Source: Microgenomates group bacterium GW2011_GWF2_46_18 (lineage in GTDB: Bacteria > Patescibacteriota > Microgenomatia > UBA1400 > UBA12108). From it: DNA of 64,000 nucleotides. This document shows positions 1 through 64,000 of this stretch, in pieces. Position 1 is the stretch's first letter; every line of letters begins with the position of its first letter. A model generated the notes under the pieces. The model worked only from the letters and a program-made list of their open reading frames with translations. It ran no database searches and had not been told where the DNA came from. Position numbers and translations under genes: made by a program. The stretch is taken from assembly GCA_001002415.1 (NCBI GenBank), contig LCMB01000004.1:13-64012 (forward strand), given 5' to 3'.

Positions 1-306
1 TTTTCGCCGACGAGTGAAGGAACAAATTGGCTGGTGGCTCAGGGATTGGCCAAGGCTCTGACAGTAACAGAGCTTAATGCGTTAACGCATGACTCAAGTG
101 CTAATACACAACAGAAAAACTCACTGGAACAGATGGAAGAAGGGGAGCGAGAACTAATCACAAAATTAAAAGTAGAAGGTCCAATGGGAGTCAATGAGAT
201 CGCTAGGAAATCAAATCTTTCGGCGGGAGAAATTTTGGGAAGATTACTCCAATTGGAGATAAAGGGGTGGATAGTAGAAGAGCGGGGAATGTGGAAAGCT
301 GTATAG
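1..306 (+). CDS. dprA: DNA-processing protein DprA, C-terminal fragment (5' end outside window)
   Basis: Frame 1 is open from base 1. It translates as '..SEGTNWLVAQGLAKAL..', followed by a winged-helix-like tail '..GVNEIARKSNLSAGEILGRLLQLEIKGWI'. Stop TAG is at 304-306. Confidence 0.6.
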   Translation, partial: FSPTSEGTNWLVAQGLAKALTVTELNALTHDSSANTQQKNSLEQMEEGERELITKLKVEGPMGVNEIARKSNLSAGEILGRLLQLEIKGWIVEERGMWKAV

Positions 307-314
307 TAAATATT

Positions 315-1859
315 ATGTTAGCAAAGGTAAAATCAGTGGCGACGGTGGGGTTGGAAGCGGTCGAAGTTACGGTCGAAGTAGATGTGGCTGAACGGGGGTT
401 TCCGGCGTTTGATATTGTGGGATTGGGAGACAAGGCTGTGTCAGAGTCGCGAGCGAGAGTGAAAAAAGCGATTGAAAATAGCGGGGCCAGTTTCCCAGAT
501 AAACGAATTACGGTGAATTTGGCCCCGGCAGATTTACCCAAAGAGGGGTCTAATTATGATTTGCCGATTGCGATCGGGATTCTTTTGGCGAATAGGGAAA
601 TTGAAGGGGAAATTGAGGGATATGTGTATGGAGAGTTGGGACTGGATGGAAGTGTCAAGCGTTGTCGGGGGACATTGTTGGTGGGGATGTTGGCGAGAGA
701 GAAAAAATTGAGTGCAGTTTATGTACCAATTGAGACGGCGGCGGAAGCGGCGGTGATCCCGGGAATTATAGTTTATCCGGTGAGAAATTTGACAGAGCTA
801 ATAGAACATATCCGGGAGGAAAAGAAAATTGAGCCAATGAAGACAATCGAGATATTATCTTTGTTGGATGATGCGGAGCCGCAGGTAGATATTGGGGAAG
901 TGGTAGGACAGGAAGTGGCAAAGCGGGCGGCAGAAATCGCGGCGGCGGGCGGACACAATTTGTTGTTGGTGGGGCCGCCGGGGGCTGGGAAGACGATGCT
1001 AGCCAAGGCGTTTCCGTCGATTTTGCCTCCGCTCCTACCGGAGGAATCGTTGGAAGTGACCCGAATATATTCGGTAGCGGGAATGTTACCTTCCGGGACT
1101 GCACTCATGCGGCGGAGACCTTTTCGCTCACCCCACCATACTACAAGTATGGTTGGTTTGATTGGAGGAGGGAGCAATCCCATGCCGGGGGAGATTAGTT
1201 TGGCCCATTTGGGAGTATTATTTTTGGATGAACTGCCAGAATTTTCGCGATCCGTATTGGAAGTACTACGCCAACCCATGGAAGATCAAACCGTGTCGAT
1301 TACTAGAGCGATGGGGAAAGTACAGTATCCAGCTTCATTTTTGTTACTGGCCTCCGCCAATCCGTGTCCTTGTGGATACTTAAATCATCCATTCAAGGAG
1401 TGTACCTGCGGAGAACGGGTGATCAACAAGTATCGAGCAAGAATTAGTGGTCCCATATTGGATCGAATTGATTTACATGTGTGGGTAGATCCAGTGGAAG
1501 TAAATAAACTCACTTCGACAGATGAGAGACGAGAGAAGTTAGATGAGAGGGGAGAAAATTCGACACAAGTGAGGGAGAGAGTGATATCGGCAAGAGGAAA
1601 ACAACAAATGAGATTTACGGGAATTCGGGGTATGTATACCAATGCCCAAATGGGGAACAAACAAGTGAAGATTTTTTGTAAATTAAGTGAAGAGGTTAAA
1701 CAGTTTCTGAACACGGCGGCAAATAAATATAATCTGTCGGCAAGAGCCTATTTTAAGGTAATTAAAGTCGCGAGGACGATTGCGGATTTGGAGGGAATGG
1801 AAGAGATTTTGGTGAATCACATTGCTGAGGCGGTGCAGTATCGGGAGAATGTATGGTAG
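315..1859 (+). CDS. comM: ComM/YifB Mg-chelatase-like AAA+ ATPase
   Basis: The N-terminus 'MLAKVKSVATVGLEA..' is typical of the family, so ATG 315 is preferred over the track start at 267. It has Walker A 'LLLVGPPGAGKTMLA' and a C-terminal 'LSARAYFKVIKVARTIADLEG'. Confidence 0.85.
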   Translation: MLAKVKSVATVGLEAVEVTVEVDVAERGFPAFDIVGLGDKAVSESRARVKKAIENSGASFPDKRITVNLAPADLPKEGSNYDLPIAIGILLANREIEGEIEGYVYGELGLDGSVKRCRGTLLVGMLAREKKLSAVYVPIETAAEAAVIPGIIVYPVRNLTELIEHIREEKKIEPMKTIEILSLLDDAEPQVDIGEVVGQEVAKRAAEIAAAGGHNLLLVGPPGAGKTMLAKAFPSILPPLLPEESLEVTRIYSVAGMLPSGTALMRRRPFRSPHHTTSMVGLIGGGSNPMPGEISLAHLGVLFLDELPEFSRSVLEVLRQPMEDQTVSITRAMGKVQYPASFLLLASANPCPCGYLNHPFKECTCGERVINKYRARISGPILDRIDLHVWVDPVEVNKLTSTDERREKLDERGENSTQVRERVISARGKQQMRFTGIRGMYTNAQMGNKQVKIFCKLSEEVKQFLNTAANKYNLSARAYFKVIKVARTIADLEGMEEILVNHIAEAVQYRENVW

Positions 1860-1873
1860 AACGCTCACAATTG

Positions 1874-1976
1874 GTTCGGAGTACCATCGCGCAAAAAAGA
1901 CGGCGTTCTGTCCTGGTGGCCAGCCGCCTCGAACTCGGCCCTTCGGCCTGCGTAAACTTTTTTGGCTGCGAGATAC
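1874..1976 (+). ncRNA. Structured ~100-nt dispersed element, copy A (candidate small RNA or 3'-UTR element)
   Basis: About 80% identical to 37713..37814. It contains a GGCC-CTTC-GGCC hairpin, an inner stem, and an outer CAAAAAAG/CTTTTTTG closing stem. Two stems show compensatory changes between the copies. Confidence 0.45.
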
Positions 1977-2007
1977 TTCCTCGTCAATGTTCGCTTGGGA
2001 GGAAAGG

Positions 2008-2370
2008 ATGAAACAACAAAATCGGGAAACTGGGAATAGGGGGGAGGCAGCGGCGGGAGAATTACTACAGAGCAAAGGGTATGAAATTCTGGAGAGAAAT
2101 TATCGAAGCAAATGGGGGGAAGTCGATATAATTGCAAAATTTCGGGAATACAGGGTGTTTGTAGAGGTCAAGACTAAGACGGGGGATTTGTATGGGGAGC
2201 CGTGGGAGATGATCAATAGTCATAAACTGAGCCAAGTACGAAATATGGGAGGCCTGTGGTGTGAGGAATCGGGATGGAAGGGACTATGCCGAATCGATGT
2301 AGTGGGGGTGTGGCTAAATACACAGGGGGAGGTAGAAAAAATCGAACATTGGGAAAATGTGCAGTTATAA
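2008..2370 (+). CDS. yraN: YraN/UPF0102 family endonuclease-like protein
   Basis: 'GEAAAGELLQSKGYEILERNYRSKWGEVDIIA..VFVEVKTK' matches the family signature. ATG 2008 follows GGGAGGAAAGG. The track start at 1822 would read through the repeat element. Confidence 0.75.
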   Translation: MKQQNRETGNRGEAAAGELLQSKGYEILERNYRSKWGEVDIIAKFREYRVFVEVKTKTGDLYGEPWEMINSHKLSQVRNMGGLWCEESGWKGLCRIDVVGVWLNTQGEVEKIEHWENVQL

Positions 2371-2694
2371 AAATAAGGATTTTTTAACGAGAGTAATGAC
2401 CTTGTTGAGTTCGATTTTGTTTAATTGACCTAACTTTTTTTGAATACGATTTGTTCCAACTGTTTGGATATACCAACACAAGGCGAGAGAGGGCTTTTCT
2501 AATCCGTTGGTTGAGGAAGGAGCGAGAATAGCTTCATTTAAACTAATGGTTTTGGTTTGGCTAGTAAGTGGAATAAAGGTGACAAAGTTGCGAAGAGGGT
2601 GGAACTGGAGAACAAGCGCAGGGCGAAACTTTTTGAGTTCTTGGCCTGATGCTGGATGCATTTTGATGAGAATGACACTGCCAGTTTTATACAT
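2365..2694 (-). CDS. PemK/MazF-family type II toxin
   Basis: 109 aa. The N-terminus 'GSVILIKMHPASGQELKKFRPALVL' resembles MazF/PemK. It overlaps the upstream small gene by 8 nt. Confidence 0.65.
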   Translation of the reverse strand: MYKTGSVILIKMHPASGQELKKFRPALVLQFHPLRNFVTFIPLTSQTKTISLNEAILAPSSTNGLEKPSLALCWYIQTVGTNRIQKKLGQLNKIELNKVITLVKKSLFL

Positions 2695-2980
2695 CTTTTT
2701 CTCTTGATCGTAGATAAACTTCCATTTCGTCTAGATCATATTGTTCCTCGGCAATCCATGCCTCAAGATCTGGATTATTAATCCTATGCTTGTGGAGTAG
2801 GAGATCGGTAAAAGCTTGAGAAATGAGAGTAGAGCGATCAATGTGAGGAAAAGTTTTGTCAATTAGGGTAACTAATTTATCCGGCATAACGACTTGAAGA
2901 CGGCGTTTTTTCCCGCCGAGTGCTAGGCTGGTGGCAAGATCTTGGAGATATTGATAGTCAGTGAGGGTGGTAATGTTCAT
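2687..2980 (-). CDS. Putative antitoxin (small DNA-binding protein) of the MazF-like toxin
   Basis: 97 aa counted from ATG 2980. It overlaps the toxin start. A consensus-like promoter and palindromes lie directly upstream. There is no family-level motif I can name with confidence. Confidence 0.5.
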   Translation of the reverse strand: MNITTLTDYQYLQDLATSLALGGKKRRLQVVMPDKLVTLIDKTFPHIDRSTLISQAFTDLLLHKHRINNPDLEAWIAEEQYDLDEMEVYLRSREKDV

Positions 2981-2987
2981 GTGTATG

Positions 2988-3016
2988 TTTATACACACAA
3001 TTTGACATGTTGTCAA
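2988..3016 (-). promoter_or_regulatory. Promoter of the TA operon (TTGACA-17-TATAAA), 7 nt upstream of the ATG
   Basis: The minus strand reads TTGACA(3016-3011)-17 nt-TATAAA(2993-2988)-CATACAC-ATG(2980). The palindrome GTGTAT-gttt-ATACAC (2981-2996) covers the -10 box and start region and is a candidate operator. Confidence 0.55.
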
Positions 3017-3030
3017 GTAAATGTTAAAGT
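3002..3030 (+). promoter_or_regulatory. Promoter of the T-box leader/trpB operon (TTGACA-17-TAAAGT)
   Basis: TTGACA at 3002-3007, a 17-nt spacer, then TAAAGT at 3025-3030. Its -35 box is one half of the palindrome TTGACAtgtTGTCAA (3002-3016), which it shares with the divergent TA promoter. Confidence 0.5.
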
Positions 3031-3036
3031 GTGCGG

Positions 3037-3290
3037 ACAAATTAATAAATGTGATAAAGGGAATTGATTGGGATTCCCCGAGCCCGTCGAATGACGAGGC
3101 AAGCAGACCAAGCTACTTTCCAAAAGATGTTTGGTACGGAGGCGAAACCGTAAACAGTCAGCAACGAGTGTTGCCGAAAGGATAAAGCTCGCGGAGAAAG
3201 AGTAAATTTCAAGGTGGTACAGTCCTAGCTTGAGGGCCCTTGTCTAACTATCACGAAGTGTTGTGGTGGGTAGGCAAGGGCTTTTTTGTT
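3037..3290 (+). promoter_or_regulatory. T-box riboswitch leader (tRNA-sensing antiterminator/terminator)
   Basis: A T-box-like 'CAAGGUGGUACAGUCC' is present. The antiterminator is helix A1 CAAGG(3210-14)/CCUUG(3238-42), a 7-nt bulge UGGUACA(3215-21), and helix A2 GUCC/GGGC. It is mutually exclusive with the downstream terminator. An F-box-like 'ACCGUAAAC' (~3147) and a stem-III-like GCAAC-gagt-GUUGC hairpin are also present. I could not assign the specifier codon by eye. Confidence 0.65.
3236..3287 (+). terminator. Intrinsic terminator of the T-box leader
   Basis: An 11-bp stem GCCCTTGTCTA(3236-46)/TAGGCAAGGGC(3271-81) with one G.U pair, followed by TTTTTT (3282-87). Confidence 0.75.
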
Positions 3291-3392
3291 GGGAGAAAGA
3301 TGAAAAAAGAAAGACTAGCAAAACGAACAAAGGGGAGAGAGTTTTGGCGTGCCCAAAATTGAACTCAGAATAATAATTTAGTTAGGAGATAT

Positions 3393-4595
3393 ATGAAAAT
3401 ACAAAAATACAATTATCCAGATAAAGACGGCTTCTTCGGGGAGTACGGAGGGCGAGTAGTTCCCCCACAACTAGAAGATCGCTTGATGAAACTGACAGAT
3501 ACCTATTTAAGATTGAAAAATAGCCGGGTGTTTCAAACCAAGCTGGATAAGCTCTACCGAGAATATGCGGGAAGACCGAGCGGACTATATTTGGCTAGCA
3601 ATCTGACCAAAGAAGTAGGGGGAGCAAAAATCTATCTCAAGAGAGAAGATCTCAACCATACCGGTGCCCATAAAATTAACAACACGCTCGGACAAATGCT
3701 GGTCGCCCAGGAATTAGGGGCAAACAAGCTGATTGCTGAAACAGGAGCCGGTCAGCATGGAGTAGCCACTGCTACGGTGGCAGCTTTGGCTGGCATGCAG
3801 TGTGACATTTATATGGGGGCACGCGACATTGCTAACCAGAAAATGAATGTATACCGCATGGAGCTACTCGGGGCGAAAGTAATCCCCGTGAGCTGCGGGC
3901 AGGGAACTCTGAAAGATGCTGTCGACGAGGCTTTGGCACATTACGTCGCAGAACCGGAAAGTTATTACATGCTGGGGTCGGCGGTGGGACCACATCCGTA
4001 TCCACTAATGGTACGTGACTTTCAGGCAATAATCGGACGGGAAGCCAAAAGACAGATGCTGGAGAGAGAAGGAAGACTTCCTGATTATGCTGTCGCCTGT
4101 GTGGGAGGTGGATCCAACGCACTGGGACTGTTTACGGCTTTTGTACGCGACCAAGGTGTAACTCTGTTGGCGGCGGAACCGGCCGGTCAGGGAGTAAATA
4201 CCAGGCGTCACGGGTTGTCACTGGCTCAGGGAAAGAAAGGACTCATTCATGGCTTTAACTGTCTGGTCCTTCAAGATGAGAAGGGGCAGATTGCCGAGTC
4301 TTATTCGGCGGCTTCCGGGCTTGACTATCCTGGAGTTGGTCCGGAGTGCTGTTTACTCAAAGATATGGGGAGATTAACTCCGATGGCGATTACCGATAAG
4401 AGCGCGGTAATAGCATTTGAACAGCTTGCTCGGACGGAAGGGATTATCCCGGCCCTTGAGTCAGCGCATGCTTTGGCGGCAGCCGTGCAACTGGCAAAAA
4501 CATTGTCGGAGGACAAAATTATCCTCGTAAATTTGTCTGGACGAGGTGACAAAGATGTTGAAAATGTGATAAATAATTTGCGAGGAAATCAATAA
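3393..4595 (+). CDS. trpB: Tryptophan synthase beta chain (standalone)
   Basis: 400 aa. It has the PLP-lysine motif 'LNHTGAHKINN', then 'ETGAGQHGVATA' and 'VGGGSNALG'. AGGAG lies 6 nt upstream of the ATG. No trpA or other trp genes are in the window. Confidence 0.9.
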   Translation: MKIQKYNYPDKDGFFGEYGGRVVPPQLEDRLMKLTDTYLRLKNSRVFQTKLDKLYREYAGRPSGLYLASNLTKEVGGAKIYLKREDLNHTGAHKINNTLGQMLVAQELGANKLIAETGAGQHGVATATVAALAGMQCDIYMGARDIANQKMNVYRMELLGAKVIPVSCGQGTLKDAVDEALAHYVAEPESYYMLGSAVGPHPYPLMVRDFQAIIGREAKRQMLEREGRLPDYAVACVGGGSNALGLFTAFVRDQGVTLLAAEPAGQGVNTRRHGLSLAQGKKGLIHGFNCLVLQDEKGQIAESYSAASGLDYPGVGPECCLLKDMGRLTPMAITDKSAVIAFEQLARTEGIIPALESAHALAAAVQLAKTLSEDKIILVNLSGRGDKDVENVINNLRGNQ

Positions 4596-4606
4596 CTACC
4601 AAGAAG

Positions 4607-4636
4607 AACATGGGGGCAGGGAACTGCCCCCATGTT
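4607..4636 (+). promoter_or_regulatory. Perfect 13-bp hairpin with GGAA tetraloop between trpB and trpS
   Basis: AACATGGGGGCAG-GGAA-CTGCCCCCATGTT. No U-tract follows, so it is not a canonical intrinsic terminator. Confidence 0.4.
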
Positions 4637-4656
4637 AAGATAATAGAGGAGGGAAT

Positions 4657-5661
4657 ATGAAAAAAAGAATTTTGTCGGGTATAACACCAAGTGGTGACCA
4701 ATTGCATATTGGCAATTATTTTGGGGCGGTAGCACCACAAATTAAACTGCAAGATACACACGAAACTTATTATTTTGTGGCGGACTTGCATGCTTTGACG
4801 ACGGTACATGACCGCATGCAGTTAGAAAAAAATATTACCGGGGTGGTTTTGGATTATTTGGCCTTGGGGCTGGATCCATCCAAATGTGTGTTTTTCCGCC
4901 AGTCGGATGTGGCTGAGCACGCGCAACTAGCGATTGTATTAGCCAACTATATTAGCTATGGCCAGATGAAGCGGATGCATGCCTACAAAGACAAACTCCA
5001 AACCGGGGCAAGTGAGGAATCAATTAACATGGGACTTTTCAATTACCCGATTCTGATGGCGGCAGATATTTTGCTCTACAAGCCTTATGGAATACCGGTC
5101 GGGGAGGATCAACGCCAACATATTGAACTGGCCCGTGATATCGCAGAATCATTTAACAAAACCTACCATACGACGACTTTCCCTTTGCCCGAACCCTTGA
5201 TTTCCAAAGAAGTGGGACGAATCGTGGGGACGGACGGGGAGAGGAAAATGAGCAAGAGTTTGGGGAATATTATCGGGATCTTTGATGACGAAAAGCTTAT
5301 CGAGAAGCAGATTATGGGTAGTTACACGGACCCTTTGAGATTAAAGGCGACGGATCCAGGGCGAGTAGAGGGGAACCCAATTTTTCTTTATCACGATTTG
5401 ATGAATGATAATAAAGAGGAAGTGGAAGAACTAAAAAAGCGTTACCGAGAGGGAACCGTTGGGGATGTGGAAGTTAAGCAAAAGTTGGTGGCGGCGCATA
5501 TGCACAAGTTTGGGCCAGCCAGAGAGAAACGCGCCGAGCTGGCGAGCAAAATGGAGCTAGTTAGGCAAATTTTATCGGAGGGAGCCAAAAAGGCAAAAGA
5601 GATTGCGCAAGTTACGCTCGCGGAAGTGTATAACACGGTTGGGGAAAACGGACTGAAATAA
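4657..5661 (+). CDS. trpS: Tryptophanyl-tRNA synthetase
   Basis: A class I 'HIGH'-type motif 'GDQLHIGNYFG' and a 'KMSKS' motif are both present. The length of 334 aa is typical. A GAGGAGGG Shine-Dalgarno lies upstream. Confidence 0.9.
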   Translation: MKKRILSGITPSGDQLHIGNYFGAVAPQIKLQDTHETYYFVADLHALTTVHDRMQLEKNITGVVLDYLALGLDPSKCVFFRQSDVAEHAQLAIVLANYISYGQMKRMHAYKDKLQTGASEESINMGLFNYPILMAADILLYKPYGIPVGEDQRQHIELARDIAESFNKTYHTTTFPLPEPLISKEVGRIVGTDGERKMSKSLGNIIGIFDDEKLIEKQIMGSYTDPLRLKATDPGRVEGNPIFLYHDLMNDNKEEVEELKKRYREGTVGDVEVKQKLVAAHMHKFGPAREKRAELASKMELVRQILSEGAKKAKEIAQVTLAEVYNTVGENGLK

Positions 5662-5994
5662 ATGAAACCACTGATTACGTTTGAGGAATATACGAAGGCA
5701 GAAATTAGGGTGGGGAGGATTGTGGCGGCCACGATTCCAGAGGGAAGTCAGAAACTAATTCAGTTCACGGTAGATTTTGGAAGTGAGCAACGGACTATTT
5801 TTAGCGGAATTAAGGAGTGGTACAGCCCTGAGGAGTTGGTGGGAATTACGACGGCATGGGTGACCAATATCCCGCCTAAAGTGACTCCGTTTGGGGAATC
5901 ACAGGGAATGTTGTTTGCCTGCGATACAGCCGATGGCAAGCCATATGTGGTGAGAATTGGGGAAGAGGTGCCAATCGGGAGTGAGTTTCATTAA
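5662..5994 (+). CDS. Free-standing tRNA-binding OB-fold protein (CsaA/Trbp111-like)
   Basis: 110 aa. 'AEIRVGRIVAA..IQFTVDFG..RTIFSGIK..Y.PEELVG' resembles the tRNA-binding domain found at MetRS/PheRS termini. Its ATG abuts the trpS stop. Confidence 0.7.
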   Translation: MKPLITFEEYTKAEIRVGRIVAATIPEGSQKLIQFTVDFGSEQRTIFSGIKEWYSPEELVGITTAWVTNIPPKVTPFGESQGMLFACDTADGKPYVVRIGEEVPIGSEFH

Positions 5995-6014
5995 CTTCTG
6001 GTAGAATACAGGGT

Positions 6015-7940
6015 ATGAAAAAGAAGAGTGAGAAGAAGGAGCCGATTGCACAGTTGCCTCCAGGAATGAAACCAGTCAAGATGTGGAGTTTCAAGTTTGA
6101 TCTCAAGAAACTTATTGTGTGGAGTTTGATCTTGTTTTTGTTTGCGCCGGCCTTGTTTAGTTACCTAAATGGGGGAGTTAAGGATTCTTCGATTACGATT
6201 ACCCAGGCGATGGCGGATATTCGAGAAGGCAAAATAGAAAAAGTAGAGGTCTTGGGAGATTCGGTAGTTTTAAATTACCCTGACAAAGAGATCAAGCTTT
6301 CGACCAAAGAAACAGGGCAGTCGTTTACCGAACTACTTACTCAATACGAGATTGATCCTAACACGGTGAATTTTGAGATAGCTAACGGGTCGTTTTTGGA
6401 TAAACTCGGAAGTATCCTAAATATTTTGTCGTTTGTGTTGATGGCGTTATTTTTGGTGATGATTTTTAGGCAGATGCGGGGAGGGAACGGTGGAGCGGGA
6501 GGAGGCGGGATGTTTGGGATGGGTAAATCCAAGGCCAAGTTGTTTGCCAAAGGCAAGCAAAACGTCAAGTTTGATGACGTGGCTGGAGTCGATGAAGCTA
6601 AGGCAGAACTGGTCGAAGTAGTGGATTTTTTGAAAAACCCAGAAAAATATAAAAAAGTGGGAGCACGAACACCCAAGGGAGTGTTGCTGGTGGGGCCGGC
6701 GGGAGTAGGGAAGACCTTGATGGCCAGAGCGGTTGCGGGTGAAGCCGGAGTCTCATTTTTCTCGATGGCAGGAAGTGAGTTTATGGAGATGTTGGTCGGG
6801 GTGGGAGCATCCCGGGTCCGGGATTTGTTTGAGACGGCCAAAAAGGCGGCGCCAGCCATTATCTTTATCGATGAAATTGATGCGATTGGCAGAACCAGGG
6901 GTTACGGATCGATGGGGGGACATGATGAGCGAGACCAGACTTTGAACCAAATCTTAGTAGAGATGGATGGGTTTGCGGCTAATGAGAGTGTGATTGTGAT
7001 GGCGGCCACGAATAGGCCGGATGTATTGGATCAGGCTTTAATTCGGCCAGGGAGATTTGATAGGCGGGTAACTTTGGACATGCCGGACATTGAGGGACGA
7101 AAAGCCATTTTGGCGATCCATGCGGTCGGAAAACCATTTGCCAAAGACTTAAATTGGACGATGGCGGCTCGGCGGACGGTCGGATTTTCGGGAGCAGATT
7201 TGGAAAATATGCTGAATGAGGCGGCGATTAAGATTGCACGAGAGAATCGGAAAGAAATCACCTTCGCGGATATCGAGGATTCAGCGACTAAAGTGAAGTT
7301 GGGACCAGAGAAAAAACGGATGTTTAACAAAGAAGAGCGGGAGATGACCGCCTACCACGAGGCAGGGCATGCGGTAGTCACCCATTTCCTGGCTCACACG
7401 GATCCAGTACATAGGATCAGTATTGTATCGCGAGGACAAGCCTTGGGCTTTACCCTGATTCCTCCGGATCAAGACAAGTACCAAAAGACGCGGACGGAAC
7501 TTTTGGAAGAGATCTGTACGCTATTGGGTGGACGGGCAGCAGAAAAGTTGGTGTATGACGAACTGACAGCCGGAGCTAGCAGTGATATTGATAAAGTAAC
7601 GAGGATTGCCAGAGCGATGGTGGTAGATTACGGGATGAGTGCTTTGGGGCCAATTGATTTTGGGCAAAGTGAGTTGTCGGAGTGGGGGAGAACGTACATG
7701 GAGCAGTCGGATGTGTCGGATAGCAAGCGGAGTGAGATCGATAGTGAGGTAAAGCGGATTGTCACAGCCTGTGAGAAGGTGGCAGGGGAAGTGTTACGGA
7801 ATGAGCGGAAGGCAATGGATGCGGTAGTTATCGCTCTAATGGAGCGGGAGAGTTTGGAGCGGGAAGAGTTTGAAAAGATCGTCAAGGTCACAAAAGAACA
7901 GATCAAAAAGACAAAAAAATACAAAGTAGTTTATAGTTAA
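6015..7940 (+). CDS. ftsH: ATP-dependent zinc metalloprotease FtsH
   Basis: It has an N-terminal TM helix, Walker A 'GPAGVGKT', Walker B 'IIFIDEIDA', and the zinc site 'HEAGHAV'. Confidence 0.95.
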
Positions 7941-7945
7941 AGAGC

Positions 7946-8368
7946 ATGGCAAACGGACAGATTATAGGCGTAGCGGCGAGTCTTTCCCACAGTGGGCGAT
8001 TTCGCAAGATTTTACTGGCTTTGTTGGGGGCGGTTATAGTGTTGGGACTATTGATGGCACCGATTGAGAAGGGGGCAGTGGGAGCTAGGATCAACAACGA
8101 GGGAGATGGATTGTGGTTTGCGATTACGACGGTGACGGGCGTGGGGTATGGAGATATGGTGCCGGTCACGACTGGGGGACGGATGGTGGCGGTACTTTTG
8201 GAAGTGTTTGGGGTGGTGTTGTTTGGGGCGGTAATGGCGTTTGTCTCAGTGGAACTTCTTAGGTATCAAGAAGACTTTAATATGCGAAGGATACTCGAGA
8301 GATTGGACGAACAAGATAAGAAGATGGAAGAGATCAAAAAAGAGATTGGGTATTTGGTGAAGAAATAG
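7946..8368 (+). CDS. Small two-TM potassium channel-like protein
   Basis: The selectivity-filter motif 'TTVTGVGYGDMVP' sits between two hydrophobic helices. The tail is charged and coiled. Confidence 0.75.
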   Translation: MANGQIIGVAASLSHSGRFRKILLALLGAVIVLGLLMAPIEKGAVGARINNEGDGLWFAITTVTGVGYGDMVPVTTGGRMVAVLLEVFGVVLFGAVMAFVSVELLRYQEDFNMRRILERLDEQDKKMEEIKKEIGYLVKK

Positions 8369-8375
8369 GAGAACT

Positions 8376-8954
8376 ATGAAAAAAATAATCGTGATAATGG
8401 GAGTCGTGATTTTGGGAGGGTTGTGGTTCGGATGGAACAAGGTTAGACTGACAAATTCAAGATTACCGAGCCCAACTCCAGATATGTCTGGGGTGGAACC
8501 GTCGAGTACTTCGTTAGAGGTGGTAGCTTACACGGGAGAGTATCGTGATTCACAGGCAGGATTTAGGCTGAAATTCCCGGGAACAATGTATGTAGTGCGG
8601 GGTCAGGAAGAGACCTACCCTCCGCCCGAAGAAGGTGAGCCCATTTACTCGGAGGCAGAAAGTTATGCGACGATCCAGATAGGTTATGATCAAAATTTGG
8701 AGTCAGGGATACAGATTAACTATGGTAAGCCGGTGTTGGACGGGAAGGGTGGGGCTTGTATGACGGAAAGTGGAGAAAATGCGTGGAAAACCGTGATGCT
8801 GAATGGAGTAGGAGCTGAAAGCTCCTGTGAATATACAATTGCGTACCCGGTTCACCCCAACAAAAGAATCGAATATTTGATTGTTCCTCATGGAAACGAA
8901 GCGGAAACGAAACAATATTATGACTTGATTCTCACTGGATGGCAGTGGCTATGA
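8376..8954 (+). CDS. Hypothetical membrane-anchored/secreted protein
   Basis: It has an N-terminal hydrophobic helix 'IIVIMGVVILGGLWFGW'. I recognise no family. Confidence 0.5.
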   Translation: MKKIIVIMGVVILGGLWFGWNKVRLTNSRLPSPTPDMSGVEPSSTSLEVVAYTGEYRDSQAGFRLKFPGTMYVVRGQEETYPPPEEGEPIYSEAESYATIQIGYDQNLESGIQINYGKPVLDGKGGACMTESGENAWKTVMLNGVGAESSCEYTIAYPVHPNKRIEYLIVPHGNEAETKQYYDLILTGWQWL

Positions 8955-8966
8955 GATAATAGGGGA

Positions 8967-9872
8967 ATGACCAAGTTGTTGCTCGTTGATGGATCTGCAC
9001 TTTTGCATCGGGCGTATCATGCGTACCCGCCGCTAACTTCGCGAACAGGAGAAATAGTTGGCGCGGTGTACGGGGTGACATCGATTTTGATTTCGGTTTT
9101 AACGTCTGAGAAGCCAACTCAGGTGGTGGTTGCCTGGGATTTGCCTAAGCCAACATTTAGGCACGAGAAATATGTGGGGTACAAGGCACAACGCCCCAAG
9201 GCAGATACCGAGATGGTGGAGCAGATCCCAATGGTCAAGGAAGTAATTAAGACCATGGGATTAGTACAGGTTGAGCAAGAGGGATATGAAGCGGACGATA
9301 TTATTGGGACCTTAGCTAATAAACAAGAGGGAGAAATTTTGATATTAACGGGAGATCAGGACACCATGCAGTTGGTGAATGAGCGGGTCAGGGTGTTAAC
9401 CCCAGCCAAGGGAGCCAATCCACCGGTCTTGTACGGGCCAGACGAGGTGTGGAATAAGTACGGAGTACATCCATCCCAAATAGTGGATTACAAGGCACTG
9501 GTCGGGGATACAAGTGATAATATCCCGGGAGTAGCGGGAATCGGACCCAAGACAGCGGCCAACCTAATCAAAATGTTTGGATCACTCACGCGAATATACC
9601 GAGACATTAAGGAAGTGCAACTTCATTTTGGGGAACTGGTAGCCAAAAAATTGGCGGATGGGAAGGAGAGTGCTTTAATGTCCCAAGACTTATCAAGGAT
9701 TGTGACAACCATGTCGCTAACAGTAGCCAGCGAGGAAATAGAGTATAAAGGTTTGGAGAGCCTAGCCTTACGAGCTAAACTAGAAGAATTGGGCTTTCGC
9801 AGTTTAATTAAGCGGATTTGGGGAGACGAGAGCAAAAAACCCCAAAACGACAAGCAAATAGGATTATTTTAA
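8967..9872 (+). CDS. 5'-3' exonuclease (Pol I N-terminal/FEN-like, standalone)
   Basis: 'LLLVDGSALLHRAYHA', 'GYEADDIIGT', and the H3TH motif 'GDTSDNIPGVAGIGPKTA'. Confidence 0.85.
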   Translation: MTKLLLVDGSALLHRAYHAYPPLTSRTGEIVGAVYGVTSILISVLTSEKPTQVVVAWDLPKPTFRHEKYVGYKAQRPKADTEMVEQIPMVKEVIKTMGLVQVEQEGYEADDIIGTLANKQEGEILILTGDQDTMQLVNERVRVLTPAKGANPPVLYGPDEVWNKYGVHPSQIVDYKALVGDTSDNIPGVAGIGPKTAANLIKMFGSLTRIYRDIKEVQLHFGELVAKKLADGKESALMSQDLSRIVTTMSLTVASEEIEYKGLESLALRAKLEELGFRSLIKRIWGDESKKPQNDKQIGLF

Positions 9873-9873
9873 G

Positions 9874-10965
9874 ATGAAAATTGCTTTGGTTCACGATTAT
9901 TTAAACGAGGCAGGGGGAGCGGAGCGGGTCCTAAGGGTACTCTCTGAGATGTATCCAAAGGCGCCGATTTATGTGGCGTTTGCCAAACAGGGAACGGCTA
10001 AAAAGATGTTAGATGAGAGGGGTAAGAGGATAGTGGAAAGTTCGTGGGGGTGGTTACTCAAAATCGGCCGGATGTATAGCTACTTACGTTGTTGTTTGCC
10101 ATGGGTGTGGAAGAGTGTGGATTTGACGGCATATGATTTGGTGATCACCAGTTGCTCAGGATATATTGCCAGGGGATTTCGGGTCAAACCAGGAGCTAGG
10201 GTGGTAGCGTACTGTCATACACCCCCAAGATGGCTGTATGGGTATGACACACCGACCGGAGCTAACCGGCAGTGGTGGGGCAAAGCTTTTATGTGGGTGG
10301 TGGGACCATTTGTGCGCTACTTTGATTACCAGTCAGCTCAGCGGGTGAATACCTGGATCGCCAATAGCCGGGAAGTGGCTAAGCGAATCGAGAAGTTCTA
10401 CCGCCAGAAAGCCGAGGTAGTATACCCGCCAATCGAGATGCCAGAAGTTAGACGAGAGACGGTAGCTAAGCGAGGAGATTATTATTTGGTGGTAGCGAGA
10501 ATGGTGGGAGGGAAGGGGATTAGAGAGGCAATCGCGGGAGCGAGAAAAGCTGGAGTTGTACTAAAGATTGTCGGTGAAACGGTGGGGGCAGGAATTAGGA
10601 AAGAGGAATTAGAAAGTAGGAATGTAGAATATTTAGGGAGGGTGGAAGACAAAGAATTGGCTAAGCTTTATGCGGGAGCGAGGGGACTGGTGGCTTTATC
10701 GCGGGATGAAGACTTTGGGATGACAGTGGTGGAAGCAATGGCCATGGGGACTCCGGTACTAGCGTTTAACGGCGGGGGATACAAGGAAACGGTGGTACCA
10801 GGTAAGACGGGGATTTTGATTGAAGGAACAGACGCCAAGACGGTGGCGGAGGGAATTAGGCGGATGGAGCAAATTAAGTGGGAGCGAGAGAAAATAGGGC
10901 AGTGGGCGAAGAAGTTTAACCGAGCGAGGTTTGAAAAGGAGATCCGGGGGGTAGTCGGTGCCTGA
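9874..10965 (+). CDS. Glycosyltransferase, GT-B fold (GT4-like)
   Basis: 'MKIALVHDYL', plus a C-terminal E-x7-E region 'EDFGMTVVEAMAMGTPV'. It contains heptad array (a). Confidence 0.75.
   Translation: MKIALVHDYLNEAGGAERVLRVLSEMYPKAPIYVAFAKQGTAKKMLDERGKRIVESSWGWLLKIGRMYSYLRCCLPWVWKSVDLTAYDLVITSCSGYIARGFRVKPGARVVAYCHTPPRWLYGYDTPTGANRQWWGKAFMWVVGPFVRYFDYQSAQRVNTWIANSREVAKRIEKFYRQKAEVVYPPIEMPEVRRETVAKRGDYYLVVARMVGGKGIREAIAGARKAGVVLKIVGETVGAGIRKEELESRNVEYLGRVEDKELAKLYAGARGLVALSRDEDFGMTVVEAMAMGTPVLAFNGGGYKETVVPGKTGILIEGTDAKTVAEGIRRMEQIKWEREKIGQWAKKFNRARFEKEIRGVVGA
10591..10632 (+). repeat. GGAAnnA heptad array (a), 6 units, in-frame inside the glycosyltransferase
   Basis: GGAATTA GGAAAGA GGAATTA GAAAGTA GGAATGT AGAATAT, translated 'GIRKEELESRNVEY'. 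Confidence 0.85.
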
Positions 10966-11728
10966 ATTACCAGAGGTAGAGACGATAAGAAGACAGCTAG
11001 CGACTATTTTGGTCGGCAGGCGAGTAACGGGAATAGAAGTACGGGAGGAAAAGAGCTACCTTGGGCCAAAGCGCGTAGATCAAGTGATAACCAAGGTTGG
11101 GAGAGTAGGGAAGTACTTATATTTTGATTTTGCGGACGGGAGTATGTGGGAGATACATTTAAAAATGACGGGAAGGTTGATATGGGACAGAGCGGATTAC
11201 GAGAAGGCCAAACATACGCGGGTGGTAGTAGTAATGGAGGGGGGGAAATTATACTTTTGGGACACACGCAAGTTTGGTTATATCAGGGTGGTAAGCGAAC
11301 GGAAACAATTGGGTAAAGATCCGTGGGAGATGAGCGAAGCTGAACTTATGCGTAAATTACAAAAGACGGGTAGATCCGTAAAAGAAGCAATACTTGATCA
11401 AAGTTTGTTAGCAGGGGTGGGGAACATTTATGCTAATGATGGCTTGTGGGAGGCGAGGATAAATCCCAAGCAAAAAGCCAATACTTTGACGATCCCCCAA
11501 GTGAAAAAATTATTGTCAAGCTTACGCAGGGTAATGGAGCGAGGACTAGCTACGGGAGGAGCGAGTGACAACAGTTATGTGAACGCGAAAGGTGAGATGG
11601 GGAGTTACCAAAATGAATTTTTGGTATACGGGCGGACGGGAGAGCCATGCAACCGGTGCGGGACCAAACTAGAGAGGATTGTGGTTGGGGGGAGAGGGAC
11701 GTGGGTGTGCCAGAAGTGCCAATTGTGA
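10958..11728 (+). CDS. mutM: Formamidopyrimidine-DNA glycosylase
   Basis: Catalytic N-terminus '(M)PELPEVE', an H2TH region, and a C-terminal zinc finger 'CNRCGTKLERIVVGGRGTWVCQKCQ'. The GTG start overlaps the upstream gene's end. Confidence 0.9.
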   Translation: MPELPEVETIRRQLATILVGRRVTGIEVREEKSYLGPKRVDQVITKVGRVGKYLYFDFADGSMWEIHLKMTGRLIWDRADYEKAKHTRVVVVMEGGKLYFWDTRKFGYIRVVSERKQLGKDPWEMSEAELMRKLQKTGRSVKEAILDQSLLAGVGNIYANDGLWEARINPKQKANTLTIPQVKKLLSSLRRVMERGLATGGASDNSYVNAKGEMGSYQNEFLVYGRTGEPCNRCGTKLERIVVGGRGTWVCQKCQL

Positions 11729-11750
11729 GGTCGCTGTATAATAAGAGGGA

Positions 11751-12836
11751 ATGAAGTTAGAGAGAATACGTCTAGAGAATTTTCGCAGTTACGAAAAGCA
11801 GGAATATCGATTTGGAGAGCGAACCATTATCGTAGCTCCCAATGGGGCAGGGAAAACTAATTTACTAGAGGCAATTTATTTACTTCTTGCGGGAGAGAGT
11901 GAGCGGGCTAGTGTAACCGAAGAGATGATTACCTGGGAAAAACCAATTGCAACAGTTAATGCGGTGCTGGAAGTGAATGGGAATCAGGAATTAGGAATTA
12001 GGAATCAGGGAAGTGATTATATTGAATTGACAGTAATTCTCACGCGAGGGAGTTACATGGGCAAAGTGACCCCCAAGCGCAGGTATTTGGTCGACGGAGT
12101 CGCGCGGACCAAAGCCAAGTTTGTGGGGAAGTTACCGGTCACTCTCTTTCGCCCCGAGGATATGCGGTTAGTCGAGGGGTCGCCTCCTAGGAGACGGAAT
12201 TTTTTGGATGAGAGTTTGACCCAGGCACACCCAGAATATGCGCGAGCACTGACCGTATACGAAGCCAGTCTGCGCAGGCGCAACAAGCTACTGGATGCCA
12301 TCCGTGAGGGAGTGGCCAGGCGGGAACAATTGACTTATTGGGATCAGTCGGTCATTAAAAACGGCAATATTGTGAGTAATTTTCGCCGGGAGTTTTTACT
12401 GTATTTGTCGAGGGTGAGTACTAGTTTTGGCAAGTTTAAACTAGAGTATTTGGCATCGGAGGTATCACCCGAGCGACTAACACAATATGCCGAGGCAGAG
12501 GTGGCTGTCGGGTACACTCTGGTTGGGCCGCACAAGGATGATTTTAAGATTTTCCAGGAAGGGAAGGATTTGATGGTCTATGGAAGTAGGGGGGAACAGC
12601 GGCTAGGAGTGCTATTTATGAAGATGGCGGCGATGAAGTATGTGGAAGAGAAACTAAAAATCAAAAGCTTGTTACTGTTGGATGATATTTTTTCTGAGCT
12701 GGATCAACTGCACCGCGAAGAAGTGGTAGTCATGATGGAGGGGAGGCAGACCATCGTAACCAGTGCCGAGGAAGAGGCAACCAAGTTAGTTAAAGGAGCA
12801 GAGGTGGTGAGATTAACGAAAAATACTTTAGATTGA
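11751..12836 (+). CDS. recF: DNA replication/repair protein RecF
   Basis: 'LENFRSY', Walker A 'APNGAGKTNLLEA', the 'GSRGEQR' signature, and Walker B 'LLLLDD'. It contains heptad array (b). Confidence 0.9.
   Translation: MKLERIRLENFRSYEKQEYRFGERTIIVAPNGAGKTNLLEAIYLLLAGESERASVTEEMITWEKPIATVNAVLEVNGNQELGIRNQGSDYIELTVILTRGSYMGKVTPKRRYLVDGVARTKAKFVGKLPVTLFRPEDMRLVEGSPPRRRNFLDESLTQAHPEYARALTVYEASLRRRNKLLDAIREGVARREQLTYWDQSVIKNGNIVSNFRREFLLYLSRVSTSFGKFKLEYLASEVSPERLTQYAEAEVAVGYTLVGPHKDDFKIFQEGKDLMVYGSRGEQRLGVLFMKMAAMKYVEEKLKIKSLLLLDDIFSELDQLHREEVVVMMEGRQTIVTSAEEEATKLVKGAEVVRLTKNTLD
11980..12007 (+). repeat. GGAAnnA heptad array (b), 4 units, inside recF
   Basis: GGAATCA GGAATTA GGAATTA GGAATCA, translated 'NQELGIRNQ'. 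Confidence 0.85.
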
Positions 12837-12841
12837 GTAAT

Positions 12842-13294
12842 TTAGCGAGAATTCATGTAACGGGATTGGAGTATTGAGGTTAATTCACTATTTATGTCGT
12901 ACCCGGCCGTGATACTTCCAGAATTATTTAGCTCAGTAAAATAACGGTCGAATACTCCGGGCTGTGATTGAGACAATGTCCGAACCATATTATTGTGAGC
13001 CTCAATGATAATTCTTGCCGTTCTGGGATCTAGTCTCTTGATTTGATCGAAGAAACTAAGGCTGGGTCCTTTTCGTTCAGAATCTCTTCTACTTTGACTG
13101 GATTGAAGTAAAGATACAACCTTATCCAATTTTTCATCATCCTTCTTGACCAGTTCAAGAATACGTGTGGCGATATGGTGGAAAAATTCGCTTCGAGTAG
13201 CAACGGCATCTTTGCCTTCCTGATGTGCACGGGACAAGATATCTGGTTGTTCTGCAGAGAAGATAGTTTCAACTCTTTTACCAAACAAATTCAT
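12842..13294 (-). CDS. Hypothetical protein
   Basis: A 150-aa ORF with plausible composition that fills the gap between convergent and divergent genes. No family recognised. Confidence 0.45.
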   Translation of the reverse strand: MNLFGKRVETIFSAEQPDILSRAHQEGKDAVATRSEFFHHIATRILELVKKDDEKLDKVVSLLQSSQSRRDSERKGPSLSFFDQIKRLDPRTARIIIEAHNNMVRTLSQSQPGVFDRYFTELNNSGSITAGYDINSELTSILQSRYMNSR

Positions 13295-13323
13295 AAATTA
13301 AGTATTAGCATATAGGATAGAAT

Positions 13324-14115
13324 ATGTCTATGGGAATTGACAAATATATTGAGCAGATTGTGTTGCCCAAGAAGAATTCGCGCAAAGGGGAGAATGGGCG
13401 GGTACTGGTTATTGGGGGGAGCCGACTCTTCCACGTCGCCTCTTTTTGGTCGGCATGCATGGCCAGCAAGATCGTGGATATGGTCCATTTCTCGAGCCCG
13501 AAGATGGAAAATAATGAGCTGATGCGGGTCAGGGCTAAAGCTAAGTTTTGGGAGGGGATTGTGGTCCCATGGGAGGAGGTCACACACTATATCGAGGAAG
13601 ATGACAGTATATTGATTGGACCGGGGATGGAGCGAGGGGAGGACACAAAGAAGATAGTGAATGATCTGCTTGCCAAGTATCCAGATAAGCGGTGGGTGGT
13701 GGATGGGGGAGCTTTGCAGGAGGTGGATCCAAAACTATTAAATAAAAAGATGATTGTGACTCCCAATAAGCGGGAGCAGGAAATCTTGGCTGGGAAGATT
13801 CCACCGGGAGTCACCGTTTTGGCGAAGGGGCCGGTAGACGTGATTACCCAAGGGAAGACAAATATCGAGATTACGGGAGGGAGCGCGGGGATGACCAAGG
13901 GAGGGACAGGGGACGTACTGTCGGGACTAGTAGCGGGACTGTACGCCAAGAGCCCAGCCCTAGCTAGTTGTGTGGTTGGGAGCGAGGTCAACAAGCGAGC
14001 AGGAGAGGCCTTGGAAGGTAGGGTGGGGCCATTTTTCTCGGCGAGTGAGCTGATCGGGCAAGTACAGAAAGGACTTGGCGATGTAGTTAGGGTTGAAAGG
14101 ATGAGCAAGAAATGA
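13324..14115 (+). CDS. nnrD: ADP/ATP-dependent NAD(P)H-hydrate dehydratase (YjeF C-terminal type)
   Basis: 'GENGRVLVIGGS' and the C-terminal 'GGSAGMTKGGTGDVLSGLVAG' carbohydrate-kinase signature. Confidence 0.75.
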   Translation: MSMGIDKYIEQIVLPKKNSRKGENGRVLVIGGSRLFHVASFWSACMASKIVDMVHFSSPKMENNELMRVRAKAKFWEGIVVPWEEVTHYIEEDDSILIGPGMERGEDTKKIVNDLLAKYPDKRWVVDGGALQEVDPKLLNKKMIVTPNKREQEILAGKIPPGVTVLAKGPVDVITQGKTNIEITGGSAGMTKGGTGDVLSGLVAGLYAKSPALASCVVGSEVNKRAGEALEGRVGPFFSASELIGQVQKGLGDVVRVERMSKK

Positions 14116-14207
14116 TACAACAGGGGTAATGAGTGTAAAGGTAAGGGGTGATAGTATTTCGTATGTAAGAGATGTGTATGGGTGGTTTGCTCGAGAAAAG
14201 TACGGGT

Positions 14208-14236
14208 TTGACACAGTTAATTTTCTAACCTATAAT
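14208..14236 (+). promoter_or_regulatory. Consensus sigma70-type promoter TTGACA-17-TATAAT
   Basis: TTGACA at 14208-13, an exact 17-nt spacer, then TATAAT at 14231-36. The first in-frame ATGs follow at 14247 and 14250. Confidence 0.7.
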
Positions 14237-14246
14237 GTGGAGGAAT

Positions 14247-16394
14247 ATGATGTCTATGCCAGAGTTTAATGAGGGAATGATTGAAGGGGAACAGGGCAAG
14301 GGTGTGGAGCCGTTTCTACGTTCGGCACTAGAACAACATGAGACAGACGCAGGAGTACAGACGCTGCCTGAGCTATTGGGGATGATGGAGTTATATGGTC
14401 AACCCGCGGACAGAGAGTATGGTTTGAAGCAAGGCGGTTGGGCAAAGACGGGGGAGGAGATGAGCAAGGAGTTGGGGTCCTATGTCAAAGGAGAGGGACA
14501 ATTATCAAATCAGACACAAATTGCAGTATTAGAAGCAGTGGGAGTGATGGCGGAAAAGGCGGGACAACTAAGGCGCTCACCGGCTTACCCCGAGTGGAAT
14601 CGACAGCGGAAAGAGGCGATGGCCACACTGACAAAGCGATGGGGGGTAGAACATGGATACGCGATGTCCGGCCAGGAGTATGTCCCGGTCTCACAACTAT
14701 TGGGGTGGAGTAAGCCTGAACAACGGTTAGTAAAGAGCGGACAAACCGAATCGGTTGACTTGGGACAAGTTTGGAAGGATATCAAGATAGAAACAGCAAG
14801 GAAACTGACGGATTCTTTGGCAAATGTGAAGGGGATTATTGATTTTGCTATAAAACATCCGAGAGAAGTTGCAGTCAATGTAGCTTTAACGGCGACACTG
14901 GCGGCGTGTGGAGTGGCTAATGGGGAAGGGCGGCCAACAGTAGAAATACCCAACGGTGGGGGAGAGACCCCAGCGGCTGTAGTTAGTTCAACGATGACGG
15001 CAACGGCAGAAAGTAACGGGCAGACAATTACATTCCAGGAACAAGGATTTGAGGTGGGGGAGGGGATGACATTAACATCGGGAATGTTGGATTTGGCGAA
15101 AATGGAACAGATGTACCCGGATGGGGTTGAGGCTTTACGAACACTAGGGAAGGTTCCGGAGGCAATGAATTTTGGACAGGTGATAGTTCAGGATGCGAAT
15201 GGGGAGGATATAGAATATTCTCTGGCGATGGACCCGGCGACCGGAGAGGCGATGGTGGGGTGGATTGCCGGAGCGGGAAATGAGTGGAGAACGCCGGAAG
15301 CTGGCGAGGCGGTGGTTGATGGAACTTGGAATTGGGTGAAGGTAAGTATTACGAAGGGGAGTGATGGGAGTGAGCTCGTCAGTGCATTTGGTGGCAGGAT
15401 GGTGTTATTTGAGGTGGGAGCGGATGGAACTTGGAAAGTGGGTTTGCCGATAATTGATGCTTTAACTGGTGAACAGATAGTTTTGGATCAAGTGTTGCCT
15501 GGGGGTGGAGGAGGAGGACTATTTGCTCCCAAAGAGTTTTTTGCGGAAACGTTGCCTGGTGAACCGACCGAGGCGCCGACACAAGAGACAGTTGAGGTAA
15601 ATAAGCTTCAACCAGAAACTGTGGGATGTTTACACCCAGAAGATATAGAGACTTGGTGTGCGGGACTGGAACCCAAAGACCCGCACGGATTGTGGCAGGA
15701 CGGGATTGACGCTTTGGTAGATGGACCTGCAAATGCGGACTATTGGGCAAGCACGTTGGGCAAAACTAATCCAACTCATGAAGAAATAATAACCTGGCTT
15801 GCCGACCACGATTATTTCCTGCCTTCGGCTAGTCCCGACGGGACAGAGTGGGTGTGGGTCGTGGGTAACCCAGGTTACCCAGAATTTAAGACCAACGAAG
15901 TGGTAACAGAAGCCGGGGGAGTGAGCCTCAAGAATATTTGGACAGTGGTGATCTCGCCAGATAATTGGAGCCAAATAAAGGACTGGTGGAGAGCACAGAT
16001 TGACGCACAAAGAAATAGTCCGCCGATTAAGACTGGTGGGGATACGGTGTATAGTCCAACATCGGTGTATGGCTGGTTGGCGGTGAAGAATGGGGAGAAG
16101 GGATTGGTAGAAATGGTATTTGTGGGTGGGAGTTCATATATTCCGGATAACGCAAGACAAAAAGGTTACGATAAGGTAATGATGGGAGGAGAGGGAGCGA
16201 ATAATGCGGCGGTTTTCACGGCGATGTGGGAGAGCTTTATGCGGGCAAGCAGAGAATTTGCTGAGAAAGACTTGGATTTAGGAAGTCCGGATGATAAAAC
16301 ACCAAGTATGAGTATTGTGGGAGCTTATAAGGGAGAGGCTAATTATCCAACTGATCCAAGTAAGATGGAAGAAGAGGAAATTTGGTTTGAGTAG
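14247..16394 (+). CDS. Large hypothetical protein with one internal TM helix
   Basis: The ORF is long and uninterrupted. The track start at 14235 lies inside the -10 box, so ATG 14247 or 14250 is more likely. The hydrophobic segment is 'VAVNVALTATLAACGVA'. No family recognised. Confidence 0.6.
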   Translation: MMSMPEFNEGMIEGEQGKGVEPFLRSALEQHETDAGVQTLPELLGMMELYGQPADREYGLKQGGWAKTGEEMSKELGSYVKGEGQLSNQTQIAVLEAVGVMAEKAGQLRRSPAYPEWNRQRKEAMATLTKRWGVEHGYAMSGQEYVPVSQLLGWSKPEQRLVKSGQTESVDLGQVWKDIKIETARKLTDSLANVKGIIDFAIKHPREVAVNVALTATLAACGVANGEGRPTVEIPNGGGETPAAVVSSTMTATAESNGQTITFQEQGFEVGEGMTLTSGMLDLAKMEQMYPDGVEALRTLGKVPEAMNFGQVIVQDANGEDIEYSLAMDPATGEAMVGWIAGAGNEWRTPEAGEAVVDGTWNWVKVSITKGSDGSELVSAFGGRMVLFEVGADGTWKVGLPIIDALTGEQIVLDQVLPGGGGGGLFAPKEFFAETLPGEPTEAPTQETVEVNKLQPETVGCLHPEDIETWCAGLEPKDPHGLWQDGIDALVDGPANADYWASTLGKTNPTHEEIITWLADHDYFLPSASPDGTEWVWVVGNPGYPEFKTNEVVTEAGGVSLKNIWTVVISPDNWSQIKDWWRAQIDAQRNSPPIKTGGDTVYSPTSVYGWLAVKNGEKGLVEMVFVGGSSYIPDNARQKGYDKVMMGGEGANNAAVFTAMWESFMRASREFAEKDLDLGSPDDKTPSMSIVGAYKGEANYPTDPSKMEEEEIWFE

Positions 16395-16439
16395 GCGTGT
16401 GGTTGAGGGGGAGAGCGAATTTCGTGTATAGTGGAATTA

Positions 16440-16964
16440 ATGAAGAAGTGGGTGGGGGTGATTTTTCTGATAATTTTGGTTGTGTTGTTAGCGGTGTGGG
16501 TGTGGGTAGGGGTAAATGGAGTGCAGGTGGGAAAGGGGTATTTGGTGGTAGGGAGAGGGTTAATGATCCAGAATAAGGCAGCTTTGAGAGAGATGGTTGC
16601 AGTGGGGAGAGAGGCGGCGGGGTTTTATAAACCCTATTTGGTGATTTGGGCACGGGAGGGGCTGGTGAGTCAGGAGTATGGGCTGTGGAGTGTGAATACC
16701 CTAACCAGGGAGCCGATGACAGGGTGTTTGGTGCCAAAAACCTATCTGGCCAGGAGTGTGGTGCTGGTGACACTGGACGTAGATGCTAACCGTTTGATTG
16801 CGCGGTACGGGGTAGAGGCATCCCCAGAGTGGCTAAATAAGATTGTGACGGGGTGTTGGGCGTTTGGGCTAGCCAGCGGGGAGCGGGGGGAGAGCTTGGC
16901 ACGGGTGAGAGAGGCAATGGATAAAGTTAGGGGAGAGAGAGCGGTGTTTGGAGGCGGGCTATGA
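16440..16964 (+). CDS. Hypothetical membrane-anchored protein
   Basis: 'MKKWVGVIFLIILVVLLAVWVWVG' is an N-terminal TM helix. ATG 16440 lies 7 nt after a TGTATAGT -10-like box. The gene's stop overlaps the start of the next gene. Confidence 0.5.
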   Translation: MKKWVGVIFLIILVVLLAVWVWVGVNGVQVGKGYLVVGRGLMIQNKAALREMVAVGREAAGFYKPYLVIWAREGLVSQEYGLWSVNTLTREPMTGCLVPKTYLARSVVLVTLDVDANRLIARYGVEASPEWLNKIVTGCWAFGLASGERGESLARVREAMDKVRGERAVFGGGL

Positions 16965-18802
16965 AGAGGATGGCGGGGGTGATACTGCTACTAATCGGGC
17001 TGTGGCTGGGGGCAAACAAAAGTGTGAACGCGCTAGATTGTACACAGAACTCGGTAACTTGTTTGCAGTGGGATTCTGATAATGATGAATGTGGATCATC
17101 GAATGGAGATGTGGCAGCGTGTGTGGAATCGGGGACTAGCTGTGACTGGAGTTATAACCAAAGTTTGTTGGATTGTGGAATGTGTATGCCACATGGAGCA
17201 CAGTGTTATGACAAGGATATACCACTGCCGTCGGGAGCGACACCAGCCCCGACCTCAACCCCGGGAGTGGCATGCGGGGATAGTACTTTCCCAGCTTGTA
17301 ATGGGTCGTGTGCGGGATCAAATGTATGTAAGTCGATTTATGTGAGCAGTTCCTGTGAGTGCGGGCCTGCAACAGGTTGTGCTGATTATGTCCCGACCCC
17401 CAACATCCTGGCTACGGCGCGGCTTACCCCCACTTCTGCCCGATTTCGCTGGAGTCCAATTGATACCCAAAAGTACCCCTATGTAGAGCGGATTGCGTTG
17501 ATCGTGGAGGAGACTGCCGCCAATTTAAATACTTGTATGACAGCGGCTATTCGAGGTGATGCGAGCTCTGTTTGTAACGTTTACCAACCAAATTTGGCGG
17601 TGAGTGCCACTAGCTACACGGCCACCGGAGCATTGGTGGCGGGGACGGAGTATGAGGTGAGAGTAATATTTATTACCTTTGACCCTCCTGGACTACTACC
17701 AGTATGTATTAATAGTGATAGGATTGACTATTTGTCTTCGTGTGAACTAACACCAGACCCCACGACCATAGAGGTGGGGGAAACACAGTTGTTAACAACC
17801 AATCTGGTTGCAAATACTTGGTATGTGAGCTACACCCGCGCACCAACGGCGTACGCGACGGTGACTACCCCGGACAACGCATTGCCTTACCGGACTACGG
17901 TTACCGGAGTGGCGGATGGGACTACCCTGGTTACAGGGAATGTATATACATATGCCACCCCACCGGTGCTGGCCTGTAGTGATACGGCTACTGTGACAGT
18001 GGGTACAGTGGTAGTGTCAGCTAACCCATGGTGGCAGACCATCGGGGGGAGTATCCACACGCAAAGGACGACGGGGACGGTGCTACGGTCACGGCTTCCA
18101 GCCGGAGAGTATTTGATCAAACGGGTGACTGGGGGGACATCGGGATTGTTGTCATACGGAGGGGGGACGGTGGTGCTTGTGGGTGGGACGGTGTCACAGG
18201 ATGGGTGGAAGGCCAAGTCGCTGTACACAGGCAAAACCATGAATTATGCGTATTTTGCCAAGAATATGGGGGTGGCAACAAGCGGGCAAGCCAAGGATTG
18301 GGCGGGAGATGCGATGACCAAGCCAGCCTACAATGCCAATAAAGTGTTCTATTACCAAGATCCAGTAGGAACGGCCAGTTTGGCGGCGGTGTGGAATGTG
18401 GCTAATGGGCAAAAGTATGTCGTATTTGTGAATGGGGATTTGGAGATAGACCAAAATATCAATGTGGCTCCCGGAGGATTTTTGGCCTTTATTGTCTCGG
18501 GTGAGATTACAGTGGACCCAGCGGTAACTTATATGGAAGGACTATTTGTTTCGAACGGCAATTTTTCCACGATTTCCAAGTATGTGGCGGGGGTGACCAA
18601 TGATAGTCGATTACTGGTTGAGGGGAGTGTGATAACTTGGGGGTCGATAGATTTGAACCGAAATTTGGGGGATGCAGCTAATGCGACTCTTCCGGCTGAA
18701 CAAGTTACCTATAGACCAGATCTACTAACTAATATGCCAGATAGGATGAAGAGTTTTGCTCTCGAGTGGAAGGAAGTGCCGGCGGGGACTTTTGGGGAAT
18801 AG
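16961..18802 (+). CDS. Secreted surface protein with a Cys-rich N-terminal region and FN3-like and Ig-like (Big_2-like) segments
   Basis: Signal peptide 'MKRMAGVILLLIGLWLGANKSVNA', then a Cys-rich stretch. 'ARFRWSPI..TSYTATGALVAGTEYEVRV' is FN3-like, and 'TIEVGETQLLTTN..TVTGVADGTTLVTG' is Big_2-like. Confidence 0.6.
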   Translation: MKRMAGVILLLIGLWLGANKSVNALDCTQNSVTCLQWDSDNDECGSSNGDVAACVESGTSCDWSYNQSLLDCGMCMPHGAQCYDKDIPLPSGATPAPTSTPGVACGDSTFPACNGSCAGSNVCKSIYVSSSCECGPATGCADYVPTPNILATARLTPTSARFRWSPIDTQKYPYVERIALIVEETAANLNTCMTAAIRGDASSVCNVYQPNLAVSATSYTATGALVAGTEYEVRVIFITFDPPGLLPVCINSDRIDYLSSCELTPDPTTIEVGETQLLTTNLVANTWYVSYTRAPTAYATVTTPDNALPYRTTVTGVADGTTLVTGNVYTYATPPVLACSDTATVTVGTVVVSANPWWQTIGGSIHTQRTTGTVLRSRLPAGEYLIKRVTGGTSGLLSYGGGTVVLVGGTVSQDGWKAKSLYTGKTMNYAYFAKNMGVATSGQAKDWAGDAMTKPAYNANKVFYYQDPVGTASLAAVWNVANGQKYVVFVNGDLEIDQNINVAPGGFLAFIVSGEITVDPAVTYMEGLFVSNGNFSTISKYVAGVTNDSRLLVEGSVITWGSIDLNRNLGDAANATLPAEQVTYRPDLLTNMPDRMKSFALEWKEVPAGTFGE

Positions 18803-18836
18803 GAAATAGAAAATAGGAATTAGGAAGTAGGAATAG
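18802..18836 (+). repeat. GGAAnnA heptad array (c), 5 units, intergenic
   Basis: GGAAATA GAAAATA GGAATTA GGAAGTA GGAATAG. It starts at the stop codon of the 613-aa gene. Confidence 0.85.
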
Positions 18837-19191
18837 AGAGTTTTGTGGTTTTGATTAGCCCAAATAACATTTTATATACTTCTTCCATGATAATTAGTAT
18901 TTTGTTGACTTCGGTTAGAGTTACATAACCCACATCTCTGGCTACGTACAATTGATTGCGTAATTCCGTTAGTGATCCTTTGGCTAAGTAGTAATACTGT
19001 CCTTTTTCCTTGGCAGTTTGTCTGCCAAATCCTTCGGCAATATTACTGGTTACAGATACAGCTGATCTTCTCATTTGATCACTTAAACCATATTGTTCAA
19101 ATTTCGGAAAATTACTGACTAATTGATAAATCATTACAACCATTGAATGTGCCTTTTGCCAAACCAATAAGTCTGTAAAATCTTTTACCAT
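18820..19191 (-). CDS. Four-helix-bundle protein (the '23S rRNA intervening-sequence protein' family)
   Basis: 'LLVWQKAH', 'RRSAVSVTSNIAEGFGR' and 'YLAKGSLTELRNQL' match the family signature as I know it. The gene is flanked by inverted heptad arrays (c) and (d). Confidence 0.75.
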   Translation of the reverse strand: MVKDFTDLLVWQKAHSMVVMIYQLVSNFPKFEQYGLSDQMRRSAVSVTSNIAEGFGRQTAKEKGQYYYLAKGSLTELRNQLYVARDVGYVTLTEVNKILIIMEEVYKMLFGLIKTTKLSIPTS

Positions 19192-19205
19192 AATTTATGT
19201 GTTAC

Positions 19206-19233
19206 TAATTCCTAGTTCCTGTTTCCTAATTCC
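19206..19233 (-). repeat. GGAAnnA heptad array (d), 4 units, intergenic, minus orientation
   Basis: The + strand reads TAATTCC TAGTTCC TGTTTCC TAATTCC. This is sense with respect to the minus-strand fic/4HB operon. Confidence 0.85.
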
Positions 19234-19430
19234 TAACTTAGATTGTTCGTGGAAATCATAAAGTAGGCGAGGATGATGATCAGAATAAAGACGGCGCCGA
19301 CGCTGACTCCGATCCAGCCCCGGGGTTCGTAGTTCATGATTTTTTGAACACCTTCACCAACCAAGACAAGACCAAACATGGAGGGGAGGATAAAGATCAT
19401 CATGAGAAGAGTGGGGTCGGTAAAGTTCAT
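19233..19430 (-). CDS. Small two-TM membrane protein
   Basis: 65 aa with two hydrophobic helices. Its start overlaps the fic stop in an ATGA arrangement. Confidence 0.5.
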   Translation of the reverse strand: MNFTDPTLLMMIFILPSMFGLVLVGEGVQKIMNYEPRGWIGVSVGAVFILIIILAYFMISTNNLS

Positions 19431-20476
19431 GGGTTTTTCAGTGAATATTTGGCGCCTTTGGTATTGCCGCGCCTGGTGAGTAAGCCTTTGTCGACCAGGT
19501 CACGGAGATCACGGAGGATGGTATCATCGGAAACGTCGGCTAGGAGATCGCGGGCCTCACCCATGCCCAGATGGGCGTATTTCTCTAAGTATTCAACCAA
19601 TTTGATTTGGCGGTCGGAGAGAGCAATTTGTTTGCCGCCGATGGTCTTTTTGAGGTGGAGGTCGAGAGAGAGCTTTTGGACTAGATTTTTGACGCGGGTA
19701 AACTCGGAACTAAGTCCCAGGACAAAGTATTCGAGCCAGGCTGTCAGGTTGCCCTCACTGGCTGATTGGAGGGCTTGGTAGTAGGAGGCGGGATCGGCAT
19801 CGTAGTATTCGTCGAGGCTAAAGAATTTTTTGAGTTCATAGCCTTCCAAAAAGAGGGAGAGGAGGCAGAGGGCACGAGTGGTTCGACCGTTACCGTCGGT
19901 AAAGGGGTGGATACGCACAAGCTCGTAGTGGAGGATCCCTGCGCGTAATAAGGGGTGGGTGGAGAGGCCAGCTGGGGAGGTGAGCCAGGAGAAGAATTCC
20001 CCAAGGTGATAGGGAATCTCGAGGGGGCTGGGGGGGCGAAAGGTAATTTCGCCGGTAGTGGTATTTCTAATCACGACTTTGACGGTGCGATAGTTACCGG
20101 CTTCACCGACCGGTAAGAGTTTGTCCATGGTGAGCTCGTGGAGGTGACGGAGCGAAGTTTCGGTCACGGGGGGAGCTGTATCGAGATAATCCATGACCCT
20201 TCTGTAGTTGACCACTTCTTGGACATCGCGCTCGAGCTTGGGGATACTGGCGGGGGAGGATTGGGGAGACACTAAGTGTTCGACCTCTTCCAAATTGAGG
20301 GCGTTACCTTCGAGGTGAGTGCCGTGGTGGATGGTACGGATTTTGGCTTCGCTTTGGAAGCGGCGCTCCCAGGCAGGGACCAAGGGAGCGGTAGTAATCA
20401 CTTCGCGGGCGGCGTCAACCGAGCCAACCAGGGTAAGGAGATGATTGGTAATAGTGTAGGTGGGAGAGTAGGTCAT
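19427..20476 (-). CDS. Fic-family protein (AMPylase-type) with a C-terminal wHTH-like tail
   Basis: Canonical Fic motif 'HPFTDGNGRTTR', matching HxFx(D/E)GNGRxxR. Confidence 0.85.
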   Translation of the reverse strand: MTYSPTYTITNHLLTLVGSVDAAREVITTAPLVPAWERRFQSEAKIRTIHHGTHLEGNALNLEEVEHLVSPQSSPASIPKLERDVQEVVNYRRVMDYLDTAPPVTETSLRHLHELTMDKLLPVGEAGNYRTVKVVIRNTTTGEITFRPPSPLEIPYHLGEFFSWLTSPAGLSTHPLLRAGILHYELVRIHPFTDGNGRTTRALCLLSLFLEGYELKKFFSLDEYYDADPASYYQALQSASEGNLTAWLEYFVLGLSSEFTRVKNLVQKLSLDLHLKKTIGGKQIALSDRQIKLVEYLEKYAHLGMGEARDLLADVSDDTILRDLRDLVDKGLLTRRGNTKGAKYSLKNP

Positions 20477-20574
20477 AGGTTGATTAACGCACTTTTTGCG
20501 GTAATTAGCAAGGAGTTGACGAGCTGAATCAAAGTGTCATACTGGAAATTACGCATTATTTATAAGGAGGGGTT

Positions 20575-21264
20575 ATGGCAAAAAAGAAAGCAATGAAAAT
20601 TAATCAGAAATGGTTGCTTGTAGGGGCGATTATTTTGGGATTTGCGATATGGTGGGGGTGGAAGATGACAGCTCAAGAAGCACAAGTAGCGCTGATTGCG
20701 CAACCCGTACCATCAGCTAGCCCGGTTGCGTTGGGTTCTTGGGGGTTTGGAGCGGAGACGATGAAGTCAATGATTAATTCAAAGGGAGCGGGAGTGCAAC
20801 CAGTAGCAGGAACAAGTGTGTGGAAGTCATCGCTAGTTTACAAAATTGATAAGGATAAATTAACGGCAAGAGTGGCAAAGTTAGCGAATTTTTGTATGAC
20901 TTACCGCTCGCCGGTGCAACAGGTTTATAACCCAAATCAAATTTATCAGTTTAATCTGAAAGGGAGGATAACTCCGATTGTGCAGTCAGTAACTCCACGG
21001 GCCGGTGAGGTAGAAAAGCGAGAATGGACGGTGACCATGATGGATATACGACAACAAATCTTGGCACAAGGAACCGTAAATGTCGCGGTGTCTACGAGTC
21101 CAACTTATCAACCTGTAGTTACTAAGGTTGGGCTAGAGCCAGTAGAGAAATTGGATGTAACGGCGGTTCGTAAGTATATGTTTATCAAGTTTTGTTTGGA
21201 CAAATCACCCAACACGAACGTAAATGTTGGGTTGACGAGTCTTGAGCTAGTACGACAAGATTGA
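20575..21264 (+). CDS. Hypothetical membrane-anchored protein
   Basis: An AAGGAGGGG Shine-Dalgarno lies upstream. N-terminal TM helix 'WLLVGAIILGFAIWWGW'. No family recognised. Confidence 0.5.
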   Translation: MAKKKAMKINQKWLLVGAIILGFAIWWGWKMTAQEAQVALIAQPVPSASPVALGSWGFGAETMKSMINSKGAGVQPVAGTSVWKSSLVYKIDKDKLTARVAKLANFCMTYRSPVQQVYNPNQIYQFNLKGRITPIVQSVTPRAGEVEKREWTVTMMDIRQQILAQGTVNVAVSTSPTYQPVVTKVGLEPVEKLDVTAVRKYMFIKFCLDKSPNTNVNVGLTSLELVRQD

Positions 21265-21278
21265 GATAGAATAGGGGT

Positions 21279-23042
21279 ATGAAATGGAGTGAGCTGACAA
21301 GCGTATTTGCGCGGATTGAAGGGACATCTTTACGCAATACCAAGACCGAGATTTTGGCGGAACTTTTGCGGAGGGCAAGTTATTCAGAGGTAGATAAACT
21401 GGTGTATTTGGCACTTGGGGAGTTACGTCCCAAGTATGACAAACTTGAGTTTAATCTGGCAGAGAAGATGATTCTTAGGGCGATCGCTTTGGCGGCGGGG
21501 AAAACGATTAGTGAAGTGAGCCAGGAGTATAAACGAATCGGTGATTTGGGAGAGTTGGCGGGAATGATAGGAAAGAGGAAAGAGGAAAGAGGAATTAGGG
21601 AAGTGTATAGAGAATTGGAAAAGATTGCACAAGAGAGTGGAAAGGGGAGCCAGGAGAGAAAAATTGCGGGACTGGCAAAGTTGATCAAGGAGGTGGGAGG
21701 CGAGGGGGCAAAATATGTCGTACGAATAGTGGCGGGAAAGCTCAGGCTTGGGTTTAGTGATAAGACGGTATTGGATGCCATCAGTTATCTGGAAGCGGGA
21801 AGTAAGGAATATAGCGAAGCTTTGGATCGAGTCTACCAAGTTCGACCGGATGTGGGAGTATTGGTCAAAACAGTGAAGGAAAAGGGGGTGAAGGCAGCCA
21901 TGGGGGAGACTAGCGTAGTGGTTGGGACTCCGATCATGCCGGCGTTGGCCCAGCGACTCAAGACTGCCAAGGAGATGATTGAGAAGATGGGACGGGTGAT
22001 GGTCGAGAAAAAATTTGATGGGACAAGGGTGCAAATTCATTTTTCGCGAAGCGAAAATAAGGGAATTAGGAAACAGGAATTAGGAATTAGTCAGAACAGG
22101 ATGTTTGAGGAAGAGAAACCTAAGTTTTGGGTCAGGAGTTTTACCCGCAATTTGGATGAAAGTTCAGCGATGTTTCCTGAGTTGCAACAAATTGGGGAAC
22201 AGATCGCGGCCGATGAAGTAATCCTGGACTCGGAGGCGGTGGGGTATGAGCCTGCAACTGGCAAACTGGTCCCATTCCAGTTGACGATCACCCGCAAACG
22301 TAAACACGGGGTGGGAGAGGCCCAAAATGCCGTGCCCCTCCGGTTTTTTGTCTTTGACATTATGTATTTGAATGGAAAAAGTTTGATCCAGTTACCTTTG
22401 AGTGAACGCCGAAAGATTTTAGCGAGAGTGATAAAGAGGGGACAAGTGTTAGAGGTAGATGATTACATCGAGACGGATGACCCAAATCAGTTGCGGGAGT
22501 TTCACAAACAACAGTTAAGTTTGGGACTAGAGGGAGTACTGGTAAAACAGATCGATGGCGAGTATATGCCGGGGCGGACCGGCTTTAACTGGGTTAAGTT
22601 CAAGGAGGCGGAGGACTCGCGAGCTAAGCTTGCGGATACCTTGGATTTGGTGGTGATGGGATACTACCTTGGGAAGGGAAAACGCCGAGGATTTGGGTTG
22701 GGAGCATTTTTGGTGGGAGTTAGGGAGGGAGAGGAAATTGTGACAATTGCCAAAGTAGGAACGGGGATTAGTGATAAACAATTTGGGGAATTGTACGAGA
22801 GATTAAAAAAGATTGAAGTTAAACGAGCAATACCAGAATATAAGGTGGCAAAAAATTTAATACCGGACGTGTGGGTAGAACCAGAAATTGTGGTCGAAGT
22901 GGCGGCAGATGAGATCACCAAATCCCCCGCGCACAGTGCGGGTTATGCCTTGAGATTCCCGAGGCTAGTTAGATTCCGCGAGGATAAAAGTGTCAAGGAA
23001 ATCACGACTTTGGATGAAGTTACAGCCATGATTGGTATATAG
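21279..23042 (+). CDS. lig: ATP-dependent DNA ligase (archaeal/eukaryotic-type)
   Basis: Adenylation motif I 'EKKFDGTR', then 'LDSEAV', 'FVFDIMYLNG', 'EGVLVK' and 'WVKFK'. It carries two heptad arrays, (e) and (f). Confidence 0.85.
   Translation: MKWSELTSVFARIEGTSLRNTKTEILAELLRRASYSEVDKLVYLALGELRPKYDKLEFNLAEKMILRAIALAAGKTISEVSQEYKRIGDLGELAGMIGKRKEERGIREVYRELEKIAQESGKGSQERKIAGLAKLIKEVGGEGAKYVVRIVAGKLRLGFSDKTVLDAISYLEAGSKEYSEALDRVYQVRPDVGVLVKTVKEKGVKAAMGETSVVVGTPIMPALAQRLKTAKEMIEKMGRVMVEKKFDGTRVQIHFSRSENKGIRKQELGISQNRMFEEEKPKFWVRSFTRNLDESSAMFPELQQIGEQIAADEVILDSEAVGYEPATGKLVPFQLTITRKRKHGVGEAQNAVPLRFFVFDIMYLNGKSLIQLPLSERRKILARVIKRGQVLEVDDYIETDDPNQLREFHKQQLSLGLEGVLVKQIDGEYMPGRTGFNWVKFKEAEDSRAKLADTLDLVVMGYYLGKGKRRGFGLGAFLVGVREGEEIVTIAKVGTGISDKQFGELYERLKKIEVKRAIPEYKVAKNLIPDVWVEPEIVVEVAADEITKSPAHSAGYALRFPRLVRFREDKSVKEITTLDEVTAMIGI
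21561..21597 (+). repeat. GGAAnnA heptad array (e), 5 units, inside the DNA ligase
   Basis: GGAATGA-ta-GGAAAGA GGAAAGA GGAAAGA GGAATTA, translated 'GMIGKRKEERGIRE'. Confidence 0.8.
22062..22089 (+). repeat. GGAAnnA heptad array (f), 4 units, inside the DNA ligase
   Basis: GGAATTA GGAAACA GGAATTA GGAATTA, translated 'GIRKQELGIS'. Confidence 0.85.
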
Positions 23043-23049
23043 TGAGAAC

Positions 23050-24240
23050 ATGAGAAGTTGGTACAAAAATATTGACGGAGTGCACGCTTTTTACGCCAAC
23101 GGGCTTTTGAGATCTTTGTTCATGTCGATGACATCGATATATGTTCCACTGTTTATTTATTCAGTGGGAATGGGGATCTGGGGGAGTTGGCAAGCGGCAC
23201 TATGGTTGGTCGCGGCATATTATATTCTCCAGCGATTGGTGGTAGTTATAATAGTTTTTCCTTTGTCAAAATTGATCGAACAGATTGGGTTCCGCCGCAG
23301 TATTAGTCTGTCGGTGTTCTTTTTGATCGCCTACACGGTGAGTTTGCTACTGGTTAAGCAGGACACTAGTTGGTTGTGGGTTTCGGCAGTTTGCGGAGGG
23401 TTACAGATCCCAATGTATTGGATTTCCCGGGATTCGGCTTTGTCACAAGATATTGAGGGTAAAACAATGGGGAGAAGGATAGCTTATATTGCAGTTCTGG
23501 AGAATATCGCGAGTTTGCTGGGGCCGTTTGTGGGAGGAACAATTGTGGCTCTCTCGGGATACTCGACCCTCTTTGGGGTGACTCTAGCGATATTGGCACT
23601 CTCGATTATTCCATTGTGGTGGATGCCTGGTCATACCCATAAAAATGGAGTGAGCTTGGCTGGTTTTGGCTATTTTTTGCGAACTAAGAGATATTTGCAC
23701 CAGGCAGTGGCTAATGTGGGAATCGCGGTAAATGATTACGGCAATGGGGTCATTTGGCCGCTCATTTTGTTTTTCCAAGGAATCCGCGATGAGAAAATAG
23801 GGATAATCTATAGCGTAGTGGCGGTTTTGGCGGTAGCGATACAGTACATAACGGGTCCCTGGTTTGATAAACTGCGGGCGAGAAAAGATTATGCGGATGA
23901 GGGAATATTTGGATTGGCTACTGCCGGAATTGCCATCATTTGGGTAGCAAGATTTTTCGTGAAGGGAATTGCACAAGTGTTGCCAGTGGATATGGGACGC
24001 CAACTGTTTAGTAGCGTTCATGCCAATTTTTTCTCGGATTACTTACATTTGGGGGGGAAGCGGATGGACTCGATTGCCTATTGGGTGTATATCGAAATCA
24101 TGTATTCGCTGGGGGCGATAGGAATATTTGGAATTATGGCGATGGGAGTATATTGGGGCATCTGGAAAGAATTGGTACTTGTTAGTATTGCCTTGTGGAG
24201 TTTGGCAACTTTATTGATCGCCAAGGAATCGAATTTATGA
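23050..24240 (+). CDS. Multi-pass membrane transporter (MFS-like)
   Basis: About 12 hydrophobic segments. ATG 23050 lies 8 nt after a TGGTATATA -10-like box. The family assignment is tentative. Confidence 0.45.
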   Translation: MRSWYKNIDGVHAFYANGLLRSLFMSMTSIYVPLFIYSVGMGIWGSWQAALWLVAAYYILQRLVVVIIVFPLSKLIEQIGFRRSISLSVFFLIAYTVSLLLVKQDTSWLWVSAVCGGLQIPMYWISRDSALSQDIEGKTMGRRIAYIAVLENIASLLGPFVGGTIVALSGYSTLFGVTLAILALSIIPLWWMPGHTHKNGVSLAGFGYFLRTKRYLHQAVANVGIAVNDYGNGVIWPLILFFQGIRDEKIGIIYSVVAVLAVAIQYITGPWFDKLRARKDYADEGIFGLATAGIAIIWVARFFVKGIAQVLPVDMGRQLFSSVHANFFSDYLHLGGKRMDSIAYWVYIEIMYSLGAIGIFGIMAMGVYWGIWKELVLVSIALWSLATLLIAKESNL

Positions 24241-24527
24241 CCAAAACGATAAATCAGCCGACACTGCTCTCGGATATTTTGGCGAAGTACGAGGTCAAAA
24301 AGGATGGGAAGTATATTTCACAAGAGTTTCAGGATTACGGGTACCGGTTGGCAGTTGATTTGGATGATTTGGCGCACAAATCACTCTACATCCGCTTGGC
24401 CAAGACGATCCCCCGGGCGGTACTGGAGGCCGCCAGAGCTTTTGCGGTGGATGCTTCTCAGGCGCGCAGCCGAGCAAGGATGTTTATGTGGAAGATGAAG
24501 GAAATTCGTAGTAGAGTGAAGGTATGA
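24237..24527 (+). CDS. Hypothetical protein
   Basis: ATG 24237 overlaps the upstream stop (ATGA). 96 aa. No family recognised. Confidence 0.45.
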   Translation: MTKTINQPTLLSDILAKYEVKKDGKYISQEFQDYGYRLAVDLDDLAHKSLYIRLAKTIPRAVLEAARAFAVDASQARSRARMFMWKMKEIRSRVKV

Positions 24528-25084
24528 AACGGTATGTCCTGTCCCATGTGCCGATGGCGGTTGTGTATGGGTTATTAGTGTTTGTGGTTCGAGCAGAGTG
24601 GAGTAATCTGGAATGGGCAAATATTTTCCCTTGGGGAGGATGGGTAGTGGGGGTCATAATCGGGGTACTGGTTTTGTTTTTGGATCGCGTGGTATATACC
24701 TATAGCTACCCCGGAGCTCAGATTTCCCAACAGTTTGCGTGGTACATCCAACAAAGGAAATATGGGAGTGCTTTGTCACTACTGGACGTGAGACGAATGG
24801 AGCAGGAGAGGCTAACTTTTCGTTCGGCATTATTTATGGCGATTTGGGTGCCACTAGCTTTTTTTGCCTTGACTTCGACCGGAGGACTATTTGGGAAAGG
24901 GGTGGTGATGGGGCTGATGCTCCATATTTTGATGGATGCATGGAGGTTGCAGCGAACTGAACCGAGAAGGTTGCATGTAAGACTGTTTTGGCTGATTAAA
25001 CGAGAGATCTTGGATGAGGAGAGACTGGTGTTTTTGTGGGTGATGACAGGGATTTTTGGGTTGTTTAGTTTTTGGGTGAGATAG
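24524..25084 (+). CDS. Hypothetical integral membrane protein
   Basis: Its start overlaps the upstream stop. It has several hydrophobic helices. Confidence 0.5.
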   Translation: MKRYVLSHVPMAVVYGLLVFVVRAEWSNLEWANIFPWGGWVVGVIIGVLVLFLDRVVYTYSYPGAQISQQFAWYIQQRKYGSALSLLDVRRMEQERLTFRSALFMAIWVPLAFFALTSTGGLFGKGVVMGLMLHILMDAWRLQRTEPRRLHVRLFWLIKREILDEERLVFLWVMTGIFGLFSFWVR

Positions 25085-25201
25085 TCATTACAAACAGTCG
25101 ATGTTATTTTGCAGTGCTCACATCGTCATCTGGCTGCCCAGATGGATGGCTCCGCGCTGAAAATTACATCTCCTCTTTGTGGTGTTATACAATCTGGATA
25201 T

Positions 25202-25720
25202 ATGAGTATGTATGGACTGATTGTGGGGGGGGCGGTAGCGGTCTGGTGGAGCTGGGTAGAAAGAATCGAGCCGAGAGCAAAGAAAGTAGTCCCGTGGGTG
25301 ATTGTGGCGGCCTTAATTGGGGCAAGAGTCTACCACGTGATAGATCAGTGGGACTATTACGCGCAGGACTGGGGGCGCATCTTACAGGTTTGGAACGGAG
25401 GATTATCGATTTGGGGGGCTGTCGGGGCGGGACTATTGGTCTTATGGCTAGGAATTAGGAAAGAGGAATTAGAAAATAGGCGAGCAATAATCGCAGCTTT
25501 TATTACACCGCTACCTCTTGCACAGGCGATAGGGCGATTGGCGAATGGCTTCAATGGGGAGTTTACCAATCTGGTAGGGGGGATTCCCTGGTGGGCGATG
25601 GAAGCTATTTTGGATTTGGCGTTGTTTGGAATAGTATGGCTCGTCGAGAAAAAGTGGCGGATTTGGGTGTACGCTGGCGGGTATTTGCTCATTCGACTAG
25701 TATTACAGCCTTACAGGTAG
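25202..25720 (+). CDS. lgt: Prolipoprotein diacylglyceryl transferase (short form)
   Basis: 'GGLSIWGAVGAG' and 'AIGRLANGFNGEF' match the Lgt signature GR.GNF.NgE. ATG 25202 lies 8 nt after a TATACAAT box. It contains heptad array (g). Confidence 0.65.
   Translation: MSMYGLIVGGAVAVWWSWVERIEPRAKKVVPWVIVAALIGARVYHVIDQWDYYAQDWGRILQVWNGGLSIWGAVGAGLLVLWLGIRKEELENRRAIIAAFITPLPLAQAIGRLANGFNGEFTNLVGGIPWWAMEAILDLALFGIVWLVEKKWRIWVYAGGYLLIRLVLQPYR
25451..25478 (+). repeat. GGAAnnA heptad array (g), 4 units, inside lgt
   Basis: GGAATTA GGAAAGA GGAATTA GAAAATA, translated 'GIRKEELENR'. Confidence 0.85.
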
Positions 25721-25799
25721 TAGGATCGAACGTATGAATGGGGAGTGTACGCGACTAGCGTGTTATTTGCAGGGAAGGGAAGGGGTTTTGTCACTCCCG

Positions 25800-26462
25800 A
25801 TGATTACTGTGGCGGGACTGGTGGACGGGATTAACCCGTGTGCCATTGGGATGATGGTGATGTTACTGGGGTATCTATTAGTATTTGCCAAAAAACCGGA
25901 GCGGGTAATTAAGACGGGACTACTGTATGTGGGAACCGTGTTTGCAACTTATTTGATCGTGGGATTGGGACTATATTCGTTTGTCTCACAATTTGATTTG
26001 AGTGGGGGAGCCAACGTTCTTAATTGGGTGGTAGGCGGCGGATTGTTAATAGCGGGATTAATTCAATTTAAGGATTTTTTGGGGATTACGGCTGGACCAC
26101 ATTTGCGGATCCCGACCGCCAGCAAGACAAGACTACAGGGACTGATCGAGAAAACGAGTTATCCGACGACAATTGTGTTGGGGATACTGGTGACTCTACT
26201 GGAAACACCATGCAGTCTGCCGATCTATGTGGGGACAGCCACAATTTTGTCCCAATCGGGGATGGCCATGCCTTTGGTCGTTTTATATTTTTTGTACTAT
26301 AACTTGTTGTTCGTGTTACCCCTCATTGTAGTACTAGTGGTAATGTGGCGGGGACAAAAACTAATCGAGATGAAAGAATGGGAACACAAGGCTAAACGAT
26401 GGATGCATTTGGCACTGGCGATTGTGCTTTTGGCGATGGGAACGTGGCTACTATTTATATAG
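25800..26462 (+). CDS. CcdA/DsbD-type thiol-disulfide electron-transfer membrane protein
   Basis: Two intramembrane Cys motifs, 'LVDGINPCAIG' and 'LLETPCSLPIYVG', within six hydrophobic helices. The start could alternatively be 25734. Confidence 0.7.
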   Translation: MITVAGLVDGINPCAIGMMVMLLGYLLVFAKKPERVIKTGLLYVGTVFATYLIVGLGLYSFVSQFDLSGGANVLNWVVGGGLLIAGLIQFKDFLGITAGPHLRIPTASKTRLQGLIEKTSYPTTIVLGILVTLLETPCSLPIYVGTATILSQSGMAMPLVVLYFLYYNLLFVLPLIVVLVVMWRGQKLIEMKEWEHKAKRWMHLALAIVLLAMGTWLLFI

Positions 26463-26476
26463 TTAGGTAATTCGGC

Positions 26477-26506
26477 TTGACACATAATACCCCCATGGGG
26501 TATTAT
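26477..26506 (+). promoter_or_regulatory. Promoter TTGACA-18-TATTAT with an embedded CsoR-type operator ATACCCC-cat-GGGGTAT
   Basis: TTGACA at 26477-82 and TATTAT at 26501-06. A G/C-tract inverted repeat (26487-26503) lies between and over the two boxes. ATG 26513 is 6 nt downstream. Confidence 0.6.
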
Positions 26507-26512
26507 GAAGGT

Positions 26513-26749
26513 ATGGAAGATAGAACTTTAACGAGACTGAAACGAATAAAAGGACAGGTGGAAGGGATTATCCGGATGTATGGGGAATGCCGAGAGTGTT
26601 CGGAGGTGGTAACCCAGGTGGCGGCGGTACGAGCAGCTTTGGGAGCGGTGGGGAAGGAGTTATTGACGGATGAAGCGGTGGCTTGTGTGAGGAATCAAAA
26701 GCCAGTTAAAATGGAGAAGTTATTACACAAATTATTTGATATTAGTTAA
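26513..26749 (+). CDS. CsoR/FrmR/CstR-family (DUF156) transcriptional repressor
   Basis: 'LTRLKRIKGQVEGIIRM', '..C.EVVTQVAAVRAAL' and '..ACV' follow the family pattern L.RL.RI.GQ..G..rM...C..vl.Q..Av..Al. By eye, the His of the Cu(I) C-H-C triad appears to be absent. Confidence 0.7.
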   Translation: MEDRTLTRLKRIKGQVEGIIRMYGECRECSEVVTQVAAVRAALGAVGKELLTDEAVACVRNQKPVKMEKLLHKLFDIS

Positions 26750-26762
26750 TTGAAAGGAATAT

Positions 26763-27092
26763 ATGGCAGGAGCCAATACGGTAACATTTACGGATCAAAA
26801 CTTTGAAGAGGCGGTACTCAAGGCCAGCAAGCCAGTGATGGTGGATTTTTGGGCGAGTTGGTGCGGACCTTGCCAGATGGCGGGACCAGTAATCGACGAG
26901 TTGGCGACGGACTATAAGGATAAAATTATTATTGGGAAGCTGGAGGTAGATCAGAACCCTTCGACTGCCCAAAAATATGGGATAATGAGTATCCCGACGG
27001 TAGTACTATTTAAAGAGGGGAAGGAAGTAGTGAGGAAATCAGGGTTTGCAGGACGTGCGATGTACGAAAACTTGTTGAAACAAGCTGAGTAA
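26763..27092 (+). CDS. trxA: Thioredoxin
   Basis: Active site 'WASWCGPCQM'. 109 aa. Confidence 0.9.
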   Translation: MAGANTVTFTDQNFEEAVLKASKPVMVDFWASWCGPCQMAGPVIDELATDYKDKIIIGKLEVDQNPSTAQKYGIMSIPTVVLFKEGKEVVRKSGFAGRAMYENLLKQAE

Positions 27093-27094
27093 GT

Positions 27095-27991
27095 ATGAAC
27101 AAACATAAAATTGCGATTGTGGGAAGCGGGCCGGCGGGACTGGCGGCGGCGATTTATACCAGCCGAGCGGAGATAGAGACGACAGTTTACGCAGGGATGG
27201 AGCCAGGGGGTCAGTTGACTAAAACGAGTGAAATCGAGAATTATCCGGGAGTGGTGGGGAAAACAGGACCGGAATTAATGCTAGCGATGACGGAGCAAGC
27301 CACTAAATTTGGAGCTAAGCTAGTATACGAAGCTGTGAGTGATTTGGGGAAGCTACAAAGTCAGTATGACGCGGTGATCTTGGCCATGGGGGCGGCACCA
27401 AGGATGCTTGGGATTGGGGAAGAAAAATATTACGGCAAAGGACTTTCAACCTGTGCGGTGTGTGATGCGGCCTTTTATAAAGGGAAGAGGGTGTATGTGG
27501 TGGGAGGAGGGGATGCAGCGATTGAGGATGCGTGGGCTTTGACCAAATTTGCCAGTTCAGTCACGATGTTGGTGAGAGGAGACAAATTCCGGGCCAGTAT
27601 CGCGATGCAGAAACGAGTGACCGATAACCCCGACAAAATTAAGGTTAAATGGCAAGCTAGTCTGCGACAGATTATAGGAGATAGAGTCCAGACGTTAGTG
27701 TTGGAGGTGAAGGGGAAGGAAGAGACAGTTCCGGCGGAGGGGATATTTTTGGCGATTGGACATGTGCCGGCGACTGGGTGGCTAAGCTCAAGCGGGATTA
27801 ACTTGGATTCGGAGGGGTATATCATAGTTGGCGAGGGGGAAATTCCGACCATGACAAATAAGACTGGAGTGTTTGCGGCGGGAGATTGTGTGGACAAACG
27901 TTATCGCCAGGCGGCAACGGCGGCGGGAATGGGTGTTGCGGCGGCACTAGATGCGGAGCGGTGGTTAGCGCGAAATGAGAGTGTGGTATAG
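27095..27991 (+). CDS. trxB: Thioredoxin-disulfide reductase
   Basis: 'VGSGPAGLAAAIY', the redox motif 'CAVCDAAFY', and 'GGGDAAIEDA'. Confidence 0.9.
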   Translation: MNKHKIAIVGSGPAGLAAAIYTSRAEIETTVYAGMEPGGQLTKTSEIENYPGVVGKTGPELMLAMTEQATKFGAKLVYEAVSDLGKLQSQYDAVILAMGAAPRMLGIGEEKYYGKGLSTCAVCDAAFYKGKRVYVVGGGDAAIEDAWALTKFASSVTMLVRGDKFRASIAMQKRVTDNPDKIKVKWQASLRQIIGDRVQTLVLEVKGKEETVPAEGIFLAIGHVPATGWLSSSGINLDSEGYIIVGEGEIPTMTNKTGVFAAGDCVDKRYRQAATAAGMGVAAALDAERWLARNESVV

Positions 27992-28035
27992 TAAACAAAA
28001 CTTAAAAGGTAGAGGTAATTTAAGGAGGTAAAGAC

Positions 28036-28806
28036 ATGAAGCAGGCAATTGCACAATATGTCATGGTAATAATGTTAGTTGCGGGAGCATATTTTTTGGG
28101 AGTGTATAAGACAAAGGTGGATTATCTGGAAAAAGGGGCAACAAACCCAGCTCAGGTAGCTCAAGTAGAAGGAGAACAGACAGCAACCCCAACTACGGTT
28201 GACTTGGCGGCAGTAAAGGAAAAATTTGATGGGAAACACATTACCTTTGGGGATAAAGACGCCAAAGTAATTATTACGGAGGTATCGGATCCGTCGTGCC
28301 CCTATTGTCATATTGCCGGGGGGATGCACCCAGAACTAAATAATACGAGCACGCAATTTAAAATGGTGGCAGACGGAGGGACGTATGTTGCCCCAGTGCC
28401 AGAAATTAAGAAGTTGGTAGAAGCAGGGAAGGCCAGTTTTATTTTCTTGTATGCCCCAGGGCATGGGAGTGGAGAAGTAGGGACACAGGCTTTGTATTGT
28501 GCCTACGACCAAGGGAAGTTCTGGGAAGCACACGACAAGCTGATGACCAAGGCGGGGTATGATCTTTTGAACGAGGTGGTGAAGAATGATCTTGCTCAGT
28601 CGGCTAAAGTAGTAGCTTTGATGGGCGACGCCCTTGATGGGCAAAAACTCCAAAGCTGTCTAGACAGCGAAAAATATACGGGTCAGCCAGCTGAGGATAC
28701 GGCGTTTGTCCAGTCTTTGGGATTTGGGGCGACGCCTACCTTTTTTGTGAATGATCAGGTGGTTGAGGGAGCTCAGCCCTGGAGTGCGATCGAGGCGGTT
28801 TTGTAG
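28036..28806 (+). CDS. DsbA-family thiol:disulfide oxidoreductase, membrane-anchored
   Basis: An N-terminal TM helix, the active site 'DPSCPYCH', and a C-terminal 'GATPTFFVN' typical of DsbA-like proteins. Confidence 0.75.
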   Translation: MKQAIAQYVMVIMLVAGAYFLGVYKTKVDYLEKGATNPAQVAQVEGEQTATPTTVDLAAVKEKFDGKHITFGDKDAKVIITEVSDPSCPYCHIAGGMHPELNNTSTQFKMVADGGTYVAPVPEIKKLVEAGKASFIFLYAPGHGSGEVGTQALYCAYDQGKFWEAHDKLMTKAGYDLLNEVVKNDLAQSAKVVALMGDALDGQKLQSCLDSEKYTGQPAEDTAFVQSLGFGATPTFFVNDQVVEGAQPWSAIEAVL

Positions 28807-28848
28807 AGAATAGGGTAGTTTGAAGGTTATCGCTGTATAATACGTGGT

Positions 28849-29730
28849 ATGCGGAAGATTTTGTTGGTTATGGTGGGGTTGTGGTTATTGACCACCCCTG
28901 TTTTGGCACAAGAAACGGCCACATCGAGTGCGACTGGGAGTGCGGAAGTTGTTACAGAGCAAAAGATCCCGGAAATAAAAACCGATTTGACCCAGCCGAC
29001 GGTGGAAGTCAAGAATAAGCTTGAAGCGGTATTGTTTGAAAATCCGGTGGGGGAGCTATCGTGGAAGAACTTTTTGCGGCACGCGCTGGATTCGGCGGTA
29101 GAGAATGGGGTACCGGCCAACACAGCGGTGTTGATTTTGCTTTTCCCACTGGTTGTGGCGATTGTGGCGGCGGCCAGGCATTTGATTGGGATTAGGGGAG
29201 CGGGAATTTTGACTCCCTCACTACTGGCAGTATCCTTTTTGGCGACAGGAATTTGGGCGGGGGTAGCTTTGTTTGGGGTGATATTACTAGTATCAACTTT
29301 GGCGAGGACACTGCTGAAGCAAATGAGACTGCAGTACCTGCCGAGATTGGCCCTACTACTATGGATGGTGTCAGGAGCCGTATTTTTGTCCCTCTGGGGC
29401 GCATCTTTTTGGGAGTTTACACGAGGAATAATGGAGGTGGGGATTTTCCCGATCTTGATTTTGATGCTACTGGCAGAAACATTTATTGATATCCAGTCTG
29501 GGCGGAGCGGGAGTGAGGCAAGAGCGATGATTTTGCAGACGTTTGTACTGGCAATGTTTGCCTCATTAATTCTGGGGTGGGAGGTGGTACAGAAGACGGT
29601 ACTACTGTACCCGGAGCTAATTTACTTTGGGGTCGGAGTGTTTGATATCTTTATGGGGAAGTATACGGGGCTAAGGCTGTCAGAGTATTGGTTGTTCAAA
29701 AAAGCTACCAACGATGACGAGGAAGAATGA
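28849..29730 (+). CDS. 7-TM membrane protein of the type associated with RimK-like ATP-grasp enzymes
   Basis: A signal peptide, an ~90-aa exported region, then about seven hydrophobic helices. Its stop overlaps the ATP-grasp start (ATGA). Confidence 0.55.
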   Translation: MRKILLVMVGLWLLTTPVLAQETATSSATGSAEVVTEQKIPEIKTDLTQPTVEVKNKLEAVLFENPVGELSWKNFLRHALDSAVENGVPANTAVLILLFPLVVAIVAAARHLIGIRGAGILTPSLLAVSFLATGIWAGVALFGVILLVSTLARTLLKQMRLQYLPRLALLLWMVSGAVFLSLWGASFWEFTRGIMEVGIFPILILMLLAETFIDIQSGRSGSEARAMILQTFVLAMFASLILGWEVVQKTVLLYPELIYFGVGVFDIFMGKYTGLRLSEYWLFKKATNDDEEE

Positions 29731-31046
29731 AGATCAGAGATGTATTGGGACTGAATTCGCGGAATCATTTATATACTTCCCGCTATAACGGCCGGGAAGG
29801 GAAAAGAATTGCCAATTCCAAATTGTTAACCAAAGAGACCTTGCGGAAGGCGGATGTACGGGTGCCACAAACTTATGCTCGGATCGGGAATATCGAGCAA
29901 TTGGAGAGATTTGACTGGTTATCACTGCCTACAGATTTTGTAGTAAAACCCAATAATGGACTTGGTGGACAAGGAATTATCGTGATTGAGAAACAGGGTG
30001 AATATGCGGGAGAATGGGTAAGTTCGCAGGGAGAAATAGTGACGGTAGCAGATCTGAAACTGCAGGTAGCGGATATTTTGCAAGGCCGGTATTCAATGGA
30101 CGATTTGCCTGACACGGCCTATATCGAAGAGCGAGTAGCGGTCCACCCGGTATTTGAGAAATATAGTTATCACGGGACGCCCGACATTCGAGTGATTGTC
30201 TTTAACGGAGTACCGATCATGAGTTACGCCCGATTACCAACTGAGGAATCGGGGGGAAGGGCAAATTTGTTCCAGGGAGCGGCGGCAATGGGAATCGATA
30301 TCGCCACAGGGATTACGACCTACGGAGTTCATCACGGAACACCAATTGAGTTTTTCCCGGGGACGAGACGGAAATTGCGAGGAGTGCAGATCCCGGAGTG
30401 GGAGAGTATTTTGGAGACGGCGATTTTGGCGAGCCGGGCGATTGGGCTAGGTTATATGGCCGCGGATATAGTCCTGCAACCAGTGTTGAGAAAACAGGAA
30501 TTAGGAATGAGGAAACAGGAAGTAGAAACTGTGCCGATGATTTTGGAAGTGAATGCTCAGCCAGGACTGAAAATTCAGATTGCTAACCGAGCGGGACTCA
30601 AGGAGAGGCTGACGAGGGTAAAGGGGCTAAAAATCGTGTCGGTAAAACATGGGATTAGGGTGGGTCAGGCTTTATTTGCTGATCCCAAGTTGGCGGAAGC
30701 GGGGATGGGGAGAAAGACGGTGGGGGCGACTGAAGAAATTGAGATTTGGGGATTGGGGGGAGAACGCGAAACAGTTAAAGCCAAGATCGATACCGGAGCT
30801 AACATGAGCAGTATTGATCGAGAACTAGCGAAAAAATTGGGACTACTGGACCCGGATAATCATTTGTATGAAGATTTTTTCTATAGTTCGCTGGGGAGGA
30901 ATAAGCGTCAGATTGTGGGAATCAAGTATTTGATGGCGGGGGTGAAAGTGAAGGGGATGGTGTCGGTGGCGGACCGGAGCCGGATGAAACACAAATTTTT
31001 AGTGGGGAAACGCGATTTAGGACGGTTTGCGGTGGTAGTGGGGTAG
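29727..31046 (+). CDS. Alpha-L-glutamate-ligase-related ATP-grasp enzyme fused to a retropepsin-like ('ATP-dependent zinc protease' family) domain
   Basis: The N-terminus 'LGLNSRNHLYTSRYN..KLLTKE' and 'VVKPNNGLGGQGI' indicate ATP-grasp. The C-terminus 'VKAKIDTGANMSSID' carries a DTG aspartyl-protease-like motif. It contains heptad array (h). Confidence 0.65.
   Translation: MKIRDVLGLNSRNHLYTSRYNGREGKRIANSKLLTKETLRKADVRVPQTYARIGNIEQLERFDWLSLPTDFVVKPNNGLGGQGIIVIEKQGEYAGEWVSSQGEIVTVADLKLQVADILQGRYSMDDLPDTAYIEERVAVHPVFEKYSYHGTPDIRVIVFNGVPIMSYARLPTEESGGRANLFQGAAAMGIDIATGITTYGVHHGTPIEFFPGTRRKLRGVQIPEWESILETAILASRAIGLGYMAADIVLQPVLRKQELGMRKQEVETVPMILEVNAQPGLKIQIANRAGLKERLTRVKGLKIVSVKHGIRVGQALFADPKLAEAGMGRKTVGATEEIEIWGLGGERETVKAKIDTGANMSSIDRELAKKLGLLDPDNHLYEDFFYSSLGRNKRQIVGIKYLMAGVKVKGMVSVADRSRMKHKFLVGKRDLGRFAVVVG
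30490..30524 (+). repeat. GGAAnnA heptad array (h), 5 units, inside the ATP-grasp gene
   Basis: GAAAACA GGAATTA GGAATGA GGAAACA GGAAGTA, translated 'RKQELGMRKQEVE'. Confidence 0.85.
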
Positions 31047-31049
31047 CAC

Positions 31050-32177
31050 ATGCCAAAAGGGAAAAAAGTGGCGGTTGGAATAAGCGGAGGAGTGGATTCA
31101 GCTGTTGCGGCGGCTTTGCTGGTAGCAGAAGGATATGAGGTTACAGGGGTATTTATTGAGGCGTATAACGAGCCGGGATGTCGAACTGACCAGGATAGAC
31201 AAGACGCCTTGCAGGTGGCAATGCGTCTAGGAGTTAGATTCCAGACATTAGATGTGAGGAAACAGTATCGAGAGAAAGTGGTCCAATATTTTATTGATGA
31301 ATATAAGGCGGGTCGGACGCCAAACCCAGATATTGTGTGTAATGCCGAGATCAAGTTTGGGCTGTTTTATGATTGGACAAGAGGGAAGGAGTTTGATTAC
31401 TTGGCGACGGGACATTATGCGAGAATTTCTCCGGAAGGGTATCTACAGCGACCGAGAGATTTAGGGAAGGACCAGAGTTATTTTTTGTGGAGGGTAAACC
31501 CGAGGAAATTAGATAATTTGTTGTTTCCGTTGGGAGAGATGACCAAACAAGAAGTGAGAGCGAAAGCAAAGGAATTAGGATTACCCAATGCGGATAAGCC
31601 AGATTCAATGGGGGTGTGTATGATGGGAGAATTGAATTTGAAAGAGTTTTTGCGGGGAAAATTGGGAGTAGAGCCGGGAGAGGTAGTCTGGAAGGGGAGA
31701 GTTGTAGGGAAGCACCTAGGATTATGGTTTAGTACGATTGGTCAACGGGGGGGATGGGAAATAAACTCAAAAATCAAAACTCAAAAATCAAAACTAGATC
31801 TGGCGAATTTGCCAGGGCTATATGTAATTGGGAAGAATATGAGAAAAAATCAGTTAATTGTAGGGACGAGAGAGGAGGCATATTCCACTGCTTTTAAAAT
31901 TATGAATGTAGAATTGAGAATGAAGAAAGAATTGATTAAAGATTTAGTAAAGAAAAATCAGTTGTATGTGAGAGTGCGTAATTTGGGAGAACTATATTTG
32001 GTGGAGGAATTAGGAATTAGGAAAGAGGAAATAGGAATTAGGATACAGAAATCAGTATTTGCGATAGCCGAAGGACAAAGTGCCGTGCTCTATGCCAGGA
32101 CAGGCAAAGAGGGAGAAGAAGTCATAGTTGGAGGCGGGATGATAGGGTCTTGCAAGAACGAGAAAAATCGTTCATAG
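31050..32177 (+). CDS. mnmA: tRNA 2-thiouridine synthase MnmA
   Basis: PP-loop 'VAVGISGGVDSAVAA', 'NPDIVCN' and 'GHYAR'. It carries heptad array (i) and a separate 14-nt tandem duplication. Confidence 0.85.
   Translation: MPKGKKVAVGISGGVDSAVAAALLVAEGYEVTGVFIEAYNEPGCRTDQDRQDALQVAMRLGVRFQTLDVRKQYREKVVQYFIDEYKAGRTPNPDIVCNAEIKFGLFYDWTRGKEFDYLATGHYARISPEGYLQRPRDLGKDQSYFLWRVNPRKLDNLLFPLGEMTKQEVRAKAKELGLPNADKPDSMGVCMMGELNLKEFLRGKLGVEPGEVVWKGRVVGKHLGLWFSTIGQRGGWEINSKIKTQKSKLDLANLPGLYVIGKNMRKNQLIVGTREEAYSTAFKIMNVELRMKKELIKDLVKKNQLYVRVRNLGELYLVEELGIRKEEIGIRIQKSVFAIAEGQSAVLYARTGKEGEEVIVGGGMIGSCKNEKNRS
31766..31793 (+). repeat. Perfect tandem duplication (CTCAAAAATCAAAA)x2 inside mnmA
   Basis: 31766-31779 equals 31780-31793. 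It can also be read as four heptads, nTCAAAA. The translation is 'SKIKTQKSK'. Confidence 0.8.
32006..32047 (+). repeat. GGAAnnA heptad array (i), 6 units, inside mnmA
   Basis: GGAATTA GGAATTA GGAAAGA GGAAATA GGAATTA GGATACA, translated 'EELGIRKEEIGIRIQ'. Confidence 0.85.
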
Positions 32178-32208
32178 TGAAGTCACTACAGTTGTGGGGG
32201 GGGTATTT

Positions 32209-33015
32209 ATGAAGGCACGAAAAACTACGAAGAAATTGACCAAGAAGTTGGGGGAGCTGAGTTTGTACAAGTTTGCGATTGGAGCGGTGGTGGTGATGAC
32301 TTTTGTAGCGGTTTCGGCAATGGTGTGGCAGTACTTTGATATGCAATCGAAGTTATGGATGTTCAATGATTTCGAAGAGTTGGCAGTGGCGGAGGAGATA
32401 GAGATTAACGAAATTGCCTTTCCGAAAGCGGGAGAGGGAGGATTGCCCCTTTGTGGAGCGGATAATGAGACTAAGGGAGGGTGTCAGGTTATCAAGTTGA
32501 GTACTCCAACAGCTGGTTTGTCTTGTCAGGCGACAAATCCCACGGCAGCAGCAGCGGCAGGGGTAACAGAAGCAGGATGTAGATCACAAGCAGCGATGGT
32601 GAGGAGCTGGGCGGGGGCGTTTAGGAGTGAAGCGTGTCAGCCAGGACTGTTGTTTGATCAGCGAACAATTACCAGCGATATGTTGGTGGATAAAGTTAAC
32701 AAGACGATGAGGCCCAAACCTATCGATATTAGCGGGATGCATAAATGTTCCCCAGGTTTGGCAGGAAGATATTGCCCGGTAGGGGGGAAATGGGAACCTT
32801 GTTATACGGTTCAATATAAGGGAGCGTGTAAATACGCGGTGGAGGAGCCAGTCAATATTGTGTCTGGAGGCAAGTTATACAAACATTGTGCATCAGTGGC
32901 TGATAATACAGAGGTAGTGGGCGCGACCGGGTGCTATACCGGTTCAGTGAGTAAACCGACCGTAAAACTATGTTGTCCGGCTGGTAAGACTATCCAAGGA
33001 GGAGAATGCAAATGA
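32209..33015 (+). CDS. Membrane-anchored Cys-rich protein, paralog 1
   Basis: An N-terminal TM helix. The C-terminal ~190 aa are homologous to the next gene ('CQPGLLFDQRTITSDMLVDK', 'KPKPIDISGMHKCSPGL', terminal 'CCPAGKTIQGGECK'). Confidence 0.6.
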   Translation: MKARKTTKKLTKKLGELSLYKFAIGAVVVMTFVAVSAMVWQYFDMQSKLWMFNDFEELAVAEEIEINEIAFPKAGEGGLPLCGADNETKGGCQVIKLSTPTAGLSCQATNPTAAAAAGVTEAGCRSQAAMVRSWAGAFRSEACQPGLLFDQRTITSDMLVDKVNKTMRPKPIDISGMHKCSPGLAGRYCPVGGKWEPCYTVQYKGACKYAVEEPVNIVSGGKLYKHCASVADNTEVVGATGCYTGSVSKPTVKLCCPAGKTIQGGECK

Positions 33016-34055
33016 AGAAAAAAATTAAGGGAAAACAGTCCAGGAATGTTAGGAGTGGTTTGTTGATGATAATGTCTGTGGGGTTGGCAATAATGACGGC
33101 CATAACAGTGGGTTGGATGATTTGGGAAGCAAATTATATCGATAAAAACGTATTGGAATACCAAGATCGAGAAGTTGAGGAAGAGGACGTGGTAGTAGCC
33201 AATGTGGGGATAACAAACGAAGAGATGGTTTCGGTTAATGCGGTCTCGCCAAGTGATGAGTATGCAACTTATTGTCTGGGACCAGATTATAATCCTGAAA
33301 TGGAAACGGGATGGGGCAGTAATCAAAATAATTTGGTAGCTTGTGGATCCAGCGAGGCCACAAAGGGCAGTTGTGTGATGGCTAATCTTAGTACTCCAAG
33401 GAAAGAAGTTTATTCCTGTCAAGTAATAAGAAATCCTGCAAAAGGAAGTGCTCAACAGATTTCACTTTTGCGGGATTATGGAGTTGATACTTCTACCGTG
33501 ACGGAAGCAGGGTGCAAGCTTGAAGCCCGACTACAGTTAAGTTGGTCAAAAGCCTTGATTGGTCCAAAGTGTCAGCCGGGGTTGTTGTATAACCAACGAA
33601 GTGTAACCAGTAACGTGATGATGGATAAGCATACGGGTGCGTCGGCGCCAAAACCGATAGATATTTCCCGAATGCACAAATGTCAGCCAGGATTGTATGG
33701 GCGCAAACACCCCGTGGTATATAAGAATGGAGAAAAGATTCACCTAGATCCCGGTCATCCGGACAAAAATTGGATTGTGTCTGGCAAGGGTTTGCAAAAG
33801 CAAATAGATGCATATCGAGGTCAGGGTTATGATGTGAAATGGGAGGAATATTATGTACCAATCAAGGGAGTGTGTGAGTGTCGGACGGAACGCCCGTTAA
33901 ATATGATGTCTGGGGATAAATTGATTAAAGTGTGTGCTAAGACTGGTCCAGCGCAAGTAAAATTGGTGGGTTCAACCTTGTGTTATAACAAGAGTAATCA
34001 GGTGCAGTTCTGTTGCCCAGCCGGCAAAACAAATCAAAACGGAGAGTGTAAATGA
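33006..34055 (+). CDS. Membrane-anchored Cys-rich protein, paralog 2
   Basis: Its start overlaps the end of paralog 1. It has 'CQPGLLYNQRSVTSNVMMDK', 'APKPIDISRMHKCQPGL' and terminal 'CCPAGKTNQNGECK'. Confidence 0.6.
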   Translation: MQMKKKIKGKQSRNVRSGLLMIMSVGLAIMTAITVGWMIWEANYIDKNVLEYQDREVEEEDVVVANVGITNEEMVSVNAVSPSDEYATYCLGPDYNPEMETGWGSNQNNLVACGSSEATKGSCVMANLSTPRKEVYSCQVIRNPAKGSAQQISLLRDYGVDTSTVTEAGCKLEARLQLSWSKALIGPKCQPGLLYNQRSVTSNVMMDKHTGASAPKPIDISRMHKCQPGLYGRKHPVVYKNGEKIHLDPGHPDKNWIVSGKGLQKQIDAYRGQGYDVKWEEYYVPIKGVCECRTERPLNMMSGDKLIKVCAKTGPAQVKLVGSTLCYNKSNQVQFCCPAGKTNQNGECK

Positions 34056-34237
34056 AAACTAGACGTAAACAAATTAATGAACAAGGGGTGAGACGGAACC
34101 AGTTTTTGGGGGCGCTGCTCATTGCCTTGGGACTCGGGGCTTTGATCGTGGTAGTTCGTTACTTTATTATTTCTACCCAGGTAGAAACCTCGATTTACGA
34201 GATCCAGCCGAGCGATTTGATTCCGGGTGCTAGATAG
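34052..34237 (+). CDS. Small single-TM protein
   Basis: ATGA overlap with paralog 2. 61 aa with one hydrophobic helix, 'FLGALLIALGLGALIVVV'. Confidence 0.4.
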   Translation: MKTRRKQINEQGVRRNQFLGALLIALGLGALIVVVRYFIISTQVETSIYEIQPSDLIPGAR

Positions 34238-34278
34238 GGGATAGGAATTAGAAAGTAGGAATTAGGAAACAGGAAATC
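34237..34278 (+). repeat. GGAAnnA heptad array (j), 6 units, intergenic upstream of rpsA
   Basis: GGGGATA GGAATTA GAAAGTA GGAATTA GGAAACA GGAAATC. It begins at the last base of the upstream stop codon. Confidence 0.85.
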
Positions 34279-34349
34279 AGAGTTGGTGGTTGTGATTTTG
34301 GGGGTCTCGAGGTAAAATAAGGGAACAAAAGAAGGGAGATAGATTGGTT

Positions 34350-35528
34350 ATGGTAAAAGCTAAAGTTACTAAGAAAGTAAAGGTGGTGGCAAAAGTGCCA
34401 AAGGCGCCAAAGAAAGAGAAGACGGTTAAGAAGGAAGTGAAGATAACAAAAGCTGTGAAAGAACCGGTGACGATGGAAGAGTTGCTCTCAAGTGCAGGAT
34501 ATAAATTGTCGGTTCCCAAAAAAGGCGAGACGATCACGGGATTAGTCACAATGGTGAACCGGAAGATGGTATTGGTCGATATCGGAGCCAAGACTGAGGG
34601 GTTGGTAGCGGAAAAAGAATACGAATACGCGCGTGAATTTATCGAGACTTTGAAGGTAGGGGATGAGATTGATGTGTATATTGCATCTGATGAAAACGAG
34701 CGGGGACAGATTTTACTGTCACTGCGCCGAGCGATGATGACCAAGTTGTGGGATATGCTCGAAGGGTATTTAAAAAATGAAACAGAAGTACAGGTCAAAA
34801 CCTACGAGCTTAATCGTGGGGGGATGATTGTCAAATGGCAGGGACTAAGAGGATTTATCCCCAGTTCCCAATTTGGGTCTAGTTATGCCGGGAATTTGCA
34901 GGGATTAGTAGGAAAGATGATTGCGGTTAAGCCCATCGAGGTGGATCGAGAAAAGAACCGTTTAATTTTCTCGGAAAAGCATGTTTCCGAAGCCATGCAA
35001 ATGGTTCAGCGGGAGAATGCTCTTAAGGCAGTGAAGGTAGGGGATACTTTGGAAGGGAAGGTAACAGGAGTCTTAAATTTTGGCGCGTTTGTGGCGGTCA
35101 CTGTTTCGGGAGTAATAGTTGAGGGATTGGTCCATATTTCAGAGATTTCCTGGGAGAAAGTGGAGGATATCCACAAATATCTCAAGGTAGGAGATGCCGT
35201 AAAAGTTAAGGTGATGGGGGTAGAGCAGGGGACCGGGAAACTGAACCTCTCAATCAAACAGCTGCAAGCTGACCCATGGAGTATGGCGGCAGAGAAGTAC
35301 CCAGCCGGGACAACGATTAAGGGTAAGATTTCCCGGAGCGCGCCATTTGGCACGTTTGTGAACTTCGAGCCAGGAGTAGATGGACTCATCCATGTCTCTC
35401 GGATGGGTAGTTTTGGGGAGTTAACACCTGGAGAAGTGATCGAGGTGTTGGTTGAGAATGTGGACCCAGAACACCGCAGAATGAGTTTGGGACCAGTACT
35501 TAAAGAGGTGCCGGTTGGATACAAATAG
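34350..35528 (+). CDS. rpsA: 30S ribosomal protein S1 (four S1 domains, Lys-rich N-terminus)
   Basis: Repeated S1 OB-fold motifs ('G..V.G.V......G..V.....EGL.H.SE'). ATG 34350 follows GAAGGGAG. Confidence 0.75.
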   Translation: MVKAKVTKKVKVVAKVPKAPKKEKTVKKEVKITKAVKEPVTMEELLSSAGYKLSVPKKGETITGLVTMVNRKMVLVDIGAKTEGLVAEKEYEYAREFIETLKVGDEIDVYIASDENERGQILLSLRRAMMTKLWDMLEGYLKNETEVQVKTYELNRGGMIVKWQGLRGFIPSSQFGSSYAGNLQGLVGKMIAVKPIEVDREKNRLIFSEKHVSEAMQMVQRENALKAVKVGDTLEGKVTGVLNFGAFVAVTVSGVIVEGLVHISEISWEKVEDIHKYLKVGDAVKVKVMGVEQGTGKLNLSIKQLQADPWSMAAEKYPAGTTIKGKISRSAPFGTFVNFEPGVDGLIHVSRMGSFGELTPGEVIEVLVENVDPEHRRMSLGPVLKEVPVGYK

Positions 35529-35562
35529 GAATTAGGAATTAGAAAATAGGAAATAGGGAGTA
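35528..35562 (+). repeat. GGAAnnA heptad array (k), 5 units, intergenic after rpsA
   Basis: GGAATTA GGAATTA GAAAATA GGAAATA GGGAGTA. It begins at the last base of the rpsA stop. Its last unit doubles as the Shine-Dalgarno for the 47-aa ORF. Confidence 0.85.
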
Positions 35563-35567
35563 AACAT

Positions 35568-35711
35568 ATGAGTAAAACAAAGATGATAGTGAAGGATGAT
35601 CAGATCTTAGTGGACTTGGAGTGGATTTTTGAGGAAATCCGCGGAGCGAATGGGGATTGGAAGGCAGTCGAAGAGCAATTGAGAGGATTATTGTCGGCGG
35701 TAGAGGAATAG
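35568..35711 (+). CDS. Small hypothetical protein (47 aa)
   Basis: Not in the ORF track. Its ATG lies 7 nt after GGGAG, the last unit of heptad array (k). Its stop is 1 nt before the next ATG. Confidence 0.35.
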   Translation: MSKTKMIVKDDQILVDLEWIFEEIRGANGDWKAVEEQLRGLLSAVEE

Positions 35712-35712
35712 T

Positions 35713-36357
35713 ATGTCACCAGAGATACCATCGACGAACAGAACAATGTTGGAGAGGATGCTGGGGAGCGGATGGGAAGTGAAAGAAGGAGATCCTAGCT
35801 TGTTGGTTAGGGTTGTTAGGGGGGGATTAGTTCACTGTGTTGATGGGCGGAAGGTGGATCAATTTCTGGTACCACAAAAAATTGTACGAGGCCCTAAGAT
35901 TCAGGGTGGAGCTGAGGGGGTAGCTTTGCTGTTGGCGAAAGCTCAGGGTGTTTCGGAAGTGGATGAAAGTTGGTTTAGAAAAGCATGCCAGGTGATTAAA
36001 AACTCTGGTTTTGTGCCGGGTGTACATGATTTTGATCACTTACACTGTGGTCATTTTAACCTGGCAAGTCAAGGAAAATTTGAGGGAATGCCAAGATTCA
36101 CAATAACGGCAGGGGACATGAGCCGGATTGTAGGGGAGTTTGGAGGGAGTCAAGTTCATTTAGCAGGTCAACACGAGGAGTACGTGATGCGAGTTAATTG
36201 GGATCCGAACATGACTTTAATTCCGAACAAGGAAGCTTTTAATCTGGATGCATGGTATGCAAATGTGATTGGGATTAATCAGGAGACTCTGCTTGATAAT
36301 GCGGCTAAGACGGTAATGGGACTTAGTTCTGTTCGGACGGTTGAAGTTTTTGGCTAG
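35713..36357 (+). CDS. Hypothetical protein
   Basis: A 214-aa ORF packed tightly in the operon. No family recognised. Confidence 0.5.
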   Translation: MSPEIPSTNRTMLERMLGSGWEVKEGDPSLLVRVVRGGLVHCVDGRKVDQFLVPQKIVRGPKIQGGAEGVALLLAKAQGVSEVDESWFRKACQVIKNSGFVPGVHDFDHLHCGHFNLASQGKFEGMPRFTITAGDMSRIVGEFGGSQVHLAGQHEEYVMRVNWDPNMTLIPNKEAFNLDAWYANVIGINQETLLDNAAKTVMGLSSVRTVEVFG

Positions 36358-36377
36358 CCATTTGCTAGAATAGCCTC

Positions 36378-37694
36378 ATGGTGAAAAGTAGTGTAGTTTA
36401 TGAATGTGCGAGTTGTGGGGCGCAGTACCCCAAGTGGGCAGGGAAGTGTGAGGAATGTGGGAAGTGGAATACCCTGGTTGAAGAAGTACAAGTCGGGAGA
36501 AGAACCAAAACGGCGCAAACAAGGGGGACGGGGGCAAGATTACAAAATTTGAACGAGATTGAAACCAAGACAATGGCTCGTTTATCCACGGGGATTGGAG
36601 AGCTCGATAGAGTGCTCGGGGAGGGGTTGGTATTGGGTGAAGTTTGCTTGATGATAGGGGAACCGGGGATTGGAAAGAGTACACTGCTTACTCAACTGTC
36701 TTTAAACTTAGAAAGGACGGTTTATGTCTGTGGAGAGGAGTCTCCGGGTCAAGTAAGATTGAGAATTGAGAGGATGCAGAAAGGGAAAAAGGCCCAAAAC
36801 AAAGAGCCAAAGCTCAAATTGTTGGCTGAGACGGATGTGGACGTAATTTTGACAACGATTGAGAAGGAAGATATAGCTTTACTAATCATTGATTCAGTAC
36901 AGACTTTGTATACGGCTGATTTGCCGGGAATGGCGGGATCGGTTGGCCAGATTCGCGAGTGTACGGGACGACTAATTGCATACGCGAAGCGGAAAAACGT
37001 GCCGATTATGTTGGTTGGGCATGTCACTAAGGAAGGTGAGATGGCGGGACCCAAGGTACTAGAACATATGGTGGATGCGGTATTGGAGCTGACGGGTGAC
37101 CGTTATTATGATCTGAGAATTTTAAGGACGCAGAAAAATCGGTTTGGGGCGACGGATGAAGTGGGGGTGTTCCAGATGAGTGAGACAGGCATGATGGAAG
37201 TAACTAATCCAAGTCAATTATTTTTGGCAGAACGGGAGGAGGGAGCGATTGGAAGCGCGGTGGCGGTCATTATGGAGGGAACCAGGCCAGTACTGGTAGA
37301 AGTGCAGGCATTGGTGGTGGAGTCGGAGCTTCCGGTACCTAGGCGGGTAGCGCAGGGAGTGGACGCCCGACGAGTGCAGATACTTTTGGGGGTGTTACAA
37401 AAATATACCCGGCTGGCGGTGGGGAGTAAGGATGTGTTTGTGAAAGTAACCGGCGGATTGAGCGTAAAGGAGCCGGCAATTGATTTGGCAACAGTATTAG
37501 CGATTGCCAGTAGTGTGCGAGGGAAAGCATTGCCGAAGAATGCGGTGGCGATCGGAGAAGTGGGACTATTGGGTGAGATTAGGAGTGTAGGGTGGGAGCA
37601 AAAACGGGAAAAAGAGGCCCAAAAATTGGGCTACACGCAGATTTACTCGAGAAGTAGTCATCGAAAAGTAGGGGAAATCATCCAGAATTGGTAA
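36378..37694 (+). CDS. radA: DNA repair protein RadA/Sms
   Basis: Zinc finger 'CASCGAQYPKWAGKCEECGKWNT', Walker A 'GEPGIGKST', the 'KNRFG' motif, and a Lon-like C-terminal domain. A TGCTAGAAT box lies 6 nt upstream of the ATG. Confidence 0.9.
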   Translation: MVKSSVVYECASCGAQYPKWAGKCEECGKWNTLVEEVQVGRRTKTAQTRGTGARLQNLNEIETKTMARLSTGIGELDRVLGEGLVLGEVCLMIGEPGIGKSTLLTQLSLNLERTVYVCGEESPGQVRLRIERMQKGKKAQNKEPKLKLLAETDVDVILTTIEKEDIALLIIDSVQTLYTADLPGMAGSVGQIRECTGRLIAYAKRKNVPIMLVGHVTKEGEMAGPKVLEHMVDAVLELTGDRYYDLRILRTQKNRFGATDEVGVFQMSETGMMEVTNPSQLFLAEREEGAIGSAVAVIMEGTRPVLVEVQALVVESELPVPRRVAQGVDARRVQILLGVLQKYTRLAVGSKDVFVKVTGGLSVKEPAIDLATVLAIASSVRGKALPKNAVAIGEVGLLGEIRSVGWEQKREKEAQKLGYTQIYSRSSHRKVGEIIQNW

Positions 37695-37712
37695 TTTGAA
37701 GATCTAATCCTA

Positions 37713-37814
37713 GTTCGATGTACTTCACGCGAAAAAGACGGCGTTCTCGCCTGCTGGCGATCCGCCTCTAACTCGGCCCGTCGGCCTGCGTAAACTTTTT
37801 CGGCTGTGAAATAC
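37713..37814 (+). ncRNA. Structured ~100-nt dispersed element, copy B
   Basis: Homologous to 1874..1976. It has a GGCC-CGTC-GGCC hairpin, an inner stem CGCC-tgct-GGCG, and an outer GAAAAAG/CTTTTTC stem. It starts 19 nt after the radA stop. Confidence 0.45.
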
Positions 37815-38271
37815 GTCTGCACTAGTTATTCGTTAGTTATCCACAATCGTAAATTGAGAGAAAATGCCAGGGGTGTATTTTATATGGGTTATTGGAGAAA
37901 GGGGAGGTAGATTTGTTATAGGTTGACTTCGTCTACTCGAGGTGCTAGGATACGAAAAGAGCATTCCTACCGCTGATATACCGTTTGCACAGTTCTCACG
38001 AGTAGCAATGCTCTTATTCAAATACGATGTGTAGTATTTCTAGGTCCTACACAAGCGTACATGAACTTTAACATCACACGTGGTGGGCGTCAAGCTACAT
38101 TTTGTGTGTAAGGGATGTTGTTACCCACTACGGGTAGTGTATAGGCTTATAATGTCTCGACGCGTGAATAGTATCGGGGGGCATGTGAGATAGGGCAGGC
38201 TCATAGCCCTCCGATAGTGTTCAGGTGCCATAAGACGATGATGGATAACGTAAAATGAAGAGGAGTAGGCG

Positions 38272-39003
38272 ATGTCTTTCCAGGGTTTAGGCAGGGAATT
38301 TTCAAAAAATCTGAGTTTTTTCGAAAGTGGGTTGGGAGGAGTGTTCCCGGCGATCGAACGGGGGAAGGCGTTAGAGATTGCCAGACAGGAAATAGCGGAA
38401 GGAAGGCCGGCTTATTTGAAAGCAAAGAAAGATTCTCAGGCTTTAATGGTATATGTGGAACCACGGAGGGATGGGTTGGTTTGGGCAAGCGTGGTACCGG
38501 CGTTACATTTTGTAACATCGCATGGACTAGGGAGGCATCAGGGGACAACAGATCGAGTTGAGTCGTTTGCAGAAATATTAAGACAGGGATTTCGCTCACC
38601 AACTGGAGAGAATAATGCTTTGTTACTAACACCGGGATATGGAGAAGAAAAGTGGAAATCTGGTTATCCTCGAGAAAAGATCAATGGATATTTTGGTGGA
38701 TGGTATATGACGAAACAAAATGCCCAGGACAGAGGGGCGAACAAGGGAGATTCACTCCGAGTGGTGCTTTGGTCGGGATTCTACGCGGAGAATAGGGTAA
38801 AGGTACAAAAAGGGGGGATACAAAAAAATTCAACTTGTGTAGATGGGACAAGTATTGGTTATGTAGAGGGGGTGGTCGTGACGGCACCAGGATCAGATTG
38901 GAGACAAAGAATTGAGTATTACCGTAATTTATATCGGGAGCAGAGACTACACGCACCGCTGGAAATTTTTGATGTGCAGGGACAACGGGTGAGAGTAGAA
39001 TAA
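38272..39003 (+). CDS. Hypothetical protein
   Basis: A 243-aa ORF with a GAAGAGGAG Shine-Dalgarno upstream. No family recognised. Confidence 0.5.
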   Translation: MSFQGLGREFSKNLSFFESGLGGVFPAIERGKALEIARQEIAEGRPAYLKAKKDSQALMVYVEPRRDGLVWASVVPALHFVTSHGLGRHQGTTDRVESFAEILRQGFRSPTGENNALLLTPGYGEEKWKSGYPREKINGYFGGWYMTKQNAQDRGANKGDSLRVVLWSGFYAENRVKVQKGGIQKNSTCVDGTSIGYVEGVVVTAPGSDWRQRIEYYRNLYREQRLHAPLEIFDVQGQRVRVE

Positions 39004-39007
39004 ATTT

Positions 39008-39913
39008 ATGCAGATATTTAGCGGAAGTAGTAATTCGGGATTAGCCAAGCAAGTGGCGGAATTAATGGGAAGTAAAATGGGTGAGGTAGAAATTTCGCAG
39101 TTTGCGAATGGGGAAATTAGGGTATGGGTAAAAGAGAAGAAGTTGGCAAAGCAAGTGGTGGTAGTACAGTCTCTGTCGAGCCCAACCAATGAACATGTGA
39201 TTGAGTTTTGTCTTTTATGTGATGCCTTACACCGGGAGGGAGCCAGGGAGATCACAGCCGTCATCCCCTGGATGGGGTACAGTAAACAGGACAAGGTGTT
39301 TCGGCCGGGAGAGCCACTCTCGGCTAAAGTGATGGCACAGGTATTACAGACTGCCAAACTAGAAAAAATAATTACCTTTGATTTACATAACCGGGCAACC
39401 CTGGGATTTTTTGAGGTGCCGATTGTTGAATTATCAGCCAAACCCCTATTGATCGATTATTTCCGGAAAAAGGTGGGGGAGCAGACGGTGGTGGTGGCGC
39501 CAGACGCGGGGAGTGCCAAGGCCAGTACCTCGTTTGCCCAGTCCTTGGGATTGTCGGTTGTGTATGTCGACAAAAGACGGGATTTGGAGAGTGGGAAAGT
39601 CACGATCATGGGGATGAGCCAGAGTGTAGCTGGAAGGGAAGTAATTCTGGTGGATGATAATGTTTTTACCGGTGCGACCCTTTTATCAACCGCGAAAGAA
39701 CTAAAAAAAGCTGGAGCCAAATCGATCAGAGTGGGATTAACCCATCATTTGTACGTGCCAGGGGTACAAGAAAAACTCGAGCAGAGTGAGATAAATGAGA
39801 TCGTGGTCACAGACACGATTCAAGGAAACAGGAAACAGGAATTAGGAATTAGGAAAGAGAAATTGAAAGTGCTGAGTGTGGCGCCTTTGATAGTTGACGA
39901 ACTAGCGAAGTAG
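39008..39913 (+). CDS. prs: Ribose-phosphate pyrophosphokinase
   Basis: 'MQIFSGSSN..LA', 'VVAPDAGSAKA', and the PRPP-binding loop 'VILVDDNVFTGATL'. It contains heptad array (l) near the C-terminus. Confidence 0.85.
   Translation: MQIFSGSSNSGLAKQVAELMGSKMGEVEISQFANGEIRVWVKEKKLAKQVVVVQSLSSPTNEHVIEFCLLCDALHREGAREITAVIPWMGYSKQDKVFRPGEPLSAKVMAQVLQTAKLEKIITFDLHNRATLGFFEVPIVELSAKPLLIDYFRKKVGEQTVVVAPDAGSAKASTSFAQSLGLSVVYVDKRRDLESGKVTIMGMSQSVAGREVILVDDNVFTGATLLSTAKELKKAGAKSIRVGLTHHLYVPGVQEKLEQSEINEIVVTDTIQGNRKQELGIRKEKLKVLSVAPLIVDELAK
39824..39858 (+). repeat. GGAAnnA heptad array (l), 5 units, inside prs
   Basis: GGAAACA GGAAACA GGAATTA GGAATTA GGAAAGA, translated 'GNRKQELGIRKE'. Confidence 0.85.
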
Positions 39914-40005
39914 TGCGATACTATGGTTTGTTCCCCGAGAAATAGATAGATTTCAGACATTTGATTCCAGTAGTTTGTACAAAGAAAAATTTTATGGAGG
40001 TAGGT

Positions 40006-41241
40006 ATGCCAGCAGTTGCGAAAAAGAAACAGGAAGAAGTGACCGCTCAGCCAAGTTTGGTTGTGCCGGTAGCTCAAACGGTGCGACCTACTTTTGCACC
40101 GAGACCGCAGACCTATGTGGCACCTCAAAATACTCAGCCGATTGAAAATATTGTTGGTTATTTGGATGATTCGCCAGATGGGCATGGGGTACTGCGACCG
40201 CATTTTTCCCCGAGTGAGCGGGATGTATATATTTCCAGCATGGTGGTACGCCGGTTGGGATTGCGACCTGGGGATTATGTGGAAGGAACAGCGAGAAAGC
40301 CCAAGGAAAATGAACGTTATTGGGGGCTAGCCACGGTTAATAAAATTAATAACAAGCCACCGAGCGAGCTGTATAAGCGGGTAAAATTTCATAACCTAAC
40401 ACCGATTTATCCTAACCAGAAGATCAAGCTAGAGATGGGACAACAACCATTATCCAACCGCTTGATTGATTTGGTGGCGCCGATTGGACGGGGACAGCGG
40501 GGGATGATTGTGGCGCAACCCAAGGCGGGGAAAACGACCATCATGAAAGATATGGTGACCGGAATTGCGGCTAACTACCCAGAGATTCACCTGATGACAG
40601 TTTTGATAGGGGAGCGACCGGAAGAAGTCACAGATATCAAAAGACATTTGGAAAAGGTCACGGAAAAATCAGAGATGAGGGGCGAGTGTGCGGCCAGCAA
40701 CTTTGACGAGCCGGCCGAAGACCAAACTAGAGTTGCGGAGATCGCCTTAGAGCGGGCTAAGCGACTGGTTGAGGAGGGGAGGGATGTAGTGATCCTCCTA
40801 GACTCAATTACCCGGCTGGCGCGGGCATATAACCTGGCAATCCCCACGAGTGGGAGAACCTTGTCGGGTGGATTTGATCCGGCGGCACTCTACCCACCGA
40901 AGCGATTTTTTGGAGCAGCCCGGAAAATGGAAGACGGGGGGAGTTTGACGATTATCGGAACCGCTTTGGTCGATACGGGTTCACGTATGGATGAGCTGAT
41001 TTACGAAGAATTTAAGGGTACCGGCAACATGGAGCTGGTACTGGACCGCCGATTGTCTGAACGGCGGATTTTCCCAGCCATTGATGTGTACAAGTCGGGA
41101 ACAAGACGGGAAGACCTCTTGTTTACGGGAACCGAATACCAAAATATTGTGGTCTTACGCCGGATGGTGGATATGCTGGGGGATGATGAGCGAACCAGTG
41201 TGTCCAATAAGGAGTTCTTGGCGACGCTAAAAGAGGGGTAG
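40006..41241 (+). CDS. rho: Transcription termination factor Rho
   Basis: RNA-binding region '[14 protein letters not shown]', Walker A 'AQPKAGKTT', '[15 protein letters not shown]' and 'IFPAIDV'. ATG 40006 follows GGAGG. The track's TTG start at 39961 is less likely. Confidence 0.9.
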
Positions 41242-41267
41242 GGTTTGTGGTAAGATAGGTGACTGAT

Positions 41268-42350
41268 ATGACAGAACTTACCCAGCGACAGGAACTGGTG
41301 GAATTTGCTCGGCAACTGTGGGTGTACCTTTCACGGCACGCATATCGAGCTTTTTTCCGATTTGAAGCAGGAAAAGATTTGATAGCGGGAGCGCTGTACC
41401 ACCAGAGAGGGCGTTACGCCAGACCATTTTTGCATTCAGCCATGTTGGCCCTAATCTTTTTTGGAATTACCTTTGGCCCCAAGTTGGTGAGAGCCAGTTT
41501 TTTGAGTGAAAATGAAAGCGGGGGAGTGGTGGGAGTAGTGTTTGGACAAGGAACGGAAACAAATGGGTTGGTAACGATTGAGTCACAGAAAACCTGGAAC
41601 CAAGTGTCGGAGTATACGATTAAAGATGGGGATACCCTCTCGGGAATTGCCGATAAGTTTGATGTGTCGGTGGATTCGATCAAGTGGGCTAACCCAAGTG
41701 TGAATTGGCAAAAAATCAAAGATGGTCAGGTGGTGTCGATCCCGCCGGTCACGGGGATTGTGTACAAAGTTAAACCAGGGGACACCGTGTACTCGTTAGC
41801 TAAAAAATTTGAGACGGATGCCCAGGCGATTGTGGACTTTCCGTTAAATACTTTTTCGGATGATGAAACCTTTGCGCTCGTGGCAGGTCAGACGTTAGTG
41901 TTACCAGATGGAGTGATGCCGGATGCGCCGGCTCCCGCTACCCCTCGTTTTGCCAATGTGCTGACACCTGATGCGGGGGCGGTCTCGGCTACCGGTAATT
42001 TTGCTTGGCCGGCGTTTGGACGGATTACCCAAGGATTCCGGTGGTACCATCCGGCCATTGATATCGCCAATCATGATGGGGGATCTGTCCTGGCGGCGGA
42101 TGCGGGGAGAGTAGAAACGGCGGGGTGGAGCAGTGTGGGGTACGGCAATCATGTGGTTATCAATCATGAGAATGGTTACCGGACACTGTATGCCCATTTG
42201 GCGAGCTTGAGTGTCCAAGTGGGGCAAAGAGTGAACCGTGGGGCGGTACTCGGGATGATGGGGAGTACGGGGCGAAGTACGGGGACTCATTTACACTTTG
42301 AGATCCAGGGTACTGGGGGAAAACCAGATCCGTTGGGCTATTTGAAATGA
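41268..42350 (+). CDS. LysM-domain M23 family metallopeptidase
   Basis: An N-terminal TM helix and two LysM repeats ('[16 protein letters not shown]', '[16 protein letters not shown]'). The M23 motifs are 'HPAIDIA' and 'GTHLHFEI'. Confidence 0.85.
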
Positions 42351-42853
42351 AACAGTATCAGGAAGTGTTGTTCATCGGGAGATTTCAACCATTACATTTG
42401 GGGCATTTGGATTGCATGGAGCATGCCCTTAGTACGAGTGAGCGGGTGACGGTGGTGATTGGGAGTATCAACCTAGTGGATGAACTGGCTAACCCGTGGA
42501 CGTATGCCCAGAGACGACAGATGTGGGAAAGGGTGATTGTTGAGCGAGGGTGGGGAGAGAGAGTCAGAATAGTCGGGGTCAACGATTACATGGATGATGA
42601 TGAAAAATGGGCGAAAGAGATCCTGGTACAGGCGCCAGAAGCAGAAGCCGTCTATGGACACAATCAGTGGACTAATGATACTTTGGCTAAATATGGAGGA
42701 TTGGTAGTTGAGGAGCCAGGATTACTAAGAAGAGAGGAATTGGAGGGGACCCTGATTAGAGCCATAATGAGAGAGGGAAAGGATGGATGGGAAGAGCGGG
42801 TACCTACCGAGTTACATGAGTTATTGCGCGGATGGAGTTTGAATCAAGCGTAG
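42347..42853 (+). CDS. Nicotinamide-nucleotide adenylyltransferase (archaeal/NadM-like cytidylyltransferase fold)
   Basis: N-terminal 'GRFQPLHLGH', an (H/T)xGH nucleotidyltransferase motif. 168 aa. Confidence 0.7.
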   Translation: MKQYQEVLFIGRFQPLHLGHLDCMEHALSTSERVTVVIGSINLVDELANPWTYAQRRQMWERVIVERGWGERVRIVGVNDYMDDDEKWAKEILVQAPEAEAVYGHNQWTNDTLAKYGGLVVEEPGLLRREELEGTLIRAIMREGKDGWEERVPTELHELLRGWSLNQA

Positions 42854-43225
42854 TTTGAGGAGGAGGGGAGGCAGAAGAATCATGGTGATACTGCCTTGAA
42901 TGAAGCTAGTAGTGAAGGAGAGGAGGAGAGTAAAGAGGAGGTAAAAGTAGGACTGGCGACTAGTAATTTTGTAGAAGTGAACAAAGGAGTAGTAGACCAG
43001 GAGATAGGCGATGGTGATCTGGGGGTCAAAACTCAAAGTAAGACTATTGATATCAATGTTCCCGCTAAAGGCGGAGATAAAGCCGGCAATGACGGCAGCG
43101 GCTAGGTTAAGGAGAATGGCGAGAGCGATAATGGCAAGGATGCGGAAAAATCCGCCAAAGCGGAATTTAAGGGCGGGGAAACGACGAGATTTGGGAGTAG
43201 CTTGATCGTAGGTGACATCGGGCAT
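42821..43225 (-). CDS. Small multi-pass membrane protein immediately downstream of the giant gene
   Basis: 134 aa with 3-4 hydrophobic helices. It lies 79 nt downstream of the giant gene's stop on the same strand. Its 3' end overlaps the convergent NMNAT gene by 33 nt. Confidence 0.5.
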   Translation of the reverse strand: MPDVTYDQATPKSRRFPALKFRFGGFFRILAIIALAILLNLAAAVIAGFISAFSGNIDINSLTLSFDPQITIAYLLVYYSFVHFYKITSRQSYFYLLFTLLLSFTTSFIQGSITMILLPPLLLKLRLIQTPSAQ

Positions 43226-43304
43226 ATGGACCTCCTTGACTATGTAATACCAGTGTAGCGAGTATTTGAATGGATGTCTAGGGGGTTAGAGAGAGTATAA
43301 GTAA

Positions 43305-46300
43305 TTAATCCAGATAGGAGGTTTGGGAAGTTTGGGTTTCGATGAATTGCTGAATTGGTTCGGCAAGAGATTTTCCGAGAGCGGTCAATTGTTGAATAAA
43401 ATCGGGTGATGTAGTTGTTGAGATATTTTTGAAGCTACGTTCAACAGCACTGATGGTTTCGTTGACTAGGTTCTGCATGAACCAAGGTAGAGTGTTTTTG
43501 GGAGGTGGGTTGTGGTAAGAGGCATAGGCATCTTCTAGTAGTCGAGAACTACCTTCCTCTGTAGTGGGAAAGATTTGGCCAAGCTCTGCTTCCATTAAGA
43601 TAAGTTGTTTTGATGAGGGCTTATTGAGAGGGGAAGGAAGAATTCCACTTCGTTGATATTTTTCAAAACCATAGATCGATTTAACACGATAGTAAGCCCA
43701 GATTAGAATTAGTTTACGATCTAGAGGGTTTTGAATTTCGGGGAGGAGAAAGCCGTTGTAGTCGTCAGCAAGGATTGTTTCAATGAGGCTGGGGTCGTCG
43801 ATAAAATCATTGATGTTTTGAAGTAACTGCTTTTCGTTGATAAGTGATTTGTATCGTTGATATGTCATTAAAGGGATACTAAGGCGATTGTAGGCTTTGA
43901 AAGTTTTTTCTAGATTGGTGAGGCTACTTAGACTATTAACACGGAACTCGACATTATTTACGTATTTTTGGGTGAAAATATCGGGTACTCCTGGACGTTC
44001 ACGAATAAACATACCTCGCGAAATGGAATAATTAATTGTTAGTTCTTTGCCTGAAACAGTGACCGTATTGGCCAATTCCTTTTCTTCTACGTCTTGAATC
44101 CCTCCTTGGCCGTTGAGGGGGGTAGCAGCATAACCAGTACCAAGAAGGGAGTTTTGAAGAAGTATCGAGTTTTCATCTAAGCTAATACCTTTTTCGCCAG
44201 ATATGGTGATATGGATACCTCTTTCGCCAATCCATTGGAGAATTTGGGGATGGAGAGAGAGAAAGCCAAGTTGTTCAAGTTCGGAAATTTCCCAGATGAG
44301 CAGGCGATAGTCGGCAACTGGGTAATTAGCGAATTCGTGAGTACCATCAAGCCCCTTGCCGACTTGGAGGGAGTCGAGATATTTAGTATCTTGTTGGTAT
44401 TCCTGGACGGCCTGCTTTATTTGCTGGTAGTAGGTTAAGGTCAGCTTGTCCATTGCGGACTCCATGAGGTCTAATGATGCGGAGCCAGTGGTTTTATGTT
44501 GATTTTGGAGCCTCTTTAGTTCGATGTAATCCTCGAGGCTAAAGAGACCCGTACGTTGGAGACCGTTATTGACAACTTCGATTTCTGAACCGAGACTGAC
44601 ACGATAATTAAGAGGTGGAGAGAAGTTGTCTTCGGTTAGTTCTCTAAGTTGTTGAGTTATGTGATCGTTGACTCGACCACAAAGATTAATGAATTCAATA
44701 GGATTAGTAAAGGGCTTACCCTTTAAAATTTGTTGATAGATACGCCAACTCATGAGACCGAGAGGAGTGCGAGTTCTAGAGTCAACTGTGTTTAAATGGA
44801 TCCAGTTCATAAATTGGCCAAATCTGGAACCGTTTTCGTCTGGATCAGATGAGTTGAAAAGTTTATTGAGCGTCGATTGCTTAATATCTAATAAACGATA
44901 TTGATGGGAAAGTAATTGTTCACGGAAGTTAAGTAGCTGAGCAATTTCATCTTGATTGAGAGGATTATCGGGCAGATAGACCGGAGACTGAGAAATTAAG
45001 TGAATTTCTTCGGGGGTTAAGTTAACCAGCTCCTGAGCAAAGTAATTCCAATCGAGAGAAAGAAGAAAATCACGGGTGGTCGGGGACTGAGAGATGATGG
45101 CCCAGTATCTCCGAATGGTGGGGTCGGAGATATGGGTGATGACATTATCGTTAATATCTCCTTCAAAGAGATTCCAAAGTTGAGTGGCTGGCCAGGAAAG
45201 AGATGGGGTACGTTTGGTTAGTATGAGAGCGATAATTTGATCTGGATTAAGGTTTTGATAGTAAGTCAAAAAATCAGAGTAGGCGGTGCCATGGGGAAAG
45301 ACATTCTCGCTAGCAAATGAGTTATGATAGTAAAATGTTCGCCAGAATTGTTGGACGGTAGGGGGAAGTAAGTCAAAAATGTTACGATAACGATTCATGA
45401 GTTCGAAAGGAAAGAATTGCCGGGCAGCGTAGGTCTTGTCGCTAGTGGTTAGGTCGGAGATGATGAGAGCTTTGATGGCACTGTCGGAGTCCTCTTGAAG
45501 AAAACGTTGTTGGTAGTATTGGTAACCATTAACTTGTTCTTCGATTAGGTATTGTTTAATCCCTGATGAATTGATAATGCTGGTCCAGAACTTTACTTGT
45601 TCGGGGGGAAGAAAAGTGAGGAACTCTTCGGTAGAAAAATTTTTCTCTCCCATGTGGGAATCAAAAAGTTTATAGGCAGCTTCAATTTGGTTATGATCAA
45701 TCATATAGCCTGCTAGATGGGCAACAGCAGAAATTGGGGAAGTTGGGATGGAACTGGAATGATATTGAGAAACAATTTCGAGAGCTTGGGGGATTGATTC
45801 TAAATCTACGAGGTTTACTTTGGAAACGGTGTTGTTGGATAAGAGGGAGGCGAGGTTTGACCAATCGAATGTAGTACCCAGGTGATCGACAATTATTCCC
45901 AAGTAATCAATATCCTGGAGGATAGCTGGGGATTGATTAAAAAAGTCAAAGACAAGTTGGGCTTGGGAAAATATTTGTTCAGGCCTATCCTGATATTTAT
46001 GGACTACCAGGCCAAGAACATTGGTAATTAGGGTGGTGTCTGTGTCATGATCAAGAATGAATTGACCGTAGGATTGATTATAAGATGTAAGGGTGAGAAG
46101 GGTAAGGGGGTTGGCCACAAAATTTATAGTCCGGATAATTGTATCTATTTGGTTGTTGTTGAGTTTGGGGAAAAGTGCTTGGAGATATTGTTTGATCTCC
46201 GGATCAAATTTATCTATACTTGAGACTGGCTGGGGAAGTCTGGCTAATAAATTTTCTAAAGCGATAGTGGTGGTAAGAGGTAAATTCAAGGGGATTTGAG

Positions 46301-49300
46301 CAGGATTTAATTGATATTTTTGGTAAATGTTGGCAAGAATAACATGATTAATTTCTAGTAGAGATTCGGGGGAATTGGAGTATTCACTAAAAAGGGCTAT
46401 TTTTGACTCGATCTTGTTCAAATCATCAGTGTCTTTGAAAAATAGGGAAAATTCTGATTGTTGGGAGGAGATAATCTGGGAAATTGCCAATGAATGGGAG
46501 TCTTTGATAATAGCTTCGATGATGAGATTCTGAGTGAGAGGACTAAAAGAAGTTAATAAATTGGTGGAGAGGGTAGTAAGGTTCAAGGCGAGTTGGATAA
46601 TTTGCCGTTGAGTGTATTTTTTCTCAATCAATTCAGGAACATTAACTTCAAACTCAGTTTCAAGTTTTCTGGCGGCTTCGAGAGTTTCAGTGGCTAGGGT
46701 AGGATCTTGGGCAGATAACTCTAGAACGCTCAATGTATTTGACGAATTTTTGAGTGATTCAAACCAAGCCGTAAATTGTTCGTCGTTATCCATGGTGGCC
46801 CAAACCTTGAGAGCTTGGGGGTAAATCATAAATCGACTAAGATTGGGCTCTTCTTTGAGTAAATTAACAATCCAAAAAATTCGATCGGGAGCAAAATTAT
46901 TGAGATTGATGATTTTGAGAGTTTCGAGAAGATAAACTTGTTTTTCGAATGAGTCCTTGGCAAGAGGAAGGTTGTTGGCCTGTTGGGTAATTGTATCGAG
47001 GAAATTGAGGGTATTGTCTACATTATCATTTAGAGTGAGAACTCGCAGAGTTTCGACAACCCTATCATCGAGATAGTCAGCTGGTTTATTGGCAGGATTA
47101 GTATTTCCTAGGTTATAGATAGCATTGAAAATGCTTAGAGTACGATTGTGTTGGGGGGAAGTCAGATTTTGGAGGCGGTGAAGATAGGTGGTAAGGTCGG
47201 AAGACTTGAGGCCTGCTACTAAAACTTCTCCGGAATAGTGAGATCTAAAACGTTTATTGAAAGTTCGACTGGTTTTAACCAGCTCATCGATATAAAGCGA
47301 GAGATTGGAGAAGTGATCGGTAGCGTTAGCTTGATTGGTGAGACTGTTTAGTGCAGGAAACAGAAAAGCGTCATCGATAACTTTCGTCCAGATATTTTTT
47401 GTAGGAATTGTGCGCAGAATTTGTTCAAGGGTGCTACTATTTGCTACTAAAAGATCGAGAGTTGATTGGGTGGGTTTTTCTCCGATAAGATTAGTGAGAT
47501 CCCAGGTATCTGTACTACCAGTATCGGCGAGAATTTGACTAAGTTTAATCAGTGGGGGAATGGTGGTAGATAGATCTAAATCTGGATTTGATAGGGCCTT
47601 AAATAATTGACTAACTCCGTACGCGTTTTTTCCTAAGACGATAGAGGCAAGTTGAGAAGAATAAGGAGATATTTTGGTAAAATCGATGCCGGAATAACCA
47701 TTTAGTAATTCATTAAGGAGACCCTGAGTGTCAATGGTTGGTTGGACTGTTTGAATGGTGTTGGCTAAGGTAACTACATCAATAAGAGCGGTAATAATAT
47801 TACTGTCGTTAAATGAATAGTTGGTTAAATATTTTTGAGGAGAGCGAGGGCTCACGAGAATCCGAATGAGCTTGTCTCCGTTTGGTTTGGCTTTAAGAGT
47901 ATTAATGACTTCATCTTTTTGTTCAGCAGTGAGGACGTCACCCAAGCGGTTTTTCCATTGGTTAAGTTTATAGTTTTGGTAGCGATCACTCATCCAAGTG
48001 TGAGCACGGGTTGAAAGCGAAGGAGCAGTGGGGGATTGGGGAGAAGAGTTATCTGCTGGTTGGATTGTCCTAATGGGAGCGGAGTTTAAGAATTTTGTAC
48101 CAAGGTTTTTACCGAAGTCTTTAAGATTAGAGAAGTCGGGGAAGGCAGAAATACCAATGGTGCGACCGAGGAGTGTGTCGAGGGCGGTTTGGGGAGTGAC
48201 TTGGGAGGTAATTTGATCAAACTTGATTCTTTGTTTTATTTTTAACAAAACACTGTTTATCTCATCCTGTAATTGAGTATTGATTATGGTTAATGAACCG
48301 TCAGTGAGGGTATTGGAAATTGGGAGGGCATGACTTTTTCCAACAACAGCAAGGATATTCTTATCAGGATTTGCATCTCTGACTTGTTTAATTCTTGACT
48401 GATAGAAATTTTCCCTGGCTAGTGCATCAAGTTTGACAAAATTGAGAACCAAAGTGGAGATTTCTTTTGCCTCATCAATCTCGGTTGAAGCGAATATGCT
48501 ATCAAAAACAGCGTTAGTTAATTGATTGGCATATCCAGAATCTCCTAAGAAATAGTTTGTATATAACTCTAAGATTTTTCTCCTGGATTCTTCTAGGGGG
48601 AGATTATTAGCCAGATCATTTTGGAGAATGTGTATACCAAACATGAATGCAAAATCTGCTCGGGAGATATCAATTTTGGAATCTAACCATAATTTGTATC
48701 TGTCTGATATTTCGTTATTTAAAATAATTAATTCTTTGTTCGTGTTGATTGCATGCTCTTGAGCTGTTTGCATAAATCTTTTTTCAGAGCTAGCTTGAGA
48801 ATATGGATTTCCCTTGATGGATTCGAATTCAACAACTATGATTTGAGACTGATCTAACCCATTTTTGAAGTCCAATTCTGATTTTGGATCAAGGGAATTT
48901 TTGACGTGTTGTTCGCCAACAATTATTGTTTTGTTTGAATTAATTATTAGTGGCAAGTCTGTACCTGATGATGTATCAATTGCGTCGATAGTACGGTCGA
49001 GGGAGGTGTTGAGAGCGGTTTGGGGGGTGGTTTCGGAAATGGGGAGGGGTTGGTATTGGGTGAAGTTACTGGTGAGTTTAGGAAGAATTGGTTGAGGCGG
49101 TACTGTTAAGTAGTTAAGGGGATGACCAAGGATTTTGTCGTTAAGTATGAGTTGACCGGCGAGACCTGAGTTTTGGGGATCAATCCCAAAATTGATATTG
49201 ACGAGGGCGGCGTGGGCGCCGTAGAGGCTAGAAAGATACTCGGAACTGGGATGAATGGTCCCACTAATATTATCAATAGTCTCGCTTTTGCCAGGCAGGA

Positions 49301-52300
49301 CCATTTCTTCAAGAAAATGCCCGGTTTCGTGGGCCAAGGTTTTGAGTTGCAAGGGGAGGGGGAGAGTCGAAAATTCTGGGTGAAGGAAAATGTAAGAGCG
49401 GGGAATAGAGTCATTGGGGGTGAAACCATATTCAGTTCCGTTATCATCTGTAATGCGCATGGTTCCGTCAGCATAGAAGTTGGCAAGTGAAGAGCTTGCG
49501 TCATTGATATTTTTGTTGAAGCTATCGGGACTAACGAGATTATGATATTGTTCGTCGAGGGGATTGGTGACGATTTCTACCCCATGTTCACGCAGAGTGG
49601 TTTTGATGAGGGTCAGTGCGTCTTCGAGAGAAGGACTTTGATAGAGTTTGGCAAGAAGGTTGAGTGGGTCAGGTGTTTGATTAAGGGCTGCAGAAATATC
49701 AATAGCTGGTTGATAGTGGGAGAGAGCACTCCCCGTACGGTAAAAGATCAGCTCTGAATTGTCGTCGAGGGGAACAACATCCTGACTAAGAGTAGAAGAG
49801 ACTTGGGAAAGAGCAGACGAAGAGAAGGGGAAGGTCGAATTAGGAGAACGGAATACGGAGATTAGTCGCTCGATAAGGTTGTTGAGCCAGTTGGTGTCTT
49901 CGGGATTGGCAATGATACCGGCGGTGCGGCCCAGGAAGGAGTCGAGGGCGGTTTGGGGGGTGGTTTGGGTATCGATCGAAATATCTCTGTTGACTATTCT
50001 AACGTTAATTTCTGGAATGATGTCACTAATGTCAATAATTTTTCCGTTCTGATGTGCACTATAAAGTTCCATAAATCGTGATTCGAAACCACCTAGTTTT
50101 GCTAATTGTCTGATTATTTCCGCTTTTTGCTCGTCTGTGGCGTCTCGATTATATGTAGGTTCCAGAGTTGTATTGAGGGTTCGAACAAAATCGTTTCCGA
50201 AGATAGATACTAAATCCTTGAATACTGAATAATCTAGCTCTGTTTTTGCGACAAATAATCGTTTGAAGGCTTCTAGGGCAGACATGCTGCTTCTATCCCG
50301 TATGGTCTCAATCATAGATAACATAAAGGCATTATCTAGTTCATACGGAGTTGCAAACGTGATGCCAGAATTATGCATGACGTATGCTGCAAATAGATCA
50401 GCCATTGCCTCTTCGCCTGCTCCTTTTAACTCTCTATTATTTACATATTTCATAAATCCACTTTGTATTAAATCGTATGTATTTTTGCGGGGATTAGGGT
50501 TAAATTGAATTACTTTTTTGGTGATAAAATGTGAAATTTCATGAATAATTATTGCTTGTGCTTGTTGGTCAAGGAGGCCCATGTCGGTAGGTAAATTAAT
50601 TTCAATAGTTGTACCATATGCATCTGTTTCTCCACCACCAATTCTCTTCTCGACATATTTTTGTCTATTTCGATCGAGAAATTGTGGTGTTAGATCAGCA
50701 AATATGAACTGATTGGGAAATGGCATTAGAGCTGGATCTATGCCAAGACTAATTAGGGCCTCTTGGGTTTTTGAGAGTATTTCTTGAAGAATCAGCTGAT
50801 CGTTAGGCGTTAATTTTCTCAATAAATGATCGCCGAAATCATTATTTAAATATTTTAGGTATTTGTTAAAAATTGAGTTTTTTCGGCTTTGGAAATATGC
50901 CCCTTGATCTTTTGGAGTCATTGTTGCGGAAAACTTGGTCTTTAATCGAATGTTATTTGGCAAATCAGATGATTCTCCCAGGTACTTATCAATATCACGT
51001 AGATCAGCTTGATATTGCTCGATTTCGTTACTAGTTTTATCTAGTGCCATTAAAATATATTCTGAATCGACATTCTGGTTTTTTAATAATTCAATCGTGT
51101 CGTTATAGAAGGTAATAAGTTTAGATAGATTATCGCCCACGACTCGAAATCTAAGGAAGTAATCGAAGTGCTGTATTTTTCTATTGCTTGCAATATTTTC
51201 AAGACTTTCTATTGTTTCCCATGTACGTTTTAATTTGGGGAGAACGTTTGTAAGAGAGTCGGAATAAGAGAGATTCTTAATAGTAACGCCGATACTATAA
51301 GTTCCTAGATCGATGGATTCTAGATAGGAAATTAATTGATCTAATTCATGAATAAATTCTTCGATATTAGATTTTTGAGATAGTGAAGCGCGGATTTCCT
51401 CCAAATGTTCTTCTCTTATATCTAAAGAGTTCAATCTGGCCATAAAGTTATCAAATATTGGTGATGATGCCATAATTTCATTAGTGAGTGGAGTTGGCGT
51501 GTTGTCTGCCGGTCGGATTTTACTAAAATTATATTGAATGGTATGTTGGGGGAATGAATCGTTGTATTTAGTTGGGACGGCTACATCAATGACATTGTAC
51601 CCAGTTTGCTCTATTGATCGAATATTTATTTGTTTGTTGCGAGGCAGTTGATCAAATGGTGTAAAAATATACTCAATGTCGGTTTTCCCCTGTTTTAAGG
51701 CTGTCATGACACGATTGGCTCCGTCGAAGGTATAAACTTTGCCGTTGTAAAGGGTAATTTCGATTGGATCGATGTGAGTTCCTTGAGAAAGAAGTTCAGT
51801 TAAGGCTGCGACTGCGTCCGGAAAGTATCCAAATTCGTGGGGATGAAGTTGGGAGATGCTAATAGTTCCGGTGGGTAGGAGAGTAATAGTTTCGGGGAGG
51901 TCGGTGGGGATGGAGGGGGCGGTAATGGAAGGAGAAACTAATTGATCAACTTGAGAGGTGATAACCAGACCGGCTTTTAGGCCGATGTCAGAGAGTTGGG
52001 TGGTGAGAGTAGGGAGTGGATTAGTGCTATCTTGGGGGGTGGTTTCGGAAATGGGGAAGGGAGATAGGGAAGCGAGTCGACGAGCGAGATTTGGCCAGTG
52101 GGCAAGGCGCACGGATTGGAGAAGCAGGAGAGTAGATTCTTGAGAGTAACCTAAATCACGAATGGTTTTGTAGGCATTAAGGCCATTGTTGACCAAATTG
52201 TATTGAGTTGGGTTAATTATCTTCGTGATCGGGCCTGAGGATGAAGGAATGGTGATCGATTGTCGGCTGTAATAGTATTTCCGGAATGAATCGATCGTAG

Positions 52301-55300
52301 CTTGGTGGAGGAGAAGGGCAAATAGACTTGTTTGTGGAGTTTTGGTGATTATGTTGGGATTGGAACTGACATTTTGTTCCAGCTGTGAAAGAATAGATGA
52401 TTCTGGAAAGACATTTTCCATTGTTTTGTCATAGAGAAAATCATAGCCTCCGTTGATGCGACTTAAGTAATAGAACATAGATTCGAAAGCAGTTGGCCAG
52501 TCTGGATTAGTTTCGCCAGCAATTTGGGCAAGTAATTCGTTGGCTATTTGATATTCTCCTGATTTGCGTTGGAGGAATATATATTCGGCGATCAAATTTT
52601 CGAGTCTAGTGGTTACTTCTGGGAGGAAGTTAAAATTGGCGTCACCTTCCTCGACTGATAGATAATCAAAGAGTGGTCCCCACGTTTTCCCTTTCAGGAG
52701 AGTTAATGTAACAGTGATTTGATTGTTGGTGGTAGTGATAATTCCGGTATAATCTTCTTGATAAAAGTCAAGAAATTTTTGAAAATATTGTAAATTTCCT
52801 GGTGTGAAGGGGAAAGTAGTTGTAAGGGTGTCGAATGATGAAGTTTCGGAAAAAGGTGATTGGGCAAGTTGAATAATTTCGGCCTCAATTGATTTTAGTC
52901 GTGACTGCTCGATAGGAGATAATTGATTGGTGCGAAGAGTGGGAGTAAGAGTGCTGAACTGAGCGTGCTGTGATTCGTGTTTGAGCACGTCCACGGTATT
53001 GTAAGTCTCCATATTAAGTACGGAAACACTATATCGTCCTATGCGTGCGTGAAACCCTCCGTACGATTCGCTAATATCTGTAAGTCGGGGGTTCAGAATA
53101 TTGAATTGTTTGGCATAAGCCTTGGCAAAATCTTCGGAATTAGAACTGTGGAGAGTAAGTTTGCCGTAGGAAGTAATAACTTTTATTTCGCCTTGAGGTA
53201 AGAAGCCAAAGATATATTTCCAGAGTAATTTGGGGTCTGGGTAGGTTTTTAGTAGTGAGACAACGTCGATTTGATCGTTGTAGAGAGCGTTGATGCCATA
53301 GAGAAAATTATTAATTTCGAAGGTAGATAGATTGGTTTCTTTGGCTTTGATTAGAGTTAAGTTGAGAAGTTCGTTGCGGGAGATTGTGGGTTGCTGGGAA
53401 ATAATTAGATTAATGTTTTGATAAAGTGATTGGAGTTGTTGATAACGGGTTGATAGATTCTCTTTGAATTGGGTCAAGGCAGCTTTTTTCTCAGTATTAT
53501 TGAGAAGAGAAATATTAGACAGTTGAGAAGATAAATCGTTGGGATCATTGTTTTGAATCGTCCAGGAGAGGATGAACTCTTCTTGATTGGAGGGGGGATT
53601 AGCGGGAAATTGAATGGTGAGGTTACCAAAAGTGAGAACATCACCGTATTTTAGGCCGATGTACAGATCATCAGTATTTACTGAAGCGAATTCGGAAAGT
53701 GGCTGAGTAACTCCATTGATCGTAATAATTGTTTGAGAAGGAGTGCCAGGGGGGATGGAGAGAATGGTAGCGGGAACGGTTGGTGATAGATAATCATAGT
53801 CTCCACCAGATAAAATAAAATCGGAAAATGTTTGCAGGAAAAGGTTTGATTGTTTGGAGTTGGTAGTGTTAAATTCATTACCAGATAGATAGGTGTTTCT
53901 ATGGAGGGGTGAAGTAGTGGTTTGGAAAGATACTGTAGCGGGGTTGACTTGGGGAGTGTTGATTCTTTCCCAGCTCGAAAAAGGAGTGTCGGGATTGAGG
54001 GGGATAGAGTAAGCGACAAGGTGATATTTGTTGAGAATATCGCGGATTTTCGAAGCCTGTTGAGAAATGATGTCTCCATCGGGGGATCCAAGAGCTTCTA
54101 GTTCTTCAAGAAGTTTATGCCGTTCGTTTTGATCATATTCAATAAAGGCTGGTGTTTCTGGGGTGCGGGCGATGAGGGTGGTTGTGTTGGGGCCAACGAC
54201 AATAATTGAGTTACAACTAAAGTCTTTCTCAGGACTACCTTTTTGGAGAAGGAAGGTAAGGTCGGTGGTGGAAGGTAAATCGCCGATACGATTGAGAAGT
54301 TCTGGGTCGATGTTCTGTCCGCGAGATTCAATTGCATTTTGTTCGAGGGTACCAACTGGGTGGGAATGAATCCTGGTAAGAGGTTGTTCTCCGGGAATGA
54401 AGAGCTCAACTCCAGAGGAATATTGGCCTTCCCGGTAGATACCATGCCGTTGGCTTTGGTCGAGCATTAATAGAGAAGAGTCACGTTGGAGGATAATATT
54501 TGATCCTTCCTGATCAAAAGAGGCGGAGTGAAGCTGAAGCTCGAGGAGTTTAAGGCTGAGAATACTAGGATTGGAGAGTTGGGTTGGTAGGTCTTTGGAA
54601 TGGACTTTCCCTGAGAGAATATTGGCAAATTCTTCATCGATTGAGGTATCGGTAATTTCGACTAGTTCTTCTTGGCTGACGTCTACTGCTGGATTAAGGA
54701 AACGACCTTGTTCCAAATACGTCATAATGGCTGCGTGGTTACGTTCAATGATTACTTCTCCCCACGCCGTTTCTTCTAGAATCTGATTGAATCTGGTAAC
54801 CATTACATCGCCCAAGTTCATGCCAGCTTGAAGAGCTTGATTAGAAAGAGTTGTGAGAGGATTAGTGGCAGTGGGAGCGGGAGAAAGTGGGATGGTTTTT
54901 ATTTTTTCGGCATTAATAGTTTCGGCTGAGGTGATTGCGTCTTCTAGTTTGTTACTATCGAAAAAGTTGGCGACTGGATCAGTGGGATCAATGTCTTCTA
55001 GGTCAATTCCTGCTTTTTGAAGTCGGTTTAACCTGTCAATTAGACGAGGATAGTCTTGAGGAATTGGTTCTGCGTATTGGGTAATTTGGTTTTGAAGGTA
55101 GGTTAACCAGCGGTCGGTGTTGGGAGTAGAAGCGACGGCGTGGGGATTGATAGGGGGCGATGGGGGTTGCGCTTGAGGAGTAATGGGTGTTTGGGGAGGG
55201 GTGGGGGAGTTGGGTGATTGACGGGTGGTATTCTCCCATGGCATCTTGGTGATATTGTTCTGATTTAAATACCCTCGTACGGAGCCGGCAATACTTTTAT

Positions 55301-58300
55301 CTCCGAAAATAAAAGTAAGAGTTTTTTGAGCTTCTTCAAGTGAGTCGGTAACCAATGAGTTCAAGTTATATTCGGAAATGTAGGCTCGGTATTCCTTAAC
55401 TTCAATGGACAATTCTGGGTGGAGACGATAATCGAGGGCGTGAACGGTCTCATGAGCGAGTTTACCCAGTTCTGTTGGATCGAGACTTGACGGATTTTTG
55501 ACATATACTGTATTTGTCCCCCAAGCGTCGTCGTAAAAAGCGTTAGTTGCAGGAATATCATTTTTGAATTGATCGGGAATTTCGTCGAAAGATTTGATTG
55601 GGATGTTATGTTGGGCTGCTACACTGCGGATAGTGTCAAGATATTTTTGAGGGTTAGTGCGTCTCAATTCTGGTGCGAGTAATTTGGTGTCGGCCAAAAT
55701 TTTTGTTTGATCTTCAAGTAATTTATTTATTAATTTCTGAGTGTCTTGGATGGGGTAGCCCGTAAGAAATTGTGAAATTTGGCTTTCGTAAGGTAATTCG
55801 GTATTTATGGCGGGGGTGGTTGGGGTGGGGTAGGTGGTATAAGTAGCGTTGGTGATTAGTTTGACTCGCTCGGTGGGGAGGGGGAGATCGGCAATTTGGG
55901 CAACTGCCTCATCGGTGGTAAGCGTGCCGGACTGAAGATCGGAGAGCGTGCGATTGAGTGCATGCCAGGAAGAGGTGGGAAGGACAAATGAAGTGAGGTA
56001 AGTACCCAAATTAAACTTGCCGGTAGCAAGGTCAACACCGCGGGGGAAGGTGAGAGTTGTGGGGTTGAATAATTGTTCTTGGCGGGCGGCGAAGGCAAGG
56101 TTATTGGTAGTCCGAGAGAGGTTGGGCAGATTAGCGGTAAGATTTCCAGAATTAAATGAGGGGAGGCGGAGGGAAGAAAAGCTATCGGAGAGATTGCGGA
56201 AGAATTGGGAAAGACGAGAACCAATGGAAGAGGGGGTTGTTGGAGTTAGAGCACGGGGAGCGGCAGCGGCGGGGGGAGCGGTAGTTGCTAAGTATTGGGA
56301 GGTAGCGGCGCGGTACTGGGCGAGACTGGAAGGATGGGTGGAGTTACTTTGGGCAAAAGCCATAAGCTGGTCAGCAGGGCCAAAACTGGCAGCAGGAGTA
56401 AGACGCTTGGTGGGACGAGCGAGTTCGGCCAGGAAATCACCTAAGGGGGGGAGGGGTTGGTCAATATGGAGAGCTTGACGGAGAAGCTTTTGATTAGAGT
56501 CGGAGAGGTTTAGGGTCCGAGTGATTTGATCGGCGTAGGAGAGGATTTGCCGATTACTAGCATCTGCCCGACGATAAATTTCAGCGTACAGCCTGTCTCC
56601 CTCAAGTGGTTCTCGAGAGATACTACTATTCATGAGTCCATTAAATTGACTAGCTTTGGAGTTGAGTTGGGTACGGAGAGCAGCGAGTTTTTTGGTATCT
56701 TGAGGGGAGAGACCCAGGGATTTACCGATATTATCGAGGGAGTCGAGGGCTTGCTCGGGAGCCCGAGCTAAATTACGAGTCAAGTCATCGAGACGCATAT
56801 TGCTTAAGTGTTGATAGTGATTCTTCTGGAAGTAATCGGTCATGACATTGTTGGGGGTAAGATCGGTAGCGGTGGAGCGAAGATAAAGATCAAATTCTTG
56901 GGCAAAGGCTTGATCGGCCTCACTGAGACGAGAGAGATTATTGGGGTCGGCAACTAAGCGGTTACGACGAATGAGCTGTTCCATTTGTTCGGACGTAGGC
57001 GCCGAACTTCCCGTTCCGTCGACAAAATTTGACCAGCGGATTTTGCCATGATTAGCGGTGACTTTGAGGTCAACGGCTCGTTCGCGGCCGAGATAACCAA
57101 TCAAGAGATCGTTGGGTTTGACATTGGGATCGTTACCAGCAAGAATTTTCTGAATGCTATCATTCCAGGCTTTGCCATCATCTAATTTGATCCGGCCGGC
57201 GTAGTCGATTTTCCCATCTTTGACGGAGTATTGTAGATATTCTTCGATCATTTCGCCGTTGGGTTTTTGGGCGTATTGGGCAACGATTACCGTTTTGTAG
57301 GGGACACCTTCTTTTTCGGCCGCCTTGACAATGGCCTGCAAATCGGCCGCCATGTCGGCGTTACTACTGGGGAAACCAATGGCGGAAGCTTGGTGGGCAT
57401 AGTTGAGTTTGCGATTGGTGGCAATACTTTTTGCGAGAAAATCACGATCAGCATTATTGACGAATTTGGTCGGAGCGGGGAGAGTGGCGATAGAAGTTAC
57501 ATTGACTCCCAGAAGGTGAGCGGCAGTATCGGGAGTAGCGTCAAAGCCGCGGAGAGTGTGACCAGCATTTTGCATCTCACGGTAGAGATCCACAACCTGC
57601 ATTTGGGATTGATGGGGGGAGATCTCGATCTGACTTAGTTTGGGGAGGCGAGAGGGATCGATCAAATCAGCTCCTTCTAAAAGGTATGGGCGATAGGCTT
57701 CGAGCATGTCGGGTCCATGACCGTAGAAAGTGATGAGTTGGGAGGTAGAGCTTAAACGTTCGCCGGTAGTACTTCTGGCTTTGCGGAGGACCAGGTCGTT
57801 GCCTTCTTGGGAAAAATCGGTGCCAACCCGACGGTTGAGCTGGACCCAGTCGTCTTGAAGATTGGTTTTGCGGAAGGAAAGGTTGGTGAGTAAGTTATTT
57901 TCTCTCCGAGCGAGATTGGTATTACTACTAGCTTTGGAGAGGATACCGTCAAGCTCACCGATGGCGGTTTCGCTTGTTTTGGGATCCTGCAGTTTGGCAG
58001 CAAGGCTTGAGAGTTCCTCGCCTAGCTGGGTGTTGGTACTATTGGTTTTACGCAGGGATTGATCGATAATTTCGGCAAGAGAGTTGGCGTGGGTGAGTGT
58101 GTCTTTTGGCACGACCTGATTGGGGCCAACGGTGCGGAAGAGAGAGGATTCATTATAACCTTCTTTGAGTTCGGTGAGGCGGGCGTCAATGAGTTTTTTG
58201 TGAGTTCCTCCCTCGCTAATGTCAGTAAATATTGAGACGGCGTCACGGCCGGTTTTGAGACCACCCAAGAGTTTGGGATCGGTGACTTGACTTAGGGCTT

Positions 58301-61300
58301 TGCCGCTGCCACTAATGGCAAAATTACCCATGATGTCATCACCGATTTCGTCGGGGATCACTAGGAAGGAACCATGCTTTCCCTGGGTGATTTGTTGCAT
58401 GATTTGGCCGTTTTGAGTAGGGTTGCCACGGCCACGAAGACGATCAAACCAAGAAGCTGAGGGGTCGGTATTGCCCCCCAAACGAGTCCAAGTGGCGGAG
58501 GGGCGGTCACTAACGAACACAAGGCGGGAAGAGTTGGGGTTGGTGGTACTTGCGTTAAGTAAGCGGAGAGTCTCTTCGGGGGAGAGAGCTTGTGCGCTTT
58601 TGAGATCAAAGTGAGGAGAGGTTAAATCAACCGAGAGAAAACCCCTTTGATTATCAAGATAGATCACGTTAGCGTTTTGGCCGGAGTAGAATTTGCGGCC
58701 GCTATCGGAAAGTACCTGCGTATTCACAAAATCCTGAGCTTCGGTAGCGGATTTGAAGAGGGAGAGGCTGCGAGGTTCTTTAACCGACAGGATGCGGGTA
58801 ACGGCATCAGTTTTGCCGGCGAGAGAGGTGCCATCAAGTTTTTTGAGCTGAGAGATGACATCGCTACTTAGGAGGGTATCGACTTGTTCGGGGTAGAGAT
58901 GATAGCCGACTGCACCTTCAAAATCGTCGAGCAGTTTGTTAAATGATTCGACTTGTTGAAGACGGATGGGGTCGGTAATATTGGTGGAGCTTAAACGATA
59001 CATCTCTCCACTACTGCGAGAGCGAGCGGTAGAATCCCAGGTGCGTTCAACGCGAGAGAGATTGTCTTGGGAACTGAGGCGGACACGTTTGACTTCTTTT
59101 TGATCAAAGGCGTCGGAAAGGGAGGTGGTGGAAGGAGTAGTTTTGGGAGGGGGAGTGATATTGGCAAGTTTAGAAGCGGGGGGAAGGCCACCGCTCGTAT
59201 TGTGAAGAATGGTGGCGGAGAGATTGGCGGCTTGTGCGGTTGAGAGCCCAGATTCTTGGAGGCGAGCTATGAGATTACTTTCGGTCACGACTTCTTGAGG
59301 TTTGAGAAAAGTGCTGGGCTCAAGGGGATTGAGACTGCGGGTAATGGGCATGATCAAAGGAGAGCGGGAGGTTTCGAGGGCGAGCGTTAGTTGGCGGGTT
59401 AGGCTTTCGGAGAGATTGTTGTTACCGGCGAGAGTTTCGATGGCACTACGGGAAAAAGGACCATTAGAGACAAAGCTACTTGAGAGATCAGTAAAGGTTT
59501 TGACAAAGGGAGTAATAGTATCGTCAGTTAAAGTGATACCGGATTTTTCGGCGAAATCGAGGATATGGAGAATGGATTTGAGATCGTCAGGGGGGAGCCC
59601 GTGAGTTGCACTTAGATCAAGGATAAGATTGGCTTGAGCGGTGTCGGAAAGGGCGACACCAGCCTGGAGATCTTTGAGCACGGGAGTTTGGAGACTGTCG
59701 CTACTTTTTAAAGGATTGATCAGACTAGTGGGGCTGTTTTGGATAACTTTTTGGCTAAGAGTAGCGGCAAATTCTTCCGGGGTACCTTTGAAACCAGCGG
59801 TAAGAGCAGAGTTGAACAAATCGGGAGTATTTTTGGCGAGAATGTTGTCGGCAGTAAGACCGGCATCTTTGACTATTTTGGTAATAATGGTGTCGTTGTT
59901 TTTGATCCCGATGGTACTAGCTAGGGTTCCTACTCCTTGAGCAACCCATTTGGCGGCGTAGGTGTTACTGATACCGGAGAGTCCGAGTCCAGTACCAATC
60001 TGAGCGACACCGGTCACTAGTTTGCTGGTTAAGAAACGAGAGCCGGCGGAGATGCCAGTGTCAGCAAAGACTTGAGTGAGACCACGGCCGATCGATTTTT
60101 CGATTGCACCACCCCAGACTTTGGGGGCGGAGAGAGTTTTGCTTACACCAAGTAAAATTTTTTCACCCACGGTATCGGTGGCAGTTTTGCCGGCGACTTT
60201 GATGGCACTGCTTCTAGCTAAAGCAGAGCCTTTGGTGAAGAGTGATTCAGTCCCGAGAGTGAGAAAATCTCCCACGGTGAAGCTAATTTCGATGCCGAAG
60301 TTACTAGTAGCTAAAAGTTTTTCACCAAAGGAGGCATCATCATTGGCCCAAGTGGAGGCGTAGCCGTAGAAAGCATTGTCGATGGGAGCTCCCGCGGGGA
60401 TATCGGCGCCGGAGCGGAAACCCATGGGGACGTAGCGTTCCGTCCAGGCTCCGGTAAAGAGAGAGAGGCCCGCGAGTGTTTTGTAAATAAAGCTACCTCC
60501 GACATTGGGAGAGCTTCCGGAGTTAATATCGTCGAGAGTATTGACTCCGTAGAGAACTTTGGCGTCACCGCTAATGGTTTCGAGGGTGTTGAGAATAAAA
60601 TTTTCCGGGAGTTCCATTTTGATCTCGGGAACGGCCATGGCATTATTGACTAAGCCATGAGCAATGTCGGCTTGGATACTGGAAGCTTGATAGTAACGGG
60701 GGTCAATGGCGGCAGTGATTGGAGCGACAATGTGGTCAACCAGAAAATTACCAAGCGGAATGGCATTAATGACAGGATTTGTCCGGAGATCATGGGCGAT
60801 TAAACCTTCTTGGAATTGAGGTAAGAAGGCGGCGGAGATAGGAGTAACACATTTGTTGTTGACACACTGAAGATCTTGATAACATGAGCGTTTTTCGCCG
60901 GTGTATGTCAGATTGGATTGTTCGTCTTCGAAACAGGGTTCGTTGATCCAAGAAGTTTCAATGTCATTAACTTTGTCGATCAAAGTGGATTGATAATTAG
61001 TATTTTTGATGTGGCAACTCATCCCAGGGGGGCAGTCTTTGGCGCCGGAGTCGAGAGCGTAGCCGTTACTACTGGAGAGATCACTATTGCTACAGTAACC
61101 GCCGGATTCAGCGCAGGATTTGCCGGGGAGAGTACTAGCCATTTGGGGGTTGTCACAATAGCTTGGGTCGGGAGCGGCTTGGATACTACTAACCCCACTA
61201 TCCCAACAGATCCAACAGCTGCCGTTTTGTTTGTAGGTGGAGTAGGACTGATTACACCCAGTGGCGGCAAGAGAAGGGGTAGTGGAAATGTAAGTAGCGA

Positions 61301-64000
61301 GATTACTCACATCTGAGTTAACGGTGGCTAGATTAAGCGCGAGGGTTTCGGGAGTCTTGGAGATAGAGTTGACAGTCAAGAGGGATTGGCCGGTGTCACT
61401 GATTTGGCATTTACCATTTTCACAAGCTAGATAGTCGTTGTCACAGCTACCGGAGCCGATGTGAAACCAAGTAGGGCGATAACAGTCTTGGTTGAGACCA
61501 CCACTAGATGGGTCGGTATTACTGGGTGGGAGATTGGCAATGGCCTGACCATAGGCTTGGTTTAAGGAATCACCTGATAGTTGCTGACAGGAATACTTTT
61601 TGGTCTGGTCGGAGTAGGCACAGATTCCACCACTGCCGCAGGATGAGTCACACAAAGAGGAAGTGGTTTGGTTGAGTTGGGAAACATAAGCTTCATTAGA
61701 GTAACTTCTCCCGAGAGTATTGTAATGATCGTTATATGTGATAATTTTGTTGATACTCTCACTGTCGGCTCCCTTTGCGATCCTGTCTTCAATGAGAGCG
61801 GTGGTAGCGTAGGAGCGATTGGCATTGACATCGACTTCACAGCGGCCATATTCGAATCCTGCACCGGTAAAGTTGGTGTCGCCGCCCTGGCAAGAGGTAC
61901 CGGTGGCACAGGCAGAAGTGGCATTTGTGTCTTTAAACAAGGCATCTTGATTTTCGGCATCGAGACAACAGACTTCGCCGAAACCGCCACAGGGTTCGGG
62001 AGCACTAAAGACAGAGAGTTTGCGGGTGCCGAGACTAGCCGGAGCATGAGTTGTGGGATCGAGAGTGACATTATTGAGGTGATCATAATCAACTTTGACG
62101 ATGTGGCCATTTTCGTCGACAGCACAGTCGGTGTCCCAGTCCTGGAATTTGTGACGGCAAGTGTTGAGTTGGTTGTAGAGAAGGTCATTTGCATTTTGAA
62201 TATCATTAATTTGAGCAGAAATTTCGGGATCAGTTAAAGCTAAGCTAGAGGCGGCATAATCGCTGAGACCTTGACTGGTATCACAGTCGTTGATGGGGGT
62301 ATCGTTATCCTTGCGGTAGGCAGTGGTGTTCTCGCGGAGACAATCTTGTTTGATGGCTGATTTTTCGAGTGTGGTGCCGTTATTTAAGGCAACGTTAAAG
62401 TAGGTCTGGTCTTCTTTGGTGGCATTGGCGTCTTGGAGGAGTTTACCGGAGGGATCATAGACTTGTAATTGATCTTGGGCAAAGGTGAGAAGAGTGGAAT
62501 CAGAACAGCTGGCCTTTTTTTCGGCTTGACAGAGAGCTTGTATGTCTTTTTTGGCGGCGGGATCATCGGGATTGAGGTAGAAAGTATAGACTACGTTTAT
62601 TTCTTCTTGGATTTTGGCAGTTTCGGCGATGGATTTTTGGGCTTGAGAGTAGGCAGTCGGGTCAACGGTTTGGAGGGTACTAAGAGCAAAGGTAGAAAGT
62701 TCGGCGTCGGTACAAGGGTGACCGAGTTTAGTTTGACAGTCTTTGGCGAGGGTGGCGGTGGTGGCTGGGTCGGCACGACCAGTGGCAATATCAAAAAGTT
62801 TGATAACTTCTTGTTGGTGAGTAACTTGGGCGGCATAGGTAGGGTCTGCTTGAGAAAGCCAACCGGTAGCGAAAGTGGTGAGACCAGACCCAGTACAATT
62901 AGTTTGACCGTATGATTTACAGAGATCGGTCATGAGGGCAAGGTTGGCGGCAGAAGAGCCGCTGTCGGTACCCATGAGGAAGTCACCGACATTATTTACA
63001 GAGACAGGAATAGCGACCATACTACCGTTTTTGCAGACCTGAGTGCCATCTGCCCCAGAGACAGCACGGCCGGCAGGCAGTTGGTAGCCGCCGCCCATCA
63101 CGCAAGTGGCTTTACTTGGGTCGCCGGTTGTCATGTAGCCAGCTTTAACGGTAGGGGTGGTACAGTCGGTAACTCCGGGAGTGTCAGCCCGATTGGCGTC
63201 GTTACAAGGTACGAATTCACCGTCTTTGCAGATCTTGACGGCAGTGCCATCGATGTTGGCGCCACCCAAAGCTGATTCGCCATGGGGGACGGTCACATAG
63301 ACCATGGCTCCAGAGCTATTGGTATAGCTGGTACTACAGGCGTCCGTGCCACCGCTAATTAGGGCGGGAGCGGCGGATGTTTCATCTGTTTTGATATCTT
63401 CTGTAATACTAGTTTCAGTTTTGACATAGTCGGGGAGAGTGTAGTTGGCAGGATCAACCCATTTTCCGTCGTGACACTTTTTCCCGTCGGCGCGGACAGT
63501 GCCATCACCGACGGTGACATAGGTACTACCTTCTTTGACACTACAGTTTTGGCGGCGTTTACCACCTTCCTCGTTCTCGGCGGTACCTGGCGGGGGAGCA
63601 ACGACGTTGGCACCTGTTTCATGGAGCTTTTTACAAGTTCCGCTGTCAACCCAAGTTCCGTTACGGCATTGCCAGCAGAGGTAGTCGCCGTTTTTGTCGA
63701 CTCCGCCAGAGTAGGCGTATTGACCATCTTTGACTTTGACGTCTTTGCTGCCGCCTTCACAGGAGGCACCGGTGGTAGTGGTAGTAGAGGTGGAGGTAGT
63801 AGAGGTGGGGGGTTTGGGTGGCTTTCGCGGAGGTTTATCATCGCTGGGTTTTTTGGGGGGAGTAGAGGTGTTGGTTGTGGTAGAACTGTCTTTGACACAG
63901 CCTTTACCATCGTACCAAGTGTAGCCAGTTTTGCAGGATTCATCATCGATAATTTTGTTAATAGAGAGTGGTTGAAAGAGGTTAAGTTGGGAAAAGCGGG
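43305..64000 (-). CDS. Giant multidomain protein, at least 6,898 codons, with the N-terminus beyond the right window edge
   Basis: The track gives a 6,666-aa ORF. My hand translation of 63306-63998 in the same frame found no stop and no ATG/GTG/TTG, and it continues the same Cys-containing module pattern. The gene is therefore 5'-truncated by the window edge. Confidence 0.9.
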   Translation of the reverse strand, partial: RFSQLNLFQPLSINKIIDDESCKTGYTWYDGKGCVKDSSTTTNTSTPPKKPSDDKPPRKPPKPPTSTTSTSTTTTTGASCEGGSKDVKVKDGQYAYSGGVDKNGDYLCWQCRNGTWVDSGTCKKLHETGANVVAPPPGTAENEEGGKRRQNCSVKEGSTYVTVGDGTVRADGKKCHDGKWVDPANYTLPDYVKTETSITEDIKTDETSAAPALISGGTDACSTSYTNSSGAMVYVTVPHGESALGGANIDGTAVKICKDGEFVPCNDANRADTPGVTDCTTPTVKAGYMTTGDPSKATCVMGGGYQLPAGRAVSGADGTQVCKNGSMVAIPVSVNNVGDFLMGTDSGSSAANLALMTDLCKSYGQTNCTGSGLTTFATGWLSQADPTYAAQVTHQQEVIKLFDIATGRADPATTATLAKDCQTKLGHPCTDAELSTFALSTLQTVDPTAYSQAQKSIAETAKIQEEINVVYTFYLNPDDPAAKKDIQALCQAEKKASCSDSTLLTFAQDQLQVYDPSGKLLQDANATKEDQTYFNVALNNGTTLEKSAIKQDCLRENTTAYRKDNDTPINDCDTSQGLSDYAASSLALTDPEISAQINDIQNANDLLYNQLNTCRHKFQDWDTDCAVDENGHIVKVDYDHLNNVTLDPTTHAPASLGTRKLSVFSAPEPCGGFGEVCCLDAENQDALFKDTNATSACATGTSCQGGDTNFTGAGFEYGRCEVDVNANRSYATTALIEDRIAKGADSESINKIITYNDHYNTLGRSYSNEAYVSQLNQTTSSLCDSSCGSGGICAYSDQTKKYSCQQLSGDSLNQAYGQAIANLPPSNTDPSSGGLNQDCYRPTWFHIGSGSCDNDYLACENGKCQISDTGQSLLTVNSISKTPETLALNLATVNSDVSNLATYISTTPSLAATGCNQSYSTYKQNGSCWICWDSGVSSIQAAPDPSYCDNPQMASTLPGKSCAESGGYCSNSDLSSSNGYALDSGAKDCPPGMSCHIKNTNYQSTLIDKVNDIETSWINEPCFEDEQSNLTYTGEKRSCYQDLQCVNNKCVTPISAAFLPQFQEGLIAHDLRTNPVINAIPLGNFLVDHIVAPITAAIDPRYYQASSIQADIAHGLVNNAMAVPEIKMELPENFILNTLETISGDAKVLYGVNTLDDINSGSSPNVGGSFIYKTLAGLSLFTGAWTERYVPMGFRSGADIPAGAPIDNAFYGYASTWANDDASFGEKLLATSNFGIEISFTVGDFLTLGTESLFTKGSALARSSAIKVAGKTATDTVGEKILLGVSKTLSAPKVWGGAIEKSIGRGLTQVFADTGISAGSRFLTSKLVTGVAQIGTGLGLSGISNTYAAKWVAQGVGTLASTIGIKNNDTIITKIVKDAGLTADNILAKNTPDLFNSALTAGFKGTPEEFAATLSQKVIQNSPTSLINPLKSSDSLQTPVLKDLQAGVALSDTAQANLILDLSATHGLPPDDLKSILHILDFAEKSGITLTDDTITPFVKTFTDLSSSFVSNGPFSRSAIETLAGNNNLSESLTRQLTLALETSRSPLIMPITRSLNPLEPSTFLKPQEVVTESNLIARLQESGLSTAQAANLSATILHNTSGGLPPASKLANITPPPKTTPSTTSLSDAFDQKEVKRVRLSSQDNLSRVERTWDSTARSRSSGEMYRLSSTNITDPIRLQQVESFNKLLDDFEGAVGYHLYPEQVDTLLSSDVISQLKKLDGTSLAGKTDAVTRILSVKEPRSLSLFKSATEAQDFVNTQVLSDSGRKFYSGQNANVIYLDNQRGFLSVDLTSPHFDLKSAQALSPEETLRLLNASTTNPNSSRLVFVSDRPSATWTRLGGNTDPSASWFDRLRGRGNPTQNGQIMQQITQGKHGSFLVIPDEIGDDIMGNFAISGSGKALSQVTDPKLLGGLKTGRDAVSIFTDISEGGTHKKLIDARLTELKEGYNESSLFRTVGPNQVVPKDTLTHANSLAEIIDQSLRKTNSTNTQLGEELSSLAAKLQDPKTSETAIGELDGILSKASSNTNLARRENNLLTNLSFRKTNLQDDWVQLNRRVGTDFSQEGNDLVLRKARSTTGERLSSTSQLITFYGHGPDMLEAYRPYLLEGADLIDPSRLPKLSQIEISPHQSQMQVVDLYREMQNAGHTLRGFDATPDTAAHLLGVNVTSIATLPAPTKFVNNADRDFLAKSIATNRKLNYAHQASAIGFPSSNADMAADLQAIVKAAEKEGVPYKTVIVAQYAQKPNGEMIEEYLQYSVKDGKIDYAGRIKLDDGKAWNDSIQKILAGNDPNVKPNDLLIGYLGRERAVDLKVTANHGKIRWSNFVDGTGSSAPTSEQMEQLIRRNRLVADPNNLSRLSEADQAFAQEFDLYLRSTATDLTPNNVMTDYFQKNHYQHLSNMRLDDLTRNLARAPEQALDSLDNIGKSLGLSPQDTKKLAALRTQLNSKASQFNGLMNSSISREPLEGDRLYAEIYRRADASNRQILSYADQITRTLNLSDSNQKLLRQALHIDQPLPPLGDFLAELARPTKRLTPAASFGPADQLMAFAQSNSTHPSSLAQYRAATSQYLATTAPPAAAAPRALTPTTPSSIGSRLSQFFRNLSDSFSSLRLPSFNSGNLTANLPNLSRTTNNLAFAARQEQLFNPTTLTFPRGVDLATGKFNLGTYLTSFVLPTSSWHALNRTLSDLQSGTLTTDEAVAQIADLPLPTERVKLITNATYTTYPTPTTPAINTELPYESQISQFLTGYPIQDTQKLINKLLEDQTKILADTKLLAPELRRTNPQKYLDTIRSVAAQHNIPIKSFDEIPDQFKNDIPATNAFYDDAWGTNTVYVKNPSSLDPTELGKLAHETVHALDYRLHPELSIEVKEYRAYISEYNLNSLVTDSLEEAQKTLTFIFGDKSIAGSVRGYLNQNNITKMPWENTTRQSPNSPTPPQTPITPQAQPPSPPINPHAVASTPNTDRWLTYLQNQITQYAEPIPQDYPRLIDRLNRLQKAGIDLEDIDPTDPVANFFDSNKLEDAITSAETINAEKIKTIPLSPAPTATNPLTTLSNQALQAGMNLGDVMVTRFNQILEETAWGEVIIERNHAAIMTYLEQGRFLNPAVDVSQEELVEITDTSIDEEFANILSGKVHSKDLPTQLSNPSILSLKLLELQLHSASFDQEGSNIILQRDSSLLMLDQSQRHGIYREGQYSSGVELFIPGEQPLTRIHSHPVGTLEQNAIESRGQNIDPELLNRIGDLPSTTDLTFLLQKGSPEKDFSCNSIIVVGPNTTTLIARTPETPAFIEYDQNERHKLLEELEALGSPDGDIISQQASKIRDILNKYHLVAYSIPLNPDTPFSSWERINTPQVNPATVSFQTTTSPLHRNTYLSGNEFNTTNSKQSNLFLQTFSDFILSGGDYDYLSPTVPATILSIPPGTPSQTIITINGVTQPLSEFASVNTDDLYIGLKYGDVLTFGNLTIQFPANPPSNQEEFILSWTIQNNDPNDLSSQLSNISLLNNTEKKAALTQFKENLSTRYQQLQSLYQNINLIISQQPTISRNELLNLTLIKAKETNLSTFEINNFLYGINALYNDQIDVVSLLKTYPDPKLLWKYIFGFLPQGEIKVITSYGKLTLHSSNSEDFAKAYAKQFNILNPRLTDISESYGGFHARIGRYSVSVLNMETYNTVDVLKHESQHAQFSTLTPTLRTNQLSPIEQSRLKSIEAEIIQLAQSPFSETSSFDTLTTTFPFTPGNLQYFQKFLDFYQEDYTGIITTTNNQITVTLTLLKGKTWGPLFDYLSVEEGDANFNFLPEVTTRLENLIAEYIFLQRKSGEYQIANELLAQIAGETNPDWPTAFESMFYYLSRINGGYDFLYDKTMENVFPESSILSQLEQNVSSNPNIITKTPQTSLFALLLHQATIDSFRKYYYSRQSITIPSSSGPITKIINPTQYNLVNNGLNAYKTIRDLGYSQESTLLLLQSVRLAHWPNLARRLASLSPFPISETTPQDSTNPLPTLTTQLSDIGLKAGLVITSQVDQLVSPSITAPSIPTDLPETITLLPTGTISISQLHPHEFGYFPDAVAALTELLSQGTHIDPIEITLYNGKVYTFDGANRVMTALKQGKTDIEYIFTPFDQLPRNKQINIRSIEQTGYNVIDVAVPTKYNDSFPQHTIQYNFSKIRPADNTPTPLTNEIMASSPIFDNFMARLNSLDIREEHLEEIRASLSQKSNIEEFIHELDQLISYLESIDLGTYSIGVTIKNLSYSDSLTNVLPKLKRTWETIESLENIASNRKIQHFDYFLRFRVVGDNLSKLITFYNDTIELLKNQNVDSEYILMALDKTSNEIEQYQADLRDIDKYLGESSDLPNNIRLKTKFSATMTPKDQGAYFQSRKNSIFNKYLKYLNNDFGDHLLRKLTPNDQLILQEILSKTQEALISLGIDPALMPFPNQFIFADLTPQFLDRNRQKYVEKRIGGGETDAYGTTIEINLPTDMGLLDQQAQAIIIHEISHFITKKVIQFNPNPRKNTYDLIQSGFMKYVNNRELKGAGEEAMADLFAAYVMHNSGITFATPYELDNAFMLSMIETIRDRSSMSALEAFKRLFVAKTELDYSVFKDLVSIFGNDFVRTLNTTLEPTYNRDATDEQKAEIIRQLAKLGGFESRFMELYSAHQNGKIIDISDIIPEINVRIVNRDISIDTQTTPQTALDSFLGRTAGIIANPEDTNWLNNLIERLISVFRSPNSTFPFSSSALSQVSSTLSQDVVPLDDNSELIFYRTGSALSHYQPAIDISAALNQTPDPLNLLAKLYQSPSLEDALTLIKTTLREHGVEIVTNPLDEQYHNLVSPDSFNKNINDASSSLANFYADGTMRITDDNGTEYGFTPNDSIPRSYIFLHPEFSTLPLPLQLKTLAHETGHFLEEMVLPGKSETIDNISGTIHPSSEYLSSLYGAHAALVNINFGIDPQNSGLAGQLILNDKILGHPLNYLTVPPQPILPKLTSNFTQYQPLPISETTPQTALNTSLDRTIDAIDTSSGTDLPLIINSNKTIIVGEQHVKNSLDPKSELDFKNGLDQSQIIVVEFESIKGNPYSQASSEKRFMQTAQEHAINTNKELIILNNEISDRYKLWLDSKIDISRADFAFMFGIHILQNDLANNLPLEESRRKILELYTNYFLGDSGYANQLTNAVFDSIFASTEIDEAKEISTLVLNFVKLDALARENFYQSRIKQVRDANPDKNILAVVGKSHALPISNTLTDGSLTIINTQLQDEINSVLLKIKQRIKFDQITSQVTPQTALDTLLGRTIGISAFPDFSNLKDFGKNLGTKFLNSAPIRTIQPADNSSPQSPTAPSLSTRAHTWMSDRYQNYKLNQWKNRLGDVLTAEQKDEVINTLKAKPNGDKLIRILVSPRSPQKYLTNYSFNDSNIITALIDVVTLANTIQTVQPTIDTQGLLNELLNGYSGIDFTKISPYSSQLASIVLGKNAYGVSQLFKALSNPDLDLSTTIPPLIKLSQILADTGSTDTWDLTNLIGEKPTQSTLDLLVANSSTLEQILRTIPTKNIWTKVIDDAFLFPALNSLTNQANATDHFSNLSLYIDELVKTSRTFNKRFRSHYSGEVLVAGLKSSDLTTYLHRLQNLTSPQHNRTLSIFNAIYNLGNTNPANKPADYLDDRVVETLRVLTLNDNVDNTLNFLDTITQQANNLPLAKDSFEKQVYLLETLKIINLNNFAPDRIFWIVNLLKEEPNLSRFMIYPQALKVWATMDNDEQFTAWFESLKNSSNTLSVLELSAQDPTLATETLEAARKLETEFEVNVPELIEKKYTQRQIIQLALNLTTLSTNLLTSFSPLTQNLIIEAIIKDSHSLAISQIISSQQSEFSLFFKDTDDLNKIESKIALFSEYSNSPESLLEINHVILANIYQKYQLNPAQIPLNLPLTTTIALENLLARLPQPVSSIDKFDPEIKQYLQALFPKLNNNQIDTIIRTINFVANPLTLLTLTSYNQSYGQFILDHDTDTTLITNVLGLVVHKYQDRPEQIFSQAQLVFDFFNQSPAILQDIDYLGIIVDHLGTTFDWSNLASLLSNNTVSKVNLVDLESIPQALEIVSQYHSSSIPTSPISAVAHLAGYMIDHNQIEAAYKLFDSHMGEKNFSTEEFLTFLPPEQVKFWTSIINSSGIKQYLIEEQVNGYQYYQQRFLQEDSDSAIKALIISDLTTSDKTYAARQFFPFELMNRYRNIFDLLPPTVQQFWRTFYYHNSFASENVFPHGTAYSDFLTYYQNLNPDQIIALILTKRTPSLSWPATQLWNLFEGDINDNVITHISDPTIRRYWAIISQSPTTRDFLLSLDWNYFAQELVNLTPEEIHLISQSPVYLPDNPLNQDEIAQLLNFREQLLSHQYRLLDIKQSTLNKLFNSSDPDENGSRFGQFMNWIHLNTVDSRTRTPLGLMSWRIYQQILKGKPFTNPIEFINLCGRVNDHITQQLRELTEDNFSPPLNYRVSLGSEIEVVNNGLQRTGLFSLEDYIELKRLQNQHKTTGSASLDLMESAMDKLTLTYYQQIKQAVQEYQQDTKYLDSLQVGKGLDGTHEFANYPVADYRLLIWEISELEQLGFLSLHPQILQWIGERGIHITISGEKGISLDENSILLQNSLLGTGYAATPLNGQGGIQDVEEKELANTVTVSGKELTINYSISRGMFIRERPGVPDIFTQKYVNNVEFRVNSLSSLTNLEKTFKAYNRLSIPLMTYQRYKSLINEKQLLQNINDFIDDPSLIETILADDYNGFLLPEIQNPLDRKLILIWAYYRVKSIYGFEKYQRSGILPSPLNKPSSKQLILMEAELGQIFPTTEEGSSRLLEDAYASYHNPPPKNTLPWFMQNLVNETISAVERSFKNISTTTSPDFIQQLTALGKSLAEPIQQFIETQTSQTSYLD
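43880..44620 (-). other. C-terminal amidoligase-like (glutamine-synthetase/GCS2-like COOH-NH2 ligase) region
   Basis: 'RVSLGSEIEVV', then 'GERGIHITISG', then 'NNVEFRVNS'. This matches the E.E...H.H...E.R spacing pattern I associate with the Amidoligase_2 family. Confidence 0.4.
48160..48218 (-). repeat. Giant-protein linker motif copy L5 ('DQITSQVTPQTALDTLLGRT')
   Basis: See L3. Confidence 0.7.
48300..48960 (-). other. Tiki/ChaN/TraB-like region of the giant protein
   Basis: The module begins 'TIIVGEQHVKN' and ends 'ILAVVGKSHALPI'. This resembles the paired GxxH / (V)G..H motifs of the Tiki/ChaN/erythromycin-esterase superfamily. Confidence 0.3.
48991..49055 (-). repeat. Giant-protein linker motif copy L4 ('PLPISETTPQTALNTSLDRT')
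   Basis: See L2 and L3. This copy combines both halves of the motif. Confidence 0.7.
49317..49331 (-). other. HExxH motif 4 (HETGH, track aa 4659-4663)
   Basis: The reverse complement reads 'LKTLAHETGHFLEEM', in frame. Confidence 0.5.
49924..49975 (-). repeat. Giant-protein linker motif copy L3 ('IDTQTTPQTALDSFLGRT')
   Basis: It shares GTCGAGGGCGGTTTGGGG with L5 and the 'TPQTAL' peptide with L4 and L5. Confidence 0.7.
50529..50543 (-). other. HExxH motif 3 (HEISH, track aa 4255-4259)
   Basis: The reverse complement reads 'AIIIHEISHFITKK', in frame. Confidence 0.5.
51664..51866 (-). other. ParB/sulfiredoxin-like domain of the giant protein
   Basis: 'ISISQLHPHEF..AVAALTELLSQGTHIDPIEITLYNGKVYTFDGANRVMTALKQGKTDIEYIF' follows the ParB N-terminal-domain pattern (..P..v....y.v.DG.hR..A....g...i). 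Confidence 0.5.
52020..52061 (-). repeat. Giant-protein linker motif copy L2 ('PFPISETTPQ..')
   Basis: The 26-nt core TTGGGGGGTGGTTTCGGAAATGGGGA (52032-52057) is identical to 49020-49045. Confidence 0.7.
52965..52979 (-). other. HExxH motif 2 (HESQH, track aa 3443-3447)
   Basis: The reverse complement reads 'VLKHESQHAQFS', in frame. Confidence 0.5.
54163..54445 (-). other. JAB/MPN-like region of the giant protein
   Basis: 'GIYREGQ..LTRIHSHPVGT..(insert)..LPSTTDLTFL..NSIIVVGP' resembles the JAMM pattern E..HxH..S..D. The spacer between H-x-H and S-x-x-D is unusually long. Confidence 0.35.
55440..55454 (-). other. HExxH motif 1 of the giant protein (HETVH, track aa 2618-2622)
   Basis: The reverse complement reads 'GKLAHETVHALDYRLHPE', in frame. 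Confidence 0.5.
62211..62933 (-). repeat. Four tandem ~55-60-aa protein repeats in the giant protein (track aa ~125-365)
   Basis: The pattern C-x6-8-C-(T/S)-x3-L-(T/S)-(T/D)-(F/Y)-A..L..(A/V/T)DP recurs four times: 'LCKSYGQTNCTGSGLTTFATGWLSQADP', 'DCQTKLGHPCTDAELSTFALSTLQTVDP', 'LCQAEKKASCSDSTLLTFAQDQLQVYDP' and '..DCDTSQGLSDYAASSLALTDP'. Confidence 0.6.

What the first reader, a model, noticed from the sequence alone, without database searches (positions are those of the whole stretch)
10591..39858. A dispersed GGAAnnA heptad-array family has 12 copies in 30 kb, 8 of them in-frame inside conserved genes and encoding 'ELGIRKEE'
Arrays of 4-6 tandem heptads with consensus GGAA-n-n-A occur at 10591, 11980, 18802, 19206 (minus orientation), 21561, 22062, 25451, 30490, 32006, 34237, 35528 and 39824. 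Typical units are GGAATTA, GGAAAGA and GGAAACA. Eight copies lie inside otherwise ordinary genes: the glycosyltransferase, recF, the DNA ligase (two copies), lgt, the ATP-grasp gene, mnmA and prs. Because 3 heptads equal 7 codons, all of them translate to variants of the same peptide, such as GIRKEELE, QELGIRNQ, GIRKQELGIS, QELGMRKQE, ELGIRKEEIGIR and RKQELGIRKE. In prs and in the ligase the segment falls where family members normally have a short loop. In prs it lies between '..TDTI' and 'LSVAPLI'. In the ligase it lies between the KxDG strand '..QIH' and '..SFTRNL'. This is consistent with insertion. Three intergenic copies begin exactly on a stop codon (18802, 34237, 35528). Where the orientation can be judged, every copy is purine-rich on the local mRNA sense strand, including the single minus-orientation copy, which sits in a minus-strand operon. 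That strand consistency argues for an RNA-level constraint or function. One possibility is tandem AGGA Shine-Dalgarno-like or GGA-type protein-binding sites. It may also be a repeat that tolerates in-frame insertion, as reported for Rickettsia palindromic elements and cyanobacterial heptamer STRRs. None of the copies falls in the giant gene or in the first 10 kb.
Basis: partly seen in the sequence, partly recalled or inferred. Interest (0 to 1): 0.7.

Follow-up and report, generated by a model that had tools for sequence, protein, structure and literature searches.

The report
Dispersed stop-codon heptamer repeats inside genes
A tiny groundwater bacterium carries a family of short 7-base tandem repeats scattered through its genes and gene junctions; they are real, turn over fast and are a new variant of a known but poorly understood kind of bacterial repeat, not a demonstrated RNA signal.

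Summary
Twelve arrays of 4-7 GGAAnnA heptads lie at 10591-39858: 42 pattern matches against 0.58 expected. Only period 7 is enriched. The source is Microgenomates group bacterium GW2011_GWC1_46_16 (CPR). In this lineage one DNA strand is G-rich along the whole chromosome.

The consensus unit is really GGAAnTA, which gives TAG at each unit junction. In the eight coding arrays the junction triplet is never TAG when in frame (0/13; CAG, GAG or GTA instead). It is TAG 20/25 times out of frame and 15/20 times in non-coding arrays. So 'ELGIRKE' is a by-product of 3 x 7 = 21 bases plus removal of in-frame stops.

All four non-coding arrays start on the upstream gene's stop codon. One supplies the stops of both convergent genes.

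In a relative that differs by about 1-4% over most of the shared region, arrays are gained, lost or replaced by unrelated heptad families at the same sites. In deeper relatives the same protein loops hold other repeat families. This argues against a GGAA-specific RNA function.

Closest known: TAACTGA, GGGAATC and STRR heptamer repeats. How the arrays spread is unknown.

The parts
10591..10625 (+). GGAAnnA array, 5 units, in frame in the GT4 glycosyltransferase (9874-10965), aa 240-251, GIRKEELESRNV
   Evidence: identical in strains L124 and L125
11980..12007 (+). GGAAnnA array, 4 units, in frame in recF (11751-12836), GNQELGIRNQ; a clean 11-12-aa insertion
   Evidence: gap in the L123 RecF and in PDB 5z67 RecF
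18795..18836 (+). Array of 6 units between convergent genes. TAG at 18800-18802 is the stop of 16961-18802 (+). TTA at 18820-18822 is the TAA stop of the four-helix-bundle gene 18820-19191 (-), whose last residues SIPTS are read from the array's reverse complement.
19206..19233 (-). The only minus-orientation array, 4 units. It begins on the TAG stop (19233-19235) of the 65-aa ORF 19233-19430 (-) and ends 14 nt before the ATG of 18820-19191 (-).
21570..21597 (+). Array, 4 units plus a degenerate unit, at ligase site 1 (aa 98-107, GKRKEERGIR), an inter-helix linker. An orthologous GGAAnnA array is present in L121 and L122; AGATTCY heptads occupy the site in L123.
22062..22089 (+). Array, 4 units, at ligase site 2 (aa 262-271, GIRKQELGIS), after motif I KxDG..QIH. 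It lies inside a 30-aa lineage-specific segment with pLDDT below 50.
25451..25478 (+). Array, 4 units, in frame in lgt (25109-25720), GIRKEELENR. Also present in L121 lgt; absent in L126, L127 and L123.
30490..30524 (+). Array, 5 units, in frame in the RimK-like ATP-grasp gene (29727-31046), RKQELGMRKQEV. Conserved in L126 and L127; about 4 aa longer than the unrelated loop in L123.
31763..31795 (+). Second heptad family, AAAMTCA (reverse complement TGAKTTT), 4.7 units, in frame in mnmA, in a low-confidence loop around aa 238-249. Identical in L126, L127 and L128.
31904..31931 (+). Degenerate AGAATnn heptads in mnmA. L126 has YAGAATT units at this place. The site lies at the left edge of a divergent mosaic block.
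32006..32054 (+). Longest GGAAnnA array, 7 units, in frame in mnmA (31050-32177), EELGIRKEEIGIRIQKS. Modelled as a beta-hairpin (strands 315-324 and 327-337, pLDDT 86-93). Net gain is about 3-5 aa over orthologues.
34244..34278 (+). Non-coding array, 5 units, preceded by a degenerate unit that starts on the TAG stop (34235-34237) of ORF 34052-34237; upstream of the S1 gene. L126 has TAGAYGn heptads at the same place.
35528..35562 (+). Non-coding array, 5 units. It starts on the TAG stop of the S1 gene (35526-35528). Its last unit, GGGAGTA, lies 5 nt before the ATG at 35568. Absent in L126, which is 20 nt shorter here and has a TAA stop.
39824..39858 (+). Array, 5 units, in frame in prs (39008-39913), GNRKQELGIRKE, in the hypervariable loop after TDTI. 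L126 has an AAAGTCA-family array of the same 48-nt length here.

Best explanation
The arrays are one genome's family of dispersed short tandem heptanucleotide repeats. This is the same kind of element as the TAACTGA, GGGAATC and STRR heptamer repeats of other bacteria. The consensus unit is GGAAnTA, equivalent to TAGGAAn, so an unmodified array puts a TAG stop in all three frames within 21 bases.

The arrays arise and are replaced at the DNA level as blocks of 4-7 units. The process is fast compared with point substitution. Its mechanism is not known. I infer slippage together with ectopic templated repair or short-patch recombination.

Selection then decides where arrays persist, and there are two permissive places.
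1. The 3' end of a gene or a short intercistronic spacer. The first in-frame TAG becomes the gene's stop, and the rest of the array fills the spacer up to the next start codon.
2. Variable loops or linkers of proteins. This requires a total length that keeps the frame, and every third unit must have lost its TAG (TAG to CAG or GAG).

Because 3 x 7 = 21 bases = 7 codons, every frame then reads a circular permutation of one peptide, ELGIRK(E/Q). The shared peptide is therefore a by-product, not a designed motif.

Shown here: family membership, the period, stop purging, stop-codon adjacency, turnover and recurrent site use. Inferred: the way arrays spread, and the absence of a motif-specific function.
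For: 1. The family is real and specific to period 7. All two-unit matches lie inside the arrays, and sizes run only from 4 to 7 units. There is therefore no continuum of proto-repeats, which fits insertion of blocks.
2. Stop purging. The in-frame junction triplet is TAG in 0 of 13 cases, against 20 of 25 out of frame and 15 of 20 in non-coding arrays (Fisher p = 1.6e-6).
3. All four non-coding arrays start on the upstream stop codon, and one supplies both stops of a convergent gene pair. The same architecture is seen in L126 after trx, in L121 after the MFS gene, and in an Uhrbacteria contig.
4. Non-coding DNA is about 6% of 10.6-39.9 kb but holds 4 of the 12 arrays.
5. Turnover. Against L126, whose background divergence is about 1-4%, an array is absent at 35528, an extra array is present at window position 27090, and a different family of equal length sits at prs. 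Within the species (99.9% identity) the arrays are identical.
6. Recurrent sites with different units. Ligase sites 1 and 2, the prs loop and the mnmA loops carry many unrelated repeat-derived peptides across orthologues.
7. The arrays have no secondary structure and no predicted G-quadruplex.
8. Published heptamer families behave in the same way: stops in all frames, overlap with stop codons, and residence in variable protein loops (PMC4679880; PMC4692102).
Against: - No insertion mechanism, target-site duplication or enzyme was identified.
- Some arrays are old and conserved. Ligase site 1 and lgt share GGAAnnA arrays with relatives at about 67% protein identity, which is more than neutral DNA should retain.
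- All 12 arrays in the window are co-oriented with transcription, including the single minus-strand copy.
- The arrays avoid the 20-kb minus-strand gene and about 17 kb on the left. About 5-6 would be expected in each under a uniform rate.
- The prs 'swap' keeps exactly the same length and extends into adjacent native codons. It may therefore be a short recombination import rather than a new array event.
- The mnmA array encodes a structured hairpin in the model, so at least that copy now has a protein role.
Confidence: 0.6

Rival explanations
1. The arrays act in cis on RNA. They would be unstructured purine-rich tracts with an AGGA every 7 nt, serving as Shine-Dalgarno-like or single-strand RNA-binding-protein platforms (S1, cold-shock proteins). 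Between cistrons they would stop ribosomes in any frame and help re-initiation at the next gene. Inside genes they would cause pausing.
For: - 12 of 12 arrays are purine-rich on the sense strand.
- MFE is 0 (-0.2 for one array) and, for most arrays, predicted pairing is lower than in the flanks.
- The genome uses GGAGG/AGGA Shine-Dalgarno sites, and 'TAGGA' is common at gene junctions.
- Two arrays end 5 and 14 nt before a start codon.
- Most heptad families seen in this lineage carry a stop codon in one orientation.
- Similar roles have been proposed for the TAACTGA repeats (PMC4679880).
Against: - The same sites in relatives hold units with no AGGA (AGATGCC, AAAGTCA, TAGAYGn).
- Arrays come and go between genomes whose background divergence is about 1-4%.
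- Orientation is confounded with gene strand and with the chromosome-wide G-rich strand (PMC7143001).
- GGAATTA arrays are antisense to real genes in other bacteria.
- Close syntenic relatives L249 and L250 have almost no heptad arrays.
Confidence: 0.2
2. The selected feature is the peptide. ELGIRK(E/Q) would be a shared motif, for binding, localisation or modification, placed on many housekeeping proteins.
For: - The same peptide family occurs in eight proteins.
- Peptide-level conservation of the arrays at ligase site 1 and in lgt in relatives at about 67% identity.
- The array forms a structured hairpin in the MnmA model.
Against: - Four arrays are non-coding, with TAG in all frames.
- The register of the peptide differs between genes, and units vary.
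- Orthologous loops carry unrelated peptides or nothing.
- The pattern of in-frame TAG loss shows that the DNA unit came first.
Confidence: 0.05
3. The arrays are contingency loci. Gain or loss of a 7-nt unit would switch genes on and off by frameshift (phase variation) or would drive programmed frameshifting.
For: - A unit length that is not a multiple of 3 is the classic basis of phase variation.
- The arrays sit in coding regions and just upstream of start codons.
Against: - No copy-number difference appears in any array among independent assemblies of the species (P0001-P0004, seen on 43 contigs; L124, L125, L128).
- The hosts are essential single-copy genes (prs, ligase, mnmA).
- Units within an array are heterogeneous, which suppresses slippage.
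Confidence: 0.03
4. A dedicated templated system, for example a reverse transcriptase with a short RNA template or a site-directed recombinase, actively writes heptad blocks into preferred sites. Stop modules and protein loops would then be diversified on purpose.
For: - Block size is always 4 units or more, with no dimers.
- The same sites are reused by different families.
- A replacement of exactly equal length at prs.
- Edges of divergent mosaic blocks coincide with arrays.
- Heptad density differs strongly between related genomes.
Against: - No candidate enzyme was found in the window. The Pfam and NCBIfam scans of about 20 ORFs show none, and the bAvd-like four-helix-bundle gene has no reverse transcriptase next to it.
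- The prs case can be explained by short-patch recombination.
- The hot spots can be explained by selection alone, since they are permissive loops.
Confidence: 0.1

Closest known systems
TAACTGA heptamer direct repeats of marine Beggiatoaceae, some cyanobacteria and Bacteroidetes (MacGregor 2015, PMC4679880)
   Same: - Tandem 7-nt units dispersed at many loci.
- The forward orientation gives stops in all three frames.
- Arrays overlap the upstream gene's stop codon and lie just before the next start codon.
- Occasional in-frame copies sit in variable surface loops of conserved proteins (RNA polymerase beta').
   Different: - The unit sequence differs.
- There, in-frame copies are in the reverse, stop-free orientation and are rare. 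Here 8 of 12 are coding, in the forward orientation, with the in-frame TAG mutated away.
- The host lineage differs (CPR Microgenomates).
- Several families coexist here and replace each other at the same sites.
GGGAATC (Xanthomonas) and GGGGA(C/T)T (Nostoc) G-rich heptamer repeats (Rehm et al. 2015, PMC4692102)
   Same: - A very similar unit (GGGAATC against GGAATCA/GGAATTA).
- Dispersed over the genome, with a preference for about 4 units.
[quoted passage not shown]
   Different: - Those repeats have GGG tracts and form G-quadruplexes in vitro. Here the tracts are GG, and no quadruplex is predicted.
- Those repeats are under-represented in coding sequence.
Cyanobacterial STRR heptanucleotide repeats, and the long simple sequence repeats with heptamer excess described by Mrazek and co-workers (as cited in PMC4692102 and PMC4679880)
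   Same: - Genome-specific families of tandem heptamers.
- Function and mode of spread are unknown.
- Polymerase slippage with a 7-nt footprint has been proposed.
   Different: - Mostly intergenic, with long arrays.
- Not reported as in-frame residents of housekeeping genes with stop purging. This point rests on my own knowledge and on the papers read.
Rickettsia palindromic elements (RPE)
   Same: A selfish repeat that survives as an in-frame insertion in conserved proteins.
   Different: RPEs are palindromic elements of about 100-150 bp. The arrays here are 28-49 nt, non-palindromic and tandem.
Borg tandem repeats that create disordered regions in proteins (PMC9879509)
   Same: Rapidly evolving tandem repeats, both genic and intergenic, that add hydrophilic or disordered segments to proteins. 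Abundance is genome-specific.
   Different: Borg genic units are multiples of 3 and are nearly all unique to their locus. Here the unit is 7 nt and the same family recurs at many loci.

Membership tests
Dispersed tandem heptanucleotide repeats (LSSR / STRR / TAACTGA type) | Head-to-tail units of exactly 7 nt, three or more per array | tested here: met
   only period 7 is enriched
Dispersed tandem heptanucleotide repeats (LSSR / STRR / TAACTGA type) | The same unit family at many separate loci of one genome, far above chance | tested here: met
   12 loci; 42 matches against 0.58 expected; 30 against 0.38 expected
Dispersed tandem heptanucleotide repeats (LSSR / STRR / TAACTGA type) | Over-represented in non-coding DNA, typically between co-directional genes | tested here: inconclusive
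   By count, 8 of 12 are coding. By density, non-coding DNA (about 6% of the region) holds 4 of 12 arrays, roughly 5-fold enrichment. Only 64 kb was examined.
TAACTGA-type stop-bearing heptamers | The forward unit carries a stop codon, so an array stops all three frames; arrays overlap the upstream stop and precede a start codon | tested here: met
   The junction is TAG in 15 of 20 non-coding units. All 4 non-coding arrays start on a stop codon. Two end 5 nt and 14 nt before an ATG.
TAACTGA-type / STRR1-3 / GGGAATC families in the strict sense | The published unit sequence | tested here: not met
   The unit is GGAAnTA. It resembles GGGAATC but is not identical.
G-quadruplex-forming heptamer repeats | Four or more G-tracts able to form a stable quadruplex | tested here: not met
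   The tracts are GG only. ViennaRNA with the quadruplex model predicts none; MFE is 0.
Rickettsia palindromic elements / REP-like elements | Palindromic element able to fold into a hairpin | tested here: not met
   No self-complementarity; MFE 0 to -0.2 kcal/mol
Phase-variable simple sequence repeats (contingency loci) | Unit-number variation between closely related strains | tested here: not met
   Arrays are identical in L124, L125 and L128 and in ligase variants P0001-P0004
Diversity-generating retroelement variable repeats | Template repeat plus reverse transcriptase; adenine-specific differences | not tested
   Only a bAvd-like four-helix-bundle gene was seen. No reverse transcriptase was found among the ORFs scanned. 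No template repeat was searched for.

The most novel reading that the evidence does not exclude
Heptad blocks are actively written into a limited set of hot-spot sites (gene ends and protein loops) by a dedicated templated or recombinational mechanism in some CPR lineages. They would then be a genome-wide system that installs frame-independent stop modules and rapidly diversifies loops of housekeeping proteins, with arrays also serving as recombination breakpoints.
Probability: 0.12. Interest if true: 0.85.

Novelty: new variant of a known kind. Interest (0 to 1): 0.55.

Why it matters
Heptamer tandem repeats are over-represented in many bacterial genomes, yet their origin and role have stayed unexplained since the cyanobacterial STRRs were described.

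This lineage offers an unusually clean natural experiment.
- The genomes are compact and have almost no spacer DNA, so most arrays must live inside genes.
- Selection leaves a clear signature there: every in-frame TAG is converted to CAG or GAG.
- Close relatives, at about 1-4% background divergence, already differ by gain, loss and family replacement at identical sites.

The mode of spread therefore becomes testable by comparative genomics of existing CPR metagenome assemblies.

There is also a practical point. Shared peptides such as ELGIRKE in unrelated CPR proteins are repeat by-products. They should not be read as domains or motifs. They will also disturb alignments, phylogenies and gene calls, because stop codons are supplied by the repeats.

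Tried and rejected
1. Rfam and tRNA scans of the window found nothing.
They returned mostly unrelated organisms: cyanobacteria with GGAAGAA units, Selenomonadales, and rumen and termite-gut metagenomes. They gave no genome-wide census of the source genome. They did show that the unit is widespread and can lie antisense to genes.
3. Extending the window to the right failed, because the product of 63359-63946 is not on record.
4. L128 seemed to show a split ligase at site 1. This is a scaffold gap of Ns joining a different allele, not a frameshift.
5. The G-quadruplex and hairpin ideas were rejected.
6. A Y1 transposase (PF01797) sits next to the syntenic region in L249 and L250. It is absent from the window, and those two genomes have almost no heptad arrays, so it does not track the repeats.
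7. A search for a target-site duplication around the L126-specific array at window position 27090 gave nothing convincing.
8. The AGATNCN family of L123 has no significant copies in the window.
9. Literature searches for heptamer repeats in CPR found no prior description.

Full report
**What is there**

The three-unit pattern GGAAnnA x3, with up to 2 mismatches, matches 42 times in the window against 0.58 expected from dinucleotide-preserving shuffles. Eleven are on the + strand and one (19206-19233) is on the - strand.

A period scan finds 8 strict arrays at period 7 and none at periods 4-6, 8 or 10-12. All 30 exact two-unit matches lie inside the 12 arrays, so there are no isolated dimers or proto-repeats.

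The same scan shows a second family, AAAMTCA, at 31763-31795, and degenerate AGAATnn heptads at 31904-31931. Both are in mnmA.

**Context**

The ligase is 100% identical to a protein of 'Microgenomates group bacterium GW2011_GWC1_46_16'.

The + strand has 30.5% G and 16.2% C. GC skew is +0.2 to +0.4 over the whole window, including the 20-kb gene on the minus strand. The same chromosome-wide strand disparity has been published for the Microgenomates order UBA1400 (PMC7143001).

The genome is very compact. The typical spacer between genes is roughly 15 nt, and TAG is the commonest stop codon (20 of 45).

Eight arrays are in frame in GT4, recF, the ATP-dependent ligase (two arrays), lgt, a RimK-like ATP-grasp gene, mnmA and prs.

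**The key regularity**

A pure (GGAATTA)n array has TAG at every unit junction, and therefore a stop in every frame within 21 nt.

| Position of the junction triplet | TAG | Other |
|---|---|---|
| Coding arrays, in frame | 0 of 13 | 7 CAG, 5 GAG, 1 GTA |
| Coding arrays, out of frame | 20 of 25 | 5 |
| Non-coding arrays | 15 of 20 | 5 |

The in-frame against out-of-frame contrast gives Fisher p = 1.6e-6.

The DNA unit came first. The peptide ELGIRK(E/Q) follows from 3 x 7 = 21 nt plus stop purging.

**Non-coding arrays**

All four begin on the stop codon of the upstream gene, read in the array's own orientation.

- 18795: its TAG at 18800-18802 ends the + gene. Its TTA at 18820-18822 is the TAA stop of the convergent four-helix-bundle gene, whose last residues SIPTS are read from the array's reverse complement.
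- 19206 (-): starts on the TAG of a conserved 65-aa ORF and ends 14 nt before the next ATG.
- 34244: follows the TAG of ORF 34052-34237.
- 35528: starts on the TAG of the S1 gene, and its last unit GGGAGTA lies 5 nt before an ATG.

The same stop-array-start layout is seen elsewhere:

- in L126, after trx;
- in L121, where a TAGTACT array runs from the MFS gene's stop to the next gene's start;
- in an Uhrbacteria contig.

**Insertion or replacement**

- recF: a clean 11-12-residue insertion relative to L123 and to PDB RecF.
- Ligase site 2: lies in a 30-residue segment that archaeal ligases and some orthologues lack, and that is disordered in the model (pLDDT below 50).
- Ligase site 1: an inter-helix linker that is variable in all orthologues.
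- prs: a loop after TDT[IV] that ranges from roughly 5 to 30 residues across 120 orthologues. PDB homologues are only 3-4 residues shorter than the window protein.
- lgt and the ATP-grasp gene: the array takes the place of an unrelated segment of similar length in L123.
- mnmA: the 17 array-encoded residues align with, and in the AlphaFold model form, a confident beta-hairpin of the C-terminal barrel (pLDDT 86-93). The net gain is about 3-5 residues.

'Surface loop insertion' is therefore right for some copies and too simple for others.

**Relatives**

Syntenic loci from relatives at about 67-70% ligase identity (L121, L122, L123) have the same extreme skew and 1.4-1.8 heptad arrays per 10 kb.

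- L121 and L122 keep a GGAAnnA array at ligase site 1. L121 also keeps one in lgt.
- L123 has AGATTCT/AGATTCC heptads at site 1 and (AGATGCC)4 at site 2. AGATTCC is the reverse complement of GGAATCT.
- L123 has its own insertion, RSQIPDVR, elsewhere in recF.

Across 120 ligase orthologues both sites are filled with recurrent repeat-derived peptide families, such as ELGIRKQ, DSRFQI.D, KFSNSQ, SQKFRSSPKIAQRSELG and TQSHSDTV, or are empty. Some of these families come from 8-nt units.

Two other syntenic relatives, L249 and L250, have almost no heptad arrays.

**Turnover**

L126 and L127 are close relatives. Most 300-nt bins differ from the window by 0-5%. Mosaic blocks of 10-28% divergence lie at 25.4-26.6 kb, 31.7-34.4 kb and beyond 41.6 kb.

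In the low-divergence background:

- the 35528 array is absent from L126;
- L126 has a GGAAnnA array after the trx stop, where the window has a 2-nt spacer;
- the prs site holds an AAAGTCA-family array of exactly the same 48-nt span.

At 34244 L126 has TAGAYGn heptads. The lgt array is missing from L126, within a diverged patch of about 100 nt. The ATP-grasp array and the AAAMTCA array are conserved.

Within the species (99.9% identity: L124, L125, L128; ligase variants from many assemblies) the arrays are identical, so there is no sign of phase variation.

The prs difference extends into neighbouring native codons. It may therefore be a short recombination import rather than a new array event.

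**Tests of the RNA idea**

The arrays have no secondary structure and no predicted G-quadruplex, and most are predicted to be less paired than their flanks. The genome uses GGAGG/AGGA Shine-Dalgarno sites. A role as an unstructured AGGA-bearing platform is therefore possible.

Four points count against a GGAA-specific function.

- The same sites in relatives carry units without AGGA.
- Arrays are gained and lost over very short evolutionary distances.
- Orientation is confounded with gene strand and with the G-rich strand.
- In other bacteria GGAATTA arrays lie antisense to real cobalamin-biosynthesis genes (L163), or antisense between + strand genes (L132).

The sense bias inside genes can also be explained at the protein level. 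The sense frames give hydrophilic ELGIRKE. The reverse complement gives TAA stops and peptides of the F/L/P/S type.

**What remains unexplained**

- How the blocks spread is unknown.
- Most heptad families seen in this lineage contain a stop codon: TAG-GAAn, TAG-AATT, TAG-TACT, TAG-AYGn, YAG-ATTC, and TGA-KTTT in reverse. The reason is unknown.
- Some arrays are conserved over deep divergence.
- The arrays are clumped between 10.6 and 39.9 kb.
- The arrays are absent from the giant minus-strand gene.

**Comparison with what is known**

The closest described systems are the TAACTGA heptamer repeats (PMC4679880) and the GGGAATC / GGGGAYT repeats (PMC4692102). Both are dispersed and favour about 4 units, or stops in all frames. 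Both overlap stop codons and occasionally sit in variable protein loops.

The Borg tandem repeats (PMC9879509) are a looser parallel: fast-evolving repeats that create disordered protein segments, but with units divisible by three.

I found no description of heptamer families in CPR bacteria.

What is new here:

- most copies are forward-oriented and in frame in housekeeping genes;
- the stop-purging signature;
- several families coexist;
- the same sites are reused by different families.

**Verdict**

The arrays are real and non-random. They are best read as a dispersed stop-bearing heptamer repeat family filtered by selection (confidence 0.6). They are a new variant of a known kind, and interest is moderate to good (0.55).

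Noticed in passing
window 1-64000: Extreme strand asymmetry: G 30.5% against C 16.2% on the + strand, and GC skew of +0.2 to +0.4 everywhere, even across the minus-strand giant gene. It matches the whole-chromosome disparity reported for UBA1400 Microgenomates (PMC7143001). Relatives L121-L123 and L249-L251 share it (skew 0.2-0.32).
   Followed up: partly
window 43305-63305 (-): A single 6666-aa ORF on the minus strand with no heptad array in either orientation, although about 5-6 would be expected at the density seen in + strand genes. The protein itself was not analysed.
   Followed up: no
window 25408-26607, 31708-34407, 41608-42145 compared with L126: Divergence from the close relative L126 is mosaic: about 1-4% background with blocks of 10-28%. 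Three block edges fall within about 50 nt of heptad arrays (25451, 31904, 34244). The arrays may therefore mark recombination breakpoints. The sample is small.
   Followed up: partly
L252 3253-3270 (ligase of P0054); also P0060, P0075, P0079 and mnmA P0231: The peptide PACAGR is encoded by a perfect 18-nt palindrome, CCTGCCTGCGCAGGCAGG, inserted in frame inside an AAATTCTC octamer array at ligase site 1. This recalls the small dispersed repeats that insert into heptamer arrays in Nostoc. That comparison rests on my own knowledge of Elhai et al. 2008.
   Followed up: partly
L128 around 3890-3970; P0063, P0078, P0090 ligases; P0187, P0231 mnmA: Relatives carry an 8-nt repeat family, ACAGTGAC/ACAGTCTC, giving TQSHSDTV-type peptides with an 8-residue period in the same ligase and mnmA loops. 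The loop-colonising repeats are therefore not only heptamers. The apparent split ligase in L128 is a scaffold gap (Ns) joining such an allele.
   Followed up: partly
L043 7647-7674 (Magasanikiibacteriota) and L056 3251-3278 (Uhrbacteria): Other CPR phyla show the same two situations. (GGAACAA)4 is in frame in a class I aminoacyl-tRNA synthetase-like gene (peptide SRKEQGTRNKEQG). A GGAATTA array supplies a gene's TAG stop and ends 8 nt before the next ATG.
   Followed up: partly
window 18820-19191 (-) and 19427-20476 (-): A four-helix-bundle protein (TIGR02436, 23S rRNA intervening-sequence protein / bAvd-like) lies next to a Fic/DOC protein with a DeoR HTH domain. The Fic gene sits upstream of the ligase in all the syntenic relatives; the four-helix-bundle gene was called next to it only in L121, L122 and L128. 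No reverse transcriptase was seen nearby.
   Followed up: no
window 11720-11751, 28820-28849, 36350-36378: TATAAT-like hexamers lie only about 7-10 nt upstream of several ATG start codons (recF: tgtataataagaggga-ATG; 28849: tgtataatacgtggt-ATG). This suggests very short leaders or leaderless transcripts.
   Followed up: no
window 25072-25720: The lgt ORF is short (203 aa from a TTG start; the family profiles match only its first ~160 residues, corresponding to the N-terminal half of 250-300-residue Lgt models) and overlaps another frame's ORF (25072-25458) that ends at the array. Relatives call lgt at 169-210 aa, so the short form seems typical of the lineage.
   Followed up: no
window 35713-36357: A protein matching the cadmium carbonic anhydrase repeat (PF18484, E = 3.5e-20), unusual for a CPR bacterium. 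It is preceded by a 47-aa ORF (35568-35711) that is conserved in L126.
   Followed up: no

Follow-up and report, generated by a model that had tools for sequence, protein, structure and literature searches.

The MARTX and polymorphic toxins are giant exported proteins that carry arrays of enzymatic modules swapped between relatives; their peptidase domains either release effectors or are effectors themselves. Polyvalent proteins, which are encoded by phages, prophages, plasmids or conjugative elements, have between one and five zincin-like metallopeptidase domains, with ParB and JAB domains scattered among them (Iyer et al., 2017, PMC5512222). Zincins are defined by a strand, a HExxH helix and, on the helix that comes next, a conserved Glu; in the polyvalent-protein domains, which have been unified with lethal factor, the insert between these two helices varies (PMC5512222). 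Autoproteolytic release has been proposed both for the metallopeptidase domains of polyvalent proteins and for those of Photorhabdus virulence cassette effectors (PMC5512222). Among predatory or episymbiotic bacteria of ultra-small size, the Omnitrophota have very large membrane-associated multi-enzyme proteins, the “Archaeovorins”; processing of the protein itself or attack on prey has been proposed for their peptidase domains (bioRxiv 10.1101/2023.11.21.568195).

Here we describe a giant protein from an uncultured Candidatus Collierbacteria bacterium. Its ORF, found by an ORF scan, occupies 6,897 codons of the window, that is, the whole 64,000-nucleotide stretch of DNA that was analysed (Table 1). 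In the ORF listing, the sole start is an internal ATG (63305); the protein really begins 47 codons past the window edge, which gives it a full length of 6,944 aa (full-length numbering is the window residue number plus 47). Public entries, identical to the protein across the shared part, are annotated “hypothetical protein” of Candidatus Collierbacteria.

Table 1. Features of the giant ORF, in window coordinates.
Feature	Position	Strand	Details
Giant ORF	43305..64000	(-)	Stop at 43305-43307; open at window edge
Cys-rich N-terminal region	60849..63998	(-)	Window residues 1-1050; 50 Cys
M1	55194..55841	(-)	Window residues 2720-2935
HExxH motif of M1	55440-55454	(-)	HETVH; in frame
Module with putative JAMM-like motif	53964..54743	(-)	Residues 3086-3345; E...HSHP...29 residues...STTD
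M2	52044..53591	(-)	Window residues 3470-3985
HExxH motif of M2	52965-52979	(-)	HESQH; in frame
Candidate Glu helix of M2	52521-52541	(-)	NELLAQI
DGANR-motif module	51444..52001	(-)	Residues 4000-4185
M3	49971..50966	(-)	Window residues 4345-4676
HExxH motif of M3	50529-50543	(-)	HEISH; in frame
M4	49029..49823	(-)	Window residues 4726-4990
HExxH motif of M4	49317-49331	(-)	HETGH; in frame
Recurrent inter-module linker	48129..52064	(-)	(S/T)x(T/Q)(T/V)TPQ(T/D)...; four copies
Linker copies	51972-52064, 49893-49985, 48960-49052, 48129-48221	(-)	

The original prediction was of four HExxH motifs in a single polypeptide, and all four do lie in frame in one minus-strand ORF, exactly where it had placed them. 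Given the composition of the protein (1.5% His, 5.0% Glu), 0.079 such motifs are expected against the 4 observed (Poisson P for at least 4, 1.5e-6), and none of 5,000 sequence shuffles contained three or more; the protein has no HxxEH motif. The contexts of the motifs had been described as mutually dissimilar, and this was borne out: self-BLAST found no internal repeats, and profile-profile comparisons between the four modules (M1 to M4) were weak, at 6-25% probability, and confined to the strand and the HExxH helix. None of the modules has a Pfam, NCBIfam or PHROG match.

M3 has about 60 homologues, mostly stand-alone proteins of about 320 aa, among 1.84 billion representative proteins searched exhaustively. 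The H, E and H of the motif are invariant in 51/51 aligned sequences, and HExxH is present in 57 of the 60 M3-type matches listed. The third-ligand candidate, E4530 (50409-50411), lies in GEEAMADLFA, 40 residues after the second His; as E186 of the alignment, it is retained in at least 90% of the sequences. The AlphaFold model of M3 (pLDDT 93, pTM 0.93) has strands at 111-114 and 121-126, places HExxH on helix 134-147 and the conserved Glu on helix 185-196. For M4, which has six homologues, the motif extends to HExGHxxE (with E4897 at +3 after the second His) and is followed at +26 by E4920 (49239-49241), in PssEYlSSLYG; both HExGHxxE and P..E...LYG are invariant in all seven sequences of the alignment, at 25-53% identity to the window module. 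In the M4 model (core pLDDT 80-97), HExxH sits on helix 156-175 and E4920 opens helix 196-211. The two models share the order sheet, HExxH helix, hairpin, Glu helix, with strands directly upstream of the HExxH helix, and both show the predicted core topology.

HExxH is also invariant in the three protein homologues of M1 (P0001, P0003 and P0025). Further M1 relatives were fished from metagenomes by the downstream pattern [SP][IP]Ex[KQR]EY[RYE][AS]Y alone, and HExxH was in register in 18/18 of these loci, most of which are stand-alone (the stand-alone proteins have about 240 aa). The M1 Glu residues E2866 and E2869 (55392-55403, in IEvKEYrAY, at +13 and +16 after the second His) are invariant, but both are part of the retrieval pattern; the third-ligand Glu of thermolysin lies farther from the second His than these 13-16 residues. 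M2 has a single detectable homologue, P0003, which keeps HE[ST]QHA (pairwise E 8e-8; 220 residues aligned at 23% identity); a metagenome scan found no further M2 homologues, and the second HExxH of P0083 has no significant similarity to M2. At the level of sequence, a hydrophobic stretch precedes the motif in M1 (TVYVK) and in M2 (YSVSVL). HExxH is thus kept in the homologues of all four modules, the one homologue of M2 included. As for the third zinc ligand that was to be sought downstream of each motif, M3, M4 and M1 have a conserved Glu that could supply it, and M2 offers a tentative NE[LV]LA candidate alone.

The four motifs are non-random and conserved. Were they random occurrences, one would point to the great length of the protein and to the lone homologue behind M2; however, the small number expected by composition, the outcome of the shuffles and the invariance of HExxH in M1, M3 and M4 over dozens of distant homologues make this extremely improbable for the set, and for M1, M3 and M4 the conservation in distant homologues refutes a chance origin. 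Judged by the retention of the signature in distant relatives, M1 to M4 are probably real enzymes, M2 more tentatively so.

The zincin-type interpretation of the motifs is supported, as the features of MEROPS clan MA (zincin/gluzincin) recur: HExxH in all four modules, on an alpha-helix in the M3 and M4 models; a conserved Glu on the next helix in these two models and, by sequence, in M1; and a beta-sheet ahead of the active-site helix in both models; in zincins, the edge strand of this sheet binds the substrate. For a zincin-like fold, the AlphaFold topology of M3 and M4 is suggestive, and the fold searches gave no significant match. Because Pfam, NCBIfam, PHROGs, PDB sequences and Foldseek gave no significant match to a known peptidase family, the zincin assignment rests on motif, conservation and topology. 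Foldseek E values (not significant) were at least 0.2 against the PDB and at least 0.04 against BFVD, and, taken as whole domains, the M3 and M4 folds lack a close neighbour in the PDB (TM-scores ≤0.25). The weak, non-significant top matches are mostly zinc peptidases (aureolysin, ERAP1, LTA4H, lethal factor, M61, IrrE, SprT): anthrax lethal factor took ranks 1, 3, 4 and 5 in the PDB fold search with M4 (E at least 0.2, not significant), and the M3 profile aligned both HExxH and EE..A..FA with M61 aminopeptidase (E 0.03) and with the Pro-Pro endopeptidase Zmp1 (E 0.5), in each case below significance. The Pfam anthrax lethal factor model (ATLF) weakly matched one of the 51 M3-family members (E 0.0046, likewise below significance).

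The HExxH sites could instead be metal sites of non-peptidase enzymes, or be purely structural, as the want of significant similarity to any peptidase family and of close structural neighbours would allow; yet the M3 and M4 models contain the very strand, HExxH helix and Glu helix that define zincins, and zinc peptidases come up repeatedly among the weak top matches, so that we regard this as quite improbable. We infer that each of M1 to M4 is a separate, hitherto unannotated family of zinc metallopeptidases with HExxH plus Glu (zincin, gluzincin type) which, by analogy, would bind zinc and have peptidase activity. Narrower assignments were rejected: metzincins, whose hallmark is HExxHxxGxxH/D with a Met-turn, as M1 to M4 have neither Gly at +3 after the second His nor a conserved His/Asp at +6; the Peptidase M34 family model, as the window modules have no Pfam match; and Pfam MPTase-PolyVal, the four segments having no Pfam family at E up to 10, save unrelated weak noise.

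The array also holds a putative JAMM-like module, which shares 41% identity with a module of P0004 (3,004 aa), and a DGANR module, possibly of the ParB/sulfiredoxin type, which has many homologues in giant and small proteins alike; other giants with the DGANR module also bear several HExxH motifs. In evolution the modules are mobile: there are stand-alone M1 and M3 proteins, and M1, M2 and M4 appear in a different order in further large proteins that share this architecture (P0003 has the order M4, M1, M2, and P0004 carries M4 and the JAMM-like module).

Copies of a recurrent linker sit immediately after M2, M3, M4 and the next module, respectively. Three of the four contain TPQTAL, continued in two of those three by D..LGRT.GI; an LGRT.GI.A.P-like segment occurs in P0083 too, and TPQ-type linkers are absent from P0003 and P0004. 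The placement of the linkers, the segment in P0083 and the literature precedent for autoproteolytic release (PMC5512222) would fit a protein in which the HExxH modules mainly cut the giant precursor at its linkers (TTPQTALD..LGRT.GI) and free the modules, a reading that overlaps with the one we prefer and differs from it in the substrate alone. Self-cleavage, however, needs fewer than four mutually unrelated proteases, stand-alone M1 and M3 proteins have nothing to release, and P0003 and P0004 do without the linkers; it is unlikely that autoprocessing is the main task of these modules.

In the full protein, the signal-anchor helix KILLIIAVLGAATIPLAL precedes the Cys-rich region, which is followed by a weakly hydrophobic segment and then by about 5,800 almost Cys-free residues of independent modules. 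Just 2 Cys occur in the roughly 5,850 residues after the Cys-rich region, where neighbouring proteins have 0.75% Cys and stand-alone M3 homologues 0.7%, and P0001, P0003, P0004 and P0083 show the same exclusion. Such exclusion is typical of exported or translocated proteins, and its extreme degree suggests export. A cytoplasmic setting is suggested, on the other side, by the DnaJ or Ser/Thr protein kinase domains in the C-terminal parts of relatives with the same layout (in P0004, DnaJ follows hydrophobic segments) and by the stand-alone M3 homologues, which have no signal peptide and a normal Cys content.

The giant gene is flanked on one side by genes for Rho, Prs, RadA, S1, MnmA and an M23/LysM protein and on the other by Obg, Band_7 and an MGMT-like gene; no mobile-element or secretion-system genes were recognised among these flanking genes. 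Nor was an immunity gene recognised, although the giant gene has a small multi-pass membrane ORF directly downstream of it. Pfam and NCBIfam found neither RTX or other glycine-rich repeats nor a cysteine protease domain in the protein, which has no internal repeats, and no Rhs/YD or other delivery repeats were detected in it. Housekeeping genes on both flanks, together with the DnaJ and kinase domains of the relatives and the properties of stand-alone M3, would suit a giant receptor or scaffold with an extracellular Cys-rich sensor and a cytoplasmic C-terminal array, the HExxH modules serving the producer cell from within as housekeeping or regulatory proteases. We find this doubtful, since the near-total loss of Cys over so long a stretch, set against its neighbours and stand-alone M3, is hard to explain in the cytoplasm and is repeated in the four relatives.

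The reading that we prefer, with moderate confidence, is that of a membrane-anchored modular array with four new zinc-metallopeptidase-type modules that serve as effector and/or linker-cutting proteases. The N-terminal signal anchor would lead into the Cys-rich region of about 1,050 residues, and this, via the weakly hydrophobic segment, into the module array. Within a module, a beta-strand would lead to the HExxH helix, whose two His would, by analogy, bind zinc and whose Glu would be the general base; the third zinc ligand would come from the conserved Glu on the next helix. By analogy with polyvalent proteins that have several metallopeptidases and with multi-effector toxins, the modules most likely serve as effector proteases with distinct substrates, cleave the polyprotein at the conserved linkers, or both.

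Four protease-like domain families absent from Pfam, NCBIfam and PHROGs are hereby defined, and the stand-alone members of M3 (about 60 representatives) and M1 (most of the 18 loci) are small, expressible targets for biochemistry. M1, M2 and M4 are shuffled among giants of a common layout (anchor, Cys-rich head, Cys-free enzyme array), and “effector array” versus “self-processing polyprotein” is a testable hypothesis for a class of proteins from Candidate Phyla Radiation (CPR) bacteria. No new catalytic principle is involved; if active, the modules would add to the HExxH-plus-Glu zinc peptidases already known.

Attachment to other microbes is believed to be the way of life of CPR bacteria. To our knowledge, their manipulation of hosts is largely unknown, and the largest CPR proteins are annotated only as “hypothetical.” We put forward tentatively, as an unlikely extension, that the extracellular Cys-rich head and a membrane-inserting segment carry the shuffled enzyme array into the cell of the episymbiont's host. 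The cargo would be at least four new zinc-protease families with JAMM-like and ParB-like modules (in relatives also kinase, J-domain and lipase), and the proteases would cut host targets or free other modules. If true, this would give the CPR an equivalent of MARTX toxins and of the polyvalent proteins of phages.

Among known peptidases, the M34 family (anthrax lethal factor; PPEP-1/Zmp1) likewise has HExxH and, after it, a Glu on a helix of the E(E)xxAxxFA type. Of the weak matches, those to this family are the best by sequence for M3 (PPEP-1; ATLF for one member) and by fold for M4; they are nevertheless below significance (TM-scores ≤0.24), and our modules are larger, with different peripheral elements. 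Thermolysin-type and M1/M61 peptidases (aureolysin, ERAP1, LTA4H, M61 aminopeptidase) share HExxH plus a Glu 20-40 residues downstream and are the top weak fold and profile matches for M3, but the similarity is not significant and, as a whole, the folds fail to superpose (TM-score about 0.2). The E-Y-L-S-S-L-Y-G of M4 resembles E-A-I-S-D-I-F-G of thermolysin.

Among giant proteins, the Archaeovorins belong to another phylum, are far longer (tens of thousands of residues) and, unlike our protein, contain domains that Pfam recognises (glycosyl hydrolases, C39 and S8 peptidases). With MARTX and polymorphic toxins it shares an array of enzymatic modules swapped between relatives, but no RTX repeats, cysteine protease domain or secretion-system genes were detected for it. 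Unlike polyvalent proteins, it has no match to MPTase-PolyVal or to the Pfam “large polyvalent protein-associated domain,” it possesses an N-terminal membrane anchor and a Cys-rich region, both of which they lack, and its gene is chromosomal, in a CPR bacterium, amid housekeeping genes and outside any phage or conjugation context. Like them, it combines several unrelated, probably enzymatic domains in one very large polypeptide: multiple HExxH-plus-Glu domains (four HExxH motifs in all) together with ParB-like and JAB/JAMM-like modules, a variable insert between the HExxH and Glu helices, anthrax lethal factor as the nearest structural relative, here by weak fold matches below significance, and many uncharacterised accompanying domains. 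Of the known systems, the multi-metallopeptidase “polyvalent” or multi-effector protein comes closest to the giant protein as an analogue.

The giant gene occupies a single, very long minus-strand frame that ends at a stop codon at 43305-43307 and is still open at the edge of the window, within which it spans 6,897 codons (the ORF listing gives an internal ATG at 63305 as the start). In the public annotation its product is a 6,944-aa “hypothetical protein.” We number residues from the codon at 63998 as residue 1; adding 47 gives the full-length number. The original prediction placed four in-frame HExxH motifs in this polypeptide, and all four positions match exactly. The composition of the protein (His 1.5%, Glu 5.0%) leads one to expect 0.079 such motifs against the 4 found (Poisson P of four or more, 1.5e-6), and in 5,000 shuffles of the protein the count never reached three. 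Self-BLAST revealed no internal repeats, which means that none of the motifs is a copy of another. The observation is borne out, and the pattern is strongly non-random.

Neither Pfam nor NCBIfam gave a credible match, whether searched with the whole protein or with segments of 260-360 residues surrounding the motifs. When residues 3987-4991 were searched exhaustively against 1.84 billion representative proteins, this region separated into three independent modules, and further modules were mapped by BLAST against large homologues; we refer to those bearing HExxH as M1-M4.

Modules, motifs and linkers of the giant protein
Feature	Residues	Position (nt)	Strand	Basis
M1	2720-2935		-	module mapping
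HETVH (M1)	2849	55440-55454	-	in-frame HExxH
JAMM-like motif module	3086-3345	53964-54743	-	module mapping
M2	3470-3985		-	module mapping
HESQH (M2)	3674	52965-52979	-	in-frame HExxH
DGANR module	4000-4185	51444-52001	-	module mapping
M3	4345-4676		-	module mapping
HEISH (M3)	4486	50529-50543	-	in-frame HExxH
M4	4726-4990		-	module mapping
HETGH (M4)	4890	49317-49331	-	in-frame HExxH
Recurrent inter-module linker		51972-52064, 49893-49985, 48960-49052, 48129-48221	-	(S/T)x(T/Q)TPQTALD..LGRT.GI

M3 has about 60 homologues, nearly all of them stand-alone proteins of 300-340 aa and all lacking an N-terminal hydrophobic signal, and HExxH is kept in 57 of the 60 among the matches listed. In an alignment of 51 sequences (~19-29% identity to the window module) the H, E and H are the sole invariant columns, and E4530 (in GEEAMADLFA), 40 residues past the second His, is kept in at least 90%. 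An AlphaFold2 model built from this alignment (pLDDT 93, pTM 0.93) is predicted to run from strands through the HExxH helix (134-147) and a beta-hairpin region to a helix (185-196) with the conserved Glu. With the M3 profile, HExxH and EE..A..FA align to an M61 aminopeptidase at E 0.03 and to Pro-Pro endopeptidase Zmp1 at E 0.5, and the Pfam model for anthrax lethal factor (ATLF) picks up one family member at E 0.0046. Weak top matches among viral models (E at least 0.04) include M61, “lethal factor,” IrrE-like, SprT-like and M34 peptidases; NCBIfam and PHROGs returned nothing for M3, and Foldseek found no significant neighbor, the best PDB entries being aureolysin, ERAP1 and LTA4H (E at least 0.3, TM-score ~0.2). 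The contigs carrying stand-alone M3 genes are short or uninformative, with toxin-antitoxin genes nearby and nothing else, and no co-located stand-alone modules were found in the retrieved loci.

M4 recurs in a handful of homologous proteins: P0003 (1,671 aa), P0004 (3,004 aa), P0083 (1,448 aa), P0075, P0081 and the fragment P0051. Across seven sequences, T..HExGH..E is invariant, as is P..E....LYG, whose Glu (E4920) lies 26 residues past the second His. The AlphaFold model of M4 has a core at pLDDT 80-97 over residues ~40-230, with disordered tails, and predicts four strands, the HExxH helix (156-175), a hairpin and a helix starting directly after the conserved Glu, which is the order of elements in the M3 model. 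A search of the PDB by fold placed anthrax lethal factor at ranks 1, 3, 4 and 5, each at E of at least 0.2; the M4 sequence profile found no peptidase in the PDB.

For M1, a first word-index search gave one relative, P0001, with 42% identity to the giant protein over 154 residues surrounding the motif. P0001 is 2,041 aa long and has a GDSL lipase (residues 21-151) and a C-terminal Ser/Thr kinase (1736-2009). Local profile searches added P0003 and a further homologue, P0025. A metagenome scan then retrieved 18 loci by the downstream pattern [SP][IP]Ex[KQR]EY[RYE][AS]Y alone, and in 18/18 an HExxH lies 12 residues upstream of the Glu-rich segment (consensus LEHELIHAxQ.....MPIE..EYEAY). Since retrieval used only the downstream pattern, the HExxH result is not circular. 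The invariant columns of M1 are the H, E and H, E2866, E2869 and two Tyr. Most of the 18 loci encode the module by itself, in ORFs of 230-300 aa; one, from a different metagenome (L009, Ga0233437_1000873), has a frame that stays open for more than 2,176 aa and contains two M1 modules (at residues 985-1190 and at 1707-1888), so more than one M1-type module in a single giant protein occurs elsewhere too. M1 had no significant match in Pfam or the PDB, and individual members had marginal hits (E 0.02-0.04) to M78/IrrE and a “putative metallopeptidase” family.

M2 is the weakest case of the four. Its sole detectable relative is P0003, with 23% identity over 220 residues ending just past the motif (pairwise E 8e-8), where VLKHESQHA in the giant protein corresponds to VLTHETQHA. 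A candidate Glu helix lies far downstream, past a variable insert (NELLAQI in the giant protein, NEVLAML in P0003). The metagenome scan for M2 returned no further relatives, and a second HExxH in P0083, M2-like by eye, was dropped when its BLAST similarity proved not significant.

We favor a zinc-dependent hydrolase of the gluzincin kind, because the motifs are far from random, because three families strictly conserve both His, the Glu and a further Glu downstream, and because two models predict a sheet, an HExxH helix and a Glu helix, the elements that define the zincin core (PMC5512222). The original prediction of zincin-like modules is well supported for M3, M4 and M1 as putative metallopeptidases, and is plausible for M2, which has one relative. 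The grounds for this reading are the motif, its conservation and the predicted topology; no known family gave a significant match.

A common origin of the four modules was considered and set aside: profile-profile comparisons of M1 with M4, M4 with M3 and M1 with M3 gave probabilities of 6-25%, with alignments confined to the strand and the HExxH helix. We therefore take the modules as separate families, best treated as having in common only the generic zincin core, in agreement with the earlier view that the motifs are not simple duplicates.

The modules are mobile. P0003 has an anchor and a Cys-rich head of its own, followed by M4, M1 and M2 in this order. P0004 combines M4 and the JAMM-like module with a DnaJ domain (residues 687-746) directly past hydrophobic segments. 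P0004 and P0001 share the giant protein's layout of anchor, Cys-rich head and module array, so recognizable enzymes have been swapped into the same scaffold (DnaJ in P0004, GDSL lipase and kinase in P0001). The JAMM-like module (FDQEG ... IHSHP ... 29 residues ... PSTTD) is 41% identical to that of P0004, has no Pfam or PDB match and may be a fifth metalloprotease-type domain. Homologues of the DGANR module, in which LHPHE.GY and DGANR are nearly invariant, are numerous, both among small proteins and in other giants (up to 6,855 aa), which have additional HExxH motifs of their own; no Pfam model covers the module, and its matches are weak (ParB, E 0.14; sulfiredoxin, E 0.45). A scan of the genome contigs with residues 2700-5000 of the giant protein gave no relatives. 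A linker, TTPQTALD..LGRT.GI, recurs after M2, M3, M4 and the next module (one such peptide reads ISETTPQTALDSFLGRTAGI), and P0083 likewise has an LGRT.GI.A.P-like segment; the linker could serve for processing or as a docking peptide.

The giant gene lies among housekeeping genes, with RadA, Prs, Rho, an M23/LysM protein, S1 and MnmA on one flank and Obg, Band_7 and an MGMT-like gene on the other, and its flanks show no phage, plasmid or secretion-system signs. tRNA and Rfam searches of the window gave zero matches. Downstream by 80 bp on the same strand is a 134-aa ORF (42821-43225, -), called as a gene in public assemblies, for a small protein with several hydrophobic helices and no Pfam match, which may act as an accessory or immunity-like partner. 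Across the window (1-64000) the + strand has a strongly positive GC skew (+0.18 to +0.41 in 2-kb windows), and this persists over 20 kb where the sole gene is on the minus strand, so it tracks the DNA strand, not the coding strand. With shorter nested ones set aside, the long ORFs are nearly all on the + strand, the exceptions being the giant gene and ORFs 19427-20476 and 12842-13294. The 214-aa product of 35713-36357 (+) gave a hit to the cadmium carbonic anhydrase repeat (Pfam CDCA, E 3.5e-20); since this family is known chiefly from diatoms, one would not expect it in a CPR genome.

The full-length protein begins with a signal-anchor helix. Of its Cys residues (43308-63998, -), 50 lie within the N-terminal ~1,050 residues, against 2 in the ~5,850 that come after; neighboring proteins contain 0.75% Cys and stand-alone M3 homologues 0.7%. 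The same partitioning is seen in P0001, P0003, P0004 and P0083. Cys exclusion is a feature of exported Gram-positive proteins, and its near-total exclusion from the enzyme array, common to the relatives, favors an array that is exported or translocated. A cytoplasmic location, whether in the producer or in a host cell, would agree with the DnaJ and kinase domains of the relatives and with the signal-less stand-alone homologues.

Together these modules represent four unannotated putative metallopeptidase families within a giant protein of shuffled modules from an uncultured bacterium. The closest known situation is that of the polyvalent proteins, which contain from one to five metallopeptidase domains among ParB-like, JAB-like and many uncharacterized ones; these metallopeptidase domains, which HHpred relates to lethal factor, have variable inserts between the two helices and have been proposed to act in polyprotein processing or as effectors (PMC5512222). 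None of the Pfam models made for polyvalent proteins matches the giant protein, which also differs from them in being chromosomal, in a CPR bacterium, and in having a membrane anchor and a Cys-rich head: a variation on a known theme, not a new principle.
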